A stretch of DNA of 64,000 nt from an uncultured Bacilli bacterium (GTDB lineage: Bacteria; Bacillota_I; Bacilli_A; RF39; UBA660). Within the stretch, counting starts at the first letter, position 1. Each line of letters starts with the position of its first letter. The stretch is taken from assembly GCA_944358775.1 (NCBI GenBank), contig CALVRU010000002.1, positions 7,138-71,137 of the forward strand. The letters run 5' to 3'. This document shows positions 1-64,000 of the stretch, in pieces. The translations under genes and the position numbers were made by a program. The notes below the pieces were generated by a model that saw only the letters and a list, made by a program, of their open reading frames with translations, had not been told where the DNA came from and searched no databases.

Positions 1-1993
1 AGTTTTAACGACTCGAATTGCTTATTTAATCGAAGATAAAAAAGTGAGTCCATATGAAATTTTAGCAATTACGTTTACGAATAAAGCAGCCAAAGAAATG
101 AAAGATCGTCTGATTAAATTAATTGGTGAAGTAGCCAAAAATATTCAAGTATCTACATTTCATTCTTTCGGTTTAAAAATTGTAAGAGAAAATTGTGAGC
201 TTCTAGGATATGATCATAATTTTGTCATATTAGATAGTGATGATACGTTAACCGTCATTAAGAGAATTTTAAAAGAGTTAAATTTAGATCCTAAAATCTA
301 TAATCCAACAGCAATAAAAAATAAAATAAGTGGTTGCAAAAATGAGTTGATCACGCCGGATGGATACGAACGCTTTGCGGTATCTGAATATGAAAAAGTA
401 GTCTTAGAAGTGTATCGGCGATATAGTAAAACGTTAAAACGAAATAATTCATTAGACTTCGATGATTTACTTGTTCTACCATTAAAACTTTTCAAAGAAC
501 ACAAAGAAGTACTTGAAAAATATCAAGATCGCTTTCGCTATGTGTTGATCGATGAATATCAGGATACAAATGAAGCACAATATTTATTATCGAAAATGAT
601 CAGTGCCAAATACAAAAACATTTGTGTAGTAGGAGATCCCGATCAAGCGATTTATTCATGGCGCGGGGCAAATTATAAGAATATTTTAAACTTTGAAAAA
701 GATTATAAAGATAGTACGACGATTTTATTAGAAGAAAATTACCGTTCGACTAAAAATATATTAGATGCTGCGAATTGCGTGATCAAAAATAATCAAGGTC
801 GGAAAGAAAAAAATCTATGGAGTAAAAATGGCGACGGCGACAAGTTAACGTATTATCGTGCCTATGATGAAAGAGAAGAAGCGCAATATGTCATTCGCGA
901 AATAAAAAAAATGTTGACAAATGGTGTGAAAGAAGAAGAAATTGCAGTTTTGTATCGAACCAATGCCCAGTCACGTATTTTAGAAGAAGAATTTTTAAAA
1001 GCAAATTTACCATTTCGTGTAGTAGGTAGTTTTTACTTCTATGCTCGGAAAGAAATTAAAGATTTAATCGCTTATCTACGTTTGATTCATAATGAAAAAG
1101 ACAATGTCTCTCTGCTTCGGATTATTAACACCCCGAAACGAGGAATCGGATTAAAAACCATTCAGAATCTAATTGAGAAAGCAGATCGAGAAGAGACGAG
1201 CATCTATGAAGCAATTACAAATGGAAAAGAACTAGAATTTAAAAAGATCATCGAAGATTTGAAAAAAGTAAGCGATAGTGTTACCTTAACTGAATTAGTC
1301 GACAAAGTATTGGATGCATCTGGTATGAAAAAAGAACTAGAAAACGAAAAGAGTCTAGAAGCTGATATTCGTCTTGAAAACTTAGAGGAGTTTAAATCGA
1401 TCACCAAATCATTTGAAGAACGAGAAGGGGTTATTTCTCTAGAAGATTTCTTACTAGAAGTAAGTTTAGTAAGTGATGTGGAAGAATATAAAGATGGTCA
1501 CGATCGAATTAGTCTAATGACCGTTCATTCTGTAAAAGGATTAGAGTTTGATAATGTATTTGTCGTCGGTTTAGAAGAAGGAATTTTTCCCCATATGAAT
1601 TCTTTAATGGATTCGCAACAACTAGAAGAGGAACGAAGACTTTGTTATGTGGCAATTACGAGAGCGCGTAAAAAATTATATTTAGTAAATGCTCGTCGTC
1701 GGGTTTTATTCGGAAAAGATCAAGTCAATCCAGCCAGCCGGTTTATTCAAGAAATCGATAGTAATTTAGTAGAAAGCAATCAGAAGGAGGAGAAAAAAGA
1801 AGAAAAATTTGATAAAACCGAAACAATTCGGGAAGAAGCAATCGACTATCAAGTCGGTGATTATGTTTATCACGAAGTGTTTGGTGCAGGTAGAGTAGTT
1901 GAAGTAAGTGGTTCCCTTGTCAGTGTCGCATTTAAAATGCCGCACGGAATAAAAAAATTGATGAAAAATCATAAAAGCCTTTCAAAGGTATAG
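1..1993 (+). CDS. pcrA: ATP-dependent DNA helicase PcrA/UvrD; the 5' end lies upstream of the window
   Basis: ORF 44..1993 is open to the window edge. The motif ILAITFTNKAAKEM matches UvrD/PcrA helicase motif Ia, followed by the rest of the SF1 helicase core (DEYQDTN, VGDPDQAIYSWRGA). The pcrA-ligA neighbourhood is typical of Bacillota. Confidence 0.85.
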   Translation, partial: VLTTRIAYLIEDKKVSPYEILAITFTNKAAKEMKDRLIKLIGEVAKNIQVSTFHSFGLKIVRENCELLGYDHNFVILDSDDTLTVIKRILKELNLDPKIYNPTAIKNKISGCKNELITPDGYERFAVSEYEKVVLEVYRRYSKTLKRNNSLDFDDLLVLPLKLFKEHKEVLEKYQDRFRYVLIDEYQDTNEAQYLLSKMISAKYKNICVVGDPDQAIYSWRGANYKNILNFEKDYKDSTTILLEENYRSTKNILDAANCVIKNNQGRKEKNLWSKNGDGDKLTYYRAYDEREEAQYVIREIKKMLTNGVKEEEIAVLYRTNAQSRILEEEFLKANLPFRVVGSFYFYARKEIKDLIAYLRLIHNEKDNVSLLRIINTPKRGIGLKTIQNLIEKADREETSIYEAITNGKELEFKKIIEDLKKVSDSVTLTELVDKVLDASGMKKELENEKSLEADIRLENLEEFKSITKSFEEREGVISLEDFLLEVSLVSDVEEYKDGHDRISLMTVHSVKGLEFDNVFVVGLEEGIFPHMNSLMDSQQLEEERRLCYVAITRARKKLYLVNARRRVLFGKDQVNPASRFIQEIDSNLVESNQKEEKKEEKFDKTETIREEAIDYQVGDYVYHEVFGAGRVVEVSGSLVSVAFKMPHGIKKLMKNHKSLSKV

Positions 1994-2000
1994 GAGGAAA

Positions 2001-2909
2001 ATGAAAGATATTACATTACTGATTATGGCTGCTGGAATGGGAAGTCGTTTCGGCGGGTTAAAACAAATTGAACCAGTTGGTCCAAATCAAGAATTTATTA
2101 TTGATTATTCAGTCTATGATGCTGTGCAAAGTGGATTTACCAAAATCGTATTTGTAATCAAAAAAGAAAATGAAGAAATTTTCAAAGAAACGATCGGCAA
2201 AAGAATTGAAAAACAAATAAAAGTAGAATATGTTTTCCAGGATATTAACGATCTTCCAGACGGTATAAAAGCACCAGCCGGAAGAGTCAAACCGTGGGGA
2301 ACAGCTCATGCTATACTAGCAGCCAAAGATAAGATAAAAGAACCTTTTGCAATTATCAATTCTGATGATTTCTATGGGAGAGAATCTTTTGTCACATTAG
2401 CGAAATTCTTAAAAGAAAGAGCAACGGATCATAATTTTGCGATGGTCGGATACAAAATTAGCAATACTTTAACAGAGAACGGTTCCGTAAAACGTGGTAT
2501 CTGCGAAGTGGAAAACGGATATTTAAAAAATATTACAGAGTGCATCGTCGAACGCCAAGAAGAAAAAATTGTTGCCCAACCATTGGATGGATCCAATTCG
2601 ATCGAATTGCAAAAAGACGATCCTGTATCGATGAATATGTTTGGGTTTACCCCGTTTATCTTTGATTATATTACGGAAAAAATGAAAAGTTTTTTCGTAA
2701 CCCATCAAAAAAATTTAGATACGTGTGAATTTTTAATACCAGATGTAATAAAAGACGGTATTTTGGAGAAAAAAATAGAAATGGAAGTTCTACCTACCAA
2801 TGCCAAATGGCAAGGCGTAACTTATAAAGAAGATAAACCGCAAGTTGTAAAAGAGATCCAAGAATTGATCGAAAATAATGTTTATCCACAAAAATTGTGG
2901 AGATCTTAA
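2001..2909 (+). CDS. NTP-transferase domain protein (sugar-phosphate nucleotidyltransferase-like)
   Basis: The N-terminal LIMAAGMGSRFGGLKQ is the glycine-rich nucleotide-binding signature of the sugar nucleotidyltransferase / MobA-like fold. The RBS is AGGAGG with 6 nt spacing. Confidence 0.55.
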   Translation: MKDITLLIMAAGMGSRFGGLKQIEPVGPNQEFIIDYSVYDAVQSGFTKIVFVIKKENEEIFKETIGKRIEKQIKVEYVFQDINDLPDGIKAPAGRVKPWGTAHAILAAKDKIKEPFAIINSDDFYGRESFVTLAKFLKERATDHNFAMVGYKISNTLTENGSVKRGICEVENGYLKNITECIVERQEEKIVAQPLDGSNSIELQKDDPVSMNMFGFTPFIFDYITEKMKSFFVTHQKNLDTCEFLIPDVIKDGILEKKIEMEVLPTNAKWQGVTYKEDKPQVVKEIQELIENNVYPQKLWRS

Positions 2910-2999
2910 AAGGCGAGAAATAGAAATAACCAAAGACAAGAGATTCTTCTTTTGTTTTGGAAAAATTGTGATTTATAAAAGAATTCTAGTTTTGTTAAA

Positions 3000-3512
3000 G
3001 TGCTTCCTGGAGGTGATTTGGTTGAGCCAAGTCGAAGTAGAAGAAGTACTTATGGAAATGACAAAGAAGAACATTTTTTATACAGTGAGCATATTACGAT
3101 CTATCATATCGATCTAGAAAAAATCAGGAAGAAGTATTATAATAAAGACAAAGAGATAGATCAGTTTGAGAAAGAGATACTGTTACTAATGGAGACAGAT
3201 AAAGAAGTATTAAGCGAACTATCGAAAGGAGATGAGACGATGGAAGAAGCGAAGAAGAAGCTAGAGGACTTATCGAATGGAGAGTTATTTACGGAATACG
3301 AAAGAGAACAAATGAAGGAAGCGGAAGAACGAGCGATCAAGCGATACGAATTAAAGATGGCGCGAGAGGAAGGACTGAAACAAGGAAAAGAAGAAGGACT
3401 GGAACAAGGGAAATTAGAGACAGCGAAGAAGTTGAAAGAACAAGGGATCGATTGGAATATCATCGCTGTTTGTACAGACTTATCTCTTAAGAAAATCGAA
3501 GAGATCAAATAA
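3000..3512 (+). pseudogene. C-terminal fragment of an Rpn-family (PD-(D/E)XK nuclease / putative transposase) protein; the nuclease domain is missing
   Basis: The C-terminus EEGLKQGKEEGLEQGKLETAKKLKEQGIDWNIIAVCTDLSLKKIEEIK matches the characteristic Rpn/YhgA-like tail (EGxxxG repeats, then an IA..LL..G...I...TGLS..EI..L helix). The ORF is only 170 aa, has no convincing start codon or RBS, and lacks the N-terminal nuclease core. Confidence 0.45.
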
Positions 3513-3553
3513 GATTTCTTCTTTTTCTTTTTTCTTAAAAAATGATATAATAG

Positions 3554-5580
<2,027 letters not shown>

Positions 5581-5918
5581 GACAAGAAAAGATAGAATCA
5601 AATACAGAAATAAAAACGAAGAAGTGAAAAATAAATGTCAAAATAATGTCAAAAAAGAAAAAGTGAACAATTGAAAAGAAACAATATAACAATATAGAAA
5701 TCGACCGGAAGCGACAATTTTTGTCAGAGAGGCAAAAATGTCATCAAAAAAGCACTGTAAATAAATGTGTACAAAAAAGTAAACGGAAAAAATAGAAGTG
5801 TCAAATAAAACAAGTGGAATGATCTGTCATTATGATTTGTTTCGTTGCTTGTATCTGTTATAAAATATGTTACAATAAAAATGTCAAACAAAACAGTTTG
5901 AAAGAAGGAGTGAAGAAG

Positions 5919-6770
5919 ATGACGAAAGGAGATATTTATACAAAAGAAATCATCACGCGTATTTTAGAAGAAGGCTGCTGGGATCAAGATCCGCGACCAA
6001 AATACGCGGATGGGACAAAGGCGCATACCCTAAGTGTGAATCACGGTATGTGTACATATGATCTTGCCAAAGGAGAAATTCCATTGATTACACTAAGACC
6101 CATTGCCACGAAAAGTAGCATTGGGGAGTTACTATGGATTTATCAAGATGAATCGAACGATTTAAATGTTCTTCGCGATAAATACGGTGTTACTTGGTGG
6201 GATGAATGGGATATTGGTAATCGTACGATTGGAAGTGTGTATGGAGAAACTGTAAGAAGACACAATCTCATGAAAAATTTATTGCAAGGATTGAAAGAAA
6301 ATCCAGATGGGCGTAGACACATCATAAATCTTTGGCAAGAAAGTGATTTTCTAGAGCCTCACGGCCTCAAGCCATGTGCTTTTCTAACCGAATGGAATGT
6401 TCGACATGGCCAAGATGGAATGGATTATTTAGACATGTGTTTAGTACAAAGAAGTAGTGATTTTCTAACAGCAGGGTGTATTAATCAAGTTCAATATGTC
6501 GTCCTTCAATACTTGGTAGCGCGTCATCTAAATCTGCGCCCAGGGCGGTTTACTTGGTTCTATAACAATATTCAAATTTATGATCGTCATCTCGATCAGG
6601 CTCATGAATTATTACAAAGAGATGGTATCGAATGCCAGCCGAAGATTGTATTAAATGAAGAAAAACAAAATTTCTATGATTTTCAAGTAGAAGATGTGCA
6701 AATTGTTGATTATCCGAAAGAATTGATTAAAAAGAAAAATCCTCAATTAAAATTTGAGATTGGAATTTAA
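5919..6770 (+). CDS. thyA: thymidylate synthase ThyA
   Basis: ThyA family motifs are present (SIGELLWIYQD, catalytic-site region PCAFLTEWNV, RSSD). The start is the ATG at 5919, 6 nt after GAAGGAG. The longer ORF from 5832 has no RBS. Confidence 0.85.
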   Translation: MTKGDIYTKEIITRILEEGCWDQDPRPKYADGTKAHTLSVNHGMCTYDLAKGEIPLITLRPIATKSSIGELLWIYQDESNDLNVLRDKYGVTWWDEWDIGNRTIGSVYGETVRRHNLMKNLLQGLKENPDGRRHIINLWQESDFLEPHGLKPCAFLTEWNVRHGQDGMDYLDMCLVQRSSDFLTAGCINQVQYVVLQYLVARHLNLRPGRFTWFYNNIQIYDRHLDQAHELLQRDGIECQPKIVLNEEKQNFYDFQVEDVQIVDYPKELIKKKNPQLKFEIGI

Positions 6771-6771
6771 T

Positions 6772-7263
6772 ATGATCAATTTAACATTAATTGCCGCGAT
6801 CGGAGAAAATTATGAATTAGGAAAAGGAAATCAATTAATTTGGCATATCCCGGAAGATATGAAATTTTTTAAAGAAAATACAATCAATAAACCAATTGTA
6901 ATGGGAAGAAAAACGTTGGAATCCCTCCCACGATTATTACCGAAACGAAAACATCTCGTATTAACACATCAAAGTCTCCCAACTACCCAAGATATAGAAG
7001 TATTCCATGAGTTAGAAACACTATTAAAATATCTAGAAATACAAGATCAAGAAGCGATGGTAATCGGCGGTGCTCAAGTATACAAACAATTATTGCCTTA
7101 TGCCAATAAAATGTTATTAACGAAAATTGCAAGTAGTGCGAAAGCCGATGTTTATTTTCCAAAATTCTCAGAAGATGAATGGACGGAAGAAGTACTAAGT
7201 ACGCATACTTACCAAGAAATCCCATATAAACATCTTGTATATTATCGTAAAAAAGAAAAGTAG
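6772..7263 (+). CDS. folA: dihydrofolate reductase
   Basis: MINLTLIAAIGENYELG...IVMGRKTLESLP is the canonical DHFR N-terminus. It is adjacent to thyA with the start overlapping the thyA stop (ATTTAATATG), the classic thyA-folA pair. Confidence 0.85.
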   Translation: MINLTLIAAIGENYELGKGNQLIWHIPEDMKFFKENTINKPIVMGRKTLESLPRLLPKRKHLVLTHQSLPTTQDIEVFHELETLLKYLEIQDQEAMVIGGAQVYKQLLPYANKMLLTKIASSAKADVYFPKFSEDEWTEEVLSTHTYQEIPYKHLVYYRKKEK

Positions 7264-7394
7264 GCGTCGAGCCTCTTTTTTGTTTGAAAGGACTTTGGCC
7301 CTATGTGAAAATCTTTCCATTTTGCCTAAATTTTGCTATAATAGGAAAGAATTATGTTATAATAAAAAATACGTTTAGAAAGGACGGAAGAAGA

Positions 7395-7691
7395 ATGGAA
7401 AAATTGTCCAAAGAAGAAGTCTTACATGTTGCAAGGCTCGCCCGAATTAGCATTAGTGATGAAAATACACTTGAAAAATATCAATATCAATTAAAAGAGT
7501 TATTAGATAATATCGATAAAATTAAAGAAGTAAAAGGGTATGATGAAGAATTGATGTTTTCACCAGTCGATCATCAAGCATCATTACAAGAAGATGTCCC
7601 AGGTGAGATGTTGAGTTTTCAAGAAGTCAAAAAAAACACCCCACATATGAAGGGGAATTTTGTGGAAGTGCCGGTGATGATCAATGAGTAA
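7395..7691 (+). CDS. gatC: Asp-tRNA(Asn)/Glu-tRNA(Gln) amidotransferase subunit C
   Basis: MEKLSKEEVLHVARLARISISDENTL is a GatC-like N-terminus. The internal ATG at 7395 follows GGAAGAAGA. The gene overlaps the gatA start, in gatCAB order. Confidence 0.8.
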   Translation: MEKLSKEEVLHVARLARISISDENTLEKYQYQLKELLDNIDKIKEVKGYDEELMFSPVDHQASLQEDVPGEMLSFQEVKKNTPHMKGNFVEVPVMINE

Positions 7692-9135
7692 CTATCTCGA
7701 TTTAAGTATTCAAGAGATCAATAATTTGTTGAAAAAAAAGGAGATTACTCCCGTCGATCTTGTCGAAGAATGTTTTCGAAGAATCGAAAGTAACGAAGAT
7801 TTAAATGCATTTATTACATTAAATAAAGAACAAGCTTTGGAAGAGGCGAAAGCGCTTGCCGATGTCGAAGTAGACAATTTATTGTTTGGTCTTCCGATTG
7901 CGGTGAAAGATAATATCGTAACAAAAGATTTAAGAACGACCTGTGCTTCCAAAATGTTAGAGAATTTTGTGCCAATTTACGATGCGACGGTGGTGGAAAA
8001 GATAAAAGCCAAACACATGATTATTGTCGGTAAGGCAAACATGGACGAATTTGCCATGGGATCGACTTCGCAGACCAGTTATTTTGGTTCCCCACGTAAT
8101 CCGTGGAATAAAAACTGTATTGCGGGAGGATCTTCTGGTGGTAGTGCTGCAATTGTCGCTGCCCGTCTTACGCCATTTGCCTTAGGAAGTGATACGGGGG
8201 GAAGCATTCGGCAACCTGCTTCTTACTGTGGCTTAGTAGGAATGAAACCGACGTATGGTAGAGTTTCTCGTTATGGCTTAGTTGCTTTTGCTTCAAGTCT
8301 CGATCAAATTGGTCCGATGACTCGTAACGTTTATGAAAATGCGCTCTTATTAAACGCGATTTCTGGTCATGATGATAAAGATTTAACGAGTTCTTATAAC
8401 CAAGTAGAAGATTATACAAGATTGATCGGCAAAGAGATTAAAGGCATGAAAATAGCTGTTCCGAATTATTTTATGAGTGACATTGTAGACTCGGAAATTC
8501 AAGATAAAGTAAGAGAAGTAATCGAATGTTTAAAACAAAATGGAGCAACCGTCGATTATATTGATATCGACTATGTGGAAAATGCTGTAACGCTTTATCA
8601 AATTATTGCCATGGGTGAAGCGAGCAGCAATCTAGCCCGTTTTGATGGAGTTCGTTTTGGTTATAGTGCTCCGGATGCCCAAAATGTCGAAGAGCTCTAT
8701 TTAAAAACAAGAGAAACCGGATTTGGAGATGAGGTCAAACGTCGTATTATGGTCGGTAGTTATTTACTAAGTGGTGAAAATGCGGTTACTTATTATAATA
8801 AAGCTTTATCGATTCGCGATGATATGCGTAAAAGTTTTAGGAAAGCATTTCAAACGTACGATCTGATCATTGGTCCGACTACGACAACGGTTGCTTATTC
8901 ATTAGGCCAAGATCTCGATGATCCAATGAAATCTTTTATGGATGATGTTTTAGTCATACCGGTTAATATGGCTGGACTTCCTGGTATGAATATACCGATT
9001 GGAATGAACCAAGATCACATGCCGATTGGACTTCATATTATCGGAAATCAATTCGAGGAAGCAAAGATGTATCAATTAGCTTCGTTCTTAGAAAAAGAAC
9101 TAAATCTTGACCTCGATCGAAAGGAGCGATCATAA
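7684..9135 (+). CDS. gatA: Glu-tRNA(Gln) amidotransferase subunit A
   Basis: It has the amidase signature (GGSSGGSAAIVAA...GSDTGGSIRQPA) and is 483 aa. Confidence 0.9.
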   Translation: MSNYLDLSIQEINNLLKKKEITPVDLVEECFRRIESNEDLNAFITLNKEQALEEAKALADVEVDNLLFGLPIAVKDNIVTKDLRTTCASKMLENFVPIYDATVVEKIKAKHMIIVGKANMDEFAMGSTSQTSYFGSPRNPWNKNCIAGGSSGGSAAIVAARLTPFALGSDTGGSIRQPASYCGLVGMKPTYGRVSRYGLVAFASSLDQIGPMTRNVYENALLLNAISGHDDKDLTSSYNQVEDYTRLIGKEIKGMKIAVPNYFMSDIVDSEIQDKVREVIECLKQNGATVDYIDIDYVENAVTLYQIIAMGEASSNLARFDGVRFGYSAPDAQNVEELYLKTRETGFGDEVKRRIMVGSYLLSGENAVTYYNKALSIRDDMRKSFRKAFQTYDLIIGPTTTTVAYSLGQDLDDPMKSFMDDVLVIPVNMAGLPGMNIPIGMNQDHMPIGLHIIGNQFEEAKMYQLASFLEKELNLDLDRKERS

Positions 9136-10550
9136 TGGAATATCAGACCACGATTGGAATTGAAGTGCATTGTGAATTAAAAACGAATACAAAAATGTTT
9201 TCAAGTGCTAAAAATGGGTATGGAACGACCGCGAACAGCTATGTAAACATTATCGATTTAGGTTATCCGGGCGCTCTTCCAATTATCAATAAAGGAGCTA
9301 TCGAGTTAGCTCTTCGCGCCGCTTTAGTTCTAAACTGTGAAATCAATAAAAAGATGCATTTTGATCGCAAAAATTATTTTTATCCCGATTTGCCAAAAGG
9401 TTATCAAATAACCCAGGCAAGAACGCCAATTGGTATTCACGGTTATGTTGAAATCGATACCCCAAATGGCAAAAAGAAAATCGGTATTCATGATATTCAC
9501 ATTGAAGAAGATACAGCCAAAAGTATTCATACGGCTGAAAGCTCGCTTCTTGACTTCAATCGCGCCGGTGTTCCGTTAATTGAAATTGTCACCGAACCAG
9601 ATATGAATACGAAAGAAGAAGCGATGGCATATGTCGAAAAATTAAGAGAACTATTACTATATGCGAATATTTCGGATTGTAAAATCGAAGAGGGCAGTAT
9701 GCGATGTGACGTCAATGTTTCGATCAGTAAAACAGAAAAATTAGGAACGCGGGCTGAAATCAAGAATATTGGTTCCATTTCTAACATCGGTTTAGCGATT
9801 CAAAAAGAAGTAGAAAGACAACAAGAGATTTATGAAAATGGTGGAACGATTCAAGAGGAAACACGTCGGTTTGATGAGAAAAAAGGAAAGACGGTTTTAA
9901 TGCGAGTCAAAGAAACCGGAAATGATTATCGCTATTTCCCAGAACCGGATATTCCATATGTCGTATTAACGGAAGAAGAAATTGAATCGGTAAAGAGGAT
10001 GATCCCGATTTTACCGAATGTTCGTCGTGATTTTTATAAAGCACACGGAATGAGCGATATCAACAGCGATAAATTGATTCAAAATCGTCCATTAAGTGAT
10101 TACTTATTGAAGGCGAAAGAAAATCTGGATTATGTCATTGCAAGTAATTTATTACTAGGAGATATCAGTGCTTATTTAAACAAAGAGCACAAAGAAATAG
10201 AAGAAACTATGTTGACAATCGAGAAATTCGAATCACTAGTGGACAAACTAGCGAGTAAAGAGATTACCAGTAAAATTGAAAAAGAAATTTTAGTAGATCT
10301 TTTAGAAAAGCCGATGAGTGTTGAGGAAGCACTTAAGGAACATCATCTTACCCTCGTCAACGATACGAAAGTTCTAGAAGAGATCGTAACGAATATAATA
10401 AAGCAAAATCAAGAGTCTGTTCAAGATTATAAAAATGGTAAAGATCGGGCCTTAAAATACCTAATGGGACAAATTATGAAAGAGACCAAAGGAACAGCCA
10501 ATCCGGTCTTGGTAAACGAATTATTAATTCACCTACTAAACGAAGAATAG
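9135..10550 (+). CDS. gatB: Asp-tRNA(Asn)/Glu-tRNA(Gln) amidotransferase subunit B
   Basis: The GatB N-terminus TIGIEVHCELKTNTKMFS and the C-terminal GatB/YqeY domain are present. The start overlaps the gatA stop. Confidence 0.9.
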   Translation: MEYQTTIGIEVHCELKTNTKMFSSAKNGYGTTANSYVNIIDLGYPGALPIINKGAIELALRAALVLNCEINKKMHFDRKNYFYPDLPKGYQITQARTPIGIHGYVEIDTPNGKKKIGIHDIHIEEDTAKSIHTAESSLLDFNRAGVPLIEIVTEPDMNTKEEAMAYVEKLRELLLYANISDCKIEEGSMRCDVNVSISKTEKLGTRAEIKNIGSISNIGLAIQKEVERQQEIYENGGTIQEETRRFDEKKGKTVLMRVKETGNDYRYFPEPDIPYVVLTEEEIESVKRMIPILPNVRRDFYKAHGMSDINSDKLIQNRPLSDYLLKAKENLDYVIASNLLLGDISAYLNKEHKEIEETMLTIEKFESLVDKLASKEITSKIEKEILVDLLEKPMSVEEALKEHHLTLVNDTKVLEEIVTNIIKQNQESVQDYKNGKDRALKYLMGQIMKETKGTANPVLVNELLIHLLNEE

Positions 10551-10608
10551 TTTGCCACAATAAAAAAGTTATTGTATAATAGAAATACAATACGATAGGA
10601 GTGTTGAT

Positions 10609-11073
10609 ATGAAAGTAATCAAAGAACATAAAATTATGGTAATCGTCATTGTACTATTTATTTTATTGGTTATTGTTGCATCGAGCGTATATACTTTGCT
10701 TGTACCAAGTAATGGAAAACCGATCTATGGAGACCGTCTCGATGGAAAAGATGCCGTCGCTGTTTCTCAAGAAACATATGAACAGGTAAAACAGAAATTA
10801 AAAGAAGATACAATCGTGAGTAATGTCGAAATTGATGAACGGGGACGCCTTATCAATGTCATTGTCACAGTGACAGCCGATACTACTTTAGATGCTGCGA
10901 AAGCATTGGCACCACGTGTATTAGAGAGTTTTACAGACGCTCAAAAAGGATATTTTGATTTTCAAGTCTTAATCAAAAAAGAGGATGAAAGCAAAACCGA
11001 TTTCCCGATTATCGGTTATCGGCATCATGACCGCCAAGACTTTACCTGGACGAAAGATCGGGTGAGTGAATAA
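10609..11073 (+). CDS. hypothetical membrane-anchored protein
   Basis: An N-terminal TM helix is followed by a soluble domain. The gene is translationally coupled (ATGA) to the downstream GGDEF gene. Confidence 0.5.
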   Translation: MKVIKEHKIMVIVIVLFILLVIVASSVYTLLVPSNGKPIYGDRLDGKDAVAVSQETYEQVKQKLKEDTIVSNVEIDERGRLINVIVTVTADTTLDAAKALAPRVLESFTDAQKGYFDFQVLIKKEDESKTDFPIIGYRHHDRQDFTWTKDRVSE

Positions 11074-13106
11074 TGAAAAAGAAATTATTCATTATTATTC
11101 CGATCGTCGTCGCCATCCTAGTATTTGTGGGAGTGTTTGTCTATTTCAATAAAGAAGATCAAGAAACCAGCTTAACGGTAACGGAAAAACGGTGGTTAGA
11201 AAAAAATTCCGCTACGAAAGTGGATTTTGAAGTCATAAATGATTATCCGATTTTTGGAATGAACGGAAATGGTGTCGTTTTTCAGTTCTTAAGTGATTTT
11301 GAAGAAACGACCGAGTTAGAGTTCAATAAACTATCTTATTTAAAAGGTGAACAGCCAAAAACGACGAGCTATCGTGTTCGCGTCTTGAATAACGAAGACA
11401 CTCTAACGGCCAAAGATCTCTTAATCGCCGAAGATAATTATATTGCGGTAGGAACGAGCCAGTTAAAGTTAAATAATATAAAAGACTTCAAAGATATGAC
11501 GATCGGTGTCTTGACCAGTGATGTTGGAGAATTAAGTTACTATTTGAAAACGGGAAGCAACCTTACTTATAAGACTTATGAAGATATCGAAAGTTTAATT
11601 GCCGCTTTAAAAAGTGGTGATGTTAGCCAGGCGATCTTTCCAAAACTAATGTACTTAAATCAATATATTGCCGATAAAGAATTATATATTAACTATAATT
11701 TTACAGAAATCAGTAAGAAAATCGTTCTAACACTCAGTGATGAAGATACAAGATTAAATGAAATTATTACGAAGTACTTTGAAAACTGGAAGAACAAATA
11801 TTATGTTACAAACTATAATAAAGCATATTTTAATTATTATGCAGAAATGAATAAAATTAACGATAAAACCAAGGCTGATCTCGTTTCCAAAACGTATGTT
11901 TATGGTTATGTCGAAAATGCCCCATATGAAGTTACGATGGATAAACAAGTCGTCGGAATTGCCGGTGAGTATGTTGCTCGAATGGAGCGTTTGACAGGAA
12001 TCGAATTCACTTATAAAAAATATAAAAATCAAGAAGAATTAAAAAATGCGATTGCAAATGGAGAAGTGGATATCTATTTCGATTATGATAATACTACAAA
12101 TGAAAAATATCAATCGACGATCTCGACCTTCATAGAGCAATATGTCGTATTAGGAAAAGTTTCGATGAATGAAGTAGTGAATTCTTTTGAAAGCTTAAAA
12201 GGCAAACGAATTAATATGTTAAAAAATGATGCTCTTTATGCTTATTTTAAGGATAATGGAAGAGCCATTATCAATGAATATACTTCATTGGATAAACTAA
12301 CAAGTGATAACAATCTAATTGTCGTCGATAAAGAAGTGTATGACTATTATAAAAATAGCAAATTCTCTAGTTATGAAGTGTTGTATCAAGATTATATGAC
12401 GAATGATTATATGTTTATGGTGAAAAAAGAAAATGCTGTTTTCTATGATCTATTTAATCATATTATCAATACGAACTCTTATGCGAATTACCGTAATGCC
12501 GGCCGTAATTCTTTGGCACTTTCTCTAATTGAAAGATCGACTTTTGAAGAGTTATATCTAATTGTACTAGGAATTATTCTACTTCCACTTTTGATCCTTG
12601 TTGCGTTGTATTTATATTTCAAAAAGAAACATCAAAAGAAGAAAGTAAAAAGAGAAGATCGAAGAAAATACACGGATATGTTGACTTCTCTCAAAAACCG
12701 AAATTATTTAAATCTTAACATTCCAAGTTGGGATGAAAACGATACTTATCCACAAGCGATTGTAGTAGTCGACTTAAATAACGTAAAATACGTAAATGAT
12801 AATTACGGCCATGAAGCGGGCGATGATTTAATTGTCAAAGCAGCGGGTATTTTAGTCAATACTCAACTAGAAAACAGTGAAATCATTCGGACCGACGGAA
12901 ACGAATTCTTAATTTATTTAGTAGGATATAGTGATCAACAAATCAATACTTATACGAAAAAATTAACGAAAGAAATGAAAGAACTTCCACATGGATTTGG
13001 AGCAGCAATCGGTTATAGTATGATTACAGATGATATTAAACTAATCGATGATGCTATTAATGAAGCAACTCTAGATATGATAACACACAAAGAAGATTAT
13101 AAATAA
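11073..13106 (+). CDS. membrane GGDEF-domain protein with a degenerate active-site motif
   Basis: An N-terminal TM helix and a large extracytoplasmic domain are followed by a second TM helix (LIVLGIILLPLLILVALYLYF). The C-terminal GGDEF fold has YGHEAGDDLI, but the signature is RTDGNEF instead of R-x-GG(D/E)EF. Confidence 0.7.
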   Translation: MKKKLFIIIPIVVAILVFVGVFVYFNKEDQETSLTVTEKRWLEKNSATKVDFEVINDYPIFGMNGNGVVFQFLSDFEETTELEFNKLSYLKGEQPKTTSYRVRVLNNEDTLTAKDLLIAEDNYIAVGTSQLKLNNIKDFKDMTIGVLTSDVGELSYYLKTGSNLTYKTYEDIESLIAALKSGDVSQAIFPKLMYLNQYIADKELYINYNFTEISKKIVLTLSDEDTRLNEIITKYFENWKNKYYVTNYNKAYFNYYAEMNKINDKTKADLVSKTYVYGYVENAPYEVTMDKQVVGIAGEYVARMERLTGIEFTYKKYKNQEELKNAIANGEVDIYFDYDNTTNEKYQSTISTFIEQYVVLGKVSMNEVVNSFESLKGKRINMLKNDALYAYFKDNGRAIINEYTSLDKLTSDNNLIVVDKEVYDYYKNSKFSSYEVLYQDYMTNDYMFMVKKENAVFYDLFNHIINTNSYANYRNAGRNSLALSLIERSTFEELYLIVLGIILLPLLILVALYLYFKKKHQKKKVKREDRRKYTDMLTSLKNRNYLNLNIPSWDENDTYPQAIVVVDLNNVKYVNDNYGHEAGDDLIVKAAGILVNTQLENSEIIRTDGNEFLIYLVGYSDQQINTYTKKLTKEMKELPHGFGAAIGYSMITDDIKLIDDAINEATLDMITHKEDYK

Positions 13107-13118
13107 CAAAAATAGAAG

Positions 13119-13970
13119 GTGATCGCCATGAAGAGAAAGTTAAAGGAGTTTATTAAGCGTGTCATTGCTACGATAAAACTGCCTGAGATGTCTATTCTTC
13201 CTGGACAATTAGCCTTCTTTTTTGTCTTATCAATGATTCCTCTAATTGCGTTATTAGGTGCAATCGCTTCCAAATTTTCTATTTCGATGGACCAGATCGC
13301 TTCCTTGTTAACGTCGTCGATTCCAAAAGAAGCATTGGATTTATTACTACCACTTGTCTCAGGAAAAGATATCAGTGGAAGTATGGTCATCTTTTATATT
13401 TCCGCCTTTATCTTAGCAAGTAATGGAACCCATTCGATGATTATTGCCTCGAACAACATCTATAAAGTACCAAATAAAGATTTCTTAAGTAGAAGAATCA
13501 AGGCAATTATTATGACAATCGTTTTAGTTTTACTATTAATATTTGTCATTATTGTACCCGCTTTTGGCGATTATTTTGTCTCTTTTTTAGCAAATGCGAT
13601 TCATCAAGAAAGTCTTCGTAATACCATTTCGGCAACGTATCAAATTTTAAAATACCCACTTTCCTTAATTTTAATTTATTTCAATATCAAATTGTTGTAT
13701 ACGATGGCACCCGACACGACAATTCAAAGTAAAGATACAACCTATGGAGCCTTATTTACTACCATAGGTTGGATTATTGCTACCGAAGTATATTCTATTT
13801 ATACACAAGTGTTTGCCCGATATAATTTATTCTACGGCAGTATTTCGAATCTTTTAATCTTGCTGTTATGGGTCTATATTTTAGCCTATATCTTCGTCTT
13901 CGGAATGGCTCTAAATGCCGGTAGTATTCCAAAACAAGAAGAATCGAAAGAAATAGGAAAAAAATCCTAG
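13119..13970 (+). CDS. YihY/virulence factor BrkB family membrane protein
   Basis: The N-terminus PGQLAFFFVLSMIPLIALL and six predicted TM helices are typical of the YihY/BrkB family. Confidence 0.65.
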   Translation: MIAMKRKLKEFIKRVIATIKLPEMSILPGQLAFFFVLSMIPLIALLGAIASKFSISMDQIASLLTSSIPKEALDLLLPLVSGKDISGSMVIFYISAFILASNGTHSMIIASNNIYKVPNKDFLSRRIKAIIMTIVLVLLLIFVIIVPAFGDYFVSFLANAIHQESLRNTISATYQILKYPLSLILIYFNIKLLYTMAPDTTIQSKDTTYGALFTTIGWIIATEVYSIYTQVFARYNLFYGSISNLLILLLWVYILAYIFVFGMALNAGSIPKQEESKEIGKKS

Positions 13971-14000
13971 AATCTTACAAATTTGTAAGATTTTTTAGGT
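13968..14000 (+). terminator. Rho-independent terminator
   Basis: Hairpin AATCTTACAA/TTGTAAGATT followed by TTTTTTAGG. Confidence 0.5.
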
Positions 14001-14044
14001 TTGAAAAAGCATACTATAAGTGCTATAATACAATAAGGAAGGTT

Positions 14045-16171
14045 GTGCTTATGAAACGTAAATTTTCAAAATGGACAAACAGTATAAAAAAAGAATGGCA
14101 ACGGTTAAAAAATGATCCTAAATTATATTGGATGACGATTCTTAATAATATCCGTGAATATATCAAAAACAACACATTGTTTTTTACACTCGTTATTTCC
14201 GGCGTATTTAATGGACTATTATTACGTTTCTTCACAATTCATACCGTCGAGAATTTCTTTTCGTTAAAACCTTTATTAGCGGACTTTACGATTGTTGTTC
14301 TTTTTGCATCGTTTGGTTATTTAATGAAAGCCAAGAATCGCTTTCCTTATTATATGATTTTATCGATCATCTTTACTGCAATCTGTATTATCAATTCGAT
14401 TTACTATACGTACTATAGTTCTTTTACTTCGATCTCGTTACTGTCGACCAGTCGATTTGTCGTAGATGTTGGAGATGCTGTCGTCGAAAATGTGATGCGT
14501 ATTCAAGATTGGGTGTATCTTTGGGCCCCAATCGCATTGATTGTAGTATACATTCATTTAAAAAAGACGGGTGTATATTATACCGAAGAAAATAAAAGAG
14601 AGCAAAAACATAAAGATAAATTCAAACATTCCTTCATCACTGCTCTTGTCTGTGCACTTGCATTTTGTGTCACTTTAACACCTGTTCAAATTGGCCGCTT
14701 TGTAAAATTATGGAATCGCGAGTATACGGTGATGAACTTTGGTATTTATACCTATCATTTAAACGATTTAGTTCAAAGCATCGAACCGAAATTGACGACA
14801 TTATTCGGATATGATAATGCAATGAAGACATTTAAAGAATTCTATCAAGATAAGCCAGATCAGCAAGAGACAACAAATGAATATACGAATATTTTTAAAG
14901 GGAAGAATGTCATTGTCATTCACTGTGAAAGTATGCAAGCACTTAATATGACATTGAAATTCAATGGCGAGGAATTGACTCCGAATTTAAATAAATTAGC
15001 CCGTGAAGGAATTTTCTTTGATAATTTCTATGCCCAAGTAAGTGTTGGAACTTCTAGTGACAGCGAATTTACCTTTAATACGTCTTTAATGCCTACTAGT
15101 AGTGGAACTGCCTTTGTCAGTTACTTTGATCGCGAATATATTACGATCCCGAAATTATTAAAAGAACAAGGCTACTATACGTTCTCTATGCATGCAAATA
15201 AAGCGAACTTTTGGAATCGCGATGTCATGTACCAAAGTTTAGGATACGATCGCTTCTATAGTAAAGTGGATTATGAAATCGATGATGTGATTGGGCTTGG
15301 TTTAAGTGATAAGTCCTTCTTCCTGCAAAGTGTAGAAAAGATCAAAGAAATCAATGCGGAAGGAAAACCTTATTATGGTGTCTTACTTATGTTGAGTAAT
15401 CATACTCCATTTTCTGATGTGGATAAATACGGTGATTTCCCAGTTGATATCAAAGAAACCGTCATCGATCCAGAAACTGGATTAGAAACAGTAGTAAGTC
15501 ATCCATATATGGAAGGAACAAAACTTGGAAATTACTTTAAATCGGTTCATTATGCCGATGAAGCACTTGGCGAATTTTTCGCTCAGTTAGAACAAGAAAA
15601 CTTGTTAGATAATACTGTTATCGTGTTATATGGAGATCACGATGCAAGATTACCAATCGAAGACTATGTAAGACTATTTAACTACAATACAACAACCGAT
15701 GAAGTATTAAGTAGTGACGATCCAAATTACATTAATTTTGACGAATACCAATACGAATTAAACCGTAAAGTACCATTTATCATTTGGAGTAAAGAAACGC
15801 AAGAATCTCTCCATAAAACCGTTTCCAATGTAATGGGTATGTACGATGTTATGCCAACTCTTGGTAATATGTTCGGCTTTTACAATAAATATCAATTAGG
15901 ACATGACATCTTCGATATTCAAGACCAAAATATCGTCGTTTTCCCAAATGGGAATTGGGTTACGAACAAAGTGTATTACAATGCTCAAAAAAATGCTTAT
16001 TTACCATTAAAAGAAGAAGCGATCAGCGAAGAATATATTCAACAGTGCAATGATTATGCTTCCCAAATCTTATCGACTTCGAATTCCTTAATTGTATTTG
16101 ACTTAATTAAGAAAGAACAAGAAATATCTCTTCAAAACGGTGACTATATCGAAGAAAGGACGAACCCATAA
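14045..16171 (+). CDS. ltaS: LTA synthase family protein (sulfatase-fold, polytopic N-terminus)
   Basis: Five N-terminal TM helices precede an extracellular sulfatase-like domain (VIVIHCESMQALNM...FFDNFYAQVSVGTSSDSEFTFNTSLMP, containing the catalytic Thr region). The architecture matches LtaS/YfnI. Confidence 0.8.
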   Translation: MLMKRKFSKWTNSIKKEWQRLKNDPKLYWMTILNNIREYIKNNTLFFTLVISGVFNGLLLRFFTIHTVENFFSLKPLLADFTIVVLFASFGYLMKAKNRFPYYMILSIIFTAICIINSIYYTYYSSFTSISLLSTSRFVVDVGDAVVENVMRIQDWVYLWAPIALIVVYIHLKKTGVYYTEENKREQKHKDKFKHSFITALVCALAFCVTLTPVQIGRFVKLWNREYTVMNFGIYTYHLNDLVQSIEPKLTTLFGYDNAMKTFKEFYQDKPDQQETTNEYTNIFKGKNVIVIHCESMQALNMTLKFNGEELTPNLNKLAREGIFFDNFYAQVSVGTSSDSEFTFNTSLMPTSSGTAFVSYFDREYITIPKLLKEQGYYTFSMHANKANFWNRDVMYQSLGYDRFYSKVDYEIDDVIGLGLSDKSFFLQSVEKIKEINAEGKPYYGVLLMLSNHTPFSDVDKYGDFPVDIKETVIDPETGLETVVSHPYMEGTKLGNYFKSVHYADEALGEFFAQLEQENLLDNTVIVLYGDHDARLPIEDYVRLFNYNTTTDEVLSSDDPNYINFDEYQYELNRKVPFIIWSKETQESLHKTVSNVMGMYDVMPTLGNMFGFYNKYQLGHDIFDIQDQNIVVFPNGNWVTNKVYYNAQKNAYLPLKEEAISEEYIQQCNDYASQILSTSNSLIVFDLIKKEQEISLQNGDYIEERTNP

Positions 16172-16791
16172 TGAAGTTAAAAAAGAAATTTAAAATTATA
16201 CTCGCTATTATCATTATTCTAGTAGTAGCTGTTACCGCTTTCTTTGTTTATCGACATTTTACTACCAATAACAAAAAGCCAACCGAAGTAACAGTAATCA
16301 GTAAAATTGATAGTTATGGTTATCAATTAGAAAGTAATAAAACAAAAGTCTATAATGATTTGTTCAATCATCTAAAAGAAGTTTTAACCGGTGACAATAT
16401 TGATGAAGAAGAATATGTAAAAACGATTGCCCAACTATTCCTAGTAGATTTTTATACACTAAAAAATAAGTTATCCAACGCGGATATCGGTGGCGTTCAG
16501 TTTTTAGCACCATCGATTCAAGAAAACTTTATATTGAAAGCGAAAAATACGATTTATAAATATGTAAAAAGTAATATCTATGGTGATCGTGAACAAACGC
16601 TTCCCGAAGTAAAAGAAGTAACCGTTGATGAAGTGACAACGGAAAGTTTCGAGTATGGAGAAAACAAAGATGAACAAGCATATAAAGTAAAATGTACGAT
16701 TCATTATGTCGAAGATCTTGGATACGATACGGAAAAAGAATTGATTTTTGTACACGAAGATAATAAATTAGTATTAGTAGAAATGAATTAA
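16171..16791 (+). CDS. hypothetical membrane-anchored protein
   Basis: It has an N-terminal TM helix and is translationally coupled to ltaS (ATAATGA overlap). Confidence 0.5.
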   Translation: MKLKKKFKIILAIIIILVVAVTAFFVYRHFTTNNKKPTEVTVISKIDSYGYQLESNKTKVYNDLFNHLKEVLTGDNIDEEEYVKTIAQLFLVDFYTLKNKLSNADIGGVQFLAPSIQENFILKAKNTIYKYVKSNIYGDREQTLPEVKEVTVDEVTTESFEYGENKDEQAYKVKCTIHYVEDLGYDTEKELIFVHEDNKLVLVEMN

Positions 16792-16822
16792 TATGGATGA
16801 GAAATCCATATTTTGTTATGCA
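16790..16822 (+). terminator. Rho-independent terminator
   Basis: Hairpin TATGGAT-gagaa-ATCCATA followed by TTTTGTT. Confidence 0.5.
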
Positions 16823-16954
16823 GGAAATTTCGTAACAAAGTTTTATAGAAGAAACATTTTTTGCAATAGTTCAACCTCAATCTCCCATACGAATAAAACG
16901 AGAAACAAAGCAAAATATTTACAGATTATAAATTGCAAATCGGCAAAAATTGGC

Positions 16955-16984
16955 TTGCAAAAAAGCCTGGGGGGGGGGTATAAT
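16955..16984 (+). promoter_or_regulatory. sigma-70-type promoter (TTGCAA-18 nt-TATAAT) whose spacer contains a G10 homopolymer; candidate slipped-strand phase-variation switch
   Basis: The -35 TTGCAA is at 16955-16960 and the -10 TATAAT at 16979-16984. The 18-nt spacer is AAAAGCCT followed by ten G (16969-16978), ending immediately before TATAAT. The ATG of the downstream surface-protein gene is at 17013. Confidence 0.6.
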
Positions 16985-17012
16985 GGTTTATATAAGATAA
17001 AGCGAGGCAGTT

Positions 17013-18800
17013 ATGAAAGAGAAGATAAAGATAGGAATAAAGTTCCTAAAGAAAAAACTACGTATATCTGTTGTGTTCCTAACACTTCTTTTTGGTTTAC
17101 TTATTTTAACAATCAGTTATAGTTATGCATTTTATACGATTGCAACGGAAAAGAAAAATGTAATTAGTTTAACAGCGGGACAATTTTCTTATCAGTTATC
17201 GGGAGCGAATATTACCAATAATCAAGTGACTGTTGCACCAGGAACCACATTCGAACTTCCGCTTGTTATTACGAGTAAGAATCCGGTAGAAAGTAATTAT
17301 CAATTATATTATGAAGGTACCTTACCAAGTGGACTAAAAGTAAGTTATATCAAAGAAAGCGGCAGTCCAAATGGAACAATAGGAAATAATCCGAATCAAA
17401 AACAACTGACACTTGTTATCGAGAATAATACATCGAGTAATCAAAACATTACGTTAGGGATTCAAGGTGGTCTTGTCAATCAGGAAAACATTTTATTAGA
17501 TAATCGAACCAAAATAGATCAAGTTTTCTCGTACAATCAAACTTATGGTTTTACTGGTGAAGTTCAAGAATGGGTTGTTCCGGCAACGGGATATTATAGG
17601 GTGACTCTCAATGCGGCAAGTGGTGCACAAATCAGTAACTATAAACCAGGAGCAGGTGGCTATGTCTCCGGTATTATTTATTTAAAAGCACAAGAAAAAT
17701 ATTATTTTTATGTTGGCGGTCAAAAAAGTTCCTTTAATCTAGTACCTCTTAATGATACCTATGTATATGCTTCCGGTGGTGGAGCAACAGATATGCGATT
17801 AGTAAAAGGAAATACTTTTTGGGATACGGAATCGCTTCGTAGTCGTATCTTAGTCGCCGGTGGTGGTGGTGGTGCTGAATGGCCAGGATCACAAGGTGGT
17901 GCCGGTGGCCGATTAGTCGCAGATACCGGATGGGGTACTACATATGGACCACCGGACAATTGGAATGAAGAAAATGCTCAAATTAATTATAATATCAGCT
18001 GTCATGGTGGTGGACAAACTAGCGGTGGTAGTTGCGCGGGGTATCCGATCAATGCCTCTGGAACCTTTGGCTTAGCAGGTTGGTATAATCAGTGGAAAAG
18101 CGATGGTGTTACTGGAAGTGCTGAGGACAATGGTGGAATTGGTGGTGGTGGCTACTATGGTGGTGGCAGTATGGGATATGCCCATGCCGGTGGTGGCGGC
18201 AGTAGTTTTATCTCAGGATATGCAGGCGTAAATGCAATTACTGCAAGTGGTACACATACGAATAATACCATTCATTACAGTGGAAAATACTTTATTGATA
18301 ATAATATACTTCCGGCTTATAATGTCGGAGTAGGAAAAGCTGAAGTGACTTATCTTGGTTTAACTCACAATAAAACAAATACAAAGTTAAATGGTGTACG
18401 TTATATTAAAGACTGCATCAATAGTAGTTCAAATTTAGTGGATACTACTGCTATTTGGAATGAAGTTCAAGCTATTAAGGATGGTAAAAATTTGGCATAT
18501 GGAAAAACGGCCACTCTATCGGGAACAGTAGATAGTAACTATCCGATAAAAAACATTACGGATGGAGATTTAGAAAGTCGTAGTAGGACCCTAACGACAG
18601 GAATTCAATGTGTTACGGTAGACTTGGGAGCAGTTTATGATCTTGATGAAGTTGCCGTATGGCATTATTGGGAGGATTGGCGTGCTTATAATGATCATTC
18701 GCTTTCTGTATCTCGTGATAATATTAGTTATACGACAATTTCAACGAATAGCAATTATGCCGAGTCATCTATCGGATTTCACATCGATGCATGGGATTAA
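17013..18800 (+). CDS. glycine-rich surface protein with a C-terminal discoidin (F5/8 type C) domain
   Basis: An N-terminal TM/signal anchor is followed by a long Gly-rich region (GGGGGAEWPGSQGGAGG..., GGIGGGGYYGGGSMGYAHAGGGGSSF). The C-terminus has a discoidin-like signature (ITDGDLESRSRT...VTVDLGAVYDLDEVAVWHYWED). The RBS is GAGG. Confidence 0.6.
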   Translation: MKEKIKIGIKFLKKKLRISVVFLTLLFGLLILTISYSYAFYTIATEKKNVISLTAGQFSYQLSGANITNNQVTVAPGTTFELPLVITSKNPVESNYQLYYEGTLPSGLKVSYIKESGSPNGTIGNNPNQKQLTLVIENNTSSNQNITLGIQGGLVNQENILLDNRTKIDQVFSYNQTYGFTGEVQEWVVPATGYYRVTLNAASGAQISNYKPGAGGYVSGIIYLKAQEKYYFYVGGQKSSFNLVPLNDTYVYASGGGATDMRLVKGNTFWDTESLRSRILVAGGGGGAEWPGSQGGAGGRLVADTGWGTTYGPPDNWNEENAQINYNISCHGGGQTSGGSCAGYPINASGTFGLAGWYNQWKSDGVTGSAEDNGGIGGGGYYGGGSMGYAHAGGGGSSFISGYAGVNAITASGTHTNNTIHYSGKYFIDNNILPAYNVGVGKAEVTYLGLTHNKTNTKLNGVRYIKDCINSSSNLVDTTAIWNEVQAIKDGKNLAYGKTATLSGTVDSNYPIKNITDGDLESRSRTLTTGIQCVTVDLGAVYDLDEVAVWHYWEDWRAYNDHSLSVSRDNISYTTISTNSNYAESSIGFHIDAWD

Positions 18801-18823
18801 AAATCCCTTTTTTAATGCACAAA

Positions 18824-18848
18824 AAAAGCTATTTCAATAGCTTTTTAA
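18824..18848. terminator. bidirectional Rho-independent terminator between convergent genes
   Basis: Hairpin AAAAAGCTATT-tcaa-TAGCTTTTT with T/A runs on both sides. Confidence 0.55.
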
Positions 18849-18849
18849 A

Positions 18850-21099
18850 TTACTCGTCTGGTTGATCATCTTCTGGATCATCGGATGGAGTAGGGGTCGG
18901 CGTTGGTTTAGGAGTTGGTGTAGGCGTCGCCTCTGGTTTTTCATCACTCTCTTCATCTTCTACGACGATCGTCAGAGTAAGAGTTTTTCCATCACTAGAA
19001 AGTTTTTGTTCGGTAATCGTACCAACTTTACTTCCATTTGCCATCGCGACACTAATTTCATTATATTTTACGGTAATACCAGTAATCTTAATAAGCCAAC
19101 TGTTCACCGAACTTTTGGTTTTTCCAACAAAGTTTGGCACTTCACATGCCTCATTATCCGGATCAGTAGAGCAGTTGATTTTAGAAGAACCACTATTGAT
19201 ACCACTTCCAGAAGAAGAACTACCTCCTGATAAAGTTAACGTAACGGTTTTGTTTGGAATTAAATCGACCCGTTTCTTAGCCGGATAGTTTTGACTGATG
19301 ATAGTCCCGTTTCCGGAATTCGAAAAGACGATATTCACACCATTTTGACGACCCCAACTTTCGGCATAAGATTTTGATTGACCGACAAAATTAGGGAGTA
19401 GGGTATAAAGCTTCGTAGCCGGATATTTTCCATTTCCAATCTGCGTTTCTTCATAAGGATCATTAATCGAATAACTAAAGGTTTTCTCCATCTCCGGTTC
19501 TTCTAATTCAAGGTTTATTTTCATTGCTTGAACGACATCATCTAAACTGCCTTGATTGATAATTTGATCGGATAATACCAATTTCATAGATTCATCGTAA
19601 ATCATCTGATCCGAAGTTTTTAAGAACAATTTCTGAATCGAAATAACACTATCGTTACCACTAAATCCTTTGGAAATAATATCTTTACCGATATTATAGA
19701 AAGATAAAATTTCCTGGGTCGACATATTCGTATCTAAATTCTTACTGACAAGATCGATTAGTTCGTATAACTTATCGACACTGCGAACTTCTTTTGCTTT
19801 CTTTAAAAGGGCTTCTAACACGGCTTGTTGATGCTGACCACGAACGATATCGCTTCGTGTTCCTTGATTCCATTCTTTACTACAATACTGAGGCCAAGCA
19901 TGGCGGTTTCGAGCATAGGCTAAAGCCTGTTCACCATTTAAAGTTTGATATCCTTTTTCTACATAAACAGTATTTTTACCCCATTCTCGATTACTGTTTT
20001 GTTCACAGAAACTATATTCGACATCGACTTCCACTCCCCCTAAAGCATCGACTAAACTAACGAGTGCTTTAAAGTTGATTTTCGCATAATAATCAATTGT
20101 AATACCGGTGAAATTTTCGATCGTATCTATCATACAACTTGCGCCATACCAAGCAGCATGAGTGATTTTATTTTCCTTTTGATCTTTAAAACACATGATT
20201 GGCACATAACTATCTCGTGGAATACTAAGCATCGTTGCATTTAAAGTATTCGGATTGAAAGTGACAAGCAATAACGAATCACCATTAAAAGCAGCATTTT
20301 TATTCATCCCGTCAATTTCGGAATCTACACCCATCAAAAGAATGGTAAAAGGTTCCGTTACAGAAGCTTCCGAAGAGTTTGTCGCTAGAGAATCTTGATT
20401 TTTCATTTTTTTCTCTTGTGAGTAAATCACTTTTGTATCGTCGGCAATACTTGAAAAATCAGCAATTCCTTGAAACATCGTCACGTAGTTCGTCGATAAA
20501 AAAATCGCATCTACTTCTTGATCATATAAATCACGTATCATCGATGAAAAATCATCGTATTCGACAATACTGTTTTTTTCGTTAAGTTTATTGTTTTTGA
20601 TGATCTCTTGTGGGATGGTATATCCTTCCACCGATGTGGTATCATTGATAATACCAATTTCCATGTCGTGACAATCCTCTAAATTATTTAGTGCACTATC
20701 TTTCAAAGTGACTAAACTACTAGAATAAGTAATATAATCTTTGTTAACTGAATCGATTTTTGAATAGACGAATGATATACCATAACCAATTAAGCAGTTA
20801 CTGACAATAAAGAGAACTAGTCCAAAGATAAAAAGCCTATGTTTCTTTGTCTTTCCTCTTCGCAACATTCGCACATTGCGTACCAAAATCGCTACATCAA
20901 TAACGATAATAATTGCAATAATAATATAACGAATTACTTTTTCGATTGGGCCTAGCAATAAAATATTATAGATTAAATAAATACTTGCTAAGATACTTAG
21001 AACCACTAAAATTGTAATTCCAATTGGTAATTTTTTTTGATTTGGTTTTTCTTTTCCATGTATTTTTTTATTATTTTCTTCTTTTCTTTTTTTCTTCAT
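18850..21099 (-). CDS. LCP (LytR-CpsA-Psr) family protein with C-terminal PASTA repeats and a Pro/Thr-rich tail
   Basis: An N-terminal TM helix is followed by the LCP core (ILLMGVDS...GDSLLLVTFNP...LSIPRDSYV). Two PASTA-like repeats (VPNFVGQSKSYAESW..., VPNFVGKTKSSVNSW...) and a PEATPTPTPKPTPTPTP tail follow. Confidence 0.75.
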   Translation of the reverse strand: MKKKRKEENNKKIHGKEKPNQKKLPIGITILVVLSILASIYLIYNILLLGPIEKVIRYIIIAIIIVIDVAILVRNVRMLRRGKTKKHRLFIFGLVLFIVSNCLIGYGISFVYSKIDSVNKDYITYSSSLVTLKDSALNNLEDCHDMEIGIINDTTSVEGYTIPQEIIKNNKLNEKNSIVEYDDFSSMIRDLYDQEVDAIFLSTNYVTMFQGIADFSSIADDTKVIYSQEKKMKNQDSLATNSSEASVTEPFTILLMGVDSEIDGMNKNAAFNGDSLLLVTFNPNTLNATMLSIPRDSYVPIMCFKDQKENKITHAAWYGASCMIDTIENFTGITIDYYAKINFKALVSLVDALGGVEVDVEYSFCEQNSNREWGKNTVYVEKGYQTLNGEQALAYARNRHAWPQYCSKEWNQGTRSDIVRGQHQQAVLEALLKKAKEVRSVDKLYELIDLVSKNLDTNMSTQEILSFYNIGKDIISKGFSGNDSVISIQKLFLKTSDQMIYDESMKLVLSDQIINQGSLDDVVQAMKINLELEEPEMEKTFSYSINDPYEETQIGNGKYPATKLYTLLPNFVGQSKSYAESWGRQNGVNIVFSNSGNGTIISQNYPAKKRVDLIPNKTVTLTLSGGSSSSGSGINSGSSKINCSTDPDNEACEVPNFVGKTKSSVNSWLIKITGITVKYNEISVAMANGSKVGTITEQKLSSDGKTLTLTIVVEDEESDEKPEATPTPTPKPTPTPTPSDDPEDDQPDE

Positions 21100-21404
21100 C
21101 CTGTCTTTTTCCTTTCAACCTTTTTATTCTCTTTATTATTATAACGAATTTTTATTAATTTTACAATTCTAATCCGTGAATAACTAGAAAAAGTCAAAGG
21201 GATGGCATAGAAGAGGAATAGAAAAACATATAATAAAGTGCCAGACGTTTTTGGCAAAAGGAAATTCATAGTGTTTATGGTTTCCTTTTTTTTGTAAAGT
21301 CTTGTCAAGGTCTAGGAAGAAATATGGAAACGATGGAAAAGAAAAGTGATTTTTGATATAATAAGATAGAAATAGAGTCGAAGATTGTCGAAAGGAGGAA
21401 GAAA

Positions 21405-24062
21405 ATGAAAAAAAGATATGCTATCTTATTTGCCATGGGATTGTTTCTTTTACCGTTTCTTTCTCCGCGGGCACTTACTCATGATGAATTGCAAAGTTAT
21501 AATGAATGCGGTTCCAGTCCTTTCGAACTAGCGTACGCGAATGCCGATGGGACACTTTCTTTAAAGAGTTGTTACAATAGTTATCAAGAAGCGAAAACAG
21601 CGATGGATAATAGTACGGAAGCAGGAAGTGATAATTTGGTTATCATCCATTTTGCTTCGCCGACTAGAATTGTCGATGCAAAATATGCATTATTAAACTT
21701 AAATACCAAAGGCAACAGCAATGCCTATTTATATCCGACCGAAAGTTCTACTTCCTACAATAACTATATCAATGGATATAGTGCTTTTTATGCAACGGAT
21801 GCTGCTTATTTAGGGTATGTGTCAGGAAATGGACGGGCGAAATTAAAAATCAGTGGTTATACTGGATATATCGATAAATTTGATTCAAGTAGTGCGAGAC
21901 AATACGATATTGTTCCACTTTCTTGGGTAAAAGTATCGAGTTATTATAAGGTGACGGAGCAGGAGATTCAACATTGTTTGACGCAAAGTGTTTATGGCAA
22001 TATGAAGAACTATTGTATTGCGTTTGGACCAAAACCTAGTCAATTGAATGTTGGCACTTATTATAGTTACGACGGAAACTATTTTTATCAAAATCAAAAA
22101 GTAATGTTAAACGATTATCGAAATGGTAATACGAACAATGCGATCAATGCCAATGACCCATATTATAACTTTTATTTATATAATTCTTTCCGAACGAAAA
22201 CCAATTACGACGGTAGTGACATTGATCAGTATTTATCTTTTTTAGGATACAATGCTCAGAATTCTAAAATGTATGGCTATGGAGCATACTTTGTTGATGC
22301 TCAAGAAAAATATGGTACTAATGCAGCGATGATGTTTGCCATCGGAGCGAATGAATCGGCTTTTGGAACAAGTGCTTTAGCAAAAAATAAAAACAATTTA
22401 TTTGGTCTTAATGCGATCGATGGTTCCGCTTATGGATCCGGGTCTACTTATTCTAGCATTGAGGGCTGTATTTATGATTTTTCCTATGGATGGCTTTCTT
22501 ATAAATTTTTACAACCAGGAGATTACCAAGGAAGATGGAATGGTTCCAACTTTGGTAATAAAAGTCAGGGAATCAATGTAAAATATGCTTCTGATCCATA
22601 TTGGGGGGAAAAGGCTGCGCAGTATTATTATAAATTAGATGCTTATTATCAATTCCAAGATTATAATGCATTCCAACTCGCCGTTTTAAATAGCGACTAT
22701 AGTAATACCGTATACCCGAAAAAAGGCGCTACGATGGGATCTTATAATGTCTCGAGTAAGTATTATCAATTTACGAAAAAGAATGTACCGATTGTCATAG
22801 TAGAAGAAGTGCAAGGGGATAACGTTTTAGGAAATACCACTTGGTACAAAATTATGCCGGATCCAGTATTAGACCAAGATTTAGAATATATTGGCTCATC
22901 GACGAGTAATCCACGGTATGAATACATTTGGGATCGTTATGTCTATGTGCCAGCTGCTTATTTTATGAAGATCAATGTAGCAAATCAAGGTGAAGGACCA
23001 GTGGATCCAACTCCAGATCCAGAACCAGAACCTACTCCAGAGCCGACTCCAGATCCTACTCCAAATCCACCTTCGGATGGAATTCAACCATCGACCCAGA
23101 ACGATCTTGCTAGTATCACGAATATTGGAAATAGCCTTTATTATTTTAATACATTCGAAATGCAAGAAAACAAATTGATTATCAGTGGATTCATGGCGAT
23201 TACGGGAAGAGATAATGCTATTACAAGTGATATTGCTCATTATCTTATTCTTCATAATAATACAACTTCGGAAGAATACTATTACAAGTTAGATCGTTGG
23301 ACGAGTGGCTATCCATTTGAAATGACCAATTCGGATGAGAGTGTTGCCTATAATTATCAAGGCGGTTGGTTCCAAGGAACACTTGACTTAAGTTCTATAA
23401 AAGAAGGAGATTACAGTGTTCAAATTCAAATGAAAAATGGTGATGTAAAATCAATTCGTAATTTTAATAACTTGTTTGGAAAAGACATGACGAGAAAACA
23501 TACCACATCTTCTAGAAGAGGATATCATTTTCAAATGAATTATTACGATAAAACAGTACCACTAGAACTATTTATCCGTAATCAAGGTTTAATTTCTTCG
23601 GTAAATCCACCGACTTTAGATACGATGTATAATTCATTTACGCAATTAAATTTTGATGGCACGAATCTTCATATTCGTGGTAATTCTCACAATATTGGAG
23701 TAGACTACGGCGTTGGTCAAAATGTCGTACGGTCGATCATTTTAGAAAATGTAAATACCTTTGAACGTTATAGTTATAATGTAGGCTCAATTACAAATGG
23801 AGATTATACGATTGATCTACGCGTTTCCGATGGAAAAGATAAAACGAGAGCTTGGTATGATGCTTCGCTTAATTTGGCCTCTCTTCCAAGTGGAACGTAT
23901 GCGATCTATGTGAAAACAGCGTCCGATGGACACGAAGACTACAGCGAGCTAAATGATATTGCTTACAAGACAATTGATGCCGAAACGACAATCAATAATC
24001 ATCGTGCTTATGTAAGAAGAGTAGATGAAAAAAGATTCCGTATTGAATTAGTAATAGAATAA
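21405..24062 (+). CDS. secreted peptidoglycan hydrolase, GH73 N-acetylglucosaminidase family, with a Pro-rich linker and C-terminal beta-rich repeats
   Basis: It has a signal peptide. The GH73 core reads MMFAIGANESAFGTSALAKNKNNLFGLNA...YASDPYWGEKAA. A linker PTPDPEPEPTPEPTPDPTPNPP follows. Confidence 0.7.
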   Translation: MKKRYAILFAMGLFLLPFLSPRALTHDELQSYNECGSSPFELAYANADGTLSLKSCYNSYQEAKTAMDNSTEAGSDNLVIIHFASPTRIVDAKYALLNLNTKGNSNAYLYPTESSTSYNNYINGYSAFYATDAAYLGYVSGNGRAKLKISGYTGYIDKFDSSSARQYDIVPLSWVKVSSYYKVTEQEIQHCLTQSVYGNMKNYCIAFGPKPSQLNVGTYYSYDGNYFYQNQKVMLNDYRNGNTNNAINANDPYYNFYLYNSFRTKTNYDGSDIDQYLSFLGYNAQNSKMYGYGAYFVDAQEKYGTNAAMMFAIGANESAFGTSALAKNKNNLFGLNAIDGSAYGSGSTYSSIEGCIYDFSYGWLSYKFLQPGDYQGRWNGSNFGNKSQGINVKYASDPYWGEKAAQYYYKLDAYYQFQDYNAFQLAVLNSDYSNTVYPKKGATMGSYNVSSKYYQFTKKNVPIVIVEEVQGDNVLGNTTWYKIMPDPVLDQDLEYIGSSTSNPRYEYIWDRYVYVPAAYFMKINVANQGEGPVDPTPDPEPEPTPEPTPDPTPNPPSDGIQPSTQNDLASITNIGNSLYYFNTFEMQENKLIISGFMAITGRDNAITSDIAHYLILHNNTTSEEYYYKLDRWTSGYPFEMTNSDESVAYNYQGGWFQGTLDLSSIKEGDYSVQIQMKNGDVKSIRNFNNLFGKDMTRKHTTSSRRGYHFQMNYYDKTVPLELFIRNQGLISSVNPPTLDTMYNSFTQLNFDGTNLHIRGNSHNIGVDYGVGQNVVRSIILENVNTFERYSYNVGSITNGDYTIDLRVSDGKDKTRAWYDASLNLASLPSGTYAIYVKTASDGHEDYSELNDIAYKTIDAETTINNHRAYVRRVDEKRFRIELVIE

Positions 24063-24136
24063 GAATCAAGTTCTTATTCTTTTCTTTTATCCAGATAAAA
24101 AAGAAATATTGCTTGAAAAATAGCTTTCAAAAAAAA

Positions 24137-24172
24137 GAATTGGGACTTTGCCAATTCTTTTCTTATTTGCTA
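24137..24172 (+). terminator. Rho-independent terminator
   Basis: Hairpin AAGAATTGG-gactttg-CCAATTCTT followed by TTCTTATTT. Confidence 0.55.
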
Positions 24173-24182
24173 TGTTAAATTC

Positions 24183-24572
24183 ATGAAAAACAATGAGTTA
24201 CAATTTTTATGGAAAAATCAAGAAGAAGTACGTGTTCTATTTTGGCAAGCATTAAAAAAGTTGTTTCAAATAGAGAAGGAAGAGCAAGAAATGGTATTTT
24301 TTCAAAATCGCGAGATGATTATTTACTTAAGATATGCCAAACAAATCATTATTGTTACAACGCAATATGGTAAAACGCGATATATGCAAGAACAACATCG
24401 GATCAATAGCACTTTAATCAGCTGTCTTGTCATTCATCTACCACAATATATCGATTGTTGGAAAGAGGGGATTTTAAAAAAAGAAGAAGCAATTTTTGTA
24501 TATCTCATAAGTAATCCGACCGAGACGATTTTATTGCTAGAAGAATATCCTTATTTACCATCAAAAAAATAG
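24183..24572 (+). CDS. hypothetical protein
   Basis: The 129-aa ORF is followed by its own hairpin TAGTAGC-tta-GCTACTA (24573-24592). It has no clear RBS, so this is a weak call. Confidence 0.3.
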   Translation: MKNNELQFLWKNQEEVRVLFWQALKKLFQIEKEEQEMVFFQNREMIIYLRYAKQIIIVTTQYGKTRYMQEQHRINSTLISCLVIHLPQYIDCWKEGILKKEEAIFVYLISNPTETILLLEEYPYLPSKK

Positions 24573-24583
24573 TAGCTTAGCTA

Positions 24584-26491
24584 CTATTTTCCAACATAGA
24601 TCGTATAAGTGTTTCCTTCGATAAAGGTGTTGTTACCAGCTTTAATTGGGGAATCTTGAGTAATTAATCCTGGTCCCGTATTGACGTCTTTTAATACGAT
24701 GTTGAAATTGACACCTGGACAAGCCGCACTTAATTTCGATTTTAAAGTAGATTGCGTTGTACTAGGTTCACCAGCTTTCATCCAAGTATCTTGAATAAAT
24801 ACGGTACAACGAGAAGCAGGACCTTTACTTAAAGTAATCGTTATACTTGTTCCTTTTCCAACTGTCGTACCAGAGCGCTTCGATTGCTTTGTCGCAATAT
24901 CTTTGCTAACCGTATCACTAAAGGAACCATAAGTGAATTTACAAGATAGTCCTAAAGAAGAACATTTTTGTCGAATTGCCGATTTACTACTACCGACAAA
25001 ATTTGGAATCTCGATCGAAGCACCCATTGAAATAACAATTTGAATCGTGTCGTTGTTTTTAATAATATCGCCTTCCTGATGAGAAATTCGAATAATCTGA
25101 CCACTTGGAACACTATCGTTAAATTCTTGTTCCTGTTGATAAGGAATACCATAACTATCCGCCCAAGCTTTGAATTCAGCGAATGTCGTAAATTTTCCCA
25201 TTTTTAAAGGTCCTTTCGAAATTGTAATTTCAACTAATGCTCCTTCTTCGATCGCATCGCCTTCCTTGTGACTAGCACTTACAACTTTACCAAGTTCTAC
25301 GGTATCATCATAGACTTCCGTGAAATTGATTTTTAAATTGTTTTCAACGACCCAAGCCGTAATTTCATCTACACTCATGGAAAGTAGGTTAGGAACCGAG
25401 ATCTTCGGTCCTTTCGAAATCGTCAACGTGATGACCAAAGAAGCATCTTTTGGATCGACTGTCGTACCTTCACTGACACTTTGATTTAAGACATTGCCTT
25501 TGCGAACCGTATCACTATATTCATAGAGTAATTCGAATTTTAAACCATTTCGTTTTAACCAGGTAGTAGCTTGGAAAGAAGAAAGGCCGACTAAATTTTT
25601 CATATCAGTAGGTAATAGTTCTTCCTCAGAACCCAAACTAGCGATAAAATGAATCGCCGCGTTTCTCTTCATTTGACCGGATACATCTTGATTGATAATC
25701 GTATCGCGTGCACTATCACTAAACTCAAAATCAATCGTGACATTACTTAAGAAGTTTTCATCGATAAAAGTTAAGACATCATCGACATTCCATCCTAACA
25801 TGCTAGGAAGAATAAAATCTTTATCATAATTTGGTCCATCAGAAATCGTAACTTGTAACGTATCTACTTTTTTCACTAAAGTTCCCGGATCTACATTTTG
25901 ACTGATTACATGATAAGGTTCAATCGCATCGCTGTATTCGTAGTTTTGCTCGAGGGTAATGTTATTTTCACTAGCCCAAGCAACTACTTCAGTTAAATTT
26001 TTATTCGTAAAGTTTTCGACATACTTTTGTGTCGGTACTTTAATAAAACCTATTTCACACCCTAATTGAAATCCACTGAAACAAGTAAGTAGAAAACTGG
26101 AAATGATGAGAAAGGATTGTCCTTTTTTGTTGTCCGCAAATAAACCGGTAAAAATAAAAAACAAAGAGAAAAACGTTAACAAACCGGTTGCAATGATCGT
26201 CGACATTTGATTGACTAGATCACTGCTAGTTAGGACGGTATAAATAAAGTAACAGACAGTCGTTACAAAAGAGAGCGCTAGAAAAAAGTAGGCAACTTGT
26301 TGTTTGAGTGAAACTTTTATCTTTCTTTTTTTCTTTTCGGAAAGTGTTGTTTCGGTTGGAACAACTTCTTTCATGGTTACTTCTTCTTTCTCTATATTCT
26401 GTTTTTCATCCCAAAAATTCGAGTCCTTTTCGTTCGTTTCTACTTCTATTTTGTGATGTACATCTTTTTTTCTTGTATTCTTTTTTGCCAT
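24584..26491 (-). CDS. membrane protein with about five tandem PASTA domains and no kinase or transpeptidase domain
   Basis: Three N-terminal TM helices are followed by repeated PASTA units (…PNLLSMSVDEITAWVVENNLKINFTEVYDDTV…ITISKGP…). Confidence 0.65.
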   Translation of the reverse strand: MAKKNTRKKDVHHKIEVETNEKDSNFWDEKQNIEKEEVTMKEVVPTETTLSEKKKRKIKVSLKQQVAYFFLALSFVTTVCYFIYTVLTSSDLVNQMSTIIATGLLTFFSLFFIFTGLFADNKKGQSFLIISSFLLTCFSGFQLGCEIGFIKVPTQKYVENFTNKNLTEVVAWASENNITLEQNYEYSDAIEPYHVISQNVDPGTLVKKVDTLQVTISDGPNYDKDFILPSMLGWNVDDVLTFIDENFLSNVTIDFEFSDSARDTIINQDVSGQMKRNAAIHFIASLGSEEELLPTDMKNLVGLSSFQATTWLKRNGLKFELLYEYSDTVRKGNVLNQSVSEGTTVDPKDASLVITLTISKGPKISVPNLLSMSVDEITAWVVENNLKINFTEVYDDTVELGKVVSASHKEGDAIEEGALVEITISKGPLKMGKFTTFAEFKAWADSYGIPYQQEQEFNDSVPSGQIIRISHQEGDIIKNNDTIQIVISMGASIEIPNFVGSSKSAIRQKCSSLGLSCKFTYGSFSDTVSKDIATKQSKRSGTTVGKGTSITITLSKGPASRCTVFIQDTWMKAGEPSTTQSTLKSKLSAACPGVNFNIVLKDVNTGPGLITQDSPIKAGNNTFIEGNTYTIYVGK

Positions 26492-26618
26492 AGTACCACC
26501 TCTAGTATAATTATATAATAAATCCTAGAGAATAGGTATCTTTAGTTATAAATTACCAATAAAAAAGTGTCGAAAATTGTCAGGTAAAATGGTATAATAG
26601 GACAAAAGGAGAGCGATA

Positions 26619-28514
26619 GTGATGAAAAAATGGTTAACCAAGTTCTTCGAAAATCAAATCGTTACGAATATCTTAATTGTTTTAGGAACGTTCTTCACTT
26701 TTGGAATTCTAGATTTAGGAATTCGCTTTTTCTCGAATCAATATACCAATTTTTATGGTTGGACACATGCTTCGCCATTTTTCTTTACGATTAGTTGGAT
26801 TTTTTTCTTTTTGATGGTGTTATATTTATTACCAAAAAAAATGAGAATTATTACTTATAGTATTTTAACTGGGATTTTTAATATTTTGGTATTAGCCCAG
26901 ATGATTCATCAGAAAATATTAGGAAGATTTTTTGGTATCTATGATCTTTTTTTGGCAGGAGAAGGTGCTGGATACTTCATGGCTGCCCTAAAACAAATTA
27001 CGCCTGCTATGATTCTTTTGTTTTTCTTATCGATTCTATCTTGTGTTGTCGTTTGTTTGATCATCCATTTTCAAAAAGAGCCCATCAAAACACGCAAGTA
27101 TTATTTTATTGTTCTAGCCCTTGGATTATGTGGCTTTACTTGCTTTCGACTCATGGCAATTGATCGATTGGGCGAAAAAACAGAAGCCAATGCATGGGAT
27201 CGTTGGAATAATGTAAAAGATGTGTATCTCGATTTTAATAATCAATCGAAAAATATGGAGGTAGCTGGACTATATGAAATGACCTTTCGGAATATCGATA
27301 TTTATATCAAAGATCAATTTCAATCGAAAGAAAATTTAAAAATAGAAGTAGATGATTATTTTAATTCACAAGCATTAGAAGTATCCAATATCGAAGAAGA
27401 AGTTGGACAAAATGAGTATACTGGTCTTTTCAAAGATAAAAACCTAATTTTTATCATGCTCGAGAGCATCGATAGTTGGTTGGTCGATGATGAAGTGATG
27501 CCAACATTATCTTATCTTGAGAAAACAGGCTGGAATTTTACGAATCGTTATGCTCCTGCGTTTGGCGGTGGCATGACGTTCAATAGTGAATTTGCAGCCA
27601 ATACGGGACTTTATTCGATTAACAATGGTCAAGCTTCTTATAATTTTGATAACAATGCATATCCATATTCTTTACCGAGTTTATTCGTTAACAATGGTTA
27701 TCGGACAAATTCGATTCACGTAAACTATGGGAATTTTTATAATCGTAGTAGTATTCACAAAGCGATCGGTTACCAAAACCATTTTGCATTACAGGATTTA
27801 TATGGAAATGATGAAGTGAACTATTTTTATGATAGTAATCTAGTAAAACAGGAAGGATCATATCGTCTCATCGTTCCAGAAACGGATCAATTTATGAGTT
27901 TTGTCATCACGTACACGGCACACATGCCATATGATAATTCAAACGATAAATGTGTGAATAACCCATATCAGTTACAGGTAGAGGGAGATGAAGCTCTCTC
28001 GTGCATTCGCAATTTAGCCAAAGATACCGATGAATTTTTGAAAGAATTGCTAATGCGTCTCGATCAGGAACATCGTTTAGAAGACACGGTCTTGATTTTG
28101 TTTACTGATCATTATACCTATGCTTATCCAAATATACAATTCGTATACGAACAGAAAGCAAGTGACAATACGAATCTTTTACAAAATGTTCCATTCTTTA
28201 TTTGGAGTAAAGATATTACGCCAAAACAAATCGATACTCTAATGTCGACGACAGATATCTTGCCGACAATTGCCAATCTATTTGGCCTAGAAGGATATGA
28301 TCCAGATCATTATCTTTCGAGTGACGTATTTAGTATACGCCATCCAAATTATGTATACTTTGCAGATAACAGTTGGTACGATGGAACGTTGTATTACCAT
28401 GGTCAAGAAGTTTCCGAAGAATTGCAAGAATATGTTTCAAAAATATCAACGGAAGTACAGACAAAAATAAAAATTAATGAAGATATTTTATTAAGCGATT
28501 ATTATAAAAAGTAA
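26619..28514 (+). CDS. LTA synthase / sulfatase-fold family protein (second paralog)
   Basis: A polytopic N-terminus precedes an extracellular sulfatase-like domain (FIMLESIDSWLVDDEVMPTL...APAFGGGMTFNSEFAANTGLYS). Confidence 0.75.
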   Translation: MMKKWLTKFFENQIVTNILIVLGTFFTFGILDLGIRFFSNQYTNFYGWTHASPFFFTISWIFFFLMVLYLLPKKMRIITYSILTGIFNILVLAQMIHQKILGRFFGIYDLFLAGEGAGYFMAALKQITPAMILLFFLSILSCVVVCLIIHFQKEPIKTRKYYFIVLALGLCGFTCFRLMAIDRLGEKTEANAWDRWNNVKDVYLDFNNQSKNMEVAGLYEMTFRNIDIYIKDQFQSKENLKIEVDDYFNSQALEVSNIEEEVGQNEYTGLFKDKNLIFIMLESIDSWLVDDEVMPTLSYLEKTGWNFTNRYAPAFGGGMTFNSEFAANTGLYSINNGQASYNFDNNAYPYSLPSLFVNNGYRTNSIHVNYGNFYNRSSIHKAIGYQNHFALQDLYGNDEVNYFYDSNLVKQEGSYRLIVPETDQFMSFVITYTAHMPYDNSNDKCVNNPYQLQVEGDEALSCIRNLAKDTDEFLKELLMRLDQEHRLEDTVLILFTDHYTYAYPNIQFVYEQKASDNTNLLQNVPFFIWSKDITPKQIDTLMSTTDILPTIANLFGLEGYDPDHYLSSDVFSIRHPNYVYFADNSWYDGTLYYHGQEVSEELQEYVSKISTEVQTKIKINEDILLSDYYKK

Positions 28515-28520
28515 ATACCT

Positions 28521-28550
28521 AAGAATTCAGCTTTTCTGAATTCTTTTTAT
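28521..28550 (+). terminator. Rho-independent terminator
   Basis: Hairpin AGAATTCAG-ctttt-CTGAATTCT followed by TTTTATG. Confidence 0.5.
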
Positions 28551-28576
28551 GTTATAATAAAAAAAGAGGTGTACTT

Positions 28577-29872
28577 ATGACAAAGATAAATCAATGGATT
28601 GAAAAATATATATTACAGATTGTTACTGTTTTCTTGTTCTGTCAACCATTACTCGATGTATTAACCTCATTTTCACTTCATTATATGACGTTACCGGTAA
28701 CGATTGGGACTATTTTTCGACTATTGTTTTTAGGCTTTTTACTTTATTATTTTGTATTTATTAACAAAGATAGTACAAAGAAAAAAAGTTTTTGGTATCT
28801 CAGTATATTATTTCTATATCTAGCTTCCTTTTTGATTATCGTAATTTTAAAGAAGGATGCGAGTGTATTTCTTTATGAAGCACAAGGAGCGCTTCGAACT
28901 TTCTATTTTCCGATTCTATTAATTCTATTAATGCCGATTTTAAAACAGAAAACAGTTTTGACTGGTAAGCAATATGTAGCGATTATGATGATCTATGTGC
29001 TATTTATTATTTTACCTATTTTGACGAACACCGGCTTTGATAGTTACACCCAAGGCAAAGTAGGGAATATAGGATGGTTCCATTCGACAAATGAAATCAG
29101 TGCGATTCTTTCTATCCTCTTGCCGTTTTGTATGAATCAGTTTACCACAAGTCCTTCTCAAAAAAGAATATGGATCTATCGTTTGATTTGTTTTCTTCTT
29201 ATTCTAATCGTTTTTTTCTCGTTAGGCACCAAAATGGCGATCGTCTCTCTTGGTGTAGTGTTATGTACTTATGGAATCTATTTCATGATTCAACTTTATC
29301 AAAAAGGAAAAAAGAAAGCGTTAGGTGCAGTCATTGCAACAATTCTAATCGGAATGAGTCTTATTTTCGTATTATTACCCAAAACATCGTTCTATCAAAA
29401 CATCAAAATTCATCTTGAATTTTTAGAAGTCGAAAATCCAATTCAAATCATAACAGATCCTGAGATCTTAGATCACTTTATATTTAGTAGTCGTCTTTCT
29501 TTTTTGGAAACAACAAGTAAAAATTATAATAAAGCAAGTAATATAGAGAAACTATTGGGAATTGGTTATATCGAAAATTATGCGACGGATGAAATGAATA
29601 TGAAAATGATTGAAATGGATCCGTTCGATCTATTCTATCGTCATGGCGTGATTGGCTTTCTATTATTTTTACTCCCATTTTTATATGCCATTGGACAAGC
29701 GATAAAAAGAGAAAAACAAGACAAAGAGATTCGTCATAAAATAGCATTTTACTTAAGTCTCGTCCTTACGATTTTTATGAGCATTTTTACAGGACATGTC
29801 CTAGTGGCGCCGGCAGTCAGTATCTTTGTAGCAGTGGTATTATGGAACGTAAACGAGCGAGAAGTTGCATAA
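28577..29872 (+). CDS. O-antigen ligase / polysaccharide polymerase-like polytopic membrane protein (Wzy_C-type)
   Basis: It has about ten TM helices and a large external loop. It sits at the head of the glycan locus. Confidence 0.5.
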   Translation: MTKINQWIEKYILQIVTVFLFCQPLLDVLTSFSLHYMTLPVTIGTIFRLLFLGFLLYYFVFINKDSTKKKSFWYLSILFLYLASFLIIVILKKDASVFLYEAQGALRTFYFPILLILLMPILKQKTVLTGKQYVAIMMIYVLFIILPILTNTGFDSYTQGKVGNIGWFHSTNEISAILSILLPFCMNQFTTSPSQKRIWIYRLICFLLILIVFFSLGTKMAIVSLGVVLCTYGIYFMIQLYQKGKKKALGAVIATILIGMSLIFVLLPKTSFYQNIKIHLEFLEVENPIQIITDPEILDHFIFSSRLSFLETTSKNYNKASNIEKLLGIGYIENYATDEMNMKMIEMDPFDLFYRHGVIGFLLFLLPFLYAIGQAIKREKQDKEIRHKIAFYLSLVLTIFMSIFTGHVLVAPAVSIFVAVVLWNVNEREVA

Positions 29873-29891
29873 AATAGAAAGAGGTGTCAGA

Positions 29892-30845
29892 ATGAAAAAT
29901 AAAAAAGTAGTTGTCTTAGGGGGAGGTAATGGTTTATCGACCTTACTACGAGGATTAAAACAATTCCCGGTTGATATTACGGCAATTGTTTCGGTGTGTG
30001 ATGATGGTAAAAGTACAGGAAAGATTCGCAAAGAATTCAATTTGCCCGCATTGGGTGATTTAAGAAGAGATTTAATTGCGTTATCGGAAACAGAACCATT
30101 ATTCGAAAAAATGTTTAACTATCGTTTTAAAACAAGTGGTGAGTTAGATGGTCATACGGTCGGAAATATTATTTTAGTTGCTATGACAGAAATGACTGGC
30201 AGTGTTTCCGAAGCCGTAGAAGTCTTAGGAAAAGTATTTAATTTGAAAGGGCAAGTATTCCCGCTAACGGAAGAAAGTAATAATACGCTAATGGCGGAAA
30301 TGGCAGATGGCACAATTGTCGAAGGAGAACATAATATTACCGATGATCATCGAGCTATCAAAAGAGTTTTCTATAAAGAAGAACCTAAAATTACGCCCCA
30401 ATCTTTAAAAGCGATCAAAGAAGCAGATTTAATTATTTTAAGTATAGGCAGTTTATATACGAGTATTATTCCCAATCTATTAAGCCAAGAAATGATTACT
30501 GCAATCGATCAAAGTCAAGCGAAAATCATGTATATTTGTAATATGATGACGCAACCAGGAGAGACGGATCATTATACAGCAAGTGATCATGTTAAAGTAT
30601 TGAATCGTTATCTAGGCACGCACAAAATCGATGTAGTTTTAGCGAACAATGGAACCATTGCAAAATCATTATTAGAAAAATACAAAGTAGAAGAGCAAAA
30701 AGACCCTGTTAAGGTCGATCACGAACAATTAAAAACACTTTCCTTAAAATTAATCGAAGATAATTTTGTAACGATCGAAGATAACATGATCCGTCACGAT
30801 ACGATTCGGCTTGCGCTTCAAATATTTTCTTATCTTTTATCCTAG
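29892..30845 (+). CDS. YvcK-like gluconeogenesis factor (CofD-like UPF0052 family)
   Basis: KKVVVLGGGNGLSTLLRGLKQFPVDITAIVSVCDDGKSTGKIR is the YvcK/CofD signature. The start is the ATG at 29892, after GAAAGAGGTG. Confidence 0.75.
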   Translation: MKNKKVVVLGGGNGLSTLLRGLKQFPVDITAIVSVCDDGKSTGKIRKEFNLPALGDLRRDLIALSETEPLFEKMFNYRFKTSGELDGHTVGNIILVAMTEMTGSVSEAVEVLGKVFNLKGQVFPLTEESNNTLMAEMADGTIVEGEHNITDDHRAIKRVFYKEEPKITPQSLKAIKEADLIILSIGSLYTSIIPNLLSQEMITAIDQSQAKIMYICNMMTQPGETDHYTASDHVKVLNRYLGTHKIDVVLANNGTIAKSLLEKYKVEEQKDPVKVDHEQLKTLSLKLIEDNFVTIEDNMIRHDTIRLALQIFSYLLS

Positions 30846-30854
30846 GGAGGTTTT

Positions 30855-31697
30855 ATGAAGACAGGTTTTATTATTATTAATTATAATGATGCAAAGACGA
30901 CCCAAACCTTGATTGAAAATATTAAAGATTACAAGGTTCTCGATGAAATTGTCATTGTCGATAATGCCTCGACCGATGATTCTTATCAGGTATTACAAAA
31001 ATTAGTAAATTCTAAAATAACCATATTGAAATCTTCTACCAATAAAGGATATGGAGCAGGCATTAATCTTGCTGCCAAATATCTTATCCAAAAATATTCG
31101 AAATGTAATCTAATTATCTCGAATGCAGATATTATCATAAAGAGGGAACAAGACATAAAAGAACTACTAAAATTATTCAAAAAAGATGTTGCCGTCGTGG
31201 CTCCGACGATTATCGAACACAATCAAAAAAACCGTGGCTGGCATTTATCGACGCCTTGGCAGGAAATTGGTCAAAGCATTCCATTTTTATATTCGCGAAT
31301 CGAAAAAAGATATCGTTATTATCAAGCGGAACATTATCAAAAAGAAACAAGCCTTGTCGATGTCGTTTCTGGCTGTTTCTTCCTTATAAATGGACAAGTA
31401 TTAAAAGAAATAGGTTATTTCGATGAAAATGTTTTCCTTTATTATGAAGAAAACATTTTAGCGAGCAAACTAAAAAAAGTAAAGAAAAAAACGGTTATTG
31501 CCAATCATATCGAAGTAATTCATAATCATTCGGTCAGTATCGATAAATCACTTCGTAAATACAAGAAAACGAAAGCATTAAAAAAAAGCCAAGAGTATTT
31601 CACGAAAGAATATCTAGAGGCATCTTTCTTACAAAGATCAATCCTATTTTTGGTAAATCGGCTTAGTCTAGGGATAAAATTCATTTTACAAAAGTAA
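30855..31697 (+). CDS. glycosyltransferase family 2
   Basis: GFIIINYNDAKTT...IVIVDNASTDDS is the GT-A N-terminus. Confidence 0.75.
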   Translation: MKTGFIIINYNDAKTTQTLIENIKDYKVLDEIVIVDNASTDDSYQVLQKLVNSKITILKSSTNKGYGAGINLAAKYLIQKYSKCNLIISNADIIIKREQDIKELLKLFKKDVAVVAPTIIEHNQKNRGWHLSTPWQEIGQSIPFLYSRIEKRYRYYQAEHYQKETSLVDVVSGCFFLINGQVLKEIGYFDENVFLYYEENILASKLKKVKKKTVIANHIEVIHNHSVSIDKSLRKYKKTKALKKSQEYFTKEYLEASFLQRSILFLVNRLSLGIKFILQK

Positions 31698-31755
31698 AGA
31701 AATCTTGTTATAATGAAAATAGATATGAAAAAATAGTAAAAGTAGGGGGATTACT

Positions 31756-32628
31756 ATGAAAGGAATTATTTTAGCAGGGGGATCCGGAACGCGTCTTTAT
31801 CCAATTACAGAAGGAATTAGCAAACAATTAATGCCGATTTATGATAAACCGATGATTTTTTATCCATTATCCACATTGATGATGGCAGGAATTCAAGACA
31901 TATTGATAATTACAACACCACAGGATCAAGAAGGATTTGTACGTCTACTTGGAGATGGTAGTAAATTTGGAGTGAATTTTAGTTATGTGGTTCAACCGAG
32001 TCCGGATGGCCTTGCTCAGGCATTTCTATTGGGAGAAGATTTTATTGGCCAAGAACCTTGTGCGATGGTGCTAGGGGATAATCTTTATTTTGGAAACGAT
32101 TTTGATAACTATTTGTTGGCGGCAAAAGAAAATGCGCTTCAAGAATATGCGGTAAATTTTGGATATGCAGTAAAAGATCCGGAACGTTTTGGAATTATGG
32201 AGTTGGATAGAAATCAAAATATTATTAGTGTAGAAGAAAAACCGAAGCATCCGAAGAGTAAGTATGCAATTACAGGCCTATATTTTTATCCAGATGATGT
32301 CGTTACAAAAGCAAAACTTGTTAAACCGAGTCAAAGAGGAGAATTAGAAATTACGACATTAAACGATTTATACTTGCAAGAAGGGCGTTTAAAAGCCCAG
32401 ATTCTAGGGGATGGTTTTACTTGGTTTGATACCGGAACACCGGATAGTCAATTAGAAGCGGCTAACATGATTAAAACGATTCAGTCAAACAAGGGCATAG
32501 TCATTTGTGCTCCTGAGATTATTGGCTATCAAAATGGATGGCTTTCCAAGAATGAATTGCTTGAACGTGGAGAACTTCTTCGTAAGAATGATTATGGAAA
32601 ATGTTTGATTAAAATGGCAAATGAATAA
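31756..32628 (+). CDS. rfbA: glucose-1-phosphate thymidylyltransferase
   Basis: MKGIILAGGSGTRLYPIT...KQLMPIYDKPMIFYPLSTLMMAGI is the RmlA signature. Confidence 0.85.
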   Translation: MKGIILAGGSGTRLYPITEGISKQLMPIYDKPMIFYPLSTLMMAGIQDILIITTPQDQEGFVRLLGDGSKFGVNFSYVVQPSPDGLAQAFLLGEDFIGQEPCAMVLGDNLYFGNDFDNYLLAAKENALQEYAVNFGYAVKDPERFGIMELDRNQNIISVEEKPKHPKSKYAITGLYFYPDDVVTKAKLVKPSQRGELEITTLNDLYLQEGRLKAQILGDGFTWFDTGTPDSQLEAANMIKTIQSNKGIVICAPEIIGYQNGWLSKNELLERGELLRKNDYGKCLIKMANE

Positions 32629-32705
32629 CTTATTAAATTCTTTGTATTCGATTGATAATTATGATATACTTTGTTAGAAAAATATAGAATGGGTGTGATA
32701 AATAG

Positions 32706-33473
32706 ATGAGCTCTAAAGTAAATAAGACAAAAAAAGAAACGCAAGAAACTTACGCGATTGAAGTCAATCACGTCACAAAATATTTTAAAGTGTATTATGA
32801 TAAACCTCAGACTTTAAAGGAACGTTTGACATTTCATAATAAAAATAAAATAGAAAAACGTATGATTTTAGATGATGTCAACTTAAAAATTCGAAAAGGC
32901 GAAACAGTGGCTCTTATCGGTGTCAATGGTAGTGGTAAAAGCACCTTGTTAAAGTTGATGACAAAAATTATATATCCTTCTTCAGGAAAAATTATTACGC
33001 ACGGAAAATTAACGTCATTGTTAGAGTTAGGAGCAGGCTTCCATCCAGATTTTACAGGACGTGAAAACATTTATTTTAATGCTTCTATTTTTGGATTATC
33101 AAGAATAGAAATCGAAAACCGAATCGATAAAATTATAGAGTTTTCTGAGTTGGGCGATATTATCGATAATCCAGTTCGTACATACTCATCCGGACAATAT
33201 ATGAGACTTGCGTTTTCAGTGGCTATCAATGTAGATGCTGAAATTTTATTAATTGACGAAATTTTGGCGGTGGGAGATCAACATTTCCAGGAAAAATGCT
33301 TCAATAAATTGATGGAGTTAAAAAATAGCGATAAAACAATCGTCATCGTAAGTCACAGTTTAAATGTCGTTAAAGATTTATGCGATCGTGCCATCTGGAT
33401 TTACGAGGGTCATGTCAAGAAAGATGGCAACACGAAAGAAGTTATCGATGAATATTTGAAGACATGTAGTTAG
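32706..33473 (+). CDS. ABC transporter ATP-binding protein (TagH/Wzt-type polysaccharide or teichoic-acid exporter)
   Basis: Walker A GVNGSGKST, the ABC signature YSSGQYMRLAFS and Walker B LLIDEIL are present. There is no C-terminal carbohydrate-binding extension. Confidence 0.85.
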   Translation: MSSKVNKTKKETQETYAIEVNHVTKYFKVYYDKPQTLKERLTFHNKNKIEKRMILDDVNLKIRKGETVALIGVNGSGKSTLLKLMTKIIYPSSGKIITHGKLTSLLELGAGFHPDFTGRENIYFNASIFGLSRIEIENRIDKIIEFSELGDIIDNPVRTYSSGQYMRLAFSVAINVDAEILLIDEILAVGDQHFQEKCFNKLMELKNSDKTIVIVSHSLNVVKDLCDRAIWIYEGHVKKDGNTKEVIDEYLKTCS

Positions 33474-33484
33474 AGGTGAATAAC

Positions 33485-34252
33485 GTGATAGAAAATTTAA
33501 AGAATTACAAAGAGTTGCTAAAAAGCAACATTAAAAAAGAAATTCGAGGAAAGTACAAAGGTTCTTTTTTAGGCGTCTTATGGTCTTTTATCAACCCACT
33601 ATTAACGGCATTGGTGTATGCAATTATTTTTCCGTTTATTTTGAAAACCTCACAAGATCATTATGTAACGTTTTTGATTATTGGCATTTTGCCATGGAAC
33701 TTTTTTGTGACTACTATCAACCAGGGGACGACGACAGTGTTACAAAATGGAAGCATCATCAAAAAAGTGTATTTCCCAAGAGAAATTTTACCGATTTCTA
33801 TTATCGGAAGTAATTTGGTAAACTTTATTATTTCTTGTTTGATTATTTTCTTGTTTTTGATATTTAGCGGCATTGGTTTTAGTACTTATGTATTGTTTTT
33901 ACCTTTGATTATTTTGGTTCAAACTATTTTTCAAATGGGAATTGTCTTTATTACAAGCGCGATTAACGTGTATGTTAGAGATGCTGAATACATTATCAAT
34001 TTTATTTTAAATATGGTGTTTTATGCTACACCAATCTTGTATTCTTCTTCCCTGTTTCCAGAAAAAATTGCCTGGCTTTTAAATTTGAATCCGATGACGA
34101 CAATTATCAATTGCTATCGTGATATCTTATATTATCAAAGTATGCCACATCTAAAATCATTGTTGGTTGTTTTAGCCGCATCATTGATTCTTTTATGGAT
34201 TGGTATCAAGATATTCAAAAAATTAGAAAAAGGTTTTGCAGAAGAGGTATAG
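33485..34252 (+). CDS. ABC-2 type transporter permease (TagG/Wzm-like)
   Basis: Six TM helices are predicted. The start is a GTG at 33485, 5 nt after GAGGTGA. The ORF is open from a GTG at 33476. Confidence 0.75.
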   Translation: MIENLKNYKELLKSNIKKEIRGKYKGSFLGVLWSFINPLLTALVYAIIFPFILKTSQDHYVTFLIIGILPWNFFVTTINQGTTTVLQNGSIIKKVYFPREILPISIIGSNLVNFIISCLIIFLFLIFSGIGFSTYVLFLPLIILVQTIFQMGIVFITSAINVYVRDAEYIINFILNMVFYATPILYSSSLFPEKIAWLLNLNPMTTIINCYRDILYYQSMPHLKSLLVVLAASLILLWIGIKIFKKLEKGFAEEV

Positions 34253-34253
34253 T

Positions 34254-35123
34254 ATGAAACAATTCGCTTACGTGATATTACATTATCAAAATATGAAGGA
34301 TACGATAGATTGCATTCATTCGATTCAAAAGCAAACCGAATCACCAATTGTGATTGTCGATAATCATACATTGTCGAAAGCAGAACAAAAAAAATTGTCT
34401 CAGTATACAAAAGATATCATTTTGTTAGAAGATAATTTAGGATTTGCAAAAGCAAATAATATTGGAATTCGCTATGCATGTGAACATTATCATCCGGATT
34501 TTGTTGTCGTAATAAATAACGATATTGTTATTACGCAAAAAGATTTCGAGAGTCAGATTATAAAAAGTTATCAAAAATCTCATTTTGATATGTTCGGTCC
34601 TAGGATCGATACGAATGGAGGAGAGTCGGTCAATCCATTTCCTGTCTATTCTTCTTTAGAGGAAGTAGAAAAAGCGATTTCTCACACAAAGCGAAATATT
34701 CGCTTATTTTCTAGTCCATTGCAGCGATCTGTGTTTCGAATTTATCATAATATAAAGTACAAACTTGCTCCTGTCAAACATTTAAAAAACGGCTTGGAAG
34801 CACAATTTGGAATTGGTTTGCATGGTTGTGCACTTATTTTTTCTAAAAAGTATTTAAAGAAGTATTCAGATGCTTTTTATAACGAAACATTTTTGTATCA
34901 CGAAGAGGAATTTTTATACTATCGTATGAAACAGGATCATTTAATCTCGTATTATGATCCAAATGTTTATTGTTTTCATAAAGAGGGGAGTTCTTTGAAC
35001 TTTTCTTTTCAAAATAACTATTATGAAAAAGAGTTATTTCGTAACAAAGAAATTTTGTCTTCTCTTATGAAACTCCGAAATTTAATGGTAAACAATCAAA
35101 AAAAGAAAGGAAGTGCGGAGTAA
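34254..35123 (+). CDS. glycosyltransferase family 2
   Basis: FAYVILHYQNMKDTIDCIHSIQKQTESPIVIVDNHT is a GT-A fold. The ATG at 34254 overlaps the permease stop. Confidence 0.7.
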   Translation: MKQFAYVILHYQNMKDTIDCIHSIQKQTESPIVIVDNHTLSKAEQKKLSQYTKDIILLEDNLGFAKANNIGIRYACEHYHPDFVVVINNDIVITQKDFESQIIKSYQKSHFDMFGPRIDTNGGESVNPFPVYSSLEEVEKAISHTKRNIRLFSSPLQRSVFRIYHNIKYKLAPVKHLKNGLEAQFGIGLHGCALIFSKKYLKKYSDAFYNETFLYHEEEFLYYRMKQDHLISYYDPNVYCFHKEGSSLNFSFQNNYYEKELFRNKEILSSLMKLRNLMVNNQKKKGSAE

Positions 35124-37033
35124 TGAAATATCCTAAAATATCGGTTGTTGTACCAATTTACAATGTCGAATCCTATTTGGAAAAAAGTTTAGATTCTATC
35201 TTAAATCAAGATTATCCAAATTTAGAAATTATTTTAATCGATGATTGTTCGAAAGATTCGTCGTATTCGATTGCAAAAGAGTATCAAAAGAAAGATAAGC
35301 GAATCGAACTATTACAAAATCCCAAAAATAGAGGATTGTCGTTTACAAGAAATCGAGGGATTGAAGTAGCTACTGGAGATTATATTGGCTTTATTGATTC
35401 GGATGATACGATTCCAACGAATTATTACAGCAGTTTGTATCGAACAATTTCTAAGAATAAAGCAGATATTGCGGTTTGTGATATTAATGTCGTTTATGAG
35501 AATGGAAATAAAGTACGTCAAACATGTGGTTCTACATCGAATGACAAACTGTCTTTTGTTGATTGTGGTCTTGCGGCATCTGCATGTAATAAACTATTTC
35601 AAAAAGAATTGCTATCTAAGAATGCATTTGAAGTTGGAAAAAGGAATGAAGATTTGGCAGTTGTATTACCATTAGTAATAAAATGTCGAAAGGTTTGTTA
35701 CAATAAAGAGGTTTGCTATAACTACTTGCAACGCCAATATTCGATTCAAAACAATGTTTTTTCTGACAAGAGATTCGACATTTTTGATGGCGTCGATTTG
35801 ACTTTGGAACGAATTCGTGGTGTGAAAGATGAGAAACTTTATCAGGCTGCTATCGTATACAACCAATTGATCGTCTTACTTTTGTATGTTATTCCAAAAG
35901 TAGAAAATTTTAAAGAACGATATCCGTTTTTAAAGAAATATCATCAACTAAGTAAAAAATATCATTTAACTAAAAACCTTTTCTTGAAGAAATTTTTGGC
36001 AGATAATCGAAAATTGTATCGCCTTTACTATGGTGGAGTGATCTATTTAAACAGTTACGGTTTGATTTTCTTGGATAATTTATTGATTAGTTCTTATTTA
36101 TGTTATCACAATCGTAAAGTTGGATTAGTTCAAAGAAATATCAAGAAGGACGATTTAATCAAAATGGCCGAAAGACAAGCAAAACGAAGTGCTGTCTCTA
36201 AGAAAGTTTCTGTCGTTGTACCGAATTATAATTATAGTAATTATCTGTATCAACGAATTTATTCTATTTTATATCAAACTTACAAAGTTGATGAGATTAT
36301 TATTTTAGATGATTGTTCCAAAGATAATAGTAGAGAAGTTATCGACGATTTGATCGAAGCTTTATCTCCATATGTAAATATTCGTAAACTCTATAATCAG
36401 ACGAATAGTGGTCGAGCATTTACTCAATGGGAAAAAGGAATGAATGCTGCGGAAAATCCATATGTATGGATTGCGGAAGCGGATGATTATGCCAACCGTC
36501 ATTTTTTAAAAAACGTTATGAAGCCATACGATGACGATGAGGTGATTATCTCATATTGCGATACGAAGTTTATGGATGCCGATGGCAATCAACTTTTAAA
36601 GTCTATCGTTCCCGAAATCGATATTCAAAAAACTGGTCATTGGGATAATTCTTATATTAATGATGGGAAAGAGGAGTTTCATCATTATACATTTTTAAAT
36701 TGTACCATTGCAAATGTTTCTAGTGCCGTGATTCGAAAAGGAGATTATAGCAAAGAATTTGCATTGGCAAAACAATATAAGCAGGCGGGCGATTGGATGT
36801 TTTATGCAAATTTAATGCAAAAAGGAAAAGTTGCCTATTTTGCCCGAGGATATAATTACTATCGTGTCCATAATAATAATGTGAGTACGGTAACAAAGAA
36901 ACAAGATCACATTGAAGAAATTAAACGAATTCATGCGTACTATGATCAAGAATTTCATTTGAATGCAAAGCAGAAAAAAGAAATTCAAAAACGATATCAA
37001 TTTTTAGCAAAAGTTTGGAGGGTTAAGGTATAA
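35123..37033 (+). CDS. bifunctional glycosyltransferase with two tandem GT2 (GT-A) domains
   Basis: Domain 1 reads ISVVVPIYNVESYL...ILIDDCSKDSS...GFIDSDD. Domain 2 reads VSVVVPNYNYSNYL...IIILDDCSKDNS...WIAEADD. Confidence 0.7.
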   Translation: MKYPKISVVVPIYNVESYLEKSLDSILNQDYPNLEIILIDDCSKDSSYSIAKEYQKKDKRIELLQNPKNRGLSFTRNRGIEVATGDYIGFIDSDDTIPTNYYSSLYRTISKNKADIAVCDINVVYENGNKVRQTCGSTSNDKLSFVDCGLAASACNKLFQKELLSKNAFEVGKRNEDLAVVLPLVIKCRKVCYNKEVCYNYLQRQYSIQNNVFSDKRFDIFDGVDLTLERIRGVKDEKLYQAAIVYNQLIVLLLYVIPKVENFKERYPFLKKYHQLSKKYHLTKNLFLKKFLADNRKLYRLYYGGVIYLNSYGLIFLDNLLISSYLCYHNRKVGLVQRNIKKDDLIKMAERQAKRSAVSKKVSVVVPNYNYSNYLYQRIYSILYQTYKVDEIIILDDCSKDNSREVIDDLIEALSPYVNIRKLYNQTNSGRAFTQWEKGMNAAENPYVWIAEADDYANRHFLKNVMKPYDDDEVIISYCDTKFMDADGNQLLKSIVPEIDIQKTGHWDNSYINDGKEEFHHYTFLNCTIANVSSAVIRKGDYSKEFALAKQYKQAGDWMFYANLMQKGKVAYFARGYNYYRVHNNNVSTVTKKQDHIEEIKRIHAYYDQEFHLNAKQKKEIQKRYQFLAKVWRVKV

Positions 37034-37035
37034 CT

Positions 37036-39210
37036 ATGAAGATTAGAGAATTAGCAAGAAGAGTTCTTCCGTATGAGATGCGTCGGAAGTATATGGAATC
37101 TAAAAAGAATCAAACAGTGAGTATTTACAAAAAAAAATATTCTAAAATAGAAATTGTAAATCCCAAAAAGGTATCTGTAGTCATTCCGAATTACAACTAT
37201 GAGAAATTTATTGAAGAGAGAATCGATTCTGTTGTCTTACAAACGTATCCCGTTTATGAAATTATCATTTTAGACGATGCTTCTACTGACCATAGTGTAA
37301 AAAAAATAAAAGAAGTGATGAAGAAATATCCTGATGTTAAATTCCGAACAATTTTTAATAAGAAGAATGGAGGAAGTGTCTTTTCTCAATGGCAGAAAGC
37401 TTTTTTAGAATCGAAAGGTGATTATGTATGGATTGCAGAAGCAGACGATAGTTGTAGTCCGTTGTTTTTAGAGAACGTCATGAAAGGGTTTGATGAAAAG
37501 AATGTCGTTTTGTCTTATGCGGAAAGTATGAGAATTGATGAATATAATCGAATTCTTAGTAAATCTTGTCGAGATTGGATGAGTGGAATTAGTACGACTC
37601 GTTGGAATCATAGTTTTATTCATGATGGGGAAGAAGAAATTAAAGAAGCTTTGAGTGTCTGTAATACAATTCCAAACGTTTCTGCAGTCGTTTTCAAAAA
37701 AGGGAAGCAGGTCGAGTTGATCGAAAAAGCCAAGCGTTTTAAAATTAGTGGAGACTGGTTTTTATATTATAAATTGTTATCGACAGGAAAAGTTTCTTAC
37801 TGTGCTAAAAGCTTAAACTATTTTAGAAAGCATAGCCAATCTACTAGTACGGTTGCTAGTAAGGAAGTTGAATTAGAAGAAGTTTTAATTATCCAACAAG
37901 AAATTCGTAATAATTATCTCCTTACGACTGAACAGATTCGCAAACAGGGGATGCGTTACGGTGTTATTAGTACAGAAGTAAGCCCTAAGTTTTTGAAAAA
38001 AGTAGAGCCGATGATGGCTAAGAAAATCGCTTGGATTATTCCTCATCCGATCAAAGGTTCTGGCGGGATTCGAACGATGATTCAAAATGCCAATTTTCTA
38101 TCTGATTCTGGATACGAATGTGATATTTACGTCGAAGAAGATTACGTAAATGATTCGGATACGTTAAGAAAACAGATTGAAGAATATTATGGGAAATGTC
38201 ACTGTAATGTTTATGTGGGAATTGCGATGAGAAAACAGTATGATTTGGTATTTGCAACGTATTCTATTTTGACGGCAGATTATGTTTATGCCATGAAAAA
38301 TGTCAAGCATAAAGCATACTTTATTCAAGATTTTGAACCGTGGTTTGAGCCGATGGGAGGTCTTTATTTAGAAATGGAGAGAACTTATCGCTATGGCTTA
38401 CAGGGAATCAGCATTGGAAATTGGCTTACTTATAAGATTAGTACAGAATTTCATGCACCGATGACGTCTTTTCCATTTTGCGCAGACTTGAAAGTTTATA
38501 AAAAATTAAAGAACGTAAAAAAAGAAAATGCTATCTGTTTTATTTATCAACCAGAAAAAGCAAGACGTTGTAGTAAACTTGGTATTCAAGCTTTATTGTT
38601 AGTTAAAGAATTACGACCGGATGTTAAAATTTATGTATATGGTTCTGATGTTGATACTCAATTTGATTTTGATGTTGAAAATTTGCATATCATTCCAATT
38701 ACAGAATGTAATGAACTTTATAATAAGTGTAAAGTTGGTCTTTGTATTTCTTCGTCTAATCCATCACGAATTCCATTTGAGATGATGGCAGCAGGACTTC
38801 CAGTCGTCGACTTGTATCGGGAAAACAACTTATACGATATTCCAGATACAGGTGTGTTGTTAGCAGATAGTACACCGGAAGCTATTGCAACGGCCTTGAT
38901 TCGTATTTTAGATGATGATAAACTTCAAAAACAGATGTCTACCAAGGGAATCCAATACATGCAAGATTATCCGTTAGAAAGAGGATTCCAAGACTTTTTA
39001 GAAGCCGTTCAATCTATTTTAGAAGATCGAAAAATCGCATCTAAAAAGATTTCTAAGATGTATTTAAAAGATCCGGTTATGCCTAGTCAAGAGGTGTTGA
39101 ATGTCAATTACTTGATTCAACCAATTCCAATCGCGGTCAAACCAACCGGTAAAAAAATGCGTTACTTAGTAAGATGTAAAAGGGCTTTGATGAGAATACT
39201 TGGAAGATAG
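37036..39210 (+). CDS. bifunctional glycosyltransferase: N-terminal GT2 domain (paralogous to domain 2 of the upstream gene) plus a C-terminal GT-B (GT4-like) domain
   Basis: The N-terminal domain reads VSVVIPNYNYEKFI...IIILDDASTDHS...WIAEADD. The C-terminal domain has IPFEMMAAGLPVVDL, typical of a GT-B fold. Confidence 0.7.
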   Translation: MKIRELARRVLPYEMRRKYMESKKNQTVSIYKKKYSKIEIVNPKKVSVVIPNYNYEKFIEERIDSVVLQTYPVYEIIILDDASTDHSVKKIKEVMKKYPDVKFRTIFNKKNGGSVFSQWQKAFLESKGDYVWIAEADDSCSPLFLENVMKGFDEKNVVLSYAESMRIDEYNRILSKSCRDWMSGISTTRWNHSFIHDGEEEIKEALSVCNTIPNVSAVVFKKGKQVELIEKAKRFKISGDWFLYYKLLSTGKVSYCAKSLNYFRKHSQSTSTVASKEVELEEVLIIQQEIRNNYLLTTEQIRKQGMRYGVISTEVSPKFLKKVEPMMAKKIAWIIPHPIKGSGGIRTMIQNANFLSDSGYECDIYVEEDYVNDSDTLRKQIEEYYGKCHCNVYVGIAMRKQYDLVFATYSILTADYVYAMKNVKHKAYFIQDFEPWFEPMGGLYLEMERTYRYGLQGISIGNWLTYKISTEFHAPMTSFPFCADLKVYKKLKNVKKENAICFIYQPEKARRCSKLGIQALLLVKELRPDVKIYVYGSDVDTQFDFDVENLHIIPITECNELYNKCKVGLCISSSNPSRIPFEMMAAGLPVVDLYRENNLYDIPDTGVLLADSTPEAIATALIRILDDDKLQKQMSTKGIQYMQDYPLERGFQDFLEAVQSILEDRKIASKKISKMYLKDPVMPSQEVLNVNYLIQPIPIAVKPTGKKMRYLVRCKRALMRILGR

Positions 39211-39229
39211 AAGAAAGGAGATGAATTCG

Positions 39230-41098
39230 ATGTTTTCAAAACAAGGAATCGTTTATCGTGTTCTGCGAAAAGGATACCATCTTTGTGTTCCAAAATCAGT
39301 TCAAAATCGTGTGGAGCTGGATCGTCGTATCCAGCGTGGAGAGTTACCATTTAGTAAAGAAGAATTTATCGCCTATCTTTCCCAATATGATGTAATTTCG
39401 TTTGATATTTTTGACACATTATTAACAAGACTAGTTTATCGTCCTGATGATGTGTTCTTGATTATGTCAGAGAAACTGGGCGATGAAAAATTTTTAGAAA
39501 AAAGAAAAAAAGCGGAACAACTTGCTAATCAAAAATTAAAGAAAGATGTCAATTTGGATGAAATCTATCAGGAATTTCGTTTTTTGGAAAATTTAACTCC
39601 GAAACAAGTACAGAAGATTCAAAAGATGGAAACGGATTTGGAAATCGAGCTATGTGTTCCAAGACGAGACATGGTAGATGTGGTGAAAGACTTGCTTCAA
39701 CAAGGAAAAACAGTTATTTTTACAAGTGACATGTATTTAAAAGAAACTACCATTCTAAAAATGTTAGAGAAGTGCGATTATCGTAATCATGTAAAACTTT
39801 ATTTATCCAATTCGATCGATAAACGAAAAGATAGAAAAGATATGTGGCCTTTTTTAAAGAAACAATATCCTAGAAAGAAAATGATTCATATTGGCGATAA
39901 TCAAAATTCTGATTTTGCAATTCCAAGGAAATTTCATATTCAAACGATTAAAATTCCTAGTAGTCGGGAACTCTTTGAACAAAGTTCTCTTTATGCAAAG
40001 AGCAATTCTTATATTCATGATTTGAGTGATTCTTTGATGCTTGGATTACTAGTTAACAAGACGATGTTCAATTCTCCTTTTCGAACGACAATTTCATCGT
40101 TAGAAGATTTTGCCTATGTTTTTCATGCACCAATCTTAAATGAGTATTTACACTTTATTTGTGAGCACACAAAGCAGAAAGATGAGTTGTTATTCTTGGC
40201 AAGAGAAGGATACTATTTACAAAAACTATATCAAGATTATATAAAAATGAACGCCATTAAGCCTTCTCACAATGTGTATTTTTTAACTTCTCGAAAAGCA
40301 GCTTCTACTGCAAATATTCGAAAAGAAGCAGATGTTTATTCTTTGCTCGATAATGAGTTTACAGGAACGATTCGGCAATTTTTTAAAAATATTTTAGAAG
40401 TCGAATATCAAGAAGAAGACTATTCTATTTTGTTGCCACAAGATAAGGATAAAGTAAAAAAAGAATTCAAACGATATATGCCTCAAATTTTTAAGGTTGC
40501 GGAATCTTGGAAAGATGCGTATCTCAAATATATTGAACAGACTGTTCCAAATTATAAGGAATCTCGTCTTGTCATTGTAGATTTGGGTTATTCTGGCACG
40601 ATTCAATACCAATTGACGAAATTGTTAGAAAAAGAATTTGTCGGTTACTATGTTACGAATTCTAATCATGTGAAACGATATCATAAAAACAGTGAATTGC
40701 ACTTTCTTTTTGATATAAAAGAAAACGATGATTATCAGAAATTTTATTATTATTCATTATTGTTAGAGTTCTTTTTATCTGCTCCATACGGGCAGTTACA
40801 ACATTTCGTTTTGAAAAATCAAAAACCTGTTCCTGTTTATAATCACGAATCTTTTAATGAATTTAAAAAAGAGAATGTGGAACGTATGTATCGTGTCATC
40901 GTTCGTTACATGAAGGATTATGCAAAGTTAAATGAGATTTATCCTTTGCATATTAACAAAAAATTAATCTGTTGTTTTTATACAACGATTGTAGAAGATA
41001 ATTATGTCGATCGTGATGTAAAAGATTGTTTTGAATTTACAGATGCGTTTGCGGCATCAGAAACTAGAAACGTATTTCAAGTCATTAGCCGATATTAA
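39230..41098 (+). CDS. HAD-superfamily hydrolase-like N-terminal domain fused to a domain of unknown function
   Basis: HAD motif I is FDIFDTLLTR and HAD motif IV is HIGDNQNSD. The C-terminal ~350 aa are unassigned. The start is taken at the ATG at 39230, 9 nt after GGAG. Confidence 0.45.
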   Translation: MFSKQGIVYRVLRKGYHLCVPKSVQNRVELDRRIQRGELPFSKEEFIAYLSQYDVISFDIFDTLLTRLVYRPDDVFLIMSEKLGDEKFLEKRKKAEQLANQKLKKDVNLDEIYQEFRFLENLTPKQVQKIQKMETDLEIELCVPRRDMVDVVKDLLQQGKTVIFTSDMYLKETTILKMLEKCDYRNHVKLYLSNSIDKRKDRKDMWPFLKKQYPRKKMIHIGDNQNSDFAIPRKFHIQTIKIPSSRELFEQSSLYAKSNSYIHDLSDSLMLGLLVNKTMFNSPFRTTISSLEDFAYVFHAPILNEYLHFICEHTKQKDELLFLAREGYYLQKLYQDYIKMNAIKPSHNVYFLTSRKAASTANIRKEADVYSLLDNEFTGTIRQFFKNILEVEYQEEDYSILLPQDKDKVKKEFKRYMPQIFKVAESWKDAYLKYIEQTVPNYKESRLVIVDLGYSGTIQYQLTKLLEKEFVGYYVTNSNHVKRYHKNSELHFLFDIKENDDYQKFYYYSLLLEFFLSAPYGQLQHFVLKNQKPVPVYNHESFNEFKKENVERMYRVIVRYMKDYAKLNEIYPLHINKKLICCFYTTIVEDNYVDRDVKDCFEFTDAFAASETRNVFQVISRY

Positions 41099-41149
41099 AG
41101 AGTTGTAACGGAGACCAACTATGAATAGTCAATAGTTTTTAAGAGAATT

Positions 41150-42700
41150 TTATGAATTAAAATTATTGCACAGCAACGCACCGTAAATGAGATTACGGAT
41201 ATAGACTCCTTTGTCAATGAAGACATTAAAATAAGCAAAGTTCTTTGAAAAATCAATCTAAATTAAATTTGACATTATGTTTTAACATGTAAAAGATATT
41301 TCTAACTAGTTTACCAGCACAATGGCCTAAAGCATTGTAATGTAGTTTACCCTGAAGTCTTTTCGTGTTATAATAATCATTGAAAGTTTTAGTATTTAGT
41401 TGGACGTTATTAGCGGCTAAAACGAGAGCATAACGTAGCAATGGAGATCCCCGTTTACTCATTCTAGTAGAAGATGCATTAAAGTTACCAGACTGTTTAA
41501 CAGACGGATCTAACCCAGCAAATGCTAAAACTTGACTAGGATTATGAAAGCGATTAATGTCACCAATTTCAGAGATGATAATGGCAGCGGTCATATAGCC
41601 GATACCTGGAATTGAAGTAATAACATTGTCGCTTTTTTTAATGAAATCACTAACTTGTTTTTCAATATCTCTGATTTGAGATTCAAGAAGTTCAATTAAT
41701 TCAATGGTCATTTTAATTTGGATTGATAGAGCATGATTGTTGATACCAACTGAATTAGAAGCCAAAGCTTTTAGTTCGATAGCCCGATTCTTATCATATT
41801 TTCCATGAGAAGATTTAGCTAATAAATTAGAAAGTTTCGTTAAATTAATGTTGGCAATATCAACAGGAGATTGAAAACGTTTTAAAAGTTCATGAGCAGT
41901 TTTAAGATCAAGATTATCTTTAAAGAAACTATTCAATTCAGGGAAAAGCTGATCAACATATGTTTTTAATTGAATCTTAGCTTCCGAAGCTTTCTCTTTA
42001 AGGTCTTTATGAAATCTGCATAATGATTTTATTTCAAGTAATTTAATATCATAGTCAGACAATAAATTATAATAACCTAAAGATAAAGCTTCACAAATAA
42101 GCATAGAATCGACTTTGTCATTTTTAACTTTTCTAATTCTAGTTTTTCTTAAAGCGGCAGTTTGAATAGGGTTAATAATCCCTAGATTAAATTGTTTCTC
42201 ATGAAAGTAAAAGATAAGATTGTTCCCATAATGAGCAGTAGATTCTAATCCAATTAAAACACTATCTTTATTAAAATCTTTCAATTTTGAATAAAGAAGA
42301 TTAAATCCTTGCTTATTATTGGTAACTAAGAAAGGATTTTCAATCACTTCTCCAGTAGAGTAATCAACAATAGATGCATAATGGTTTGTTTTGGCAATAT
42401 CAATACCAACATAAATCATGTAAGAACACCTCACAATAAAATATTTTTGATAACAAAGTGGTTCCACAGTTTTTATCTATTACAGCCTTGCTTGTTATAA
42501 GAAGTCTTTTGCTTCAACCAACCAATAAGCAATGAAAGATAAAACTGTGGTTGTAAACTCCGAAAAAGTAGTCAAAGCTACAGGGCTTCAAATATACAAT
42601 CCACAGTTATCTTAAGTATATTATACAAAAATTAGAGAGAAAAACAAAAGGAGTTAGTGATAATATACTAGTCAGTAGAAAATACAATATCTCTCTTGTA
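41150..42700 (-). mobile_element. IS110-family insertion sequence; boundaries approximate
   Basis: It carries a single DEDD-type transposase gene. IS110 elements lack terminal inverted repeats. The 5' leader contains repeated CCACAGTT/AACTGTGG motifs. Confidence 0.5.
41253..42419 (-). CDS. IS110 family transposase
   Basis: The N-terminus MIYVGIDIAKTNHYASIV is the DEDD RuvC-like signature, and a C-terminal Transposase_20 region follows. The start is chosen at the Met preceding GIDIAK. Confidence 0.8.
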   Translation of the reverse strand: MIYVGIDIAKTNHYASIVDYSTGEVIENPFLVTNNKQGFNLLYSKLKDFNKDSVLIGLESTAHYGNNLIFYFHEKQFNLGIINPIQTAALRKTRIRKVKNDKVDSMLICEALSLGYYNLLSDYDIKLLEIKSLCRFHKDLKEKASEAKIQLKTYVDQLFPELNSFFKDNLDLKTAHELLKRFQSPVDIANINLTKLSNLLAKSSHGKYDKNRAIELKALASNSVGINNHALSIQIKMTIELIELLESQIRDIEKQVSDFIKKSDNVITSIPGIGYMTAAIIISEIGDINRFHNPSQVLAFAGLDPSVKQSGNFNASSTRMSKRGSPLLRYALVLAANNVQLNTKTFNDYYNTKRLQGKLHYNALGHCAGKLVRNIFYMLKHNVKFNLD

Positions 42701-42729
42701 ACTGACTATATATATCATACAAGAGTTTT

Positions 42730-43800
42730 ATGAAAAATAGAAATAGTTTAATTGATATGATGCGTGCAGTTGGAATTATACTCGTGGTACTTGGACATTG
42801 TCTACCACCTTCATTTTCTTTTTTGAAACGATTTATCTATTTATTCCATTTGCCACTTTTTTTCATGCTATCTGGTTATTTATATAATGAGAAATGTTCT
42901 GATAAACCATGGGAATATATCGGAACGCGGTTAAAGTCGTATTTAAAAGCGTATGTAATCTATGGAAGTGTTTTGGTTTTTCTTCATAATATTTTATATC
43001 GCATGGGACTTTTTACTCCAGGTTATATTGGATATGATTTTCAAGATTTTGTGACTGGCTTTTTTAATACTTTTGTTTTTCTTTCTAACGAACCTTTTTC
43101 TGCGGCCATGTGGTTTATACCAGTTTTGTTTGTCAGTTTGGTTATTTTCAATTTTATTTTTGCTATTACCAATCGAGATACATTAAAAATTGATAAAGAG
43201 AAAGCACGCTTTTTTCTTGTCGTCGTTTTAACTATTTTTGGAATTTATCTTAATACTAATCAGATTGAATTGATGTGGCATTGTCAGACTTGCTTTGTTA
43301 TTTTACCATTTTTATACGTCGGTAATTTGATTCGAAATAAAAAGTTAAAGTGGTTAAAGCCAAATCTCGTCCTTTCGATTATCATTTTATTCTGTGTTTG
43401 CTTTTGTCTGTATTTTGTAGAAGGTTCTGTTGAATTATCACAAAATAGTTTGTGGATTCCGCCACTGTTTTATGTTGGTGCATTTGCAATGATCTACATT
43501 GTTTATACGTGTTGTCACTTTTTACAGTCTCAAAATATTGTAAAAAAATATCTGATTGTAGTAGGGCAAAATACGTTACCTATTATGTGCTTCCATATTT
43601 TGGTATTTAAGTTAATGGATTTTGTAGCAATTACTTTTATTAGTAAAAATTATCCAATCTTGTCTAATTTTACAGTGTCTTATCCAAGTATGTTTGTTTT
43701 CTATACCATTTTTGCAATTTTAGGATCCATATTAATTGATTTTATTTTAAAAAAAATATTTAATAGTTCTAGAAAATTTATAAAGCATTGTTTGGGGTAA
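42730..43800 (+). CDS. acyltransferase family 3 membrane protein (putative glycan O-acetyltransferase)
   Basis: The N-terminus LIDMMRAVGIILVVLGHC is characteristic of Acyl_transf_3. About ten TM helices are predicted. Confidence 0.75.
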   Translation: MKNRNSLIDMMRAVGIILVVLGHCLPPSFSFLKRFIYLFHLPLFFMLSGYLYNEKCSDKPWEYIGTRLKSYLKAYVIYGSVLVFLHNILYRMGLFTPGYIGYDFQDFVTGFFNTFVFLSNEPFSAAMWFIPVLFVSLVIFNFIFAITNRDTLKIDKEKARFFLVVVLTIFGIYLNTNQIELMWHCQTCFVILPFLYVGNLIRNKKLKWLKPNLVLSIIILFCVCFCLYFVEGSVELSQNSLWIPPLFYVGAFAMIYIVYTCCHFLQSQNIVKKYLIVVGQNTLPIMCFHILVFKLMDFVAITFISKNYPILSNFTVSYPSMFVFYTIFAILGSILIDFILKKIFNSSRKFIKHCLG

Positions 43801-44249
43801 ATTGTTACTGATTTGACTTTAAACAATGCTTTATTTATAATGAATATAAGGTGAAGGTTGAAAAAAAATATTGACTAAATAAGAACGCAAAAAAGATTTT
43901 GAAAAAAATCGCAAAATTTTAAGGTTTATAACAAATTAAATAATAGTTGTTGAGGCATTGACTGAAAATTCTCAAACCAGAAAAGCAAGTAATGGTTTTC
44001 ACATAGATAAGGTTCCGTGCTCAAAAAGGCAACACTCATTTGTACACCGAGAATAATCGACACATATAAACATACGGGTTTAAAGATATACTTTAACACC
44101 ACTCACCTCGCCGTGCTCTGTAGTATGCCTAATAACAGTTTATTATTATACAATAGAAGTATAGTGTTGAAAATTTAATTGTTTATTTTCAATTCAATTT
44201 GTGCCTTTCAGAGGACTGAAGGGACGAAAGAAAGGAATGTTAATTAAGC

Positions 44250-45389
44250 GTGAAAAAAATAACAATTTTAGCCTTACATTTAGGATATGGCGGAATAGAA
44301 AAATCAATTTCCGCTCTTGCCAATATGCTATGTGATACCTATGATGTTGAAATTGTATCCAGCTACAAATTATATGATCAACCGGTGTTCGACTTAAATC
44401 CGAAAGTAAAAGTTAAATATTTAATTACAAAATATCAACCGAATCGAGAAGCGTGGAAGAACTCAATCAAGAAAGTAAAGCCGATCGTGTTCCTAAAAGA
44501 AAGTAAAAATAGTATTATGACATTACTACTTCGTCGTCGTACAATGATAAAGACAATCAAACAATGTGATAGTGATATTATCATTTCAACACGCGATCTA
44601 TTTAATAAATGGCTAGGAAAATATGGAAAAAAGAAAACATTAAAAATAGGCTGGGAACATAATCATCATCATGGTGATGTCAGTTATGCGAATAAAGTAG
44701 CATCTTCCAGTGAAAATCTAAATGTTTTGGTATTGGTTTCTGATTCATTACGAGCATTTTATAAGAAGAAAATGAAAAATAGTAAATGTCATTGTGTCTA
44801 TATTCCAAATGTGATTGAAGATCTACCTAAAAAGACCTCTTCTTTAAAAAAACACCGAATTATTTCGGTAGGTCGATTGGCTCGTGAAAAAGGCTATAGT
44901 GATTTATTGGATGTAATGAAATTAGTTCATCAAGAACGACCAGATTGGACACTTGATATTATCGGTGATGGAGCTCAAAAAAACTTGTTAGGAGATCGTA
45001 TATTCAATGAGAATATGAATGATTATATTACATTACACGGATATCAAAAAAAAGAATATATTAATCGTCTTTTACAAGAAAGTTCCATTTATGTAATGAG
45101 TTCGTTCACCGAATCATTTGGAATTGTCTTATTGGAAGCAATGTCATTTGGAATCCCTGTGATTGCCTTTGATTCCGCCGAAGGGGCAACGGAATTAATA
45201 AAAAATGACTACAATGGTTATCTCATTCCAAATCGCGATAAAGAAAAAATGAAAGAACAAATAATTGCCTTAATCGATGAGGAAGATAAAAGAAAAAAAA
45301 TTGGTCAAAATGGACGTACGACAAGTATGAATTTTACTGCGGATATCGTTAAAAAAGAATGGTTAAAATTATTGAAAAAGGGTCGATAA
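44250..45389 (+). CDS. glycosyltransferase family 4 (GT-B)
   Basis: ESFGIVLLEAMSFGIPVIAFD...GYLIP is the GT4 signature. It has a GTG start. Confidence 0.75.
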   Translation: MKKITILALHLGYGGIEKSISALANMLCDTYDVEIVSSYKLYDQPVFDLNPKVKVKYLITKYQPNREAWKNSIKKVKPIVFLKESKNSIMTLLLRRRTMIKTIKQCDSDIIISTRDLFNKWLGKYGKKKTLKIGWEHNHHHGDVSYANKVASSSENLNVLVLVSDSLRAFYKKKMKNSKCHCVYIPNVIEDLPKKTSSLKKHRIISVGRLAREKGYSDLLDVMKLVHQERPDWTLDIIGDGAQKNLLGDRIFNENMNDYITLHGYQKKEYINRLLQESSIYVMSSFTESFGIVLLEAMSFGIPVIAFDSAEGATELIKNDYNGYLIPNRDKEKMKEQIIALIDEEDKRKKIGQNGRTTSMNFTADIVKKEWLKLLKKGR

Positions 45390-45390
45390 T

Positions 45391-45867
45391 ATGAAAAAAA
45401 AGAAAGTATTATTTATTTCTAGTACAGGAGGACATTTATCGGAAATGATGCAATTGTCACCGATGTTTTCCAAATATGATTATCATATCATTACCGAGAA
45501 GACGAAATCGAATCTTACATTAACAAAAAAATATGCGAACCATGTGAATTTTTTAGTCTATGGAACGAAAGATCACATTTTAACGTATCCTTTTAAATTG
45601 ATTTGGAACTGCTTTAAAAGTCTTTATTTTTATATTAAAATCAGACCGATGTTTATTATTACAACGGGGGCGCATACCGCTGGTCCGATGTGTTGCATTG
45701 GTAAAATTTTTGGCAGTAAGATCATCTACATTGAAACATTTGCCAATATGAATACGAAAACGGTCACTGGGCGCCTCATTTATCATTTTGCAGACTTATT
45801 TATTGTTCAGTGGGAAAGTATGTTAAAACTATACCCTAAAGCAGTTTATGGAGGGTGGATTTATTAA
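45391..45867 (+). CDS. Alg14-like glycosyltransferase membrane-anchor subunit (PssD/Cps14F-like)
   Basis: It is 158 aa with the N-terminus KKVLFISSTGGHLSEMMQL and lies immediately upstream of an Alg13-like gene. Confidence 0.6.
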   Translation: MKKKKVLFISSTGGHLSEMMQLSPMFSKYDYHIITEKTKSNLTLTKKYANHVNFLVYGTKDHILTYPFKLIWNCFKSLYFYIKIRPMFIITTGAHTAGPMCCIGKIFGSKIIYIETFANMNTKTVTGRLIYHFADLFIVQWESMLKLYPKAVYGGWIY

Positions 45868-46778
45868 TGATTTTAGTGACATTAGGAACACAAGACAAAG
45901 AGTTTCCAAGACTCTTACAAGCCATTGAAAAACAGATTGAGAAAGGAAATATCAAAGAAGACGTAATTGTTCAAGCCGGTTGTACAAAATTCACATCGAA
46001 ATATATGAAAATATTTGACTTGATTCCAACCGATGAATTTGATGACTTAGTAAATAAGTGTGATTTATTAATTACGCACGGTGGAGTTGGATCGATTTTA
46101 ACCGGACTAAATCATCATAAAAAAGTGATTGCGGCCCCACGTTTAGCAAAATACAAAGAGCACACGAACGATCATCAAAAACAAATTGTCCGAAAATTTT
46201 CAGAAGAAGGATATATTTTAGAATTAAGAGATATGAACCAGCTCAATAAGGTATTGATGAAAGCCAAAACCTTTAAACCAAAAAAATATAAGAGCAATAC
46301 AGAACACATGATCCAATTGATCGAAAAGTATATAGATGGAGTAGAAAGAAAAAATATGAAACAAAAAATACAAGAATTATGGAAAAAATACAAAGAGATC
46401 ATTCTTTATTTAATCTTTGGCGTATTGACGACAGTCGTCAGTTTAGTACTTTATTATTTACTTGTGTTTACAATACTTGATCCAAATAACGCAATTCAAT
46501 TACAAATTGCAAATATTATTTCTTGGGTTGGCTCAGTCGCATTTGCCTATGTAACAAATCGTAAATTTGTTTTTGAGAGTAAGAATCAAAACAAAATAAA
46601 AGAAGCAACAAGTTTTGTAATGGCTCGTGTCGCAACATTAATAATGGATATGGCGATTATGTTTGTGGGCGTTACTATTCTTCATAGTAATGATAAAATT
46701 ATGAAGTTAATTTCCCAAGTAGTAGTAATTATTGCAAACTATGTATTTAGTAAACTATTTGTATTTCGGAAAAAATAA
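45867..46778 (+). CDS. Alg13-like glycosyltransferase catalytic subunit (Glyco_tran_28_C, PssE/Cps14G-like) fused to a C-terminal GtrA-like four-TM domain
   Basis: The N-terminus reads MILVTLGTQDK...LLITHGGVGSIL. The C-terminal ~130 aa have the GtrA signature (...ISWVGSVAFAYVTNRKFVFES...). The ORF is open from a GTG at 45855. The ATG at 45867 has GGAGGG upstream. Confidence 0.6.
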   Translation: MILVTLGTQDKEFPRLLQAIEKQIEKGNIKEDVIVQAGCTKFTSKYMKIFDLIPTDEFDDLVNKCDLLITHGGVGSILTGLNHHKKVIAAPRLAKYKEHTNDHQKQIVRKFSEEGYILELRDMNQLNKVLMKAKTFKPKKYKSNTEHMIQLIEKYIDGVERKNMKQKIQELWKKYKEIILYLIFGVLTTVVSLVLYYLLVFTILDPNNAIQLQIANIISWVGSVAFAYVTNRKFVFESKNQNKIKEATSFVMARVATLIMDMAIMFVGVTILHSNDKIMKLISQVVVIIANYVFSKLFVFRKK

Positions 46779-46878
46779 TGTATAGATATGACAAGCATTG
46801 CTTTTTCGACAGAAATAGAGTATTTACTTTATGAAAAGTATGTTATAATATAATTGCATAATAGTAGGTGCAAAAGAA

Positions 46879-48249
46879 TTGTATAAGGAGGGAAATGAGA
46901 TGAAAAAAGCAAAATTGTTAGTACTAAGTATTATGTGTCTTGGATTGTTATTGGTGCCTCAATTGGTAAATGCAAAAGAAATTACAGTTGAGAACACGAA
47001 TAAAATTCAAGATATCATCAATGATGAAGCAACCGAAGCGGGCGATGTTTTATTATTACAAGACGGAACTTATCAAGGTGATCTTACAATCAATAAAGAT
47101 CTTACTTTGAAAGGAAGCGATCCTACCAAAGTAATTATTGAGGGAGGCGTTACGATTTCTGGAAATGTTACACTAGAAAATGTAACAGTCGAAGCTGCTC
47201 AAGAACAATTGGTAGATATTGCTGGAAAGGAAAATGGTACAGTCAATATAACTAATTGCAACATTCGTTATAAAGATTATGTAGAAAACGAAGATTATGG
47301 AAAAGCTTACTGGACCTATGGAATTCGTTTAAGCAAAACAGCGAATGGAACTACTTTAAACGTAACAAATTCAAAAATTGATGCACAATATGCAATTTGG
47401 GTACATGGCGAAAAGAACAATGTTACAATCGATCAATCAGAAGTAACTGGTTGGGCTGCCTTAGATATTTCAAACGGTAGTAGTGCGAAAGAAACTGCAA
47501 ATGACAATGTAGTTTCTGTAACAAATTCTAAATTAATCGGAATCAGTTACCAGGCAGTAAATCCGACAAATGGATATGGAACGATTGTAATCGGTGGACA
47601 AACCGGATTAGAATTGTTGATTCAAGATTCAGAAGTGTCGAATGCAATTACCACTGCTAATCCACTTAACTTAATTATGTTTGGAGACTCTTATTTAGCA
47701 AGTTCAAAAGTTACGATTGCCATCGATAATTCAAAATTAATTAATAATGATAAAAGTGGAAATAGTTATGTTTATAACTATGGAACAGAAGAAATGGCTT
47801 CACCAGTCAGTGAAAATATGATTATGACTACACCAACGACGACGATTACAGCTGAAGAAGGAACAATTAATGCAGAGATTGCAGGTTATATCAATTTAAC
47901 ACTTACGACATTTGATGGTAGTGCTATCATGAAGGTTCCAACAGGTCTCGTTATGCCTCAACCAGAAGATCCAAATGTAGATGGTTACACGTTTGATGGT
48001 TGGTATCAAGATGCAGACTATAAAACAGTGTTTGATTTTACACAACCATTAAATCAAGATACGACGATCTATGCAAAATATACGAAAATAGAAGAAACAC
48101 CAACACCAGAACCTACACCAGGACAAGATGAAGAAGAAAACCCAAGTACTTCAGATATTAATATGCCAGTATTATTATCAATCGGAGGTCTATCACTTGT
48201 CGGTTTCGTAATCACTGTGAAAAAAAGATTAGATCGTAATCATGCTTAA
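46879..48249 (+). CDS. cell-surface protein with a parallel beta-helix region, a Listeria/Bacteroides repeat (Flg_new) and a C-terminal TM anchor
   Basis: It has a signal peptide and NxT-rich beta-helix repeats. YTFDGWYQDADYKTVFDFTQPLNQDTTIYAKYT matches the Flg_new repeat. The C-terminus is a hydrophobic stretch followed by KKRLDRNHA. No LPXTG motif is present. Confidence 0.55.
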   Translation: MYKEGNEMKKAKLLVLSIMCLGLLLVPQLVNAKEITVENTNKIQDIINDEATEAGDVLLLQDGTYQGDLTINKDLTLKGSDPTKVIIEGGVTISGNVTLENVTVEAAQEQLVDIAGKENGTVNITNCNIRYKDYVENEDYGKAYWTYGIRLSKTANGTTLNVTNSKIDAQYAIWVHGEKNNVTIDQSEVTGWAALDISNGSSAKETANDNVVSVTNSKLIGISYQAVNPTNGYGTIVIGGQTGLELLIQDSEVSNAITTANPLNLIMFGDSYLASSKVTIAIDNSKLINNDKSGNSYVYNYGTEEMASPVSENMIMTTPTTTITAEEGTINAEIAGYINLTLTTFDGSAIMKVPTGLVMPQPEDPNVDGYTFDGWYQDADYKTVFDFTQPLNQDTTIYAKYTKIEETPTPEPTPGQDEEENPSTSDINMPVLLSIGGLSLVGFVITVKKRLDRNHA

Positions 48250-48251
48250 TG

Positions 48252-48282
48252 GAAAAAGGATACAAAAAGTATCCTTTTTTAT
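48252..48282 (+). terminator. Rho-independent terminator
   Basis: Hairpin AAAGGATAC-aaaaa-GTATCCTTT followed by TTTATTT. Confidence 0.55.
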
Positions 48283-48377
48283 TTGAAAAAAATAAAAGTA
48301 CGCAAACGAAATATATTTAAAAACTATTTCTGATTGCGTACTTGAAAAGATGTAATTTCTGTCGTTACAGAGATTTT

Positions 48378-48848
48378 TTATTTGCAAGTATAATCTTTTA
48401 GATTCTGTTCTTTGAATTCATCGATCGTTATATCTTTTGAAGAATAGAAAGATTCTGCATCGAAATTATCGCCGAATACATTTTTTAAAGCTTCTGTATC
48501 TAATTTTGTGTAATCGACAGTTACAACGTATTTTACATGTGTGTCATCCTCTTTGGAATAAGTAGCATTAAAACCATTTATTTCATTTAAAGCGCTTGCA
48601 AAAGTATTTCCAAATGATATCGTCATATCGATATAATTTGCATCCGTTTCAGAAATATTAATGTTTTCAACTGTAGTAACTTTATTGTTTTCATAAGTTA
48701 CATTCATCGTATCTGTCACTTCATAACCATCTTCATCGGTGCTTGTTTTGGTACAAGAGAGTTTGCCGGTATCCGAATTATTGCCACAGCCGGTAACAGT
48801 GAATAAACACAATGCTCCCATTGCAATAAATAGAATTCTTTTGAACAT
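48378..48848 (-). CDS. lipoprotein, possibly a superinfection-exclusion or moron gene of the phage-derived locus
   Basis: It has a signal peptide with the lipobox LFTVTGC. It lies downstream of ImmA in the same orientation. Confidence 0.6.
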   Translation of the reverse strand: MFKRILFIAMGALCLFTVTGCGNNSDTGKLSCTKTSTDEDGYEVTDTMNVTYENNKVTTVENINISETDANYIDMTISFGNTFASALNEINGFNATYSKEDDTHVKYVVTVDYTKLDTEALKNVFGDNFDAESFYSSKDITIDEFKEQNLKDYTCK

Positions 48849-48905
48849 CGTTACACCTCCTTTACTTCTAATATTTTTATTAAAAGCACCTGTACTAGCG
48901 CACCT

Positions 48906-49226
48906 TTAATCATTCTTCATTGTTTCTAGTAGAAATTGAATATAACTGTCCGCTTCATCTTCACAGTCGTCAATTCGAAATGCAAAAAGATCACGATCAA
49001 GTTGACCAAGATGACTTAATTCGATGTGAGCCAGCTCATGTAGAACAGTCTTTCTTCGCAGGTAATAGGTTAGTTTTTTGTTGATAATGATATGATAAAT
49101 CGAACGATATAAAAAGACAAAGCCTCTTATATTGTCTGGTAGATCTTCATAAGAGATAGACGCATTATAATAATTTAGAAGATCTTGTTGAGTGATGTCT
49201 CCACGTAACAAATTAATAATTTCCAT
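48906..49226 (-). CDS. ImmA/IrrE family metallo-endopeptidase
   Basis: The HEXXH motif (LHELAHIELSH) is present. The gene is paired with an upstream XRE repressor. Confidence 0.7.
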   Translation of the reverse strand: MEIINLLRGDITQQDLLNYYNASISYEDLPDNIRGFVFLYRSIYHIIINKKLTYYLRRKTVLHELAHIELSHLGQLDRDLFAFRIDDCEDEADSYIQFLLETMKND

Positions 49227-49354
49227 ATTACTTACTCCTTTAGAATAAGTACCTATACTAGCATACTATATTTTTTGTATCCTCAAAAGGGAAAAACATA
49301 TACTTAAAATAATGGTTGTATTGGAAAGCTTTGTATATTGAAATAAAATAATTG

Positions 49355-49711
49355 CTATTCGGAATCAAATCCTAATTGCTTGTCGACTTCTTTTTTTCTT
49401 TTTTCAATAATAAAACGAATCATCTCTTTATCATCTTCGGTCAATATTTTTTTGTTCTTGTCAAATAAAATTTCAACCTCATCAAAATTAATGTTATTTT
49501 CTTTAGTTAAATCTTTTCCTAATAAATCGGATAGTGAAACATTAAGAGCATCTGCTAACTTGACAGCATTATCTACCGTTGTTTCGATTTCACCATTTTC
49601 GATTCTTGATATAGTAGATCGATCGATGGCGACTTTATCCGCCAATTCTTGTTGAGAGAAACCATTAATAATTCTTAAATGTTTAACGTTCTTATTTAAA
49701 AATTCAGCCAT
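49355..49711 (-). CDS. XRE-family HTH repressor (CI/ImmR-like)
   Basis: The HTH is QQELADKVAIDRSTISRIENGE. It is divergent from a Cro-like gene. Confidence 0.75.
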   Translation of the reverse strand: MAEFLNKNVKHLRIINGFSQQELADKVAIDRSTISRIENGEIETTVDNAVKLADALNVSLSDLLGKDLTKENNINFDEVEILFDKNKKILTEDDKEMIRFIIEKRKKEVDKQLGFDSE

Positions 49712-49777
49712 TGTTCTCCTCCTAACATCTTAATTATATCATAGAAAAGAGAAAGAGCAACCAAAAATGTGTAAACT

Positions 49778-49819
49778 TGCACAAAAAGAATTGACTTTGT
49801 GCATATAATCACATATAAT
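49778..49819 (+). promoter_or_regulatory. rightward promoter (TTGACT-17-TATAAT) with an overlapping operator-like inverted repeat, forming a CI/Cro-type switch region
   Basis: The -35 TTGACT is at 49791-49796 and the -10 TATAAT at 49814-49819, with a 17-nt spacer. The inverted repeat TGCACAAA (49778-49785) / TTTGTGCA (49796-49803) straddles the -35. Confidence 0.55.
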
Positions 49820-49841
49820 GATGGAGAATAGGAGGAATAAA

Positions 49842-50063
49842 ATGCTGGAAGCGATTGGAACAGAACTAAAAGTAATTCGCGTCAGAAAAGGATTAAAATT
49901 AAAAGATGTAGCAAATGATTTAGGAATTAATAACAAAACATTAGGAAGATATGAAACGAATGCAATGGGATTATCGGTAGAAAGACTCGAAGAAATTTTG
50001 AATTATTACAGCATAGATAAAAATATTTTTTTTAAAAATATATGTGATAATATGCACAAATGA
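49842..50063 (+). CDS. XRE-family HTH protein (Cro-like)
   Basis: The HTH is LKLKDVANDLGINNKTLGRYE. The RBS is AGGAGG 5 nt upstream of the ATG. Confidence 0.65.
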   Translation: MLEAIGTELKVIRVRKGLKLKDVANDLGINNKTLGRYETNAMGLSVERLEEILNYYSIDKNIFFKNICDNMHK

Positions 50064-50422
50064 TAAGAGGAGTAGAGATTATATTGATAAGTCAAGGAGG
50101 TGAATAAAACGAAAAGACTAGTACTAAAAGAACACTGGAAAGAACGATTTGCGAACTTAATGTTCTTCATAGGGATTGTAATATTTCTATCTTTCGCAAC
50201 AATCAGAATTTCAAGTTTAGGAGGATAAAATGAAACAACAAAAAAGAGAACCCAACCACCAAGTAAAAGTTCCCTTTGTTCTGATGAACGACTAAATTAT
50301 ATCATAAGACGATGACAGAAACAATAATGAGAACAGGATTGTTCTAGATATACCAAAAAAAGAAACAGAAAAATAGAGTGGAGTGAGTTTTATCAATTTA
50401 CTCTTAGAAAAGGAGGAGAAAA

Positions 50423-50842
50423 ATGACTTTAAAAGAGGCAAATAAAGAATTAGAAAAGTTAGAAAATGATTACGAATTTTTTCTAAATGAAAAGGCAGAA
50501 ATCGAAGGCATTGTATTACCAAAATCACCTTCGTACCAACAGGAGAAAGTAGATGGTGGGAAACGCCAAGATCTATTAGCAAAGTACGTCGAGTTAAAAG
50601 ATCTAAAAGCGATTGATGAAACGTTAAATTATATTTCACGGCAGAAAAAAAGTATTATGAAATGGATCGAAAATGAATTGAAAATTTTAGAAAAATATAG
50701 CGATATAGAAAGATTGATTGTCCATTATAAGGAGGAGGACACACGAAACCTAACATGGCTACAAATTGCTCAATTGGTTCACTATTCTTCCCCTCAATGT
50801 CGGCGGATTTATCAAAACTACAAAAGAAAAAGAAATGCATAA
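50423..50842 (+). CDS. putative late-gene transcriptional regulator (sigma-70 region-4-like HTH, ArpU/RinA-like); function inferred
   Basis: It has a strong RBS (AAAGGAGGAG). A C-terminal HTH-like segment (TWLQIAQLVHYSSPQCRRIYQNYKRK) is present. It sits between the regulatory and structural modules. Confidence 0.35.
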   Translation: MTLKEANKELEKLENDYEFFLNEKAEIEGIVLPKSPSYQQEKVDGGKRQDLLAKYVELKDLKAIDETLNYISRQKKSIMKWIENELKILEKYSDIERLIVHYKEEDTRNLTWLQIAQLVHYSSPQCRRIYQNYKRKRNA

Positions 50843-51073
50843 TTTCTTTTTTATTGATTTCAAATTGTGATTTTCTAAGCGAAAACAATTGCCCGGAGAC
50901 AATATAGTATGTTCTTCGATGAAAGATAGAATAATTAGATGACTCGCACATGTCTATCCTTTTTTAGGATGAGCACCCATGATCACTTTTTTTTGATAAA
51001 TTGGTATTGTGATAAATTAGAAACAACAAGAATTGTTGAATATGGATTTTCTATGATAAGGAGGTAATGATAA

Positions 51074-51154
51074 ATGAGCGATGCGGTAATTATTACATTG
51101 ATGGTTTGTATAACTTTAGTAGGATTAGCTTATTTAGGAAAAGAAAAAAAATAG
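51074..51154 (+). CDS. 26-aa hydrophobic peptide (MSDAVIITLMVCITLVGLAYLGKEKK); candidate small membrane protein or type-I-toxin-like peptide
   Basis: A GGAGG sits 9 nt upstream of the ATG. The peptide is a single TM helix followed by a KEKK tail. Confidence 0.3.
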   Translation: MSDAVIITLMVCITLVGLAYLGKEKK

Positions 51155-51425
51155 AGATATTAGAAATATGAAAAAGAACAAAGAAAAATTAGAGAACCCA
51201 TTTTGTGATTTCTCTTTTTTTATGCGTCATCGCTGTAATGGATGTATTCGATCGAAAAAGTGTGAGGAGTGGAATGATGAAAATCGGAATAAACGAAATC
51301 GGAATCATTGCTATAGCCGTCATCCTAATAATTTGCTATCTCCGAAGCGGAAGAAATAAATAATGTTGGCGTTCGTAAGATGTAAGTCCAATCAATTGAC
51401 AGCTTCCTACTATCTGGAAAAATAT

Positions 51426-51503
51426 CGCAGGATAGAGTAGCCTGGTTAGCTCGCCAGTGTCGTTAGCTGGAGAACGTGGGTTCAAATCCCACTCCTGCAA
51501 CCA
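51426..51503 (+). tRNA. tRNA, 78 nt with CCA encoded; hand-folded anticodon CGU (Thr) but with an atypical anticodon loop
   Basis: A full cloverleaf folds. The acceptor stem is CGCAGGA/TCCTGCA with a C1·A72 mismatch. The D-arm is GAGT/GCTC with loop AGCCTGGTTA. The anticodon stem is CCAGT/GCTGG with loop GTCGTTA. The variable loop is AGAAC. The T-arm is GTGGG-TTCAAAT-CCCAC. The 3' end is ACCA. Confidence 0.65.
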
Positions 51504-51643
51504 ATCGAAGCAAAGAACGATTCTATGTAGTTCTCATCAAAAGTACGAAAGGAGCATAGAAATTCGTTCTTTCACTTGTCTTTTACTTGGTTAGACAATA
51601 AAGAGACCAAGGTGAGGGAGTTACTTTATTACCCTGATCAAAA

Positions 51644-52372
51644 ATGGAGGAGATTATGAAAAAAGAAAGCATGCCTTTCGAGATTCCATTACCAATGGAA
51701 AAGGAAACGAAAGAAGGCCTTAACACAGTTACTCAGTCTGCCAACAAAACTGAGGGGACAGGAGTAGAACCTGTAAAAAAAACACAAAAATTTTTCACTC
51801 AAGAAGAAGTGAATGCATTAATTCTTAAGGCTACTAAAAATATGCCGAGTAAAAATGAATTAAGAGAGTTTAAAGAGTGGAAAGAAAGTAAAAAAACAAA
51901 CGACGAACACCTTAAATTATTAAACGAAATAGAAAAATTCACGAATAATTTAATGTATGCCAATCATAAATCAGTAGTCGCGAATGCTGGTGTCGATCGA
52001 CGCTTTCAGAAGTTTGTTTTATCCGAAGTATCTAAATTAGAAGGTGATTTCGAAGAAAACCTTGAAAAGTATTTAAAAGAAAATTCTCAATTTTTAAATA
52101 CTGACAATCATAAGGACACGAAAAACACAGATACTTTTCAAAAAAGATTCAGTCAATCGATTAACGAAAGAACAGAATTAGAAGATAGGCTTCAATTTAC
52201 AAAAGATAGTATCAACACAAAACAAGTTATGAAAGATATTTATGATCAAGTAAATGTTTTGCTTGCAAATATGAGTTTCTATGTAGAAACCTTAAAAACG
52301 CTAGGATTAAGTTCACATGAAAAGTCTGATGCAATAAATTGTGGATTTGAAAATAAAGCAGAAAAATCTTAA
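51644..52372 (+). CDS. hypothetical phage-derived protein
   Basis: It is the first ORF of the co-directional structural block, after the tRNA. Confidence 0.45.
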   Translation: MEEIMKKESMPFEIPLPMEKETKEGLNTVTQSANKTEGTGVEPVKKTQKFFTQEEVNALILKATKNMPSKNELREFKEWKESKKTNDEHLKLLNEIEKFTNNLMYANHKSVVANAGVDRRFQKFVLSEVSKLEGDFEENLEKYLKENSQFLNTDNHKDTKNTDTFQKRFSQSINERTELEDRLQFTKDSINTKQVMKDIYDQVNVLLANMSFYVETLKTLGLSSHEKSDAINCGFENKAEKS

Positions 52373-52411
52373 CGAGAATGGCAAAGGAACTCAAGAGGAG
52401 ATTAGTAGATT

Positions 52412-52849
52412 ATGATTGAACAAATAAGAGCTTATATTGAAACTTGCCCATTTTTAAATGAACTTGCTGAGTTAAATCAGAATAACTCGATAGAACAAGA
52501 TAAAAACTATTCGATCAATGAATCAGCCGACTATAATCCAGTCATCTATTCTTTTCTAAATGGAGAGAAAGAAATGCAGTTTGCTTTTCATTTGGATACC
52601 TGTCTTTCTTGGACAGATCCGCTTCAAGAAAACACGAATACGTCTTTATTTTTTGAAAAATTTAGAAATTGGCTAGAAGAAAATGACGAACAAAATATTT
52701 ATCCAGAAGTGGATGATAATATTTTACCGTTATCTATTAGTACGACAACGAATGAGTATATGGTTGAACCAAATTCAACCGAAGCACTTTATCGAATTAA
52801 TGGCATATTTACTTATATAAAAACGAAGGGAGAAGAAAATAATGAGTAG
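52412..52849 (+). CDS. hypothetical phage-derived protein (possible tail terminator or completion protein)
   Basis: It sits immediately upstream of, and is translationally coupled to, the major tail protein gene. Confidence 0.4.
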   Translation: MIEQIRAYIETCPFLNELAELNQNNSIEQDKNYSINESADYNPVIYSFLNGEKEMQFAFHLDTCLSWTDPLQENTNTSLFFEKFRNWLEENDEQNIYPEVDDNILPLSISTTTNEYMVEPNSTEALYRINGIFTYIKTKGEENNE

Positions 52850-53351
52850 ATTTGTAAAAAGAACAGAAATTATGGCGTTCTTAAATACAGCGCCAACCGC
52901 AGATACAGAAACATGGGCTTTAGTGGGAAATGGAATGACGAGTGGTTCCTATACCTATGAAGCACAAGAAACAAGTGAAACCTATATTGTAAATGATAAT
53001 GCTACAACAACAGTAGACAGTTATGCACTTTCCGTTGATGGAGAGATGAAATGTATTTTTGGTGATGAAGTCTACGACTATATTAATGGTCTAAGATATC
53101 AGTTAGCAACGGGAACAGATGCCGAAACAACAGTATTATTAGTTGATAAATACGACGTTACAGAGGATCAATCATTTAAAGCCCAGAAGTTTGCTTGTTC
53201 CATTAGCATTAGCAGTTATGGTGGCGATGGTGGGGCAACTCCAACAATTGCATTTAAAATTAATGTAAATGGAGATCCAGTTAACGGAACAGTTACATTA
53301 ACTGCCGGAAAACCTGTCTTTACCGAAGAAACAACTACAATCGAAGGGTAA
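52842..53351 (+). CDS. phage major tail (tube) protein, siphovirus type
   Basis: It is 169 aa, Thr/Gly-rich and beta-rich, with a phi13/TP901-1-like size and composition. It is followed by the canonical pair of chaperone genes and a tape measure gene. Confidence 0.5.
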   Translation: MSRFVKRTEIMAFLNTAPTADTETWALVGNGMTSGSYTYEAQETSETYIVNDNATTTVDSYALSVDGEMKCIFGDEVYDYINGLRYQLATGTDAETTVLLVDKYDVTEDQSFKAQKFACSISISSYGGDGGATPTIAFKINVNGDPVNGTVTLTAGKPVFTEETTTIEG

Positions 53352-53387
53352 GAAATCATCTTACCCTTTATTTTTTTAGGAGGATAA

Positions 53388-53885
53388 ATGAACGATTATA
53401 TCAAGTTAAAACAAAGAAATACACTTCGTATTGGTATCAAAGATGAAAATGGAACTACCAAACTAGATCAAGATGGCCAAGAAGTATTTATCGAATTTGA
53501 TTTAGAAGATCTCGATGTAATAGATAATTATAGTAAAGCGATTGCCGGTTGTGAAAAAGCCAGTAACACGTTAAAGATGGATTTACTTGTGATCGATAAA
53601 AAACCAGATGTTGAAATCCAAGAAGGCTTGACCAAAAATCAAAAAGCAAAAATGGAAGCTTTGAAAAAGTACTATAAATCGATTGAAAAGGCAATGGATT
53701 TATTTTTAGGGGAAGGTGGATTCTCGAAAATCTTTGGCAAAAAAAGATATCTAACAATGCTCGATGATTTAGCAGAAATGTTGACACCGATTATGCCACT
53801 TTTCAAAGTTAATATCGATAACATTCACAAAAAAATTACTACCAAATACAAAATGACCGATGAAAATGTGTTGAAAGATGAATAA
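53388..53885 (+). CDS. tail assembly chaperone (gpG-like)
   Basis: Call by position: it is the first of two overlapping ORFs between the major tail protein gene and the tape measure gene. Confidence 0.35.
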   Translation: MNDYIKLKQRNTLRIGIKDENGTTKLDQDGQEVFIEFDLEDLDVIDNYSKAIAGCEKASNTLKMDLLVIDKKPDVEIQEGLTKNQKAKMEALKKYYKSIEKAMDLFLGEGGFSKIFGKKRYLTMLDDLAEMLTPIMPLFKVNIDNIHKKITTKYKMTDENVLKDE

Positions 53886-54441
53886 ATATCCTGAATTTAT
53901 CGAAGTAGGCAATAAAAGTTACAAAATAAATACGAGCTTTTGGGTTGCCTTAAAGTGCGATGAAATATTTCGAGATAATTCCATTTCTGACTATGAAAAA
54001 ACACTTGCCATCATTTACATTTTACTTGGCGAAGAAGCGATGAAAGATACCGACAACCATAAAAAAATAATCGATTTATTAACCAAGTATTTGCTCTGTG
54101 GAAAAAATCCAGAAGAAATGGAAGGAAATACCGACGAACCGAGTATGGATTTTAAACAAGACATGGGCAGAATAAAAACAAGTTTTATGTCGGATTATCA
54201 AATTGATTTAGACAAAACCGACATGCATTGGTGGAAATTTCACGATGCCCTAGAAGGTCTTACCGATGATAGTGTATTATCCAGAACAAGAATGATTCGT
54301 GAAGAACCATTAAGTAACAAAAAAGGAAAAGAACGTGAAAAATGGGAAAAAGCAAAAAAACAAGTGGCATTACGTCACGAAAAGACGTCCCAAGAAAAAG
54401 AACTAGATAAGTATTGGGAAGAACAAATGAAAAAGAGGTGA
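53878..54441 (+). CDS. tail assembly chaperone (Phage_Gp15-like / gpT-like)
   Basis: It overlaps the previous ORF by 8 nt in the +1 frame. IDLDKTDMHWWKFHDALEGL resembles the Gp15 family. Confidence 0.45.
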   Translation: MNKYPEFIEVGNKSYKINTSFWVALKCDEIFRDNSISDYEKTLAIIYILLGEEAMKDTDNHKKIIDLLTKYLLCGKNPEEMEGNTDEPSMDFKQDMGRIKTSFMSDYQIDLDKTDMHWWKFHDALEGLTDDSVLSRTRMIREEPLSNKKGKEREKWEKAKKQVALRHEKTSQEKELDKYWEEQMKKR

Positions 54442-54553
54442 GTAAACGGATGGTTATTTAAATATAAAAACACAGATTGATAATACAGATTTCAAGAAAT
54501 CATTACAACAAACAAAAAAAGAACTTCAAAAGTTCAAACAAGAGATAGAAAGT

Positions 54554-55900
54554 TTGAAAGAAGAAGAATTAACCATAGAAACAGATGGAATAGATAAGGC
54601 TCTTGAGGGAATCAAGACAAAGATAAATGGAATAACAAAATCAATTACCGACAGCTTATCCGGAATCGATTTAACTAAATTTTTAAGTGGATCGGGAGAG
54701 TCTTCTGAACAGATCACTATATTAGGACAAATTATCATAGCGATCAATTCAATAACAAATTTAATGAATAGTTTTGCCCAAAGTGGTATGACATTAGGTG
54801 AAGTAGCCGGATTATTAGGAATCGTTTTAGGTGAAGTAGCAGCAGCCTTCCTTATATTATTTGGTGTTATGACTATTTTACAACCCAGTTGGGAAAGCAT
54901 AGCTCTAGCTACTACTATATTTGAAGGTTTGGTTTCGGTCTTAAGTTCGGTATGCCTCTTAATCGAGACCTTTTCCACAAGTGGATTAACACTAAATCAA
55001 GTAATTGGTCTTATGGCCACAGTCTTATTAACAATTGTTGGCTTAATGATCGCGATTACTACCTTAGGTCCGTCGATGACAGAAGGCTTAATTCCATTTA
55101 GCATCCTGGTAGATAAAATATCAACTATTTTGAATGTTATGGCACAGACGATTCCAATTATTTTAGAGGCGGTCGGAAGCTTTATAACGACGATTGCTCC
55201 ATCGATTTGTACTGTTTTAGAAATCATTGGGAACCTAATTGAAAAAATAATTTATGCACTTGGAACAGTCTTACCACCCATTATTAATTCCATCGGTAAT
55301 CTATTTACTAGTATTTTTAATGGCATTAGTACTGTTATCACTAGTGTAGGAAATGCCCTTGTTAAAATATTAGAAGCAATTGGCAACTTGGTTGATCAAG
55401 TATTAACGTCACTTTTAAATTTTATTAACAATTTAGGACCAGCAATTGAAAACTTCGTAGATAGTGCAATTTCAGCAGTCACGAAATTGATTAATTTTAT
55501 GATCAGTGGTATTGAATATCTAGTTAATATTTTAGTTGTGGATGGTGTAAATGCGATCATCAGAGGAATTAATAGTATCGGTAAATATGTCGGCTTTACG
55601 ATTCCAACGTTAGAAAAATTTCGAATTGAAAGATTTAAACCGACTTATATGGCAACCGGTGGTATCATCGATGTTCCAAGACGGGGAGTTCCATTAGTTG
55701 CAAATGTTATCGGTGGCGAAGCTGGTGCCGAAGGAGTATTACCATTAACAAACGCCGCTACTATGCAACGGCTAGGTCAAGAAATCGCCAAATGGATCGT
55801 CCTTAATATTCAACTCAATAATTATATTGATGGACGCTTATTATGTAAAAATATCAAAAAAATTATGAACGGTCAGGAATTTTCTAGAAATGGAGGTTAA
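54554..55900 (+). CDS. tail tape measure protein (short)
   Basis: It has an N-terminal coiled coil, multiple hydrophobic helical segments and repeated (I/L)xxxGNL(I/V) motifs. It is placed after the chaperones. The ORF is open from 54446 with no ATG, so the annotated start is a TTG. Confidence 0.5.
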   Translation: MKEEELTIETDGIDKALEGIKTKINGITKSITDSLSGIDLTKFLSGSGESSEQITILGQIIIAINSITNLMNSFAQSGMTLGEVAGLLGIVLGEVAAAFLILFGVMTILQPSWESIALATTIFEGLVSVLSSVCLLIETFSTSGLTLNQVIGLMATVLLTIVGLMIAITTLGPSMTEGLIPFSILVDKISTILNVMAQTIPIILEAVGSFITTIAPSICTVLEIIGNLIEKIIYALGTVLPPIINSIGNLFTSIFNGISTVITSVGNALVKILEAIGNLVDQVLTSLLNFINNLGPAIENFVDSAISAVTKLINFMISGIEYLVNILVVDGVNAIIRGINSIGKYVGFTIPTLEKFRIERFKPTYMATGGIIDVPRRGVPLVANVIGGEAGAEGVLPLTNAATMQRLGQEIAKWIVLNIQLNNYIDGRLLCKNIKKIMNGQEFSRNGG

Positions 55901-55902
55901 AT

Positions 55903-56265
55903 ATGGAAGTAAAAATTAATGAATTACCGAAAATATTATCAAATCCCAAACATTCGATTGAAGGAGTTTGGGCAAGCGATGCGGGTCGAAACAGCAATAG
56001 TGGTAAATATAGTGGTACTTTTATTGGCTGGTTCGATCAGCTAGAGATATCCGTCGGTGAAACAACCCAAGAGGAATTAACGATTATTCGAAATGCGATA
56101 GAGCATCCTATTATAGAAAATGTAACCTTTATCGATACGAAAACAGGAACTAGTAAAACGGAAGATTTCTACGGTACAACGATTACAGGAGAAAGGCTGA
56201 ACTCCAAAAAGTACAAGCCTTTTTCTTTTAGTTTACAAGCGATCGAAAGAAGAAGTGATATGTAA
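55903..56265 (+). CDS. small tail component (possible minimal distal-tail or tube-initiator protein)
   Basis: Call by position: it lies between the tape measure gene and the large tail-tip protein gene, and is only 120 aa. Confidence 0.3.
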   Translation: MEVKINELPKILSNPKHSIEGVWASDAGRNSNSGKYSGTFIGWFDQLEISVGETTQEELTIIRNAIEHPIIENVTFIDTKTGTSKTEDFYGTTITGERLNSKKYKPFSFSLQAIERRSDM

Positions 56266-56282
56266 CGACTTATTATGAGATC

Positions 56283-58334
56283 ATGCAAAAAGCGGGACGG
56301 CGAATCGATCCCAAACTTTATTATTACGATAACGATAATAAAATAGAAATTACTCATGATGATATCGATAGTATAAAACTTTATTTTAATGCAGTCTTAT
56401 CCGGATCAACCATGTTGGGACTTACGGTCACATCCAAGGTTAAACTTCCGAATAAAGCAATCTATTTTCAAAATACAGTAAGTTTCAATGACACAACTGC
56501 TACAAACACGTATGGACCATTTTACTTAAAAGAAGAACCTGAATTAAACGCGGATAGTAAAACCTATGAATATATCATGTATGATAGCTTTTTAAATGCA
56601 ATGACCGATTATCAACCAATTATGATCAATTATCCATGTACTGTTCTTGAATTCTTAAAACAACTATGTACGGAATGCGGTTATACCACGAACATAACCA
56701 GTTTACCGAATGGATCCAGAATCATAAAGAAAGACATTTATGCCGATATAAATTTTACGTATCGAGATGTCTTTGATGATATTGGACAAGCAACTGCAAC
56801 TTTATTTCGATGCAATAATAATCAGGTTGAAAAATGTTCCTTGGGTACTTCGACTATAACGGTGGATGACGATCTATTAAAAAATCAAAATATTTCGTTA
56901 GGCGAACATTTTGGTCCCATCAATTCGGTTGTATTATCAAGATCTTCCGAATCGGATAACATTTATAAACGAGATGAAACATTAACCAGTTGGAATGAAT
57001 ATAAAATTGTCGATAATCAGTTGATGAATGATAACGATCGAAGTGATTATCTAGACGAGTTATATGATGCATTATATGGGATTGAATACGATATATTCGA
57101 TCTAGAACTAGTTGGATATGGTGGCTTTAACCCTTTGGATAAGATTGAAATAGTTACGAACAATACTTCTTACCATTCTTATGTTTTGAATAATGAGATA
57201 GAATTCAGTCAAGGTGTAGCTGAGTGTATTTATACGGAAATGCCAGAAGAAAGTACGACAGATTATAAAGCAGCCAGTACAACAGATAAAAAAATAAATC
57301 AAACATGGATTATTGCCAATAAAAACACCCAACAAATCGAACAAGTAATTCAGACACAAACTTCTCAATCTGAAATGATCAATAGTATTCAAGATGGACT
57401 AGATGATTTAGTGGATCAAATCGATTCGAACATCATCTATTATAAAGGAGATTATATTCCGACTTTGGCAAATGAACCGGCTTCGACATGGACCACGGAT
57501 CAGTTAAAAGAAGATCATTTAGGAGACTTATTCTATAACACGGAAACCGGTAGTGCATATCGTTTTATCAAGGATGGAGTCATTTACACATGGCAAGAAG
57601 AGCCAGATTTATCAGAAGCTTTAGAGATGGCGGAAGATGCTATTAATAAGGCGACAAATGCCGAAACTATAGCAAATTCGAAAAGACGAGTATTCGTGAC
57701 AGAACCAACTGTACCATATGATATTGGCGATCTATGGACCGATGGAGAAGATCTATTTGTATGTAAAACGGCCAAAACAATCGAGGCATCATTCTCTATA
57801 GAAGATTGGGAAAATACCACAAATTATGCAGAACAAATCAATACGACTAATGTCAAGTTGAATGAAACGATTTCTAATTTAGATGGGACAACTTCCACAG
57901 TTGCGAATTTGCAAACCACGTTAACCAACGAATATCTAAATGCAGAACAAATTGAATCGATTACGAACGGACAAGCCCAAGATATTGAGGCACTCTCTGG
58001 AAAAATAACGCAAGTTGAAACACAAGCGGGTTCGATTGATTTAAGAGTTACAGAAATCGAAAACAACGGGGTATCAAAAGTTAGCACCGTAACTGGTACA
58101 TTTGATTTAAATGGATTAAAAATTTCGAAACTTGGTGAAGCTATGAGTTCTGTTTTAGACTGGGATGGATTAGTTGTAAAACGAGATCAAGAGGAAGTGT
58201 TAACCGTTCGATCTGCTGGTGTAGAATCAGAAAATCTAAAAGTTCGTAAATGGTTGACATTGGAACCGGCTAGAGTGGAACAAATTCATGCTGTAAGTGA
58301 TTCAAGCGAAAACGGAGTTGGATTTTTTGTTTAA
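56283..58334 (+). CDS. tail tip / tail-associated protein (Tal-like)
   Basis: It is 683 aa with a coiled-coil C-terminal part and lies between the tape measure region and the fibre genes. Confidence 0.4.
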   Translation: MQKAGRRIDPKLYYYDNDNKIEITHDDIDSIKLYFNAVLSGSTMLGLTVTSKVKLPNKAIYFQNTVSFNDTTATNTYGPFYLKEEPELNADSKTYEYIMYDSFLNAMTDYQPIMINYPCTVLEFLKQLCTECGYTTNITSLPNGSRIIKKDIYADINFTYRDVFDDIGQATATLFRCNNNQVEKCSLGTSTITVDDDLLKNQNISLGEHFGPINSVVLSRSSESDNIYKRDETLTSWNEYKIVDNQLMNDNDRSDYLDELYDALYGIEYDIFDLELVGYGGFNPLDKIEIVTNNTSYHSYVLNNEIEFSQGVAECIYTEMPEESTTDYKAASTTDKKINQTWIIANKNTQQIEQVIQTQTSQSEMINSIQDGLDDLVDQIDSNIIYYKGDYIPTLANEPASTWTTDQLKEDHLGDLFYNTETGSAYRFIKDGVIYTWQEEPDLSEALEMAEDAINKATNAETIANSKRRVFVTEPTVPYDIGDLWTDGEDLFVCKTAKTIEASFSIEDWENTTNYAEQINTTNVKLNETISNLDGTTSTVANLQTTLTNEYLNAEQIESITNGQAQDIEALSGKITQVETQAGSIDLRVTEIENNGVSKVSTVTGTFDLNGLKISKLGEAMSSVLDWDGLVVKRDQEEVLTVRSAGVESENLKVRKWLTLEPARVEQIHAVSDSSENGVGFFV

Positions 58335-58348
58335 AAAAGGAGGAAAAT

Positions 58349-59719
58349 ATGGCAACATTTTTAAATAGTTCAAATTTTAGCGGTCGTAATGGAACCCATT
58401 TTCATTTGAATTTTTATTATGATATTATCAATACTAGCATAGAAAATAACAATCATACCGTACGATATTATCTATATTTTCAAGCAGATCCGGGATATTA
58501 TGGATCTGGATCGACAGTTACGGGCTATATCAATGAAAATGTAGTTGGAACAACAAATTCGCTTGGTACAGGTGAAACCAAATTACTTGGTACGTTAGAT
58601 GTGGTAGTTCCTCATGATGATCTTGGGAATGCAACAGCATCTTATAGTGCATCGATTAATACCCCGTGGACGTTAGGAAATGCCTCGGTCAGTGGATCAT
58701 TTCCACTTCCCAATATTGCTCGAGCAAGTAAGCCAACCGCAACAAGTGGAAATATTGAAGATGCTATTATTATTTATACTAACAGAAAATCCCCAATATT
58801 CACTCATACTTTAAAATACGTATTTGGGTCTTTAATGGGAACTATCGAAAATGGAGTAACTGATTCATATCCATGGGAACTTCCAGATTCATTCTATACG
58901 CAAATTCCAAACGCTAGTTATGGAATAGGAACGATCACTTGTGAGACATATAATGACTCACAGTTGGTTGGTACAAATACATGTCAATTTACCGCATACA
59001 CTAGCGAGTCAAAATGTAAGCCGAACGTATCAATTACTGTTGCTGATACGAGTTCTCTAGCAACTTCTTTAACTGGAAACGATCAGAAACTAATTAAATT
59101 TGTAAGCAATCCTAAAGTGACTGTAACTACGTCAGCGAAAAATAGTGCAACGATTCAAAGTACTTTAGTATCGTGTGGAGATGGTAAATCTGGTAGTGGT
59201 TCTGAAATTACATTCAACGGTTCTGAAAGTGGTTATTTTAAAGGGACTACAACAGACAGTCGTGGTTTCAGTAATTCGGATGAAAAAACGTTGGAAATGG
59301 TTGATTATATTAAACTAACATGTAATGCCGATGTATCACGAGAAAGTAATACGAGTAATACTATTAAAGCAAAAATTACAGGAAATTATTTTGCGGGTAA
59401 TTTTGGTGCATCTATTAACACATTAAATTTGAAATTCCGATATAAAGAATCAACATCATCCGAGTGGCCAGAAACGTATAATAATATTTCGACTACAATC
59501 GATAGTAGTAATAACACTTATTCTGCCGATGCCACATTGGGCACAAATTTTGATTACCAAAAGCAATATGATTTTCAGTTTTTAGCAACAGATAAGGTTG
59601 TATCCACTGTGAGTGAGTGTAGTGTAAAACAAGGAATTCCGACATTCGCAATATTTAAAAAATTTATAGAACTTTGGGGTTTTAAAGCTTTTGAAGTTAT
59701 TGAAGAAGAGGAGGAATAA
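58349..59719 (+). CDS. putative tail fibre / receptor-binding protein
   Basis: It is 456 aa, Ser/Thr/Asn-rich and beta-rich, in the position expected for a receptor-binding protein. Confidence 0.35.
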   Translation: MATFLNSSNFSGRNGTHFHLNFYYDIINTSIENNNHTVRYYLYFQADPGYYGSGSTVTGYINENVVGTTNSLGTGETKLLGTLDVVVPHDDLGNATASYSASINTPWTLGNASVSGSFPLPNIARASKPTATSGNIEDAIIIYTNRKSPIFTHTLKYVFGSLMGTIENGVTDSYPWELPDSFYTQIPNASYGIGTITCETYNDSQLVGTNTCQFTAYTSESKCKPNVSITVADTSSLATSLTGNDQKLIKFVSNPKVTVTTSAKNSATIQSTLVSCGDGKSGSGSEITFNGSESGYFKGTTTDSRGFSNSDEKTLEMVDYIKLTCNADVSRESNTSNTIKAKITGNYFAGNFGASINTLNLKFRYKESTSSEWPETYNNISTTIDSSNNTYSADATLGTNFDYQKQYDFQFLATDKVVSTVSECSVKQGIPTFAIFKKFIELWGFKAFEVIEEEEE

Positions 59720-59842
59720 AATGTTTATTCAAAATAAAGATTGGGAGGGAGGTACAATTGATTAAATTGTATTGCTCACTCTTTTTAAGGAAAGGAGAAA
59801 AAGATATTTAAATGTCTAACTTTCTTTTATTGGAGTGTAATT

Positions 59843-60262
59843 ATGAGTAGAGTAGTTATGGAGTGTGATTTAATACATCCGGTTGGAGAAGTGATTTTCA
59901 ATGCTTTGTCTACATTTGACCCGAATGAGCAATGGCCAGGAACAACTTGGATACGCTTAAAAGCATGTGGTTTATTTGGAGTAGATGAGAATGATTCGAA
60001 ATATTCAAATCCAGGCACTTATATCGGAGAAAATGAACATATTTTAACAGAACAAGAGTTGGCAGGACATGTTCATTTTGGATTAACTTGTGATTTAGAT
60101 ATACGGCTGCATAATAATGGCAGCGCATCAGGATACACTTTACCATTTAACCATAATGGAGGATATGAAACGCCGATAAGAACAAACCCAGCAGGAGGCA
60201 ATCAACCACACAATAATGTACAGCGTTCTTATTTAGGGTATTATTGGCTTCGTACCGCTTAA
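59843..60262 (+). CDS. phage tail collar-domain protein (MdpB-like), paralog 1
   Basis: The C-terminal GGNQPHNNVQRSYLGYYWLRTA matches the Collar-domain terminus GG(S/N)Q(A/P)HNN.QP.L. The N-terminal part fits a collar fold (PVGEVIF...WPGTTWIRL). Confidence 0.6.
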   Translation: MSRVVMECDLIHPVGEVIFNALSTFDPNEQWPGTTWIRLKACGLFGVDENDSKYSNPGTYIGENEHILTEQELAGHVHFGLTCDLDIRLHNNGSASGYTLPFNHNGGYETPIRTNPAGGNQPHNNVQRSYLGYYWLRTA

Positions 60263-60295
60263 CTCATAATAATATAATTTTGCAATTGAAATTTT

Positions 60296-60754
60296 ATGAC
60301 AAGATTGAATTTGGGAAAAGAACTAGTTGATTTAATTTATCCAGTAGGAAGTACTGTATTTAATAAAAATGCAGATTTTGATCCAAATGAATTGTGGATT
60401 GGAACAGTCTGGGAGAATCTTGGATGCTGTGTTCTTATGGGATGTGATCCGAACGATTCAAAATTTAATCATTCTGGAACGTACGTGGGAGAAAATGAAC
60501 ATATTTTAGCAGAGCAAGAGTTACCATACATTAGTGGATATTTCAGTTTTCATGGTGCCGGAAGTGCAACTGTAGGACAAGGATATTCTGGATATGTTAA
60601 ACCGGGACTCCAAAGAAGTAATTACCGTTCAGGAGGAGAAGATCTTGCCGGCGCTGTTTCATATGATAGTTTTACATTTAGTTTTGGTGGCAATCAACCG
60701 CATAATAATGTTCAACGATCATATCTAGGATACTGGTGGATTAGGACGAATTAA
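60296..60754 (+). CDS. phage tail collar-domain protein (MdpB-like), paralog 2
   Basis: It shares the blocks YPVGS.VFN...FDPNE.W.GT.W, GTY.GENEHIL.EQEL and the terminal GGNQPHNNVQRSYLGYWWIRTN with paralog 1. The middle is divergent. Confidence 0.6.
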   Translation: MTRLNLGKELVDLIYPVGSTVFNKNADFDPNELWIGTVWENLGCCVLMGCDPNDSKFNHSGTYVGENEHILAEQELPYISGYFSFHGAGSATVGQGYSGYVKPGLQRSNYRSGGEDLAGAVSYDSFTFSFGGNQPHNNVQRSYLGYWWIRTN

Positions 60755-60899
60755 AAAGGAAAATTTGTGAGGTTAAGTATTTTTTATGAATTAAAATTAA
60801 ATAATCAAATGGTAATTTATAATTCTGAAGCAAACAAGCCGAGAACATTAGAATAGATATTAATTGAATTAAAAAGAAGTAAAACAACAGATAAGTGAT

Positions 60900-61172
60900 T
60901 TGAAAAATAATATGTTATACATTACAGGATTATATTCCAATAATTTAGATGAGGCACAAAAAGATGGATGTTATTACTTCGATAAAAATAGTAAAAATAA
61001 ACCCAATACAGATTACGGAACTGTTTTTACGATGGTTTCGAATGGAATCGAAGGTAATAATATTGACAAATGGGTTAACCACCTCGCATTTGGGACCAAT
61101 TATGTAATTTGTTATCGCCAAAAAGTAAACCAAAATGTATGGTCTAATTGGATTCAAATTCAATCTAAATAG
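60900..61172 (+). CDS. hypothetical protein (phage-derived)
   Basis: A 90-aa ORF in the tail-fibre-to-lysis interval. Confidence 0.35.
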   Translation: MKNNMLYITGLYSNNLDEAQKDGCYYFDKNSKNKPNTDYGTVFTMVSNGIEGNNIDKWVNHLAFGTNYVICYRQKVNQNVWSNWIQIQSK

Positions 61173-61189
61173 CTAGGAGGAAATAAAAG

Positions 61190-61537
61190 GTGAAAGAAAT
61201 ATTCAGAAAAGTATTATTAAAAATTCCGAAAATGATTCGAAGTTTTCTAATCGAAGATTTGGTAAAAGAACATAAGGTTTTTCACAGTGAAATAGATAAT
61301 ATTAATGCAAAAATCGATGATAACGAGAAAGACAGATTACGATATGAGATATTATCATTTGCATCATCGTTAAGGAGTGGAGAAAAACATACGACGCAAG
61401 AGTTTGATACGATATTTATGTTTCATTCGAAATATCAAACAATAATTAAGAGATTAAATGTATCCAACGGGTATTTAGATGAAGAGTTTGATTATATTAT
61501 TCAAGAATTTCAAAAGAGAAAAAAGGAGATATTTTAA
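61190..61537 (+). CDS. hypothetical protein (phage-derived)
   Basis: A 115-aa ORF with RBS AGGAGG, lying upstream of the holin gene. Confidence 0.35.
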   Translation: MKEIFRKVLLKIPKMIRSFLIEDLVKEHKVFHSEIDNINAKIDDNEKDRLRYEILSFASSLRSGEKHTTQEFDTIFMFHSKYQTIIKRLNVSNGYLDEEFDYIIQEFQKRKKEIF

Positions 61538-61538
61538 T

Positions 61539-61871
61539 ATGAATTTAGAATTGTTGGCACAAATATTAGCGGTCGCAGTAGCCAGTGGTATCATTTGTAC
61601 CCAAGCGACCCAGTTTATAAAAGAACTGGGGTTAATGAATAAATGCATTTTCCGAGTTGCTTCAATCATATTTTCTTTTGGAATGGGATATTGCTTTGCA
61701 TATAGTTTTACAAATTTAACAATAGAATACCGTCTTTGGATAGCAGTCTTGTCTATTATTGGTGCAGAAGCGATCTACAAATCATTTGAAGGAAAATTTG
61801 GATTAAAGCCACTTTCTGAAATTGCCATTATTGAAAAAAATAAAATCGAAGAAAATGAAATTCCTAGATAA
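61539..61871 (+). CDS. putative holin
   Basis: It is about 110 aa with two TM helices (LAQILAVAVASGIICT, VASIIFSFGMGYCFAY) and a charged C-terminus, and lies directly upstream of the lysin gene. The start is the ATG at 61539 inside a longer ORF. Confidence 0.5.
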   Translation: MNLELLAQILAVAVASGIICTQATQFIKELGLMNKCIFRVASIIFSFGMGYCFAYSFTNLTIEYRLWIAVLSIIGAEAIYKSFEGKFGLKPLSEIAIIEKNKIEENEIPR

Positions 61872-61898
61872 ATATTTTAATAGAAAATAATAAAATAA

Positions 61899-62957
61899 AT
61901 GAAACAAATTCTAATTGAAGGAAATAGAGAAAGCGAGTACGATAAAATGGAATATTTTACGTTTCCAATGGAAACAATGAATGTAACACAGACTTATCTC
62001 GGTAAAACCTCACATTATCCACATACAACAGGGACTCCAAAAGATTATCCAATTGATTGCGCAGGAATTGATTCTGGGCAATCTGCCATCTTTGCGCCGG
62101 TCGACATGAAGGTAACAGCCAAGCGAGGAATTGGACAATCGAATGTTACCAATACAGTTTGGCTGGTCTCTCAAAACAAAGTAAGTACACCTTCAGGAGG
62201 CTTTCAGGTGTTTATGACATTGACTCACTGGAATGATTCTGATCCATTTATGAAAAAGTGGAATGTTGGATCGGTTATTCCTAAAGGTGAGATCATTTGT
62301 GGAGAAGGAACAGATGGTGCTACTGCTAATCACATTCATTTGGTGGTAGGAGTGGGTTATAGTGATAATTGGACTAAGTCTTCTACTGGCAAATGGATTA
62401 TAATCGGGGATACGAGAAAGCCGGAAGAAATAATGTATATTAATCCTAGTTTTACGAATGTGATAAAAAACAATGGTGGACTTTCTTGGAAAGAGATCCC
62501 TAAAAAAATTGGAAACCCAGTATCTCGCGACGAAACAAGAGATCAGTTACAAGTTAATGTAGATAATGCATATGCACGTGATTCGGCTGCCGGTAATATT
62601 TTAGGTTATATCAACCCGGGTATTTACAATTCATGGGAAGTGATTGCGAAAGATGGTTATGAATGGCATAGAGTAGAAGAAAATATTTGGATTGCCAACG
62701 GCTCCTGGTGTACATGGTTACCAAAAAAAGAAAAGGAAGATCCACAAGTAATAGCAGATTTGCAAGATGAAATTGCAGAAAAAGAAAAAGAGATAGAGGA
62801 ACTTAAGAAAATCGTTACGGAACGTGATTTAGAGATTGAAAACTTACAATGGAGGCAAGAACAAAACGGTTTCAAAAAGTTCATTGCCTCCAAAAATGCC
62901 AAATATTATATCTACTTGTATAAAAACGAAATACTGAATTACGAGATAAAGGGTTAG
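61899..62957 (+). CDS. putative endolysin: M23-family peptidase domain plus an SH3b-like domain and a C-terminal coiled coil
   Basis: GEGTDGATANHIHLVVG resembles the M23 HxH motif region (G.SG.STG.HLHF). WEVIAKDGYEWHRVEE...WIANGSW is SH3b-like. It is the last gene before a terminator. Confidence 0.5.
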   Translation: MKQILIEGNRESEYDKMEYFTFPMETMNVTQTYLGKTSHYPHTTGTPKDYPIDCAGIDSGQSAIFAPVDMKVTAKRGIGQSNVTNTVWLVSQNKVSTPSGGFQVFMTLTHWNDSDPFMKKWNVGSVIPKGEIICGEGTDGATANHIHLVVGVGYSDNWTKSSTGKWIIIGDTRKPEEIMYINPSFTNVIKNNGGLSWKEIPKKIGNPVSRDETRDQLQVNVDNAYARDSAAGNILGYINPGIYNSWEVIAKDGYEWHRVEENIWIANGSWCTWLPKKEKEDPQVIADLQDEIAEKEKEIEELKKIVTERDLEIENLQWRQEQNGFKKFIASKNAKYYIYLYKNEILNYEIKG

Positions 62958-62984
62958 TCTGTAAGATTAACCCTTTATTTTATT
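62951..62984 (+). terminator. Rho-independent terminator closing the tail-module operon
   Basis: Hairpin GGGTTA-gtctgtaaga-TTAACCC followed by TTTATTTTATT. Confidence 0.55.
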
Positions 62985-63009
62985 ATGGAAAACATCAGTT
63001 TTCCATTTA

Positions 63010-63715
63010 AAACCACCTGCTGTGCAGGTGAGAAATCTAAAAAGCGAAAGCGTTAGGTAAAAACATAATAACCTCCTTCTGCTATAATGAAAGATGTTCC
63101 GTCAATCACTTAGTAAAAGGAGGTTATTATGTTTCATAAACTAAAATCAAATATAGATGAGAGCCAATTATCTCATACCAAATAGGATTGCCAATATCAT
63201 ATTGTTTTCATTCCTAAATATAGAAGAAAGGCAATATATGGAAAACTTCGAAGAGATATTGGTGTAATTCTCAGACGTCTATGCGAATATAAGGGCGTTG
63301 AGATAGTGGAGGCCAATGCCTGTATTGATCATATACATATGTTGGTTAAGATTCCACCCAAAGTTAGTGTATCACAATTTATGGGATATTTGAAAGGTAA
63401 AAGTTGTTTGATGATTTTTGAAAATCAGGCGAATCTAAAATACAAATATGGGCAGAGAAGTTTTTGGGCAAGAGGATATTATGTTAGTACAGTAGGACTA
63501 AATAAAAATACAATTAAGAAATATATAAGAGAACAAGAAACAGAGGATATGCTTCTGGATAAAAGAAGCGTGAAAGAATATAACGATCCTTTTCAAGGGT
63601 AAGTTAGAGTGACAAAGGCGATTGGCGGAACAAAAAAGCTCCCAAATGGGAGTTGCCAGTAACATCACCTTACAGGTGTTTACGAAAAACCACTAGTTGA
63701 ACTAGTGGTTTTTTA
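63010..63715 (+). mobile_element. IS200/IS605-family insertion sequence (tnpA-only, IS200 group)
   Basis: It carries a Y1 transposase gene flanked by subterminal palindromes: CACCTGCtgtGCAGGTG at 63014-63030, and CACCTtacAGGTG at 63666-63678. The terminal hairpin is AAAAACCACTAGT-tga-ACTAGTGGTTTTTT at 63684-63713. Confidence 0.6.
63129..63602 (+). pseudogene. tnpA: IS200/IS605 family transposase TnpA (HUH/Y1) with an in-frame amber codon at the conserved Trp position (codon 19)
   Basis: One frame reads MFHKLKSNIDESQLSHTK-TAG-DCQYHIVFIPKYRRK...IDHIHMLVKIPPKVSVSQFMGYLKG...FWARGYYVSTVG. The HxH motif and the catalytic Tyr region are intact. The TAG at 63183-63185 replaces the TGG (Trp) of the conserved W-x-C-KYH motif. 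A strong AAGGAGG RBS is present. Confidence 0.7.
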
Positions 63716-64000
63716 TTGTGAAAAGGTAAATCATTCATAATAAAATTACTTTATTACTTTCTGTATCATCAAAAAATACTAAACAGGATTACTAATATTA
63801 TTATGTTTACTAAGATTCAACTTAAATTTAGAGGATCCTAGGTCGTAGCAAAAACGATTAAGCAGAAAGCGATAAAGAGAAAAAATGAAATAGATTATGA
63901 ATAACAGAAAAAATCTTTTTTTTAATTCATATGATAATCTTTTTCTTGATCCTAACAACTGTTAAATTCTTTAGTTTCATTGTTGCTTTCTTACGATCTT

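Follow-up and report, generated by a model that had tools for sequence, protein, structure and literature searches.

Organization of the locus

Within the 64-kb stretch of DNA analyzed here (hereafter the window), a 595-aa open reading frame is surrounded by genes of the cell envelope, encoding an LtaS-like sulfatase, a LytR-CpsA-Psr protein with a PASTA domain, a glucosaminidase, and a PASTA kinase. A gene for a 206-aa protein ends upstream of it at position 16791. The features of the intervening region and of the gene itself, all on the forward strand, are as follows.

16790-16820 (+): hairpin with a 9-bp stem (AUAUGGAUG/AUCCAUAU) followed by UUUUGUUAU, directly 3' of the stop codon of the 206-aa gene
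16940-16954 (+): A-rich segment CGGCAAAAATTGGC 5' of the -35 box, also present in the paralogue cassettes; in some strains an IS end takes its place
16955-16960 (+): -35 hexamer TTGCAA, read from the sequence and by a consensus scan; TTGTCA in one paralogue
16961-16968 (+): constant portion of the spacer, AAAAGCCT; the paralogues have AAATCACTT, AAATCGCTT, or AAAAGCTT here
16969-16978 (+): homopolymeric tract G10, the portion of the spacer that varies, with lengths of G8 to G12 among other strains
16979-16984 (+): -10 hexamer TATAAT, the same in every strain and paralogue
16985-16992 (+): GGTTTATA, discriminator and predicted transcription-start region, invariant columns in the cassette alignment
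17004-17007 (+): GAGG ribosome-binding site, with the ATG 5 nt further on, conserved in paralogues
17013-18800 (+): 595-aa open reading frame, membrane-anchored protein (Pfam, AlphaFold2, Foldseek)
18793-18813 (+): hairpin GGGATT-AAA-AATCCC with a T run, putative terminator common to the 595-aa gene and the convergent LytR-CpsA-Psr gene

The upstream hairpin (-9.1 kcal/mol, z = -2.85) has a stem that is kept in all strains, and it is likely to be an intrinsic terminator that isolates the 595-aa gene as its own transcription unit. Since hairpins are present on both sides, the gene looks monocistronic, with a promoter of its own.

The arrangement of this promoter agrees in every element with what an earlier note on the same DNA had described, namely TTGCAA, a spacer of 18 nt composed of AAAAGCCT and G10, TATAAT, and a further 28 nt leading to the ATG at 17013; GAGG lies within these 28 nt. 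In the consensus scan, the TTGCAA/TATAAT site, with its 18-nt spacer, matches at 10 of 12 hexamer positions. The region contains no excess of promoter-like sites as a class (13, against 12.5 expected from shuffles), so that the promoter has to be recognized by its conservation rather than by the scan, the TTG of the -35 box and the A's after it being invariant over five genes in the cassette alignment. The spacer-length histogram of the promoter-like sites of the window was too noisy to define the spacer preferred by this organism. Transcription would start within the GGTTTATA region, which together with the -10 hexamer makes the palindrome TATAA-N4-TTATA, and the A-rich segment CGGCAAAAATTGGC is possibly UP-element-like. 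A minus-strand candidate terminator, GGCTTTTTTGCAAGCC, overlapping the -35 box, was rejected as functional, its complementary arm not being conserved in the paralogue cassettes.

The encoded protein

The 595-aa protein can be divided into a transmembrane helix at residues ~19-40, an Ig-like sandwich at ~60-170, an ALK/LTK-type TNF-like/glycine-rich domain at 191-448, and a C-terminal galactose-binding-like domain at ~500-590. The central assignment is based on a match to the Pfam family PF12810 (ALK_LTK_GRD) with an E value of 3e-32 and 112.8 bits against a cut-off of 24.5. An AlphaFold2 model (pLDDT 86, pTM 0.84) comprises an N-terminal helix with a hydrophobic anchor, the Ig-like sandwich, a TG-like domain, and a C-terminal beta-sandwich, and a Foldseek search with it retrieved the LTK/ALK TG-domain structures 7nx0, 7nx1, and 7lrz with E values of 5e-9 to 1e-6 and a probability of 1.00. 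On the basis of these assignments, the protein is predicted to be located at the cell surface.

The gene product had previously been described as an exported, glycine-rich discoidin protein, a description that holds, with one qualification. The N-terminal transmembrane helix and the PF12810 match agree with it, as does the C-terminal domain in so far as it exceeds the cut-off of the NedA-like galactose-binding family PF22633 (31.9 bits against 27.8); the classical discoidin family PF00754 (F5/8 type C) remains below its own cut-off (18.8 bits against 28.2), and the C-terminal domain is therefore more safely called galactose-binding-like. Residues 1-60 contain no cysteine that could form a lipobox. 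A PDB sequence search with the 595-aa protein was empty, NCBIfam holds no family for proteins with the glycine-rich domain (GRD) and none of its SipW/TasA-type signal models matched, and a search of the literature on bacterial PF12810 proteins found none. Neither the protein nor the cassette that precedes it has a relative among viral contigs, and a phage origin was rejected on this ground.

Rarity and length variation of the G tract

The G+C content of the window is 33.5%, and G runs of 10 or more are expected about 0.003 times in 64 kb under independent and first-order models alike. The G10 tract is the sole run of G or C of at least 7 in the window, where the next-longest G/C runs are two G6 and C runs of 6 or more are absent, so that its description as unexpected at about 33% G+C and unique in 64 kb has been borne out. 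In 162 kb of related DNA, 19 G/C runs of at least 7 were found, and all 19 lie at this promoter position.

Further copies of the locus were collected from contigs encoding identical neighboring proteins or near-identical alleles of the 595-aa gene, by which its promoter was obtained from 13 independent metagenome samples of the same species with 0.3-1% SNP divergence. Heterogeneity of tract length among isolates, which the earlier note had proposed to look for, was indeed encountered in these public assemblies, the tract ranging from G8 to G12 with invariant hexamers.

G8: L003
G9: L002, L035
G10 (commonest): the window, L001, L008, L030, L032, L034
G11: L006, L031
G12: L011, L033

The spacer accordingly varies from 16 to 20 nt. 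The flanks TTGCAAAAAAGCCT and TATAATGG and both hexamers are identical among the strains, with the sole exception of L030, which has a variant -35 context. In a 6.6-kb alignment of six strains differing by 0.3-1.0% in SNPs, the only other indels are one of 44 nt and two of 7 nt, all intergenic, and no other homopolymer varies in length, four A7 runs and the A6 run of the promoter being invariant. Since these A runs are fixed and only three other indels occur, no other site of the locus comes close to the tract in its susceptibility to indels. The lengths are taken from short-read consensus assemblies, some with only 4-6x coverage, and single calls differing by one G could therefore be errors.

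In a common allele (L004, L005/L019, L009, and L010), the promoter and ~1.1 kb of 5' coding sequence are missing, and many 209-aa members are present in the 90% cluster of the protein; the gene has been lost in many strains and is therefore dispensable. Many contigs begin or finish at or near the cassette. These contig breaks were not accepted as a sign of heterogeneity within samples: a length bubble would not place them where they occur, and the cassette is a repeat present at dispersed loci.

The cassette at other glycine-rich-domain genes

No second GRD gene is present in the 64-kb window. The same architecture of -35 box, poly-G, and -10 box heads at least four other GRD genes at unrelated loci, with tracts of G9-G11 and two that are interrupted.

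P0002 (851 aa), between the PRK and GAPDH genes: TTGCAA-AAAAGCCT-G11-T-TATAAT
P0004 (856 aa), between infB and rbfA: TTGCAA-AAATCACTT-G9 or G10-TATAAT; once interrupted, GGGCGGGGGG
P0003 (609 aa): TTGTCA-AAATCGCTT-G10-TATAAT
P0016 (837 aa), between RNase J and ftsY: TTGCAA-AAAAGCTT-GGGGGGTGGG-TATAAT, the tract being interrupted

When nine cassettes were aligned, the positions without variation were the TTG and the A's in the -35 region, the run of G, TATAATG, and TTTATA; over their first 450 nt, the coding sequences share only ~63% identity. Interrupted tracts are rare, amounting to 2 of about 20. One cassette shared by several paralogous surface genes, the pattern by which contingency loci are recognized, is thus found at P0002, P0004, P0003, and P0016. 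The samples in which P0002 and P0004 occur (SRR34282162 and ERZ505336) also contain the species of the window, and, together with the identity of their cassettes, this indicates that both are probably paralogues in one genome with the 595-aa gene; the other carriers of the tract may belong to that genome as well. Two more distant homologues, which served as negative controls, have ordinary upstream DNA and no tract: P0008 (42% identity, five samples) is preceded by AT-rich sequence, and P0069 (38% identity, GCA_942493215.1) begins 45 nt downstream of the preceding gene.

The exact promoter pattern has no match in the GTDB representative genomes, nor did a protein-based scan of them give one, and the closest GatB otherwise available shares 74% identity. 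Five matches to the pattern in JGI metagenomes (L012-L016) proved to be unrelated promoters and were set aside as chance matches. The sample accessions gave no hits in a search of papers, and a gut-type habitat is suggested solely by study-style sample names.

A proposed slippage switch and its alternatives

These observations probably reflect a dispersed family of surface proteins that are independently phase-variable through slippage in the promoter spacer, a reading that draws on sequence comparison. The pattern characteristic of promoter-spacer phase variation was found, namely a tract located between the predicted -35 and -10 boxes and polymorphic in length among close strains with conserved flanks. 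In the proposed mechanism, the G tract would be a hypermutable simple-sequence repeat forming the variable half of the spacer of a sigma-A-type promoter, ahead of a monocistronic surface-protein gene. Slipped-strand mispairing at replication would add or remove a G, giving spacers of 16 to 20 nt, and each such change would shift the distance and the angular register of the two hexamers, by which promoter strength and initiation would be altered. The canonical spacer according to the sigma-70/sigma-A rule is 17 nt; G9 (17 nt) would accordingly be the strongest state, G8 and G10 would be intermediate, and G11 and G12 would be weak or off. The commonest spacer is 18 nt rather than 17, and several paralogues have 19-20 nt, so that many copies may be in a low or OFF state, or 18 nt may still be active.

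The unit of the system would be a portable cassette, consisting of the A-rich segment, TTGCAA, 8-9 fixed nt, Gn, TATAATGGTTTATA, and GAGG, which is scattered among housekeeping loci. As each GRD gene carries its own cassette, the genes could therefore switch independently, generating combinatorial variation of surface lectin-like proteins, and the interrupted tracts could represent locked alleles. We infer that the promoter is in use, that tract length would affect transcription, that the changes would be reversible, and that the selective agent may be host immunity or phage.

Alternatively, the tract could be hypermutable and yet serve only as a tuning knob or persist as a neutral passenger, with transcription largely insensitive to spacers of 16-20 nt, possibly for the reason that the promoter depends chiefly on the perfect -10 box and the A-rich upstream segment or that another promoter or regulator dominates. 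This is considered improbable, although the lengths cluster at an 18-nt spacer over a wide range with no obvious bimodality, this AT-rich DNA contains many promoter-like matches, and a non-functional precedent exists in Mycoplasma agalactiae, where a poly-T tract at the vpma promoter has been shown to play no role in switching (PMC2268961). A homopolymer beside a -10 box is thus not always a switch. A neutral run of G8-12 at 33% G+C should, however, decay by point mutation, and here the run is kept at one position in five genes that have diverged to the extent noted above for their coding DNA, with few interruptions. To our knowledge, changes of 1-3 nt in the spacer alter the strength of sigma-70-type promoters in every mapped bacterial system built in this way. 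Mapped examples include M. hyorhinis vlp, M. arthritidis maa2, and M. mycoides vmm, in which indels in a homopolymeric or dinucleotide tract of the spacer switch transcription (PMC2268961).

It is quite unlikely that the tract is instead a regulator-binding or structural element, or a hotspot of recombination or IS insertion, whose length variation would be a by-product. An IS3-like element adjoins the -35 box in four strains and at the P0003 locus, but the junction lies at that box, outside the tract; one contig (L007) joins two loci across the cassette, in the order LtaS-206aa-851aa-GAPDH, but this join may be an assembly chimera over a 57-nt repeat. The palindrome over the -10 box could point to a bound regulator, but its spacing is not conserved in L029, and no regulator is known or predicted. 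Moreover, a role of this kind would leave a perfect homopolymer of slippage-prone length unexplained. That the tract or its length differences are artefacts of sequencing or assembly (Illumina poly-G, homopolymer miscalls) is hardly credible: short-read accuracy falls in G10 runs, coverage is low in some contigs, and many contigs end at or near the cassette, but in SPAdes, MEGAHIT, and Logan assemblies of more than 13 samples the tract lies inside contigs, between flanks that are each unique, the lengths are up to 4 nt apart while no other homopolymer varies, and the contig breaks are accounted for by the cassette as a dispersed repeat.

Beyond the slippage switch itself, it is conceivable, though we would regard it as rather doubtful, that the cassette also serves recombination between loci, by which genes would be swapped (L007 being an example), and is preferred as a target by IS elements. 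Switching, locking, replacement, and loss would then all act on one module of ~90 nt, forming a Vlp-like system in an uncultured, walled, gut-type lineage of Bacilli.

Comparison with known systems

The closest analogy is the vlp system, although the 595-aa protein is outside the Vlp family. Citti and Wise reportedly described in 1995 a vlp multigene family with a conserved promoter for each gene, independent switching, and combinatorial variation. The two systems have in common a multigene family of surface proteins, a conserved promoter cassette, a tract in the spacer, and independent switches, which in the present case are those proposed above, as well as a low-G+C host belonging to the Bacilli in the wide sense. 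They differ in that the vlp tract is poly-A and precedes clustered lipoprotein genes of a wall-less host, whereas the tract here is poly-G, the genes are dispersed among housekeeping loci, and the organism possesses the wall genes for LtaS, LytR-CpsA-Psr, and the PASTA kinase. The products also differ: in place of repetitive lipoproteins, large globular GRD/lectin-like proteins are encoded, with a transmembrane anchor and no lipobox. A lipoprotein of the Vlp type was not recognized in the 595-aa protein, whose first 60 residues lack cysteine and whose model is globular.

In Neisseria meningitidis, opc (poly-C) and porA (poly-G) have a homopolymer in the promoter spacer, their expression is graded by tract length, and isolates are polymorphic. 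The present tract resembles them as a G/C homopolymer within the promoter spacer with polymorphic length; unlike the GRD genes, opc and porA are single genes for Gram-negative outer-membrane proteins, with no family sharing a cassette. In Haemophilus influenzae hifA/hifB (TA repeats) and Bordetella pertussis fim (poly-C), repeat length shifts the spacing of promoter elements and switches fimbrial adhesin genes. A change in repeat length would likewise alter the promoter-element spacing of a surface gene here. However, the hif repeat is a dinucleotide in divergent promoters, and no divergent gene was seen at this locus, whereas the fim tract lies between the BvgA activator site and the -10 box, and no activator site was seen here.

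The G tract of the Bifidobacterium breve pilus is said to act by frameshift within the coding sequence, in contrast to the tract described here, which is in a promoter spacer. That sortase-pilus system, as described in the abstract of PMC9187656, provides an example of a poly-G slippage switch governing a surface structure in a Gram-positive gut commensal. As regards the protein, the central domain resembles that of metazoan ALK/LTK in its match to PF12810 and to TG-domain structures; unlike those receptors, the protein is bacterial and membrane-anchored, with a C-terminal galactose-binding-like domain, no kinase, and no known ligand.

Significance

The mechanism proposed for this locus is already known, and it is the gene family and the lineage that are new. 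Phase variation by repeat slippage has been documented mostly in cultured pathogens, and here a probable multi-gene switch system is recovered from metagenome assemblies alone, with strain-level polymorphism of the tract as direct evidence, in a lineage known only from MAGs labeled as 'Bacilli bacterium'. The cassette also accounts for the repeated breaking of contigs when this organism is assembled, and for joins that may be chimeric. The length of Gn at ~5 loci offers a simple marker for population dynamics within the host. With respect to the family, the findings provide the first functional hint for bacterial ALK/LTK-like GRD proteins, which appear to be variable and dispensable surface molecules and are likely to serve as adhesins or lectins or to be targeted by immunity or phage.

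Genomic Setting and Rearrangement of the Cassette-Bearing Genes

Each paralogue of the 595-aa surface-protein gene is a single-gene insertion, carried with its own cassette (-35 box, mostly TTGCAA, fixed spacer, poly-G tract and TATAAT) amid housekeeping genes (L026 1-5571; L025; L036). At the 595-aa locus itself a deletion allele is common: in L004, L005/L019, L009 and L010 the promoter cassette is missing together with some 1.1 kb from the 5' part of the coding sequence, about 40 nt of unrelated sequence stand in their place, and what remains of the gene is a C-terminal ORF of 209 aa. Many members of the 90% protein cluster are 209 aa long. When L007 (ERZ505336 NODE_1185) 3700-3800 was compared with L025 1400-1500, L007 proved to link LtaS-206aa with the 851-aa paralogue and GAPDH; the point of crossover lies within the cassette of about 57 nt common to both loci. 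The join is either a genuine recombination of one cassette with another or a chimera of the assembly.

Features of the cassette-bearing loci
infB / rbfA-truB; PRK / GAPDH; RNase J / ftsY: paralogue sites
L004, L005/L019, L009, L010, ~3700-3900 (locus coordinates), equivalent to window ~16900-18000: deletion allele
Starts of L001, L018, L028, L030-L035; end of L020: contig breaks at the cassette
L031, L033, L034, L035, first ~50-140 nt; L029 1-1253; L022, last 25 nt: IS3-like element parts
Window equivalent 16952-16957: IS3-like junction
Window 16813-16856 and 16919-16941: mosaic intergenic segments
Window 16979-16992: palindrome TATAA-N4-TTATA, overlapping the -10 box and predicted start region
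L027 1455-1464: interrupted tract GGGCGGGGGG
L036 ~1071-1080: interrupted tract GGGGGGTGGG

Contigs break repeatedly in or beside the cassette in Logan, SPAdes and MEGAHIT assemblies alike, which fits a dispersed repeat with tracts that vary; the breaks cannot be taken to prove heterogeneity within a sample.

An IS3-like Element at the -35 Box

In four strains the 595-aa gene has an IS3-like element directly adjoining its -35 box, and so does the 609-aa paralogue P0003 (L029), where the copy encodes an rve transposase. TTGCAA is restored at the junction by a short target duplication, GCTT(G), just 15 nt of the same end are left in L036, and the end of L022 appears to be the other inverted repeat. 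These observations suggest that the element prefers the cassette as a target, or that it has spread by recombination.

Sequence Context and Variants of the Promoter

The intergenic region 5' of the cassette is mosaic among strains, with one 44-nt and two 7-nt indels, and an extra TGCAAAT in the window creates a second TTGCAA at 16933. The palindrome, unchanged in most cassettes and off by 1 nt in its spacing in L029, may act as an operator, or may be no more than the -10 box plus a conserved initial transcribed sequence. A scan of JGI metagenomes with the pattern TTGCAAAAAAGCCT-N4-20-TATAATGG matched five unrelated sequences (L012-L016) with spacers of mixed sequence, and these matches indicate that the fixed part of the cassette is simply a good promoter-like string, arising elsewhere by chance. 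In the interrupted tracts slippage would be much reduced, which makes them candidates for 'locked' alleles.

Follow-up and report, generated by a model that had tools for sequence, protein, structure and literature searches.

The F-type pyocins of Pseudomonas aeruginosa, whose particles resemble the lambda tail, are flexible tail-only bacteriocins with SOS-linked control and a lysis cassette. These Gram-negative, lambda-like systems carry gpL/K/I/J-type tips, use LPS receptors and are regulated by PrtN/PrtR. Gram-positive F-type tailocins are now also known, namely the Listeria monocin, the efagin of Enterococcus faecalis and an element of Clostridium histolyticum. The receptors for efagin are variable cell-wall polysaccharides, and this system has been reported exclusively from E. 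faecalis. Diversity focused on the distal tail genes is found in R- and F-pyocins, monocins and efagins.

Here we describe an element from an uncultured gut Bacilli bacterium, a candidate tailocin known here from genes alone. The element occupies positions 48378-62985 of the 64,000-nucleotide stretch of DNA that was analysed (the window). An earlier note on this DNA proposed an F-type tailocin, a reading supported by the tail gene set, the missing head functions, the fixed chromosomal site, the evidence for selection and the distal variation. Its remark that such loci are poorly catalogued outside a few genera was overstated, given the three Gram-positive systems named above.

Gene content of the element

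The element has 19 genes, with the three leftmost on the minus strand and the remainder on the plus strand (Table 1). Coordinates and gene order were re-derived and agree with the first description, as do its tail and regulator calls, whereas its labels for the small ORFs, the M23 lysin and the collar proteins required correction.

Table 1. Features of the element, numbered from the first nucleotide of the window.
Feature	Position	Strand	Basis
Lipoprotein, 156 aa (left end of element)	48378..48848	-	Translation: signal peptide and Cys
ImmA/IrrE-type metalloprotease, 106 aa	48906..49226	-	Pfam Peptidase_M78 E 3.7e-6; phrog_87 metallo-protease E 7.8e-10
XRE/CI-type repressor, 118 aa	49355..49711	-	Pfam HTH_3 E 1.7e-16; phrog_8 and phrog_3 repressor families
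Switch region	49768..49819	+	Two TGTG-N8-CACA palindromes (49768-49783, 49798-49813) and promoter
Cro-like HTH protein, 81 aa ORF	49818..50063	+	Pfam HTH_3 E 3.9e-7
Late-gene activator candidate, 139 aa	50423..50842	+	phrog_36 transcriptional regulator E 1.8e-5
tRNA-Thr (CGT)	51426..51503	+	ARAGORN
Scaffold::capsid fusion ORF, 242 aa	51644..52372	+	Protein comparison with L013/L014; weak scaffold PHROGs
Tail completion/terminator protein, 145 aa	52412..52849	+	phrog_3266 E 1.9e-23
Major tail tube protein, 169 aa	52842..53351	+	phrog_3099/phrog_820; NCBIfam tube_lmo2291 E 5.7e-12
Tail assembly chaperone, 165 aa	53388-53885	+	Profile matches
Tail assembly chaperone (overlapping), 187 aa	53878-54441	+	Profile matches
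Tape measure protein	54446..55900	+	Many tape-measure PHROGs
Minimal Dit, 120 aa	55903..56265	+	Tail-tube fold only; no galectin-like C-terminal domain
Tal/baseplate hub, 683 aa	56283..58334	+	Hub domain aa 1-~340 conserved; C-terminal extension lineage-variable
DUF859 distal tail protein, 456 aa	58349..59719	+	Pfam DUF859 E 5.9e-41; phrog_372 E 2.3e-74
Gp10_C protein, 139 aa	59843-60262	+	Pfam Gp10_C E 3.4e-10
Gp10_C protein (tandem paralogue), 152 aa	60296-60754	+	Pfam Gp10_C E 1.4e-11
Small ORF, 90 aa	60900-61172	+	ORF call
Small ORF, 115 aa	61190-61537	+	ORF call
Holin candidate, 110 aa	61539..61871	+	phrog_1299 holin E 2e-4 (weak)
Lysin, 352 aa	61899..62957	+	Similarity to phage endolysins

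Peptidase_M78 and HTH_3 matches bear out the proposed ImmA, XRE repressor and Cro-like genes, and the consensus promoter/operator is recovered as TTGACT-17-TATAAT with three region-specific palindromes. This promoter, located in the divergent intergenic region at 49791-49819, is the top sigma-70-like promoter in the region. The sequence TGTG-N8-CACA occurs three times in the 64 kb window (49768, 49798 and 50043; 0.41 expected), always in the regulatory region. The palindrome at 49798-49813 overlies the -10 box, and the third (50043-50058) lies within the Cro-like gene, for which gene callers give a shorter version (49842-50063, 73 aa). The ImmA-like protease, a candidate anti-repressor, has one protein variant across nine copies. 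The 139-aa regulator likewise has one variant in 10 copies, with synonymous changes only, and in L011, a full prophage, the homologous gene lies directly 5' of the tRNA and the small terminase gene. The lipoprotein, with weak profile matches to DUF1307 and phrog_3727, has six protein variants in nine copies and the highest pN/pS among non-fibre genes (~0.3). It might serve as a superinfection-exclusion or self-immunity factor.

The non-contractile tail set is complete, comprising a terminator, a tube, two chaperones, a tape measure, a minimal Dit, a Tal/hub and three to four distal proteins, and no sheath gene is present among the tail genes of 48378-62985. The calls of a major tail protein, a chaperone pair and a tape measure stand, with matches to tube_lmo2291, Phage_Gp15 and tape-measure PHROGs. 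The tube_lmo2291 match exceeds the NCBIfam curated cutoff, and the tube also matches the C. histolyticum F-tailocin tube (PDB 11OK, E 6.1e-5 over 126 residues). A terminator-like hairpin and T-run (53343-53369) is located at the end of the tube gene. Matches for the chaperones are Phage_Gp15 (E 2.2e-27), phrog_706 (E 1.5e-38) and, weakly, DUF6673.

The tape measure is called from a TTG at 54554 (448 aa), but the N-terminus conserved in phages begins at 54446 (~484 aa) and is preceded by the SD sequence AAGAGGTGA. It starts at an ACG instead of a canonical start codon, a feature common to phages L013 and L014. What had been described as a small tail component is a Dit in a lambda-gpM-like minimal form. 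The assignment of a Tal-like protein is confirmed by Foldseek, which recognizes a hub fold in the N-terminal 320 aa of an AF2 model (pLDDT ~90 in the N-terminal part; E down to 1.7e-12). Matches include the diffocin hub (1.8e-12), Mu gp44 (1.6e-10), monocin FtbL (6.6e-9) and Listeria prophage gp18 (9e-9). Among Tal homologues, similarity is restricted to the N-terminal 52-57%.

The proposed holin agrees with a weak PHROG match. The sequence of phage contig L014 ends with an ORF, placed after the tail genes, that is 73% identical to the holin candidate, and the start at 61539 was set from this homologue. The lysin resembles phage endolysins, with 27-30% identity over its N-terminal 200 aa to a phi29-type 'morphogenesis protein 1/endolysin' and a Clostridium innocuum phage endolysin. 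However, its M23 label is not upheld, as Pfam and NCBIfam domain searches gave no match, M23 included. The protein is identical in six of six copies, and a hairpin with a T-run (62949-62984) overlaps the stop codon of its gene.

Origin from head-bearing phages

The direct relatives of the element are uncultured temperate siphophages and prophages from gut Bacilli (L013, L014, L037, L039 and L007-L012). About 20 related loci from MAGs and metagenomes have enough upstream sequence for comparison (tube 36-90% identical), and all have a head module 5' of the tail genes. BLAST recognized terL, portal, minor capsid, scaffold, capsid and connector genes in these relatives; the head module of L045 was inferred from its ORF pattern only. 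Because each of these loci, including the closest (L013 and L014), keeps its head module, the lineage in the window is a specific deletion derivative. No second species with a tail-only layout was found among them.

Gene order and the tRNA slot after the late regulator are alike in the element and its relatives. Identity to L013/L014 is 88-90% for the tube, 73-81% for the chaperones, 83-85% for Dit and 74-75% for Tal, and the DUF859 protein is 81% identical to that of L013 only. The internal tRNA reported at 51.5 kb, which ARAGORN identifies as tRNA-Thr(CGT), is phage-derived. The identical slot in L011, between the regulator and terS, holds the same tRNA-Thr, and tRNA-Met and tRNA-Lys occupy the corresponding slot in L007 and L009.

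The relatives carry terS, terL (Terminase_3), portal, minor capsid protein 2, scaffold, capsid and three connector genes, all of which the element lacks. In related phages four genes separate capsid from tube; the element keeps just the last of them, the terminator gene. Since the three connector genes of the capsid-to-terminator interval are deleted, the tails would be without the parts that dock to capsids.

Two deletion scars are apparent. The earlier note placed two small ORFs before the major tail gene, and both are present, but one encodes the terminator and the other is a trace of head genes. In the latter (start at 51656 and 238 aa according to gene callers), aa 5-182 are 50% identical to the L013 scaffold (E 7e-49), and aa 167-232 resemble aa 12-85 of the L013/L014 capsid-position ORF, 'Phage_capsid_4 (weak)' (E 2e-6). 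The scaffold homology and the fused capsid fragment thus reveal a head-gene remnant, and protein comparison identifies this ORF as a deletion scar. The other scar is in the tape measure. This protein is full-length in the relatives (750-777 aa) and shortened here: relative to L013/L014 (774/771 aa), the first 31 and the last ~434 aa are retained at 70% identity, and a conserved internal segment of ~290 aa has been lost in frame.

The statement that head, packaging and integration genes are missing therefore holds for functional genes but overlooked the capsid/scaffold trace. When 51 head and packaging proteins of six related prophages were compared with the whole window by tblastn, the scaffold-like ORF was matched, as was the regulator, and nothing else. 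Pfam searches of the other window ORFs, with precomputed Pfam annotation of 8.5 kb downstream, revealed nothing other than cell-envelope functions and transposases of IS elements. Terminase, portal, functional capsid, connector, replication and integrase genes are absent from the 64 kb window and the 8.5 kb beyond. Flanking att repeats or a nearby integrase had been named as grounds for rejecting a tailocin, and neither was found. IS elements flank the element on both sides, the adjacent IS200 tnpA is interrupted by a nonsense codon, and the surrounding region carries cell-wall glycopolymer genes.

Conservation and variation among strains

The expectation of a shared chromosomal context is borne out: contigs were recovered from several metagenome projects, and in each of them the element occupies one and the same site, next to GT4-Alg14-GT28-Flg_new. 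The regulator appears in 65 index blocks, from samples bearing several accession prefixes. Eight of nine neighbour-gene contexts extend past the neighbour gene, and all eight contain the element. At 97-99.9% nucleotide identity, the copies all form a single species-level lineage, so domestication is recent.

Each of the 16 copies examined has the full set of 19 genes intact, free of frameshifts and premature stop codons. Comparison of the window with the most divergent strain, excluding DUF859, gives 22 nonsynonymous and 53 synonymous differences. The resulting pN/pS of ~0.11 (Fisher p 6e-21), a test based on ~75 substitutions, compares with 0.054 in flanking housekeeping genes. At the pS of ~0.03 seen between strains, the core genes would be expected to show ~200 nonsynonymous differences under neutral drift.

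The DUF859 gene is only 83-85% identical among strains at the nucleotide level, versus ~99% in adjoining genes. Its product is a mosaic, in which aa 160-320 are 62-68% identical from strain to strain but 90-95% identical to phage L013. This gene is the principal variable one and may determine specificity. The two proteins previously assigned collar domains do form a pair, tandem repeats D1 and D2, but their Pfam match is Gp10_C. Other strains have three copies (135, 140 and 128 aa) whose central segments differ, and these proteins are candidate receptor-binding tips. By these allele comparisons, variation appears confined to the distal tail genes (DUF859 and Gp10_C) and to arise through mosaic exchange with phage alleles. 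The 90-aa ORF is shorter at its N-terminus than its 134-aa counterpart in strain L005; it looks truncated, which counts against domestication.

Proposed mechanism and alternative explanations

The element is a headless phage remnant whose switch, flexible-tail and lysis genes are intact and under selective maintenance, and it looks domesticated rather than decaying. Wherever an expectation for an F-type tailocin could be tested in silico, the findings agree with it. Because head, packaging, replication and integration functions are lost while the switch, tail and lysis genes are maintained, an F-type tailocin is the most likely identity. Specifically, the element probably derives from a temperate siphophage, has been domesticated and fixed in the chromosome, and makes headless, flexible, non-contractile tails.

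Gene content, selection and strain variation are demonstrated, and from these we infer all functional steps of the following mechanism. The XRE repressor would keep the rightward promoter off by binding the TGTG-N8-CACA operators. A damage signal might activate the co-transcribed ImmA-type metalloprotease, which would inactivate the repressor as MpaR does in the Listeria monocin and ImmA does in ICEBs1. Production of Cro and the 139-aa late activator would then switch on a single late operon. An initiator complex could form from the tape measure, the two chaperones, the minimal Dit and the Tal hub; from it the tube would polymerize to a length set by the shortened tape measure (~70-80 nm, versus ~115 nm in the parental phages) and be capped by the terminator protein. 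After lysis of the producer cell by the holin and lysin, DUF859 and Gp10_C may bind the strain-variable cell-wall glycopolymer of related bacteria, and Tal and the tape measure would breach the target membrane, causing death without DNA delivery.

Several features were counted against a tailocin: the restriction of all copies to a single lineage, with ~75 substitutions behind the selection test, the loss of a conserved 290-aa tape-measure segment, the ACG start, the weak holin match, the tentative family of the lysin, and the scaffold::capsid fusion ORF, which is expected equally in a decaying prophage. The locus could be an inert cryptic remnant, useless to its host, whose tail genes persist only through the recency of the deletions. 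Both scars, the IS elements on either side, the confinement to one shallow lineage and the lack of a tail-only layout in any other relative fit this view. We nevertheless consider it unlikely, because nonsynonymous changes fall so far below the neutral expectation and 16 copies carry no disabling mutation. Moreover, the deletions took exactly the functions that a tailocin can dispense with and spared the switch, the late activator, the tail set and the lysis genes, which still form one transcriptional layout. The tape-measure deletion kept the reading frame, and distal-fibre alleles are being swapped while the remainder is conserved.

Selection proves that the genes are used but not for what purpose. 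An inducible module might instead benefit its host by programmed lysis (releasing DNA, vesicles or public goods) or by supplying tails to an element that makes only capsids or to a co-resident phage with defective tails. Close phages evidently recombine with the element, as the L013-like DUF859 segment indicates, and probably share its host, so tail complementation is conceivable; the monocin anti-repressor in Listeria also controls a co-resident phage. However, strain-level diversification of receptor-binding proteins fits a targeting weapon and not a lysis device, and only the terminator remains of the head-to-tail joining genes, making such a benefit quite improbable. Our inspection covers a single chromosome region, the 64 kb window and a further 8.5 kb, and a head and packaging module elsewhere could make this half of a split or rearranged prophage that still yields complete virions. 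This is very improbable, because the capsid gene was destroyed in situ rather than relocated, connector, integrase and replication genes are absent, the tape measure is shorter than in phages, and the layout is identical across strains.

Comparison with known tailocins

The regulation of F-type pyocins is unrelated to that of the element, and no sequence relationship exists between the two. Among solved structures, only the C. histolyticum NCTC 503 tube resembles the element tube in sequence, albeit distantly. Its locus is likewise a Bacillota F-type system that encodes a terminator, a tube, a tape measure, a hub, receptor-binding proteins and lysis proteins, but it has a duplicated tube gene (TTP*) that is absent here. 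Its particles have been observed by EM and mass spectrometry, whereas the element is represented by its genes.

The efagin cluster (ef1276-ef1293) is, like the element, a chromosomal, headless tail-like cluster (~14.6 kb), fixed in its species at a conserved site with its ORFs maintained. In both, one distal targeting gene concentrates variation, including allelic replacement from a phage donor, although no detectable relationship between the two was established. The variable part of efagin is the C-terminal domain of one protein, versus the DUF859 central segment and Gp10_C copy number here. The element differs further in being surrounded by genes for a cell-wall glycopolymer.

The monocin and, as predicted from its genes, the element are both Gram-positive, chromosomal, headless and non-contractile. 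They share a gene order of regulators, terminator, tube, two chaperones, tape measure, Dit, hub, fibres, holin and lysin, a CI-like repressor with a metalloprotease anti-repressor, an A118-type tube family (tube_lmo2291), the chaperone family Phage_Gp15, and a hub fold resembling FtbL (E 6.6e-9). No element protein matches the monocin chains in the PDB at the sequence level, so the two were domesticated independently. The 120-aa Dit has the tube fold only; the galectin and 'rod holder' parts, which anchor the side fibres in monocin, are missing from it. DUF859 and Gp10_C stand in place of FtbN/O/P, the tape measure has ~484 aa instead of 622, and the scaffold::capsid scar and internal tRNA are kept, unlike in monocin. 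The element is thus most likely a further example of a known weapon class, the F-type tailocins.

Gene content and chromosomal setting

The window is chromosomal DNA with a G+C content of about 33%, and housekeeping and cell-envelope genes fill its positions 1-48.3 kb. Pfam scans of this stretch identify a UvrD/PcrA-type helicase, an LCP-family protein, LTA-synthase-like sulfatases, an O-antigen-ligase-like protein, many glycosyltransferases and one IS110 copy, and ligA, thyA/folA and gatCAB are identified from N-terminal sequences only. Two further envelope proteins encoded here carry, respectively, an ALK/LTK glycine-rich domain with a galactose-binding domain and five PASTA repeats. Related MAGs stem from rabbit ('Lapin') and mouse-catalogue (MGBC) assemblies and are labelled 'uncultured Bacilli bacterium'.

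The tail module that the earlier note described in the right part of the window is essentially correct by gene content and order. This element lies within a region for the biosynthesis of cell-wall glycopolymers and has glycosyltransferase genes to its left and right. To its right lie an IS200 tnpA gene with a nonsense codon, an IS110 copy, glycosyltransferases and a sortase gene. The disruption of tnpA is a TGG-to-TAG change common to the strains compared, at what we take to be the conserved Trp of the 'HTKW-C-YHIVF' motif. Because of this in-frame TAG, an ORF finder returns only a 98-aa C-terminal piece of tnpA, which is 99.7-100% identical in two other strains (L005 and L006). The broken transposase gene contrasts with the intact tail genes alongside.

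Features of the window and of homologous loci
Feature	Sequence	Position	Strand	Remarks
595-aa envelope protein	window	17013-18800
635-aa envelope protein	window	24584-26491	minus
Polysaccharide genes, window variant	window	40423-44245		IS110 + Acyl_transf_3 gene
Polysaccharide genes, other variant	L016; L020	1-3819; 1-3819		DUF2304, HAD, ATP-grasp and polysaccharide-deacetylase genes
Element	window	48378 to ~62985	both	switch, tail and lysis genes
Lipoprotein	window	48378-48848	minus	left end of element, beside ImmA gene
ImmA-like Peptidase_M78 protein, XRE repressor	window	left end of element	minus
Cro-like HTH gene	window		plus
139-aa regulator	window	50423-50842	plus	candidate late-gene activator
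26-codon ORF	window	51074-51154	plus	tiny ORF between late regulator and tRNA; strong SD AAGGAGGT; hydrophobic peptide MSDAVIITLMVCITLVGLAYLGKEKK
63-aa ORF	window	51168-51359	plus	tiny ORF next after 26-codon ORF; Cys/His/Arg-rich
tRNA-Thr(CGT)	window	51426-51503	plus	single tRNA, same slot as in relatives
Fifteen ORFs	window	3' of tRNA-Thr	plus	last two are holin candidate and lysin
Scaffold-derived ORF, 242 aa	window	51644-52372	plus
Terminator, hairpin + T-run	window	53343-53369		after tube gene
Tape-measure start region	window	54433-54556	plus	ACG at conserved N-terminus
90-aa ORF	window	60900-61172	plus	after Gp10_C genes
Terminator, hairpin + T-run	window	62949-62984		overlaps lysin stop codon
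tnpA, IS200/IS605-type (Y1_Tnp)	window	63130-63602		directly right of element; broken by TAG
134-aa protein	L005	8870-9274		longer version of 90-aa ORF product
tRNA-Met	L007	344-419		single tRNA upstream of small terminase gene
tRNA-Lys	L009	1090-1163		single tRNA upstream of small terminase gene
tRNA-Thr	L011	1012-1085		single tRNA upstream of small terminase gene
Tape-measure start region	L013	~6820-6862		same ACG
Tape-measure start region	L014	~4768-4822		same ACG
Two tandem tube paralogues	L060	9989-11260
Two tandem tube paralogues	L062	9989-11275
Two tandem tube paralogues	L063	2224-3495

The element carries a complete siphovirus-type tail set. The terminator matches phrog_3266, the tube NCBIfam tube_lmo2291 (the A118-type tube) and the chaperones Phage_Gp15, and these are accompanied by a tape measure, a minimal 120-aa distal tail protein (Dit), the 683-aa hub protein Tal and, as fibres, a DUF859 tail protein and two Gp10_C-domain proteins. 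In the predicted structure, residues 1-320 of Tal form a confident gp27/Mu gp44/FtbL hub fold; one Tal homologue belongs to Candidatus Faecenecus. Because no ORF of the element matches a sheath family, the tail is predicted to be non-contractile. PDB sequence searches with Tal, DUF859, terminator, Gp10_C, Gp15-like and lysin proteins returned nothing meaningful, and neither the 26-codon nor the 63-aa ORF upstream of the tRNA falls into a known family. The lysin resembles phage endolysins. Its previous assignment to the M23 peptidases found no support, as Pfam and NCBIfam give no match and a BLASTP comparison with lysostaphin was not significant.

Switch, lysis cassette and proposed mode of action

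The best promoter match of the region (TTGACT-17-TATAAT, 11 of 12 consensus positions) sits in the 105-bp gap separating the divergent repressor and cro genes. TGTG-N8-CACA palindromes occur exactly three times in the whole window, versus 0.41 expected. Two of these are located within the repressor-cro gap, one of them across the -10 box, and the third is at the end of cro. With ImmA, XRE and Cro genes, this promoter, these operators, a holin candidate and the endolysin-related lysin, the element has a switch and a lysis cassette of its own.

For the working of the element we draw on analogy with characterized tailocins. Induction would run through the ImmA-type protease, as with MpaR of monocin, and ImmA/ImmR of ICEBs1 offers a second analogue of this step. 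By analogy with monocin and efagin, the 139-aa protein would switch on the late genes, tail particles would assemble, and the producer would lyse. The particles, again as in those two systems, would recognize glycopolymer receptors on target cells and kill at the membrane.

Lost phage functions and deletion scars

Relatives of the tube protein (36-90% identity) are present in six GTDB genomes, three IMG/VR contigs and 27 metagenome contigs, and the closest ones, from the head-bearing phages L013 and L014 (88-90% identity), are on two further contigs. In all relatives whose upstream sequence extends far enough, head genes precede those for the terminator and the tube. The set comprises terS, terL (Terminase_3, E 5e-35), a gene of portal size, the gene for minor capsid protein 2 (E 2e-61), the scaffold and capsid genes and three connector genes; one locus, L045, has a different head module, as judged by ORF pattern only. 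Counting the loci with enough upstream sequence, all of which have head modules, we found no second independent tail-only derivative among the relatives in GTDB genomes, IMG/VR and JGI metagenomes.

The absence of terminase, portal, capsid, integrase and replication genes, and of att repeats, had been anticipated in the earlier note and is borne out on both counts. In a tblastn search of the whole window with 51 head and packaging proteins of the relatives, only the 242-aa ORF and the regulator were matched, and Pfam searches of the remaining window ORFs and the downstream contig found no capsid, portal, terminase, replication or integration genes. No integrase gene lies on either side of the element, and a search around it for att-like direct repeats gave only short, chance-level matches and repeats between the Gp10_C paralogues. 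The gap between cro and the regulator, at 360 bp, is too small for a replication module.

The 242-aa ORF consists of a scaffold homologue (aa 5-182) joined to residues 12-85 of the capsid-position ORF. This fusion is not a functional head gene and marks the junction of a deletion by which the three connector genes and what else there was of the capsid gene were lost. Between strains, the ORF has 3-5 nonsynonymous versus 4 synonymous changes. In the full prophage L011, a tRNA-Thr gene is placed between the late regulator homologue and the small terminase gene, terS. In the window, the block of packaging, portal and minor-capsid genes (~5 kb) has therefore been cut out of the stretch that separated the tRNA from the scaffold gene. 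Single tRNA genes occupy the same slot in other relatives.

The tape measure

The tape measure retains the first 31 residues of the phage protein and its last 434 (70% identity to L013), and has lost about 290 residues between these conserved ends through an in-frame deletion. The ruler principle, by which the tape measure sets tail length, is established for lambda gpH. In monocin, a 622-aa tape measure corresponds to a 103 nm tail. On this scale, and by the ruler principle, the shortened tape measure would specify a tail roughly 70-80 nm long.

At its conserved N-terminus, the tape-measure ORF lacks a canonical start codon. Behind a strong SD (AAGAGGTGA) it reads ACG-GAT-GGT (T-D-G-Y-L); the prophage L007 has ATG at this place (M-D-G-Y-L), and the head-bearing phages L013 and L014 carry the same ACG. 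This codon suggests non-AUG initiation or an unrecognised recoding in this phage group.

Maintenance across strains and alternative interpretations

The exact regulator sequence occurs in 65 index blocks and that of the lysin in 33, with contigs from samples of several accession prefixes (ONAT22, SAYO22, BRZ and Logan runs). All of these contigs have an identical element layout and an identical left neighbour. The left-neighbour gene itself was found in nine distinct contexts, eight of which reach past the gene, and the element is present in all eight. Within one species-level lineage, the element is thus inherited vertically at a fixed locus, and selection maintains it. Against the most divergent strain, pN/pS is 0.054 for flanking housekeeping genes and 0.19 for the whole element, and the core genes without DUF859 have 22 nonsynonymous and 53 synonymous differences (pN/pS ~0.11; Fisher p 6e-21 versus equality).

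These data bear on the chief rival explanation, which holds that the element is a very recent, inert remnant. Copies of the element differ by 0.1-3% at the nucleotide level. All 19 genes are full length and stop-free in 16 of 16 contigs, and neutral drift at the observed pS would yield about 200 nonsynonymous differences in the core. We consider an inert remnant quite improbable. Other classes can be ruled out from gene content. An intact prophage, a definition that fits the relatives L007-L014, L034, L037, L039, L042 and L052, is excluded because the element has no integrase or att sites and no replication, terminase, portal, capsid or connector genes. The lack of a capsid, portal or terminase gene likewise rules out a defective phage of the PBSX type or a gene transfer agent, and an R-type tailocin or extracellular contractile injection system is rejected since there is no sheath or wedge family and the tube is of the siphovirus family. 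As far as sequence analysis goes, the proposal that this is an F-type tailocin is supported, and the element is probably a functional one that produces headless killing particles.

Variation in distal tail and glycan genes

Divergence among strains is concentrated in the DUF859 gene, which has 83-85% nucleotide identity versus about 99% in adjoining genes. The protein is built as a mosaic, with residues 1-120 conserved throughout. Across residues 160-320, identity between strains is 62-68%, whereas the window version is 90-95% identical to phage L013. For residues 321-456, conservation extends across the strains and does not include L013. The Gp10_C genes are present in two or three copies depending on the strain, and their central segments differ. 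The 90-aa ORF that follows them corresponds to a 134-aa protein of L005 but is shorter at the N-terminus, and in strains with three Gp10_C genes the third paralogue (128 aa) occupies its position. Strain-variable targeting is thus represented by DUF859 mosaic alleles and by Gp10_C copy-number and sequence variants, and the DUF859 and Gp10_C proteins would be the ones that bind the receptor. R- and F-pyocins and monocins likewise pair a conserved apparatus with distal tail genes that recombine. The same pattern has been reported for efagin.

The polysaccharide genes just upstream also vary by strain, and two variants were compared, one in the window and one in L016 and L020. The L016 strain differs from the window both in its glycan genes and in its Gp10_C/DUF859 set, an observation from the single contig that covers both variant regions. 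L005 and L027 pair a variant DUF859 with upstream genes of the window type, and hence DUF859 is not strictly linked to them. The lipoprotein (pN/pS ~0.3; 6 protein variants in 9 copies) is the fastest-evolving non-fibre gene of the element. It is located where temperate Gram-positive phages carry superinfection-exclusion lipoproteins, and a role in self-protection is conceivable. The tailocin, the receptor glycan genes and the lipoprotein as self-immunity factor might even constitute one linked weapon-and-shield unit, although we regard this as unlikely. If true, killing specificity and producer resistance would be passed on and swapped jointly, as a supergene.

Evolutionary significance

The main interest of the element is evolutionary, as it has, unusually, been caught soon after it arose. 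Relatives that are full phages survive, with protein identities of 75-90%, and therefore the individual steps of domestication can be read directly. The losses comprise the integrase and early genes, the packaging genes, and the capsid and connector genes, which left the fusion scar; the in-frame shortening of the tape measure is a further step. The locus could serve as a natural case of the conversion of a phage tail into a bacterial weapon, with later exchange of receptor-binding modules with phages. In addition, a cassette of ~13 kb is small enough for heterologous expression, for which monocin provides a precedent, and might yield a narrow-spectrum agent against an uncultivable group of gut commensals.

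Comparison with known systems

The nearest cultured phages have about 30% protein identity, namely C. difficile siphophages for the tube and Streptococcus phages for DUF859, and a megablast search of 50,697 phage records with the 11.4 kb tail region produced no match. In predicted function and in layout, the element is of the same kind as monocin and efagin. However, phmmer searches of all PDB chains (including monocin entries 9J1J, 9J1K and 8QHS) with the tube, terminator, Gp15-like, Tal, DUF859, Gp10_C and lysin proteins found no monocin match, and similarity to monocin is limited to the fold level for the hub and Dit. The 120-aa Dit of the element has the tube fold only, whereas monocin FtbK (272 aa) has a tube fold plus galectin; the element lacks the galectin and the rod-holder part that bears the monocin side fibres. 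Its distal proteins also belong to other families. The absent sequence match, the minimal Dit and the different distal proteins rule out membership in the monocin family.

The tube of the C. histolyticum F-type tailocin (PDB 11OK) is a distant sequence relative of the element tube (E 6e-5). Two tandem tube paralogues are found in the distant relatives L060, L062 and L063 (tube 36% identity), an arrangement reminiscent of the TTP/TTP* duplication depicted at the C. histolyticum locus. Among Gram-positive bacteria, only a few organisms are known to have F-type tailocins, namely Listeria, E. faecalis and some clostridia. With the element, an uncultured gut Bacilli lineage would join them. It represents the independent domestication of another siphophage lineage, which is known only from gut MAGs and metagenomes.
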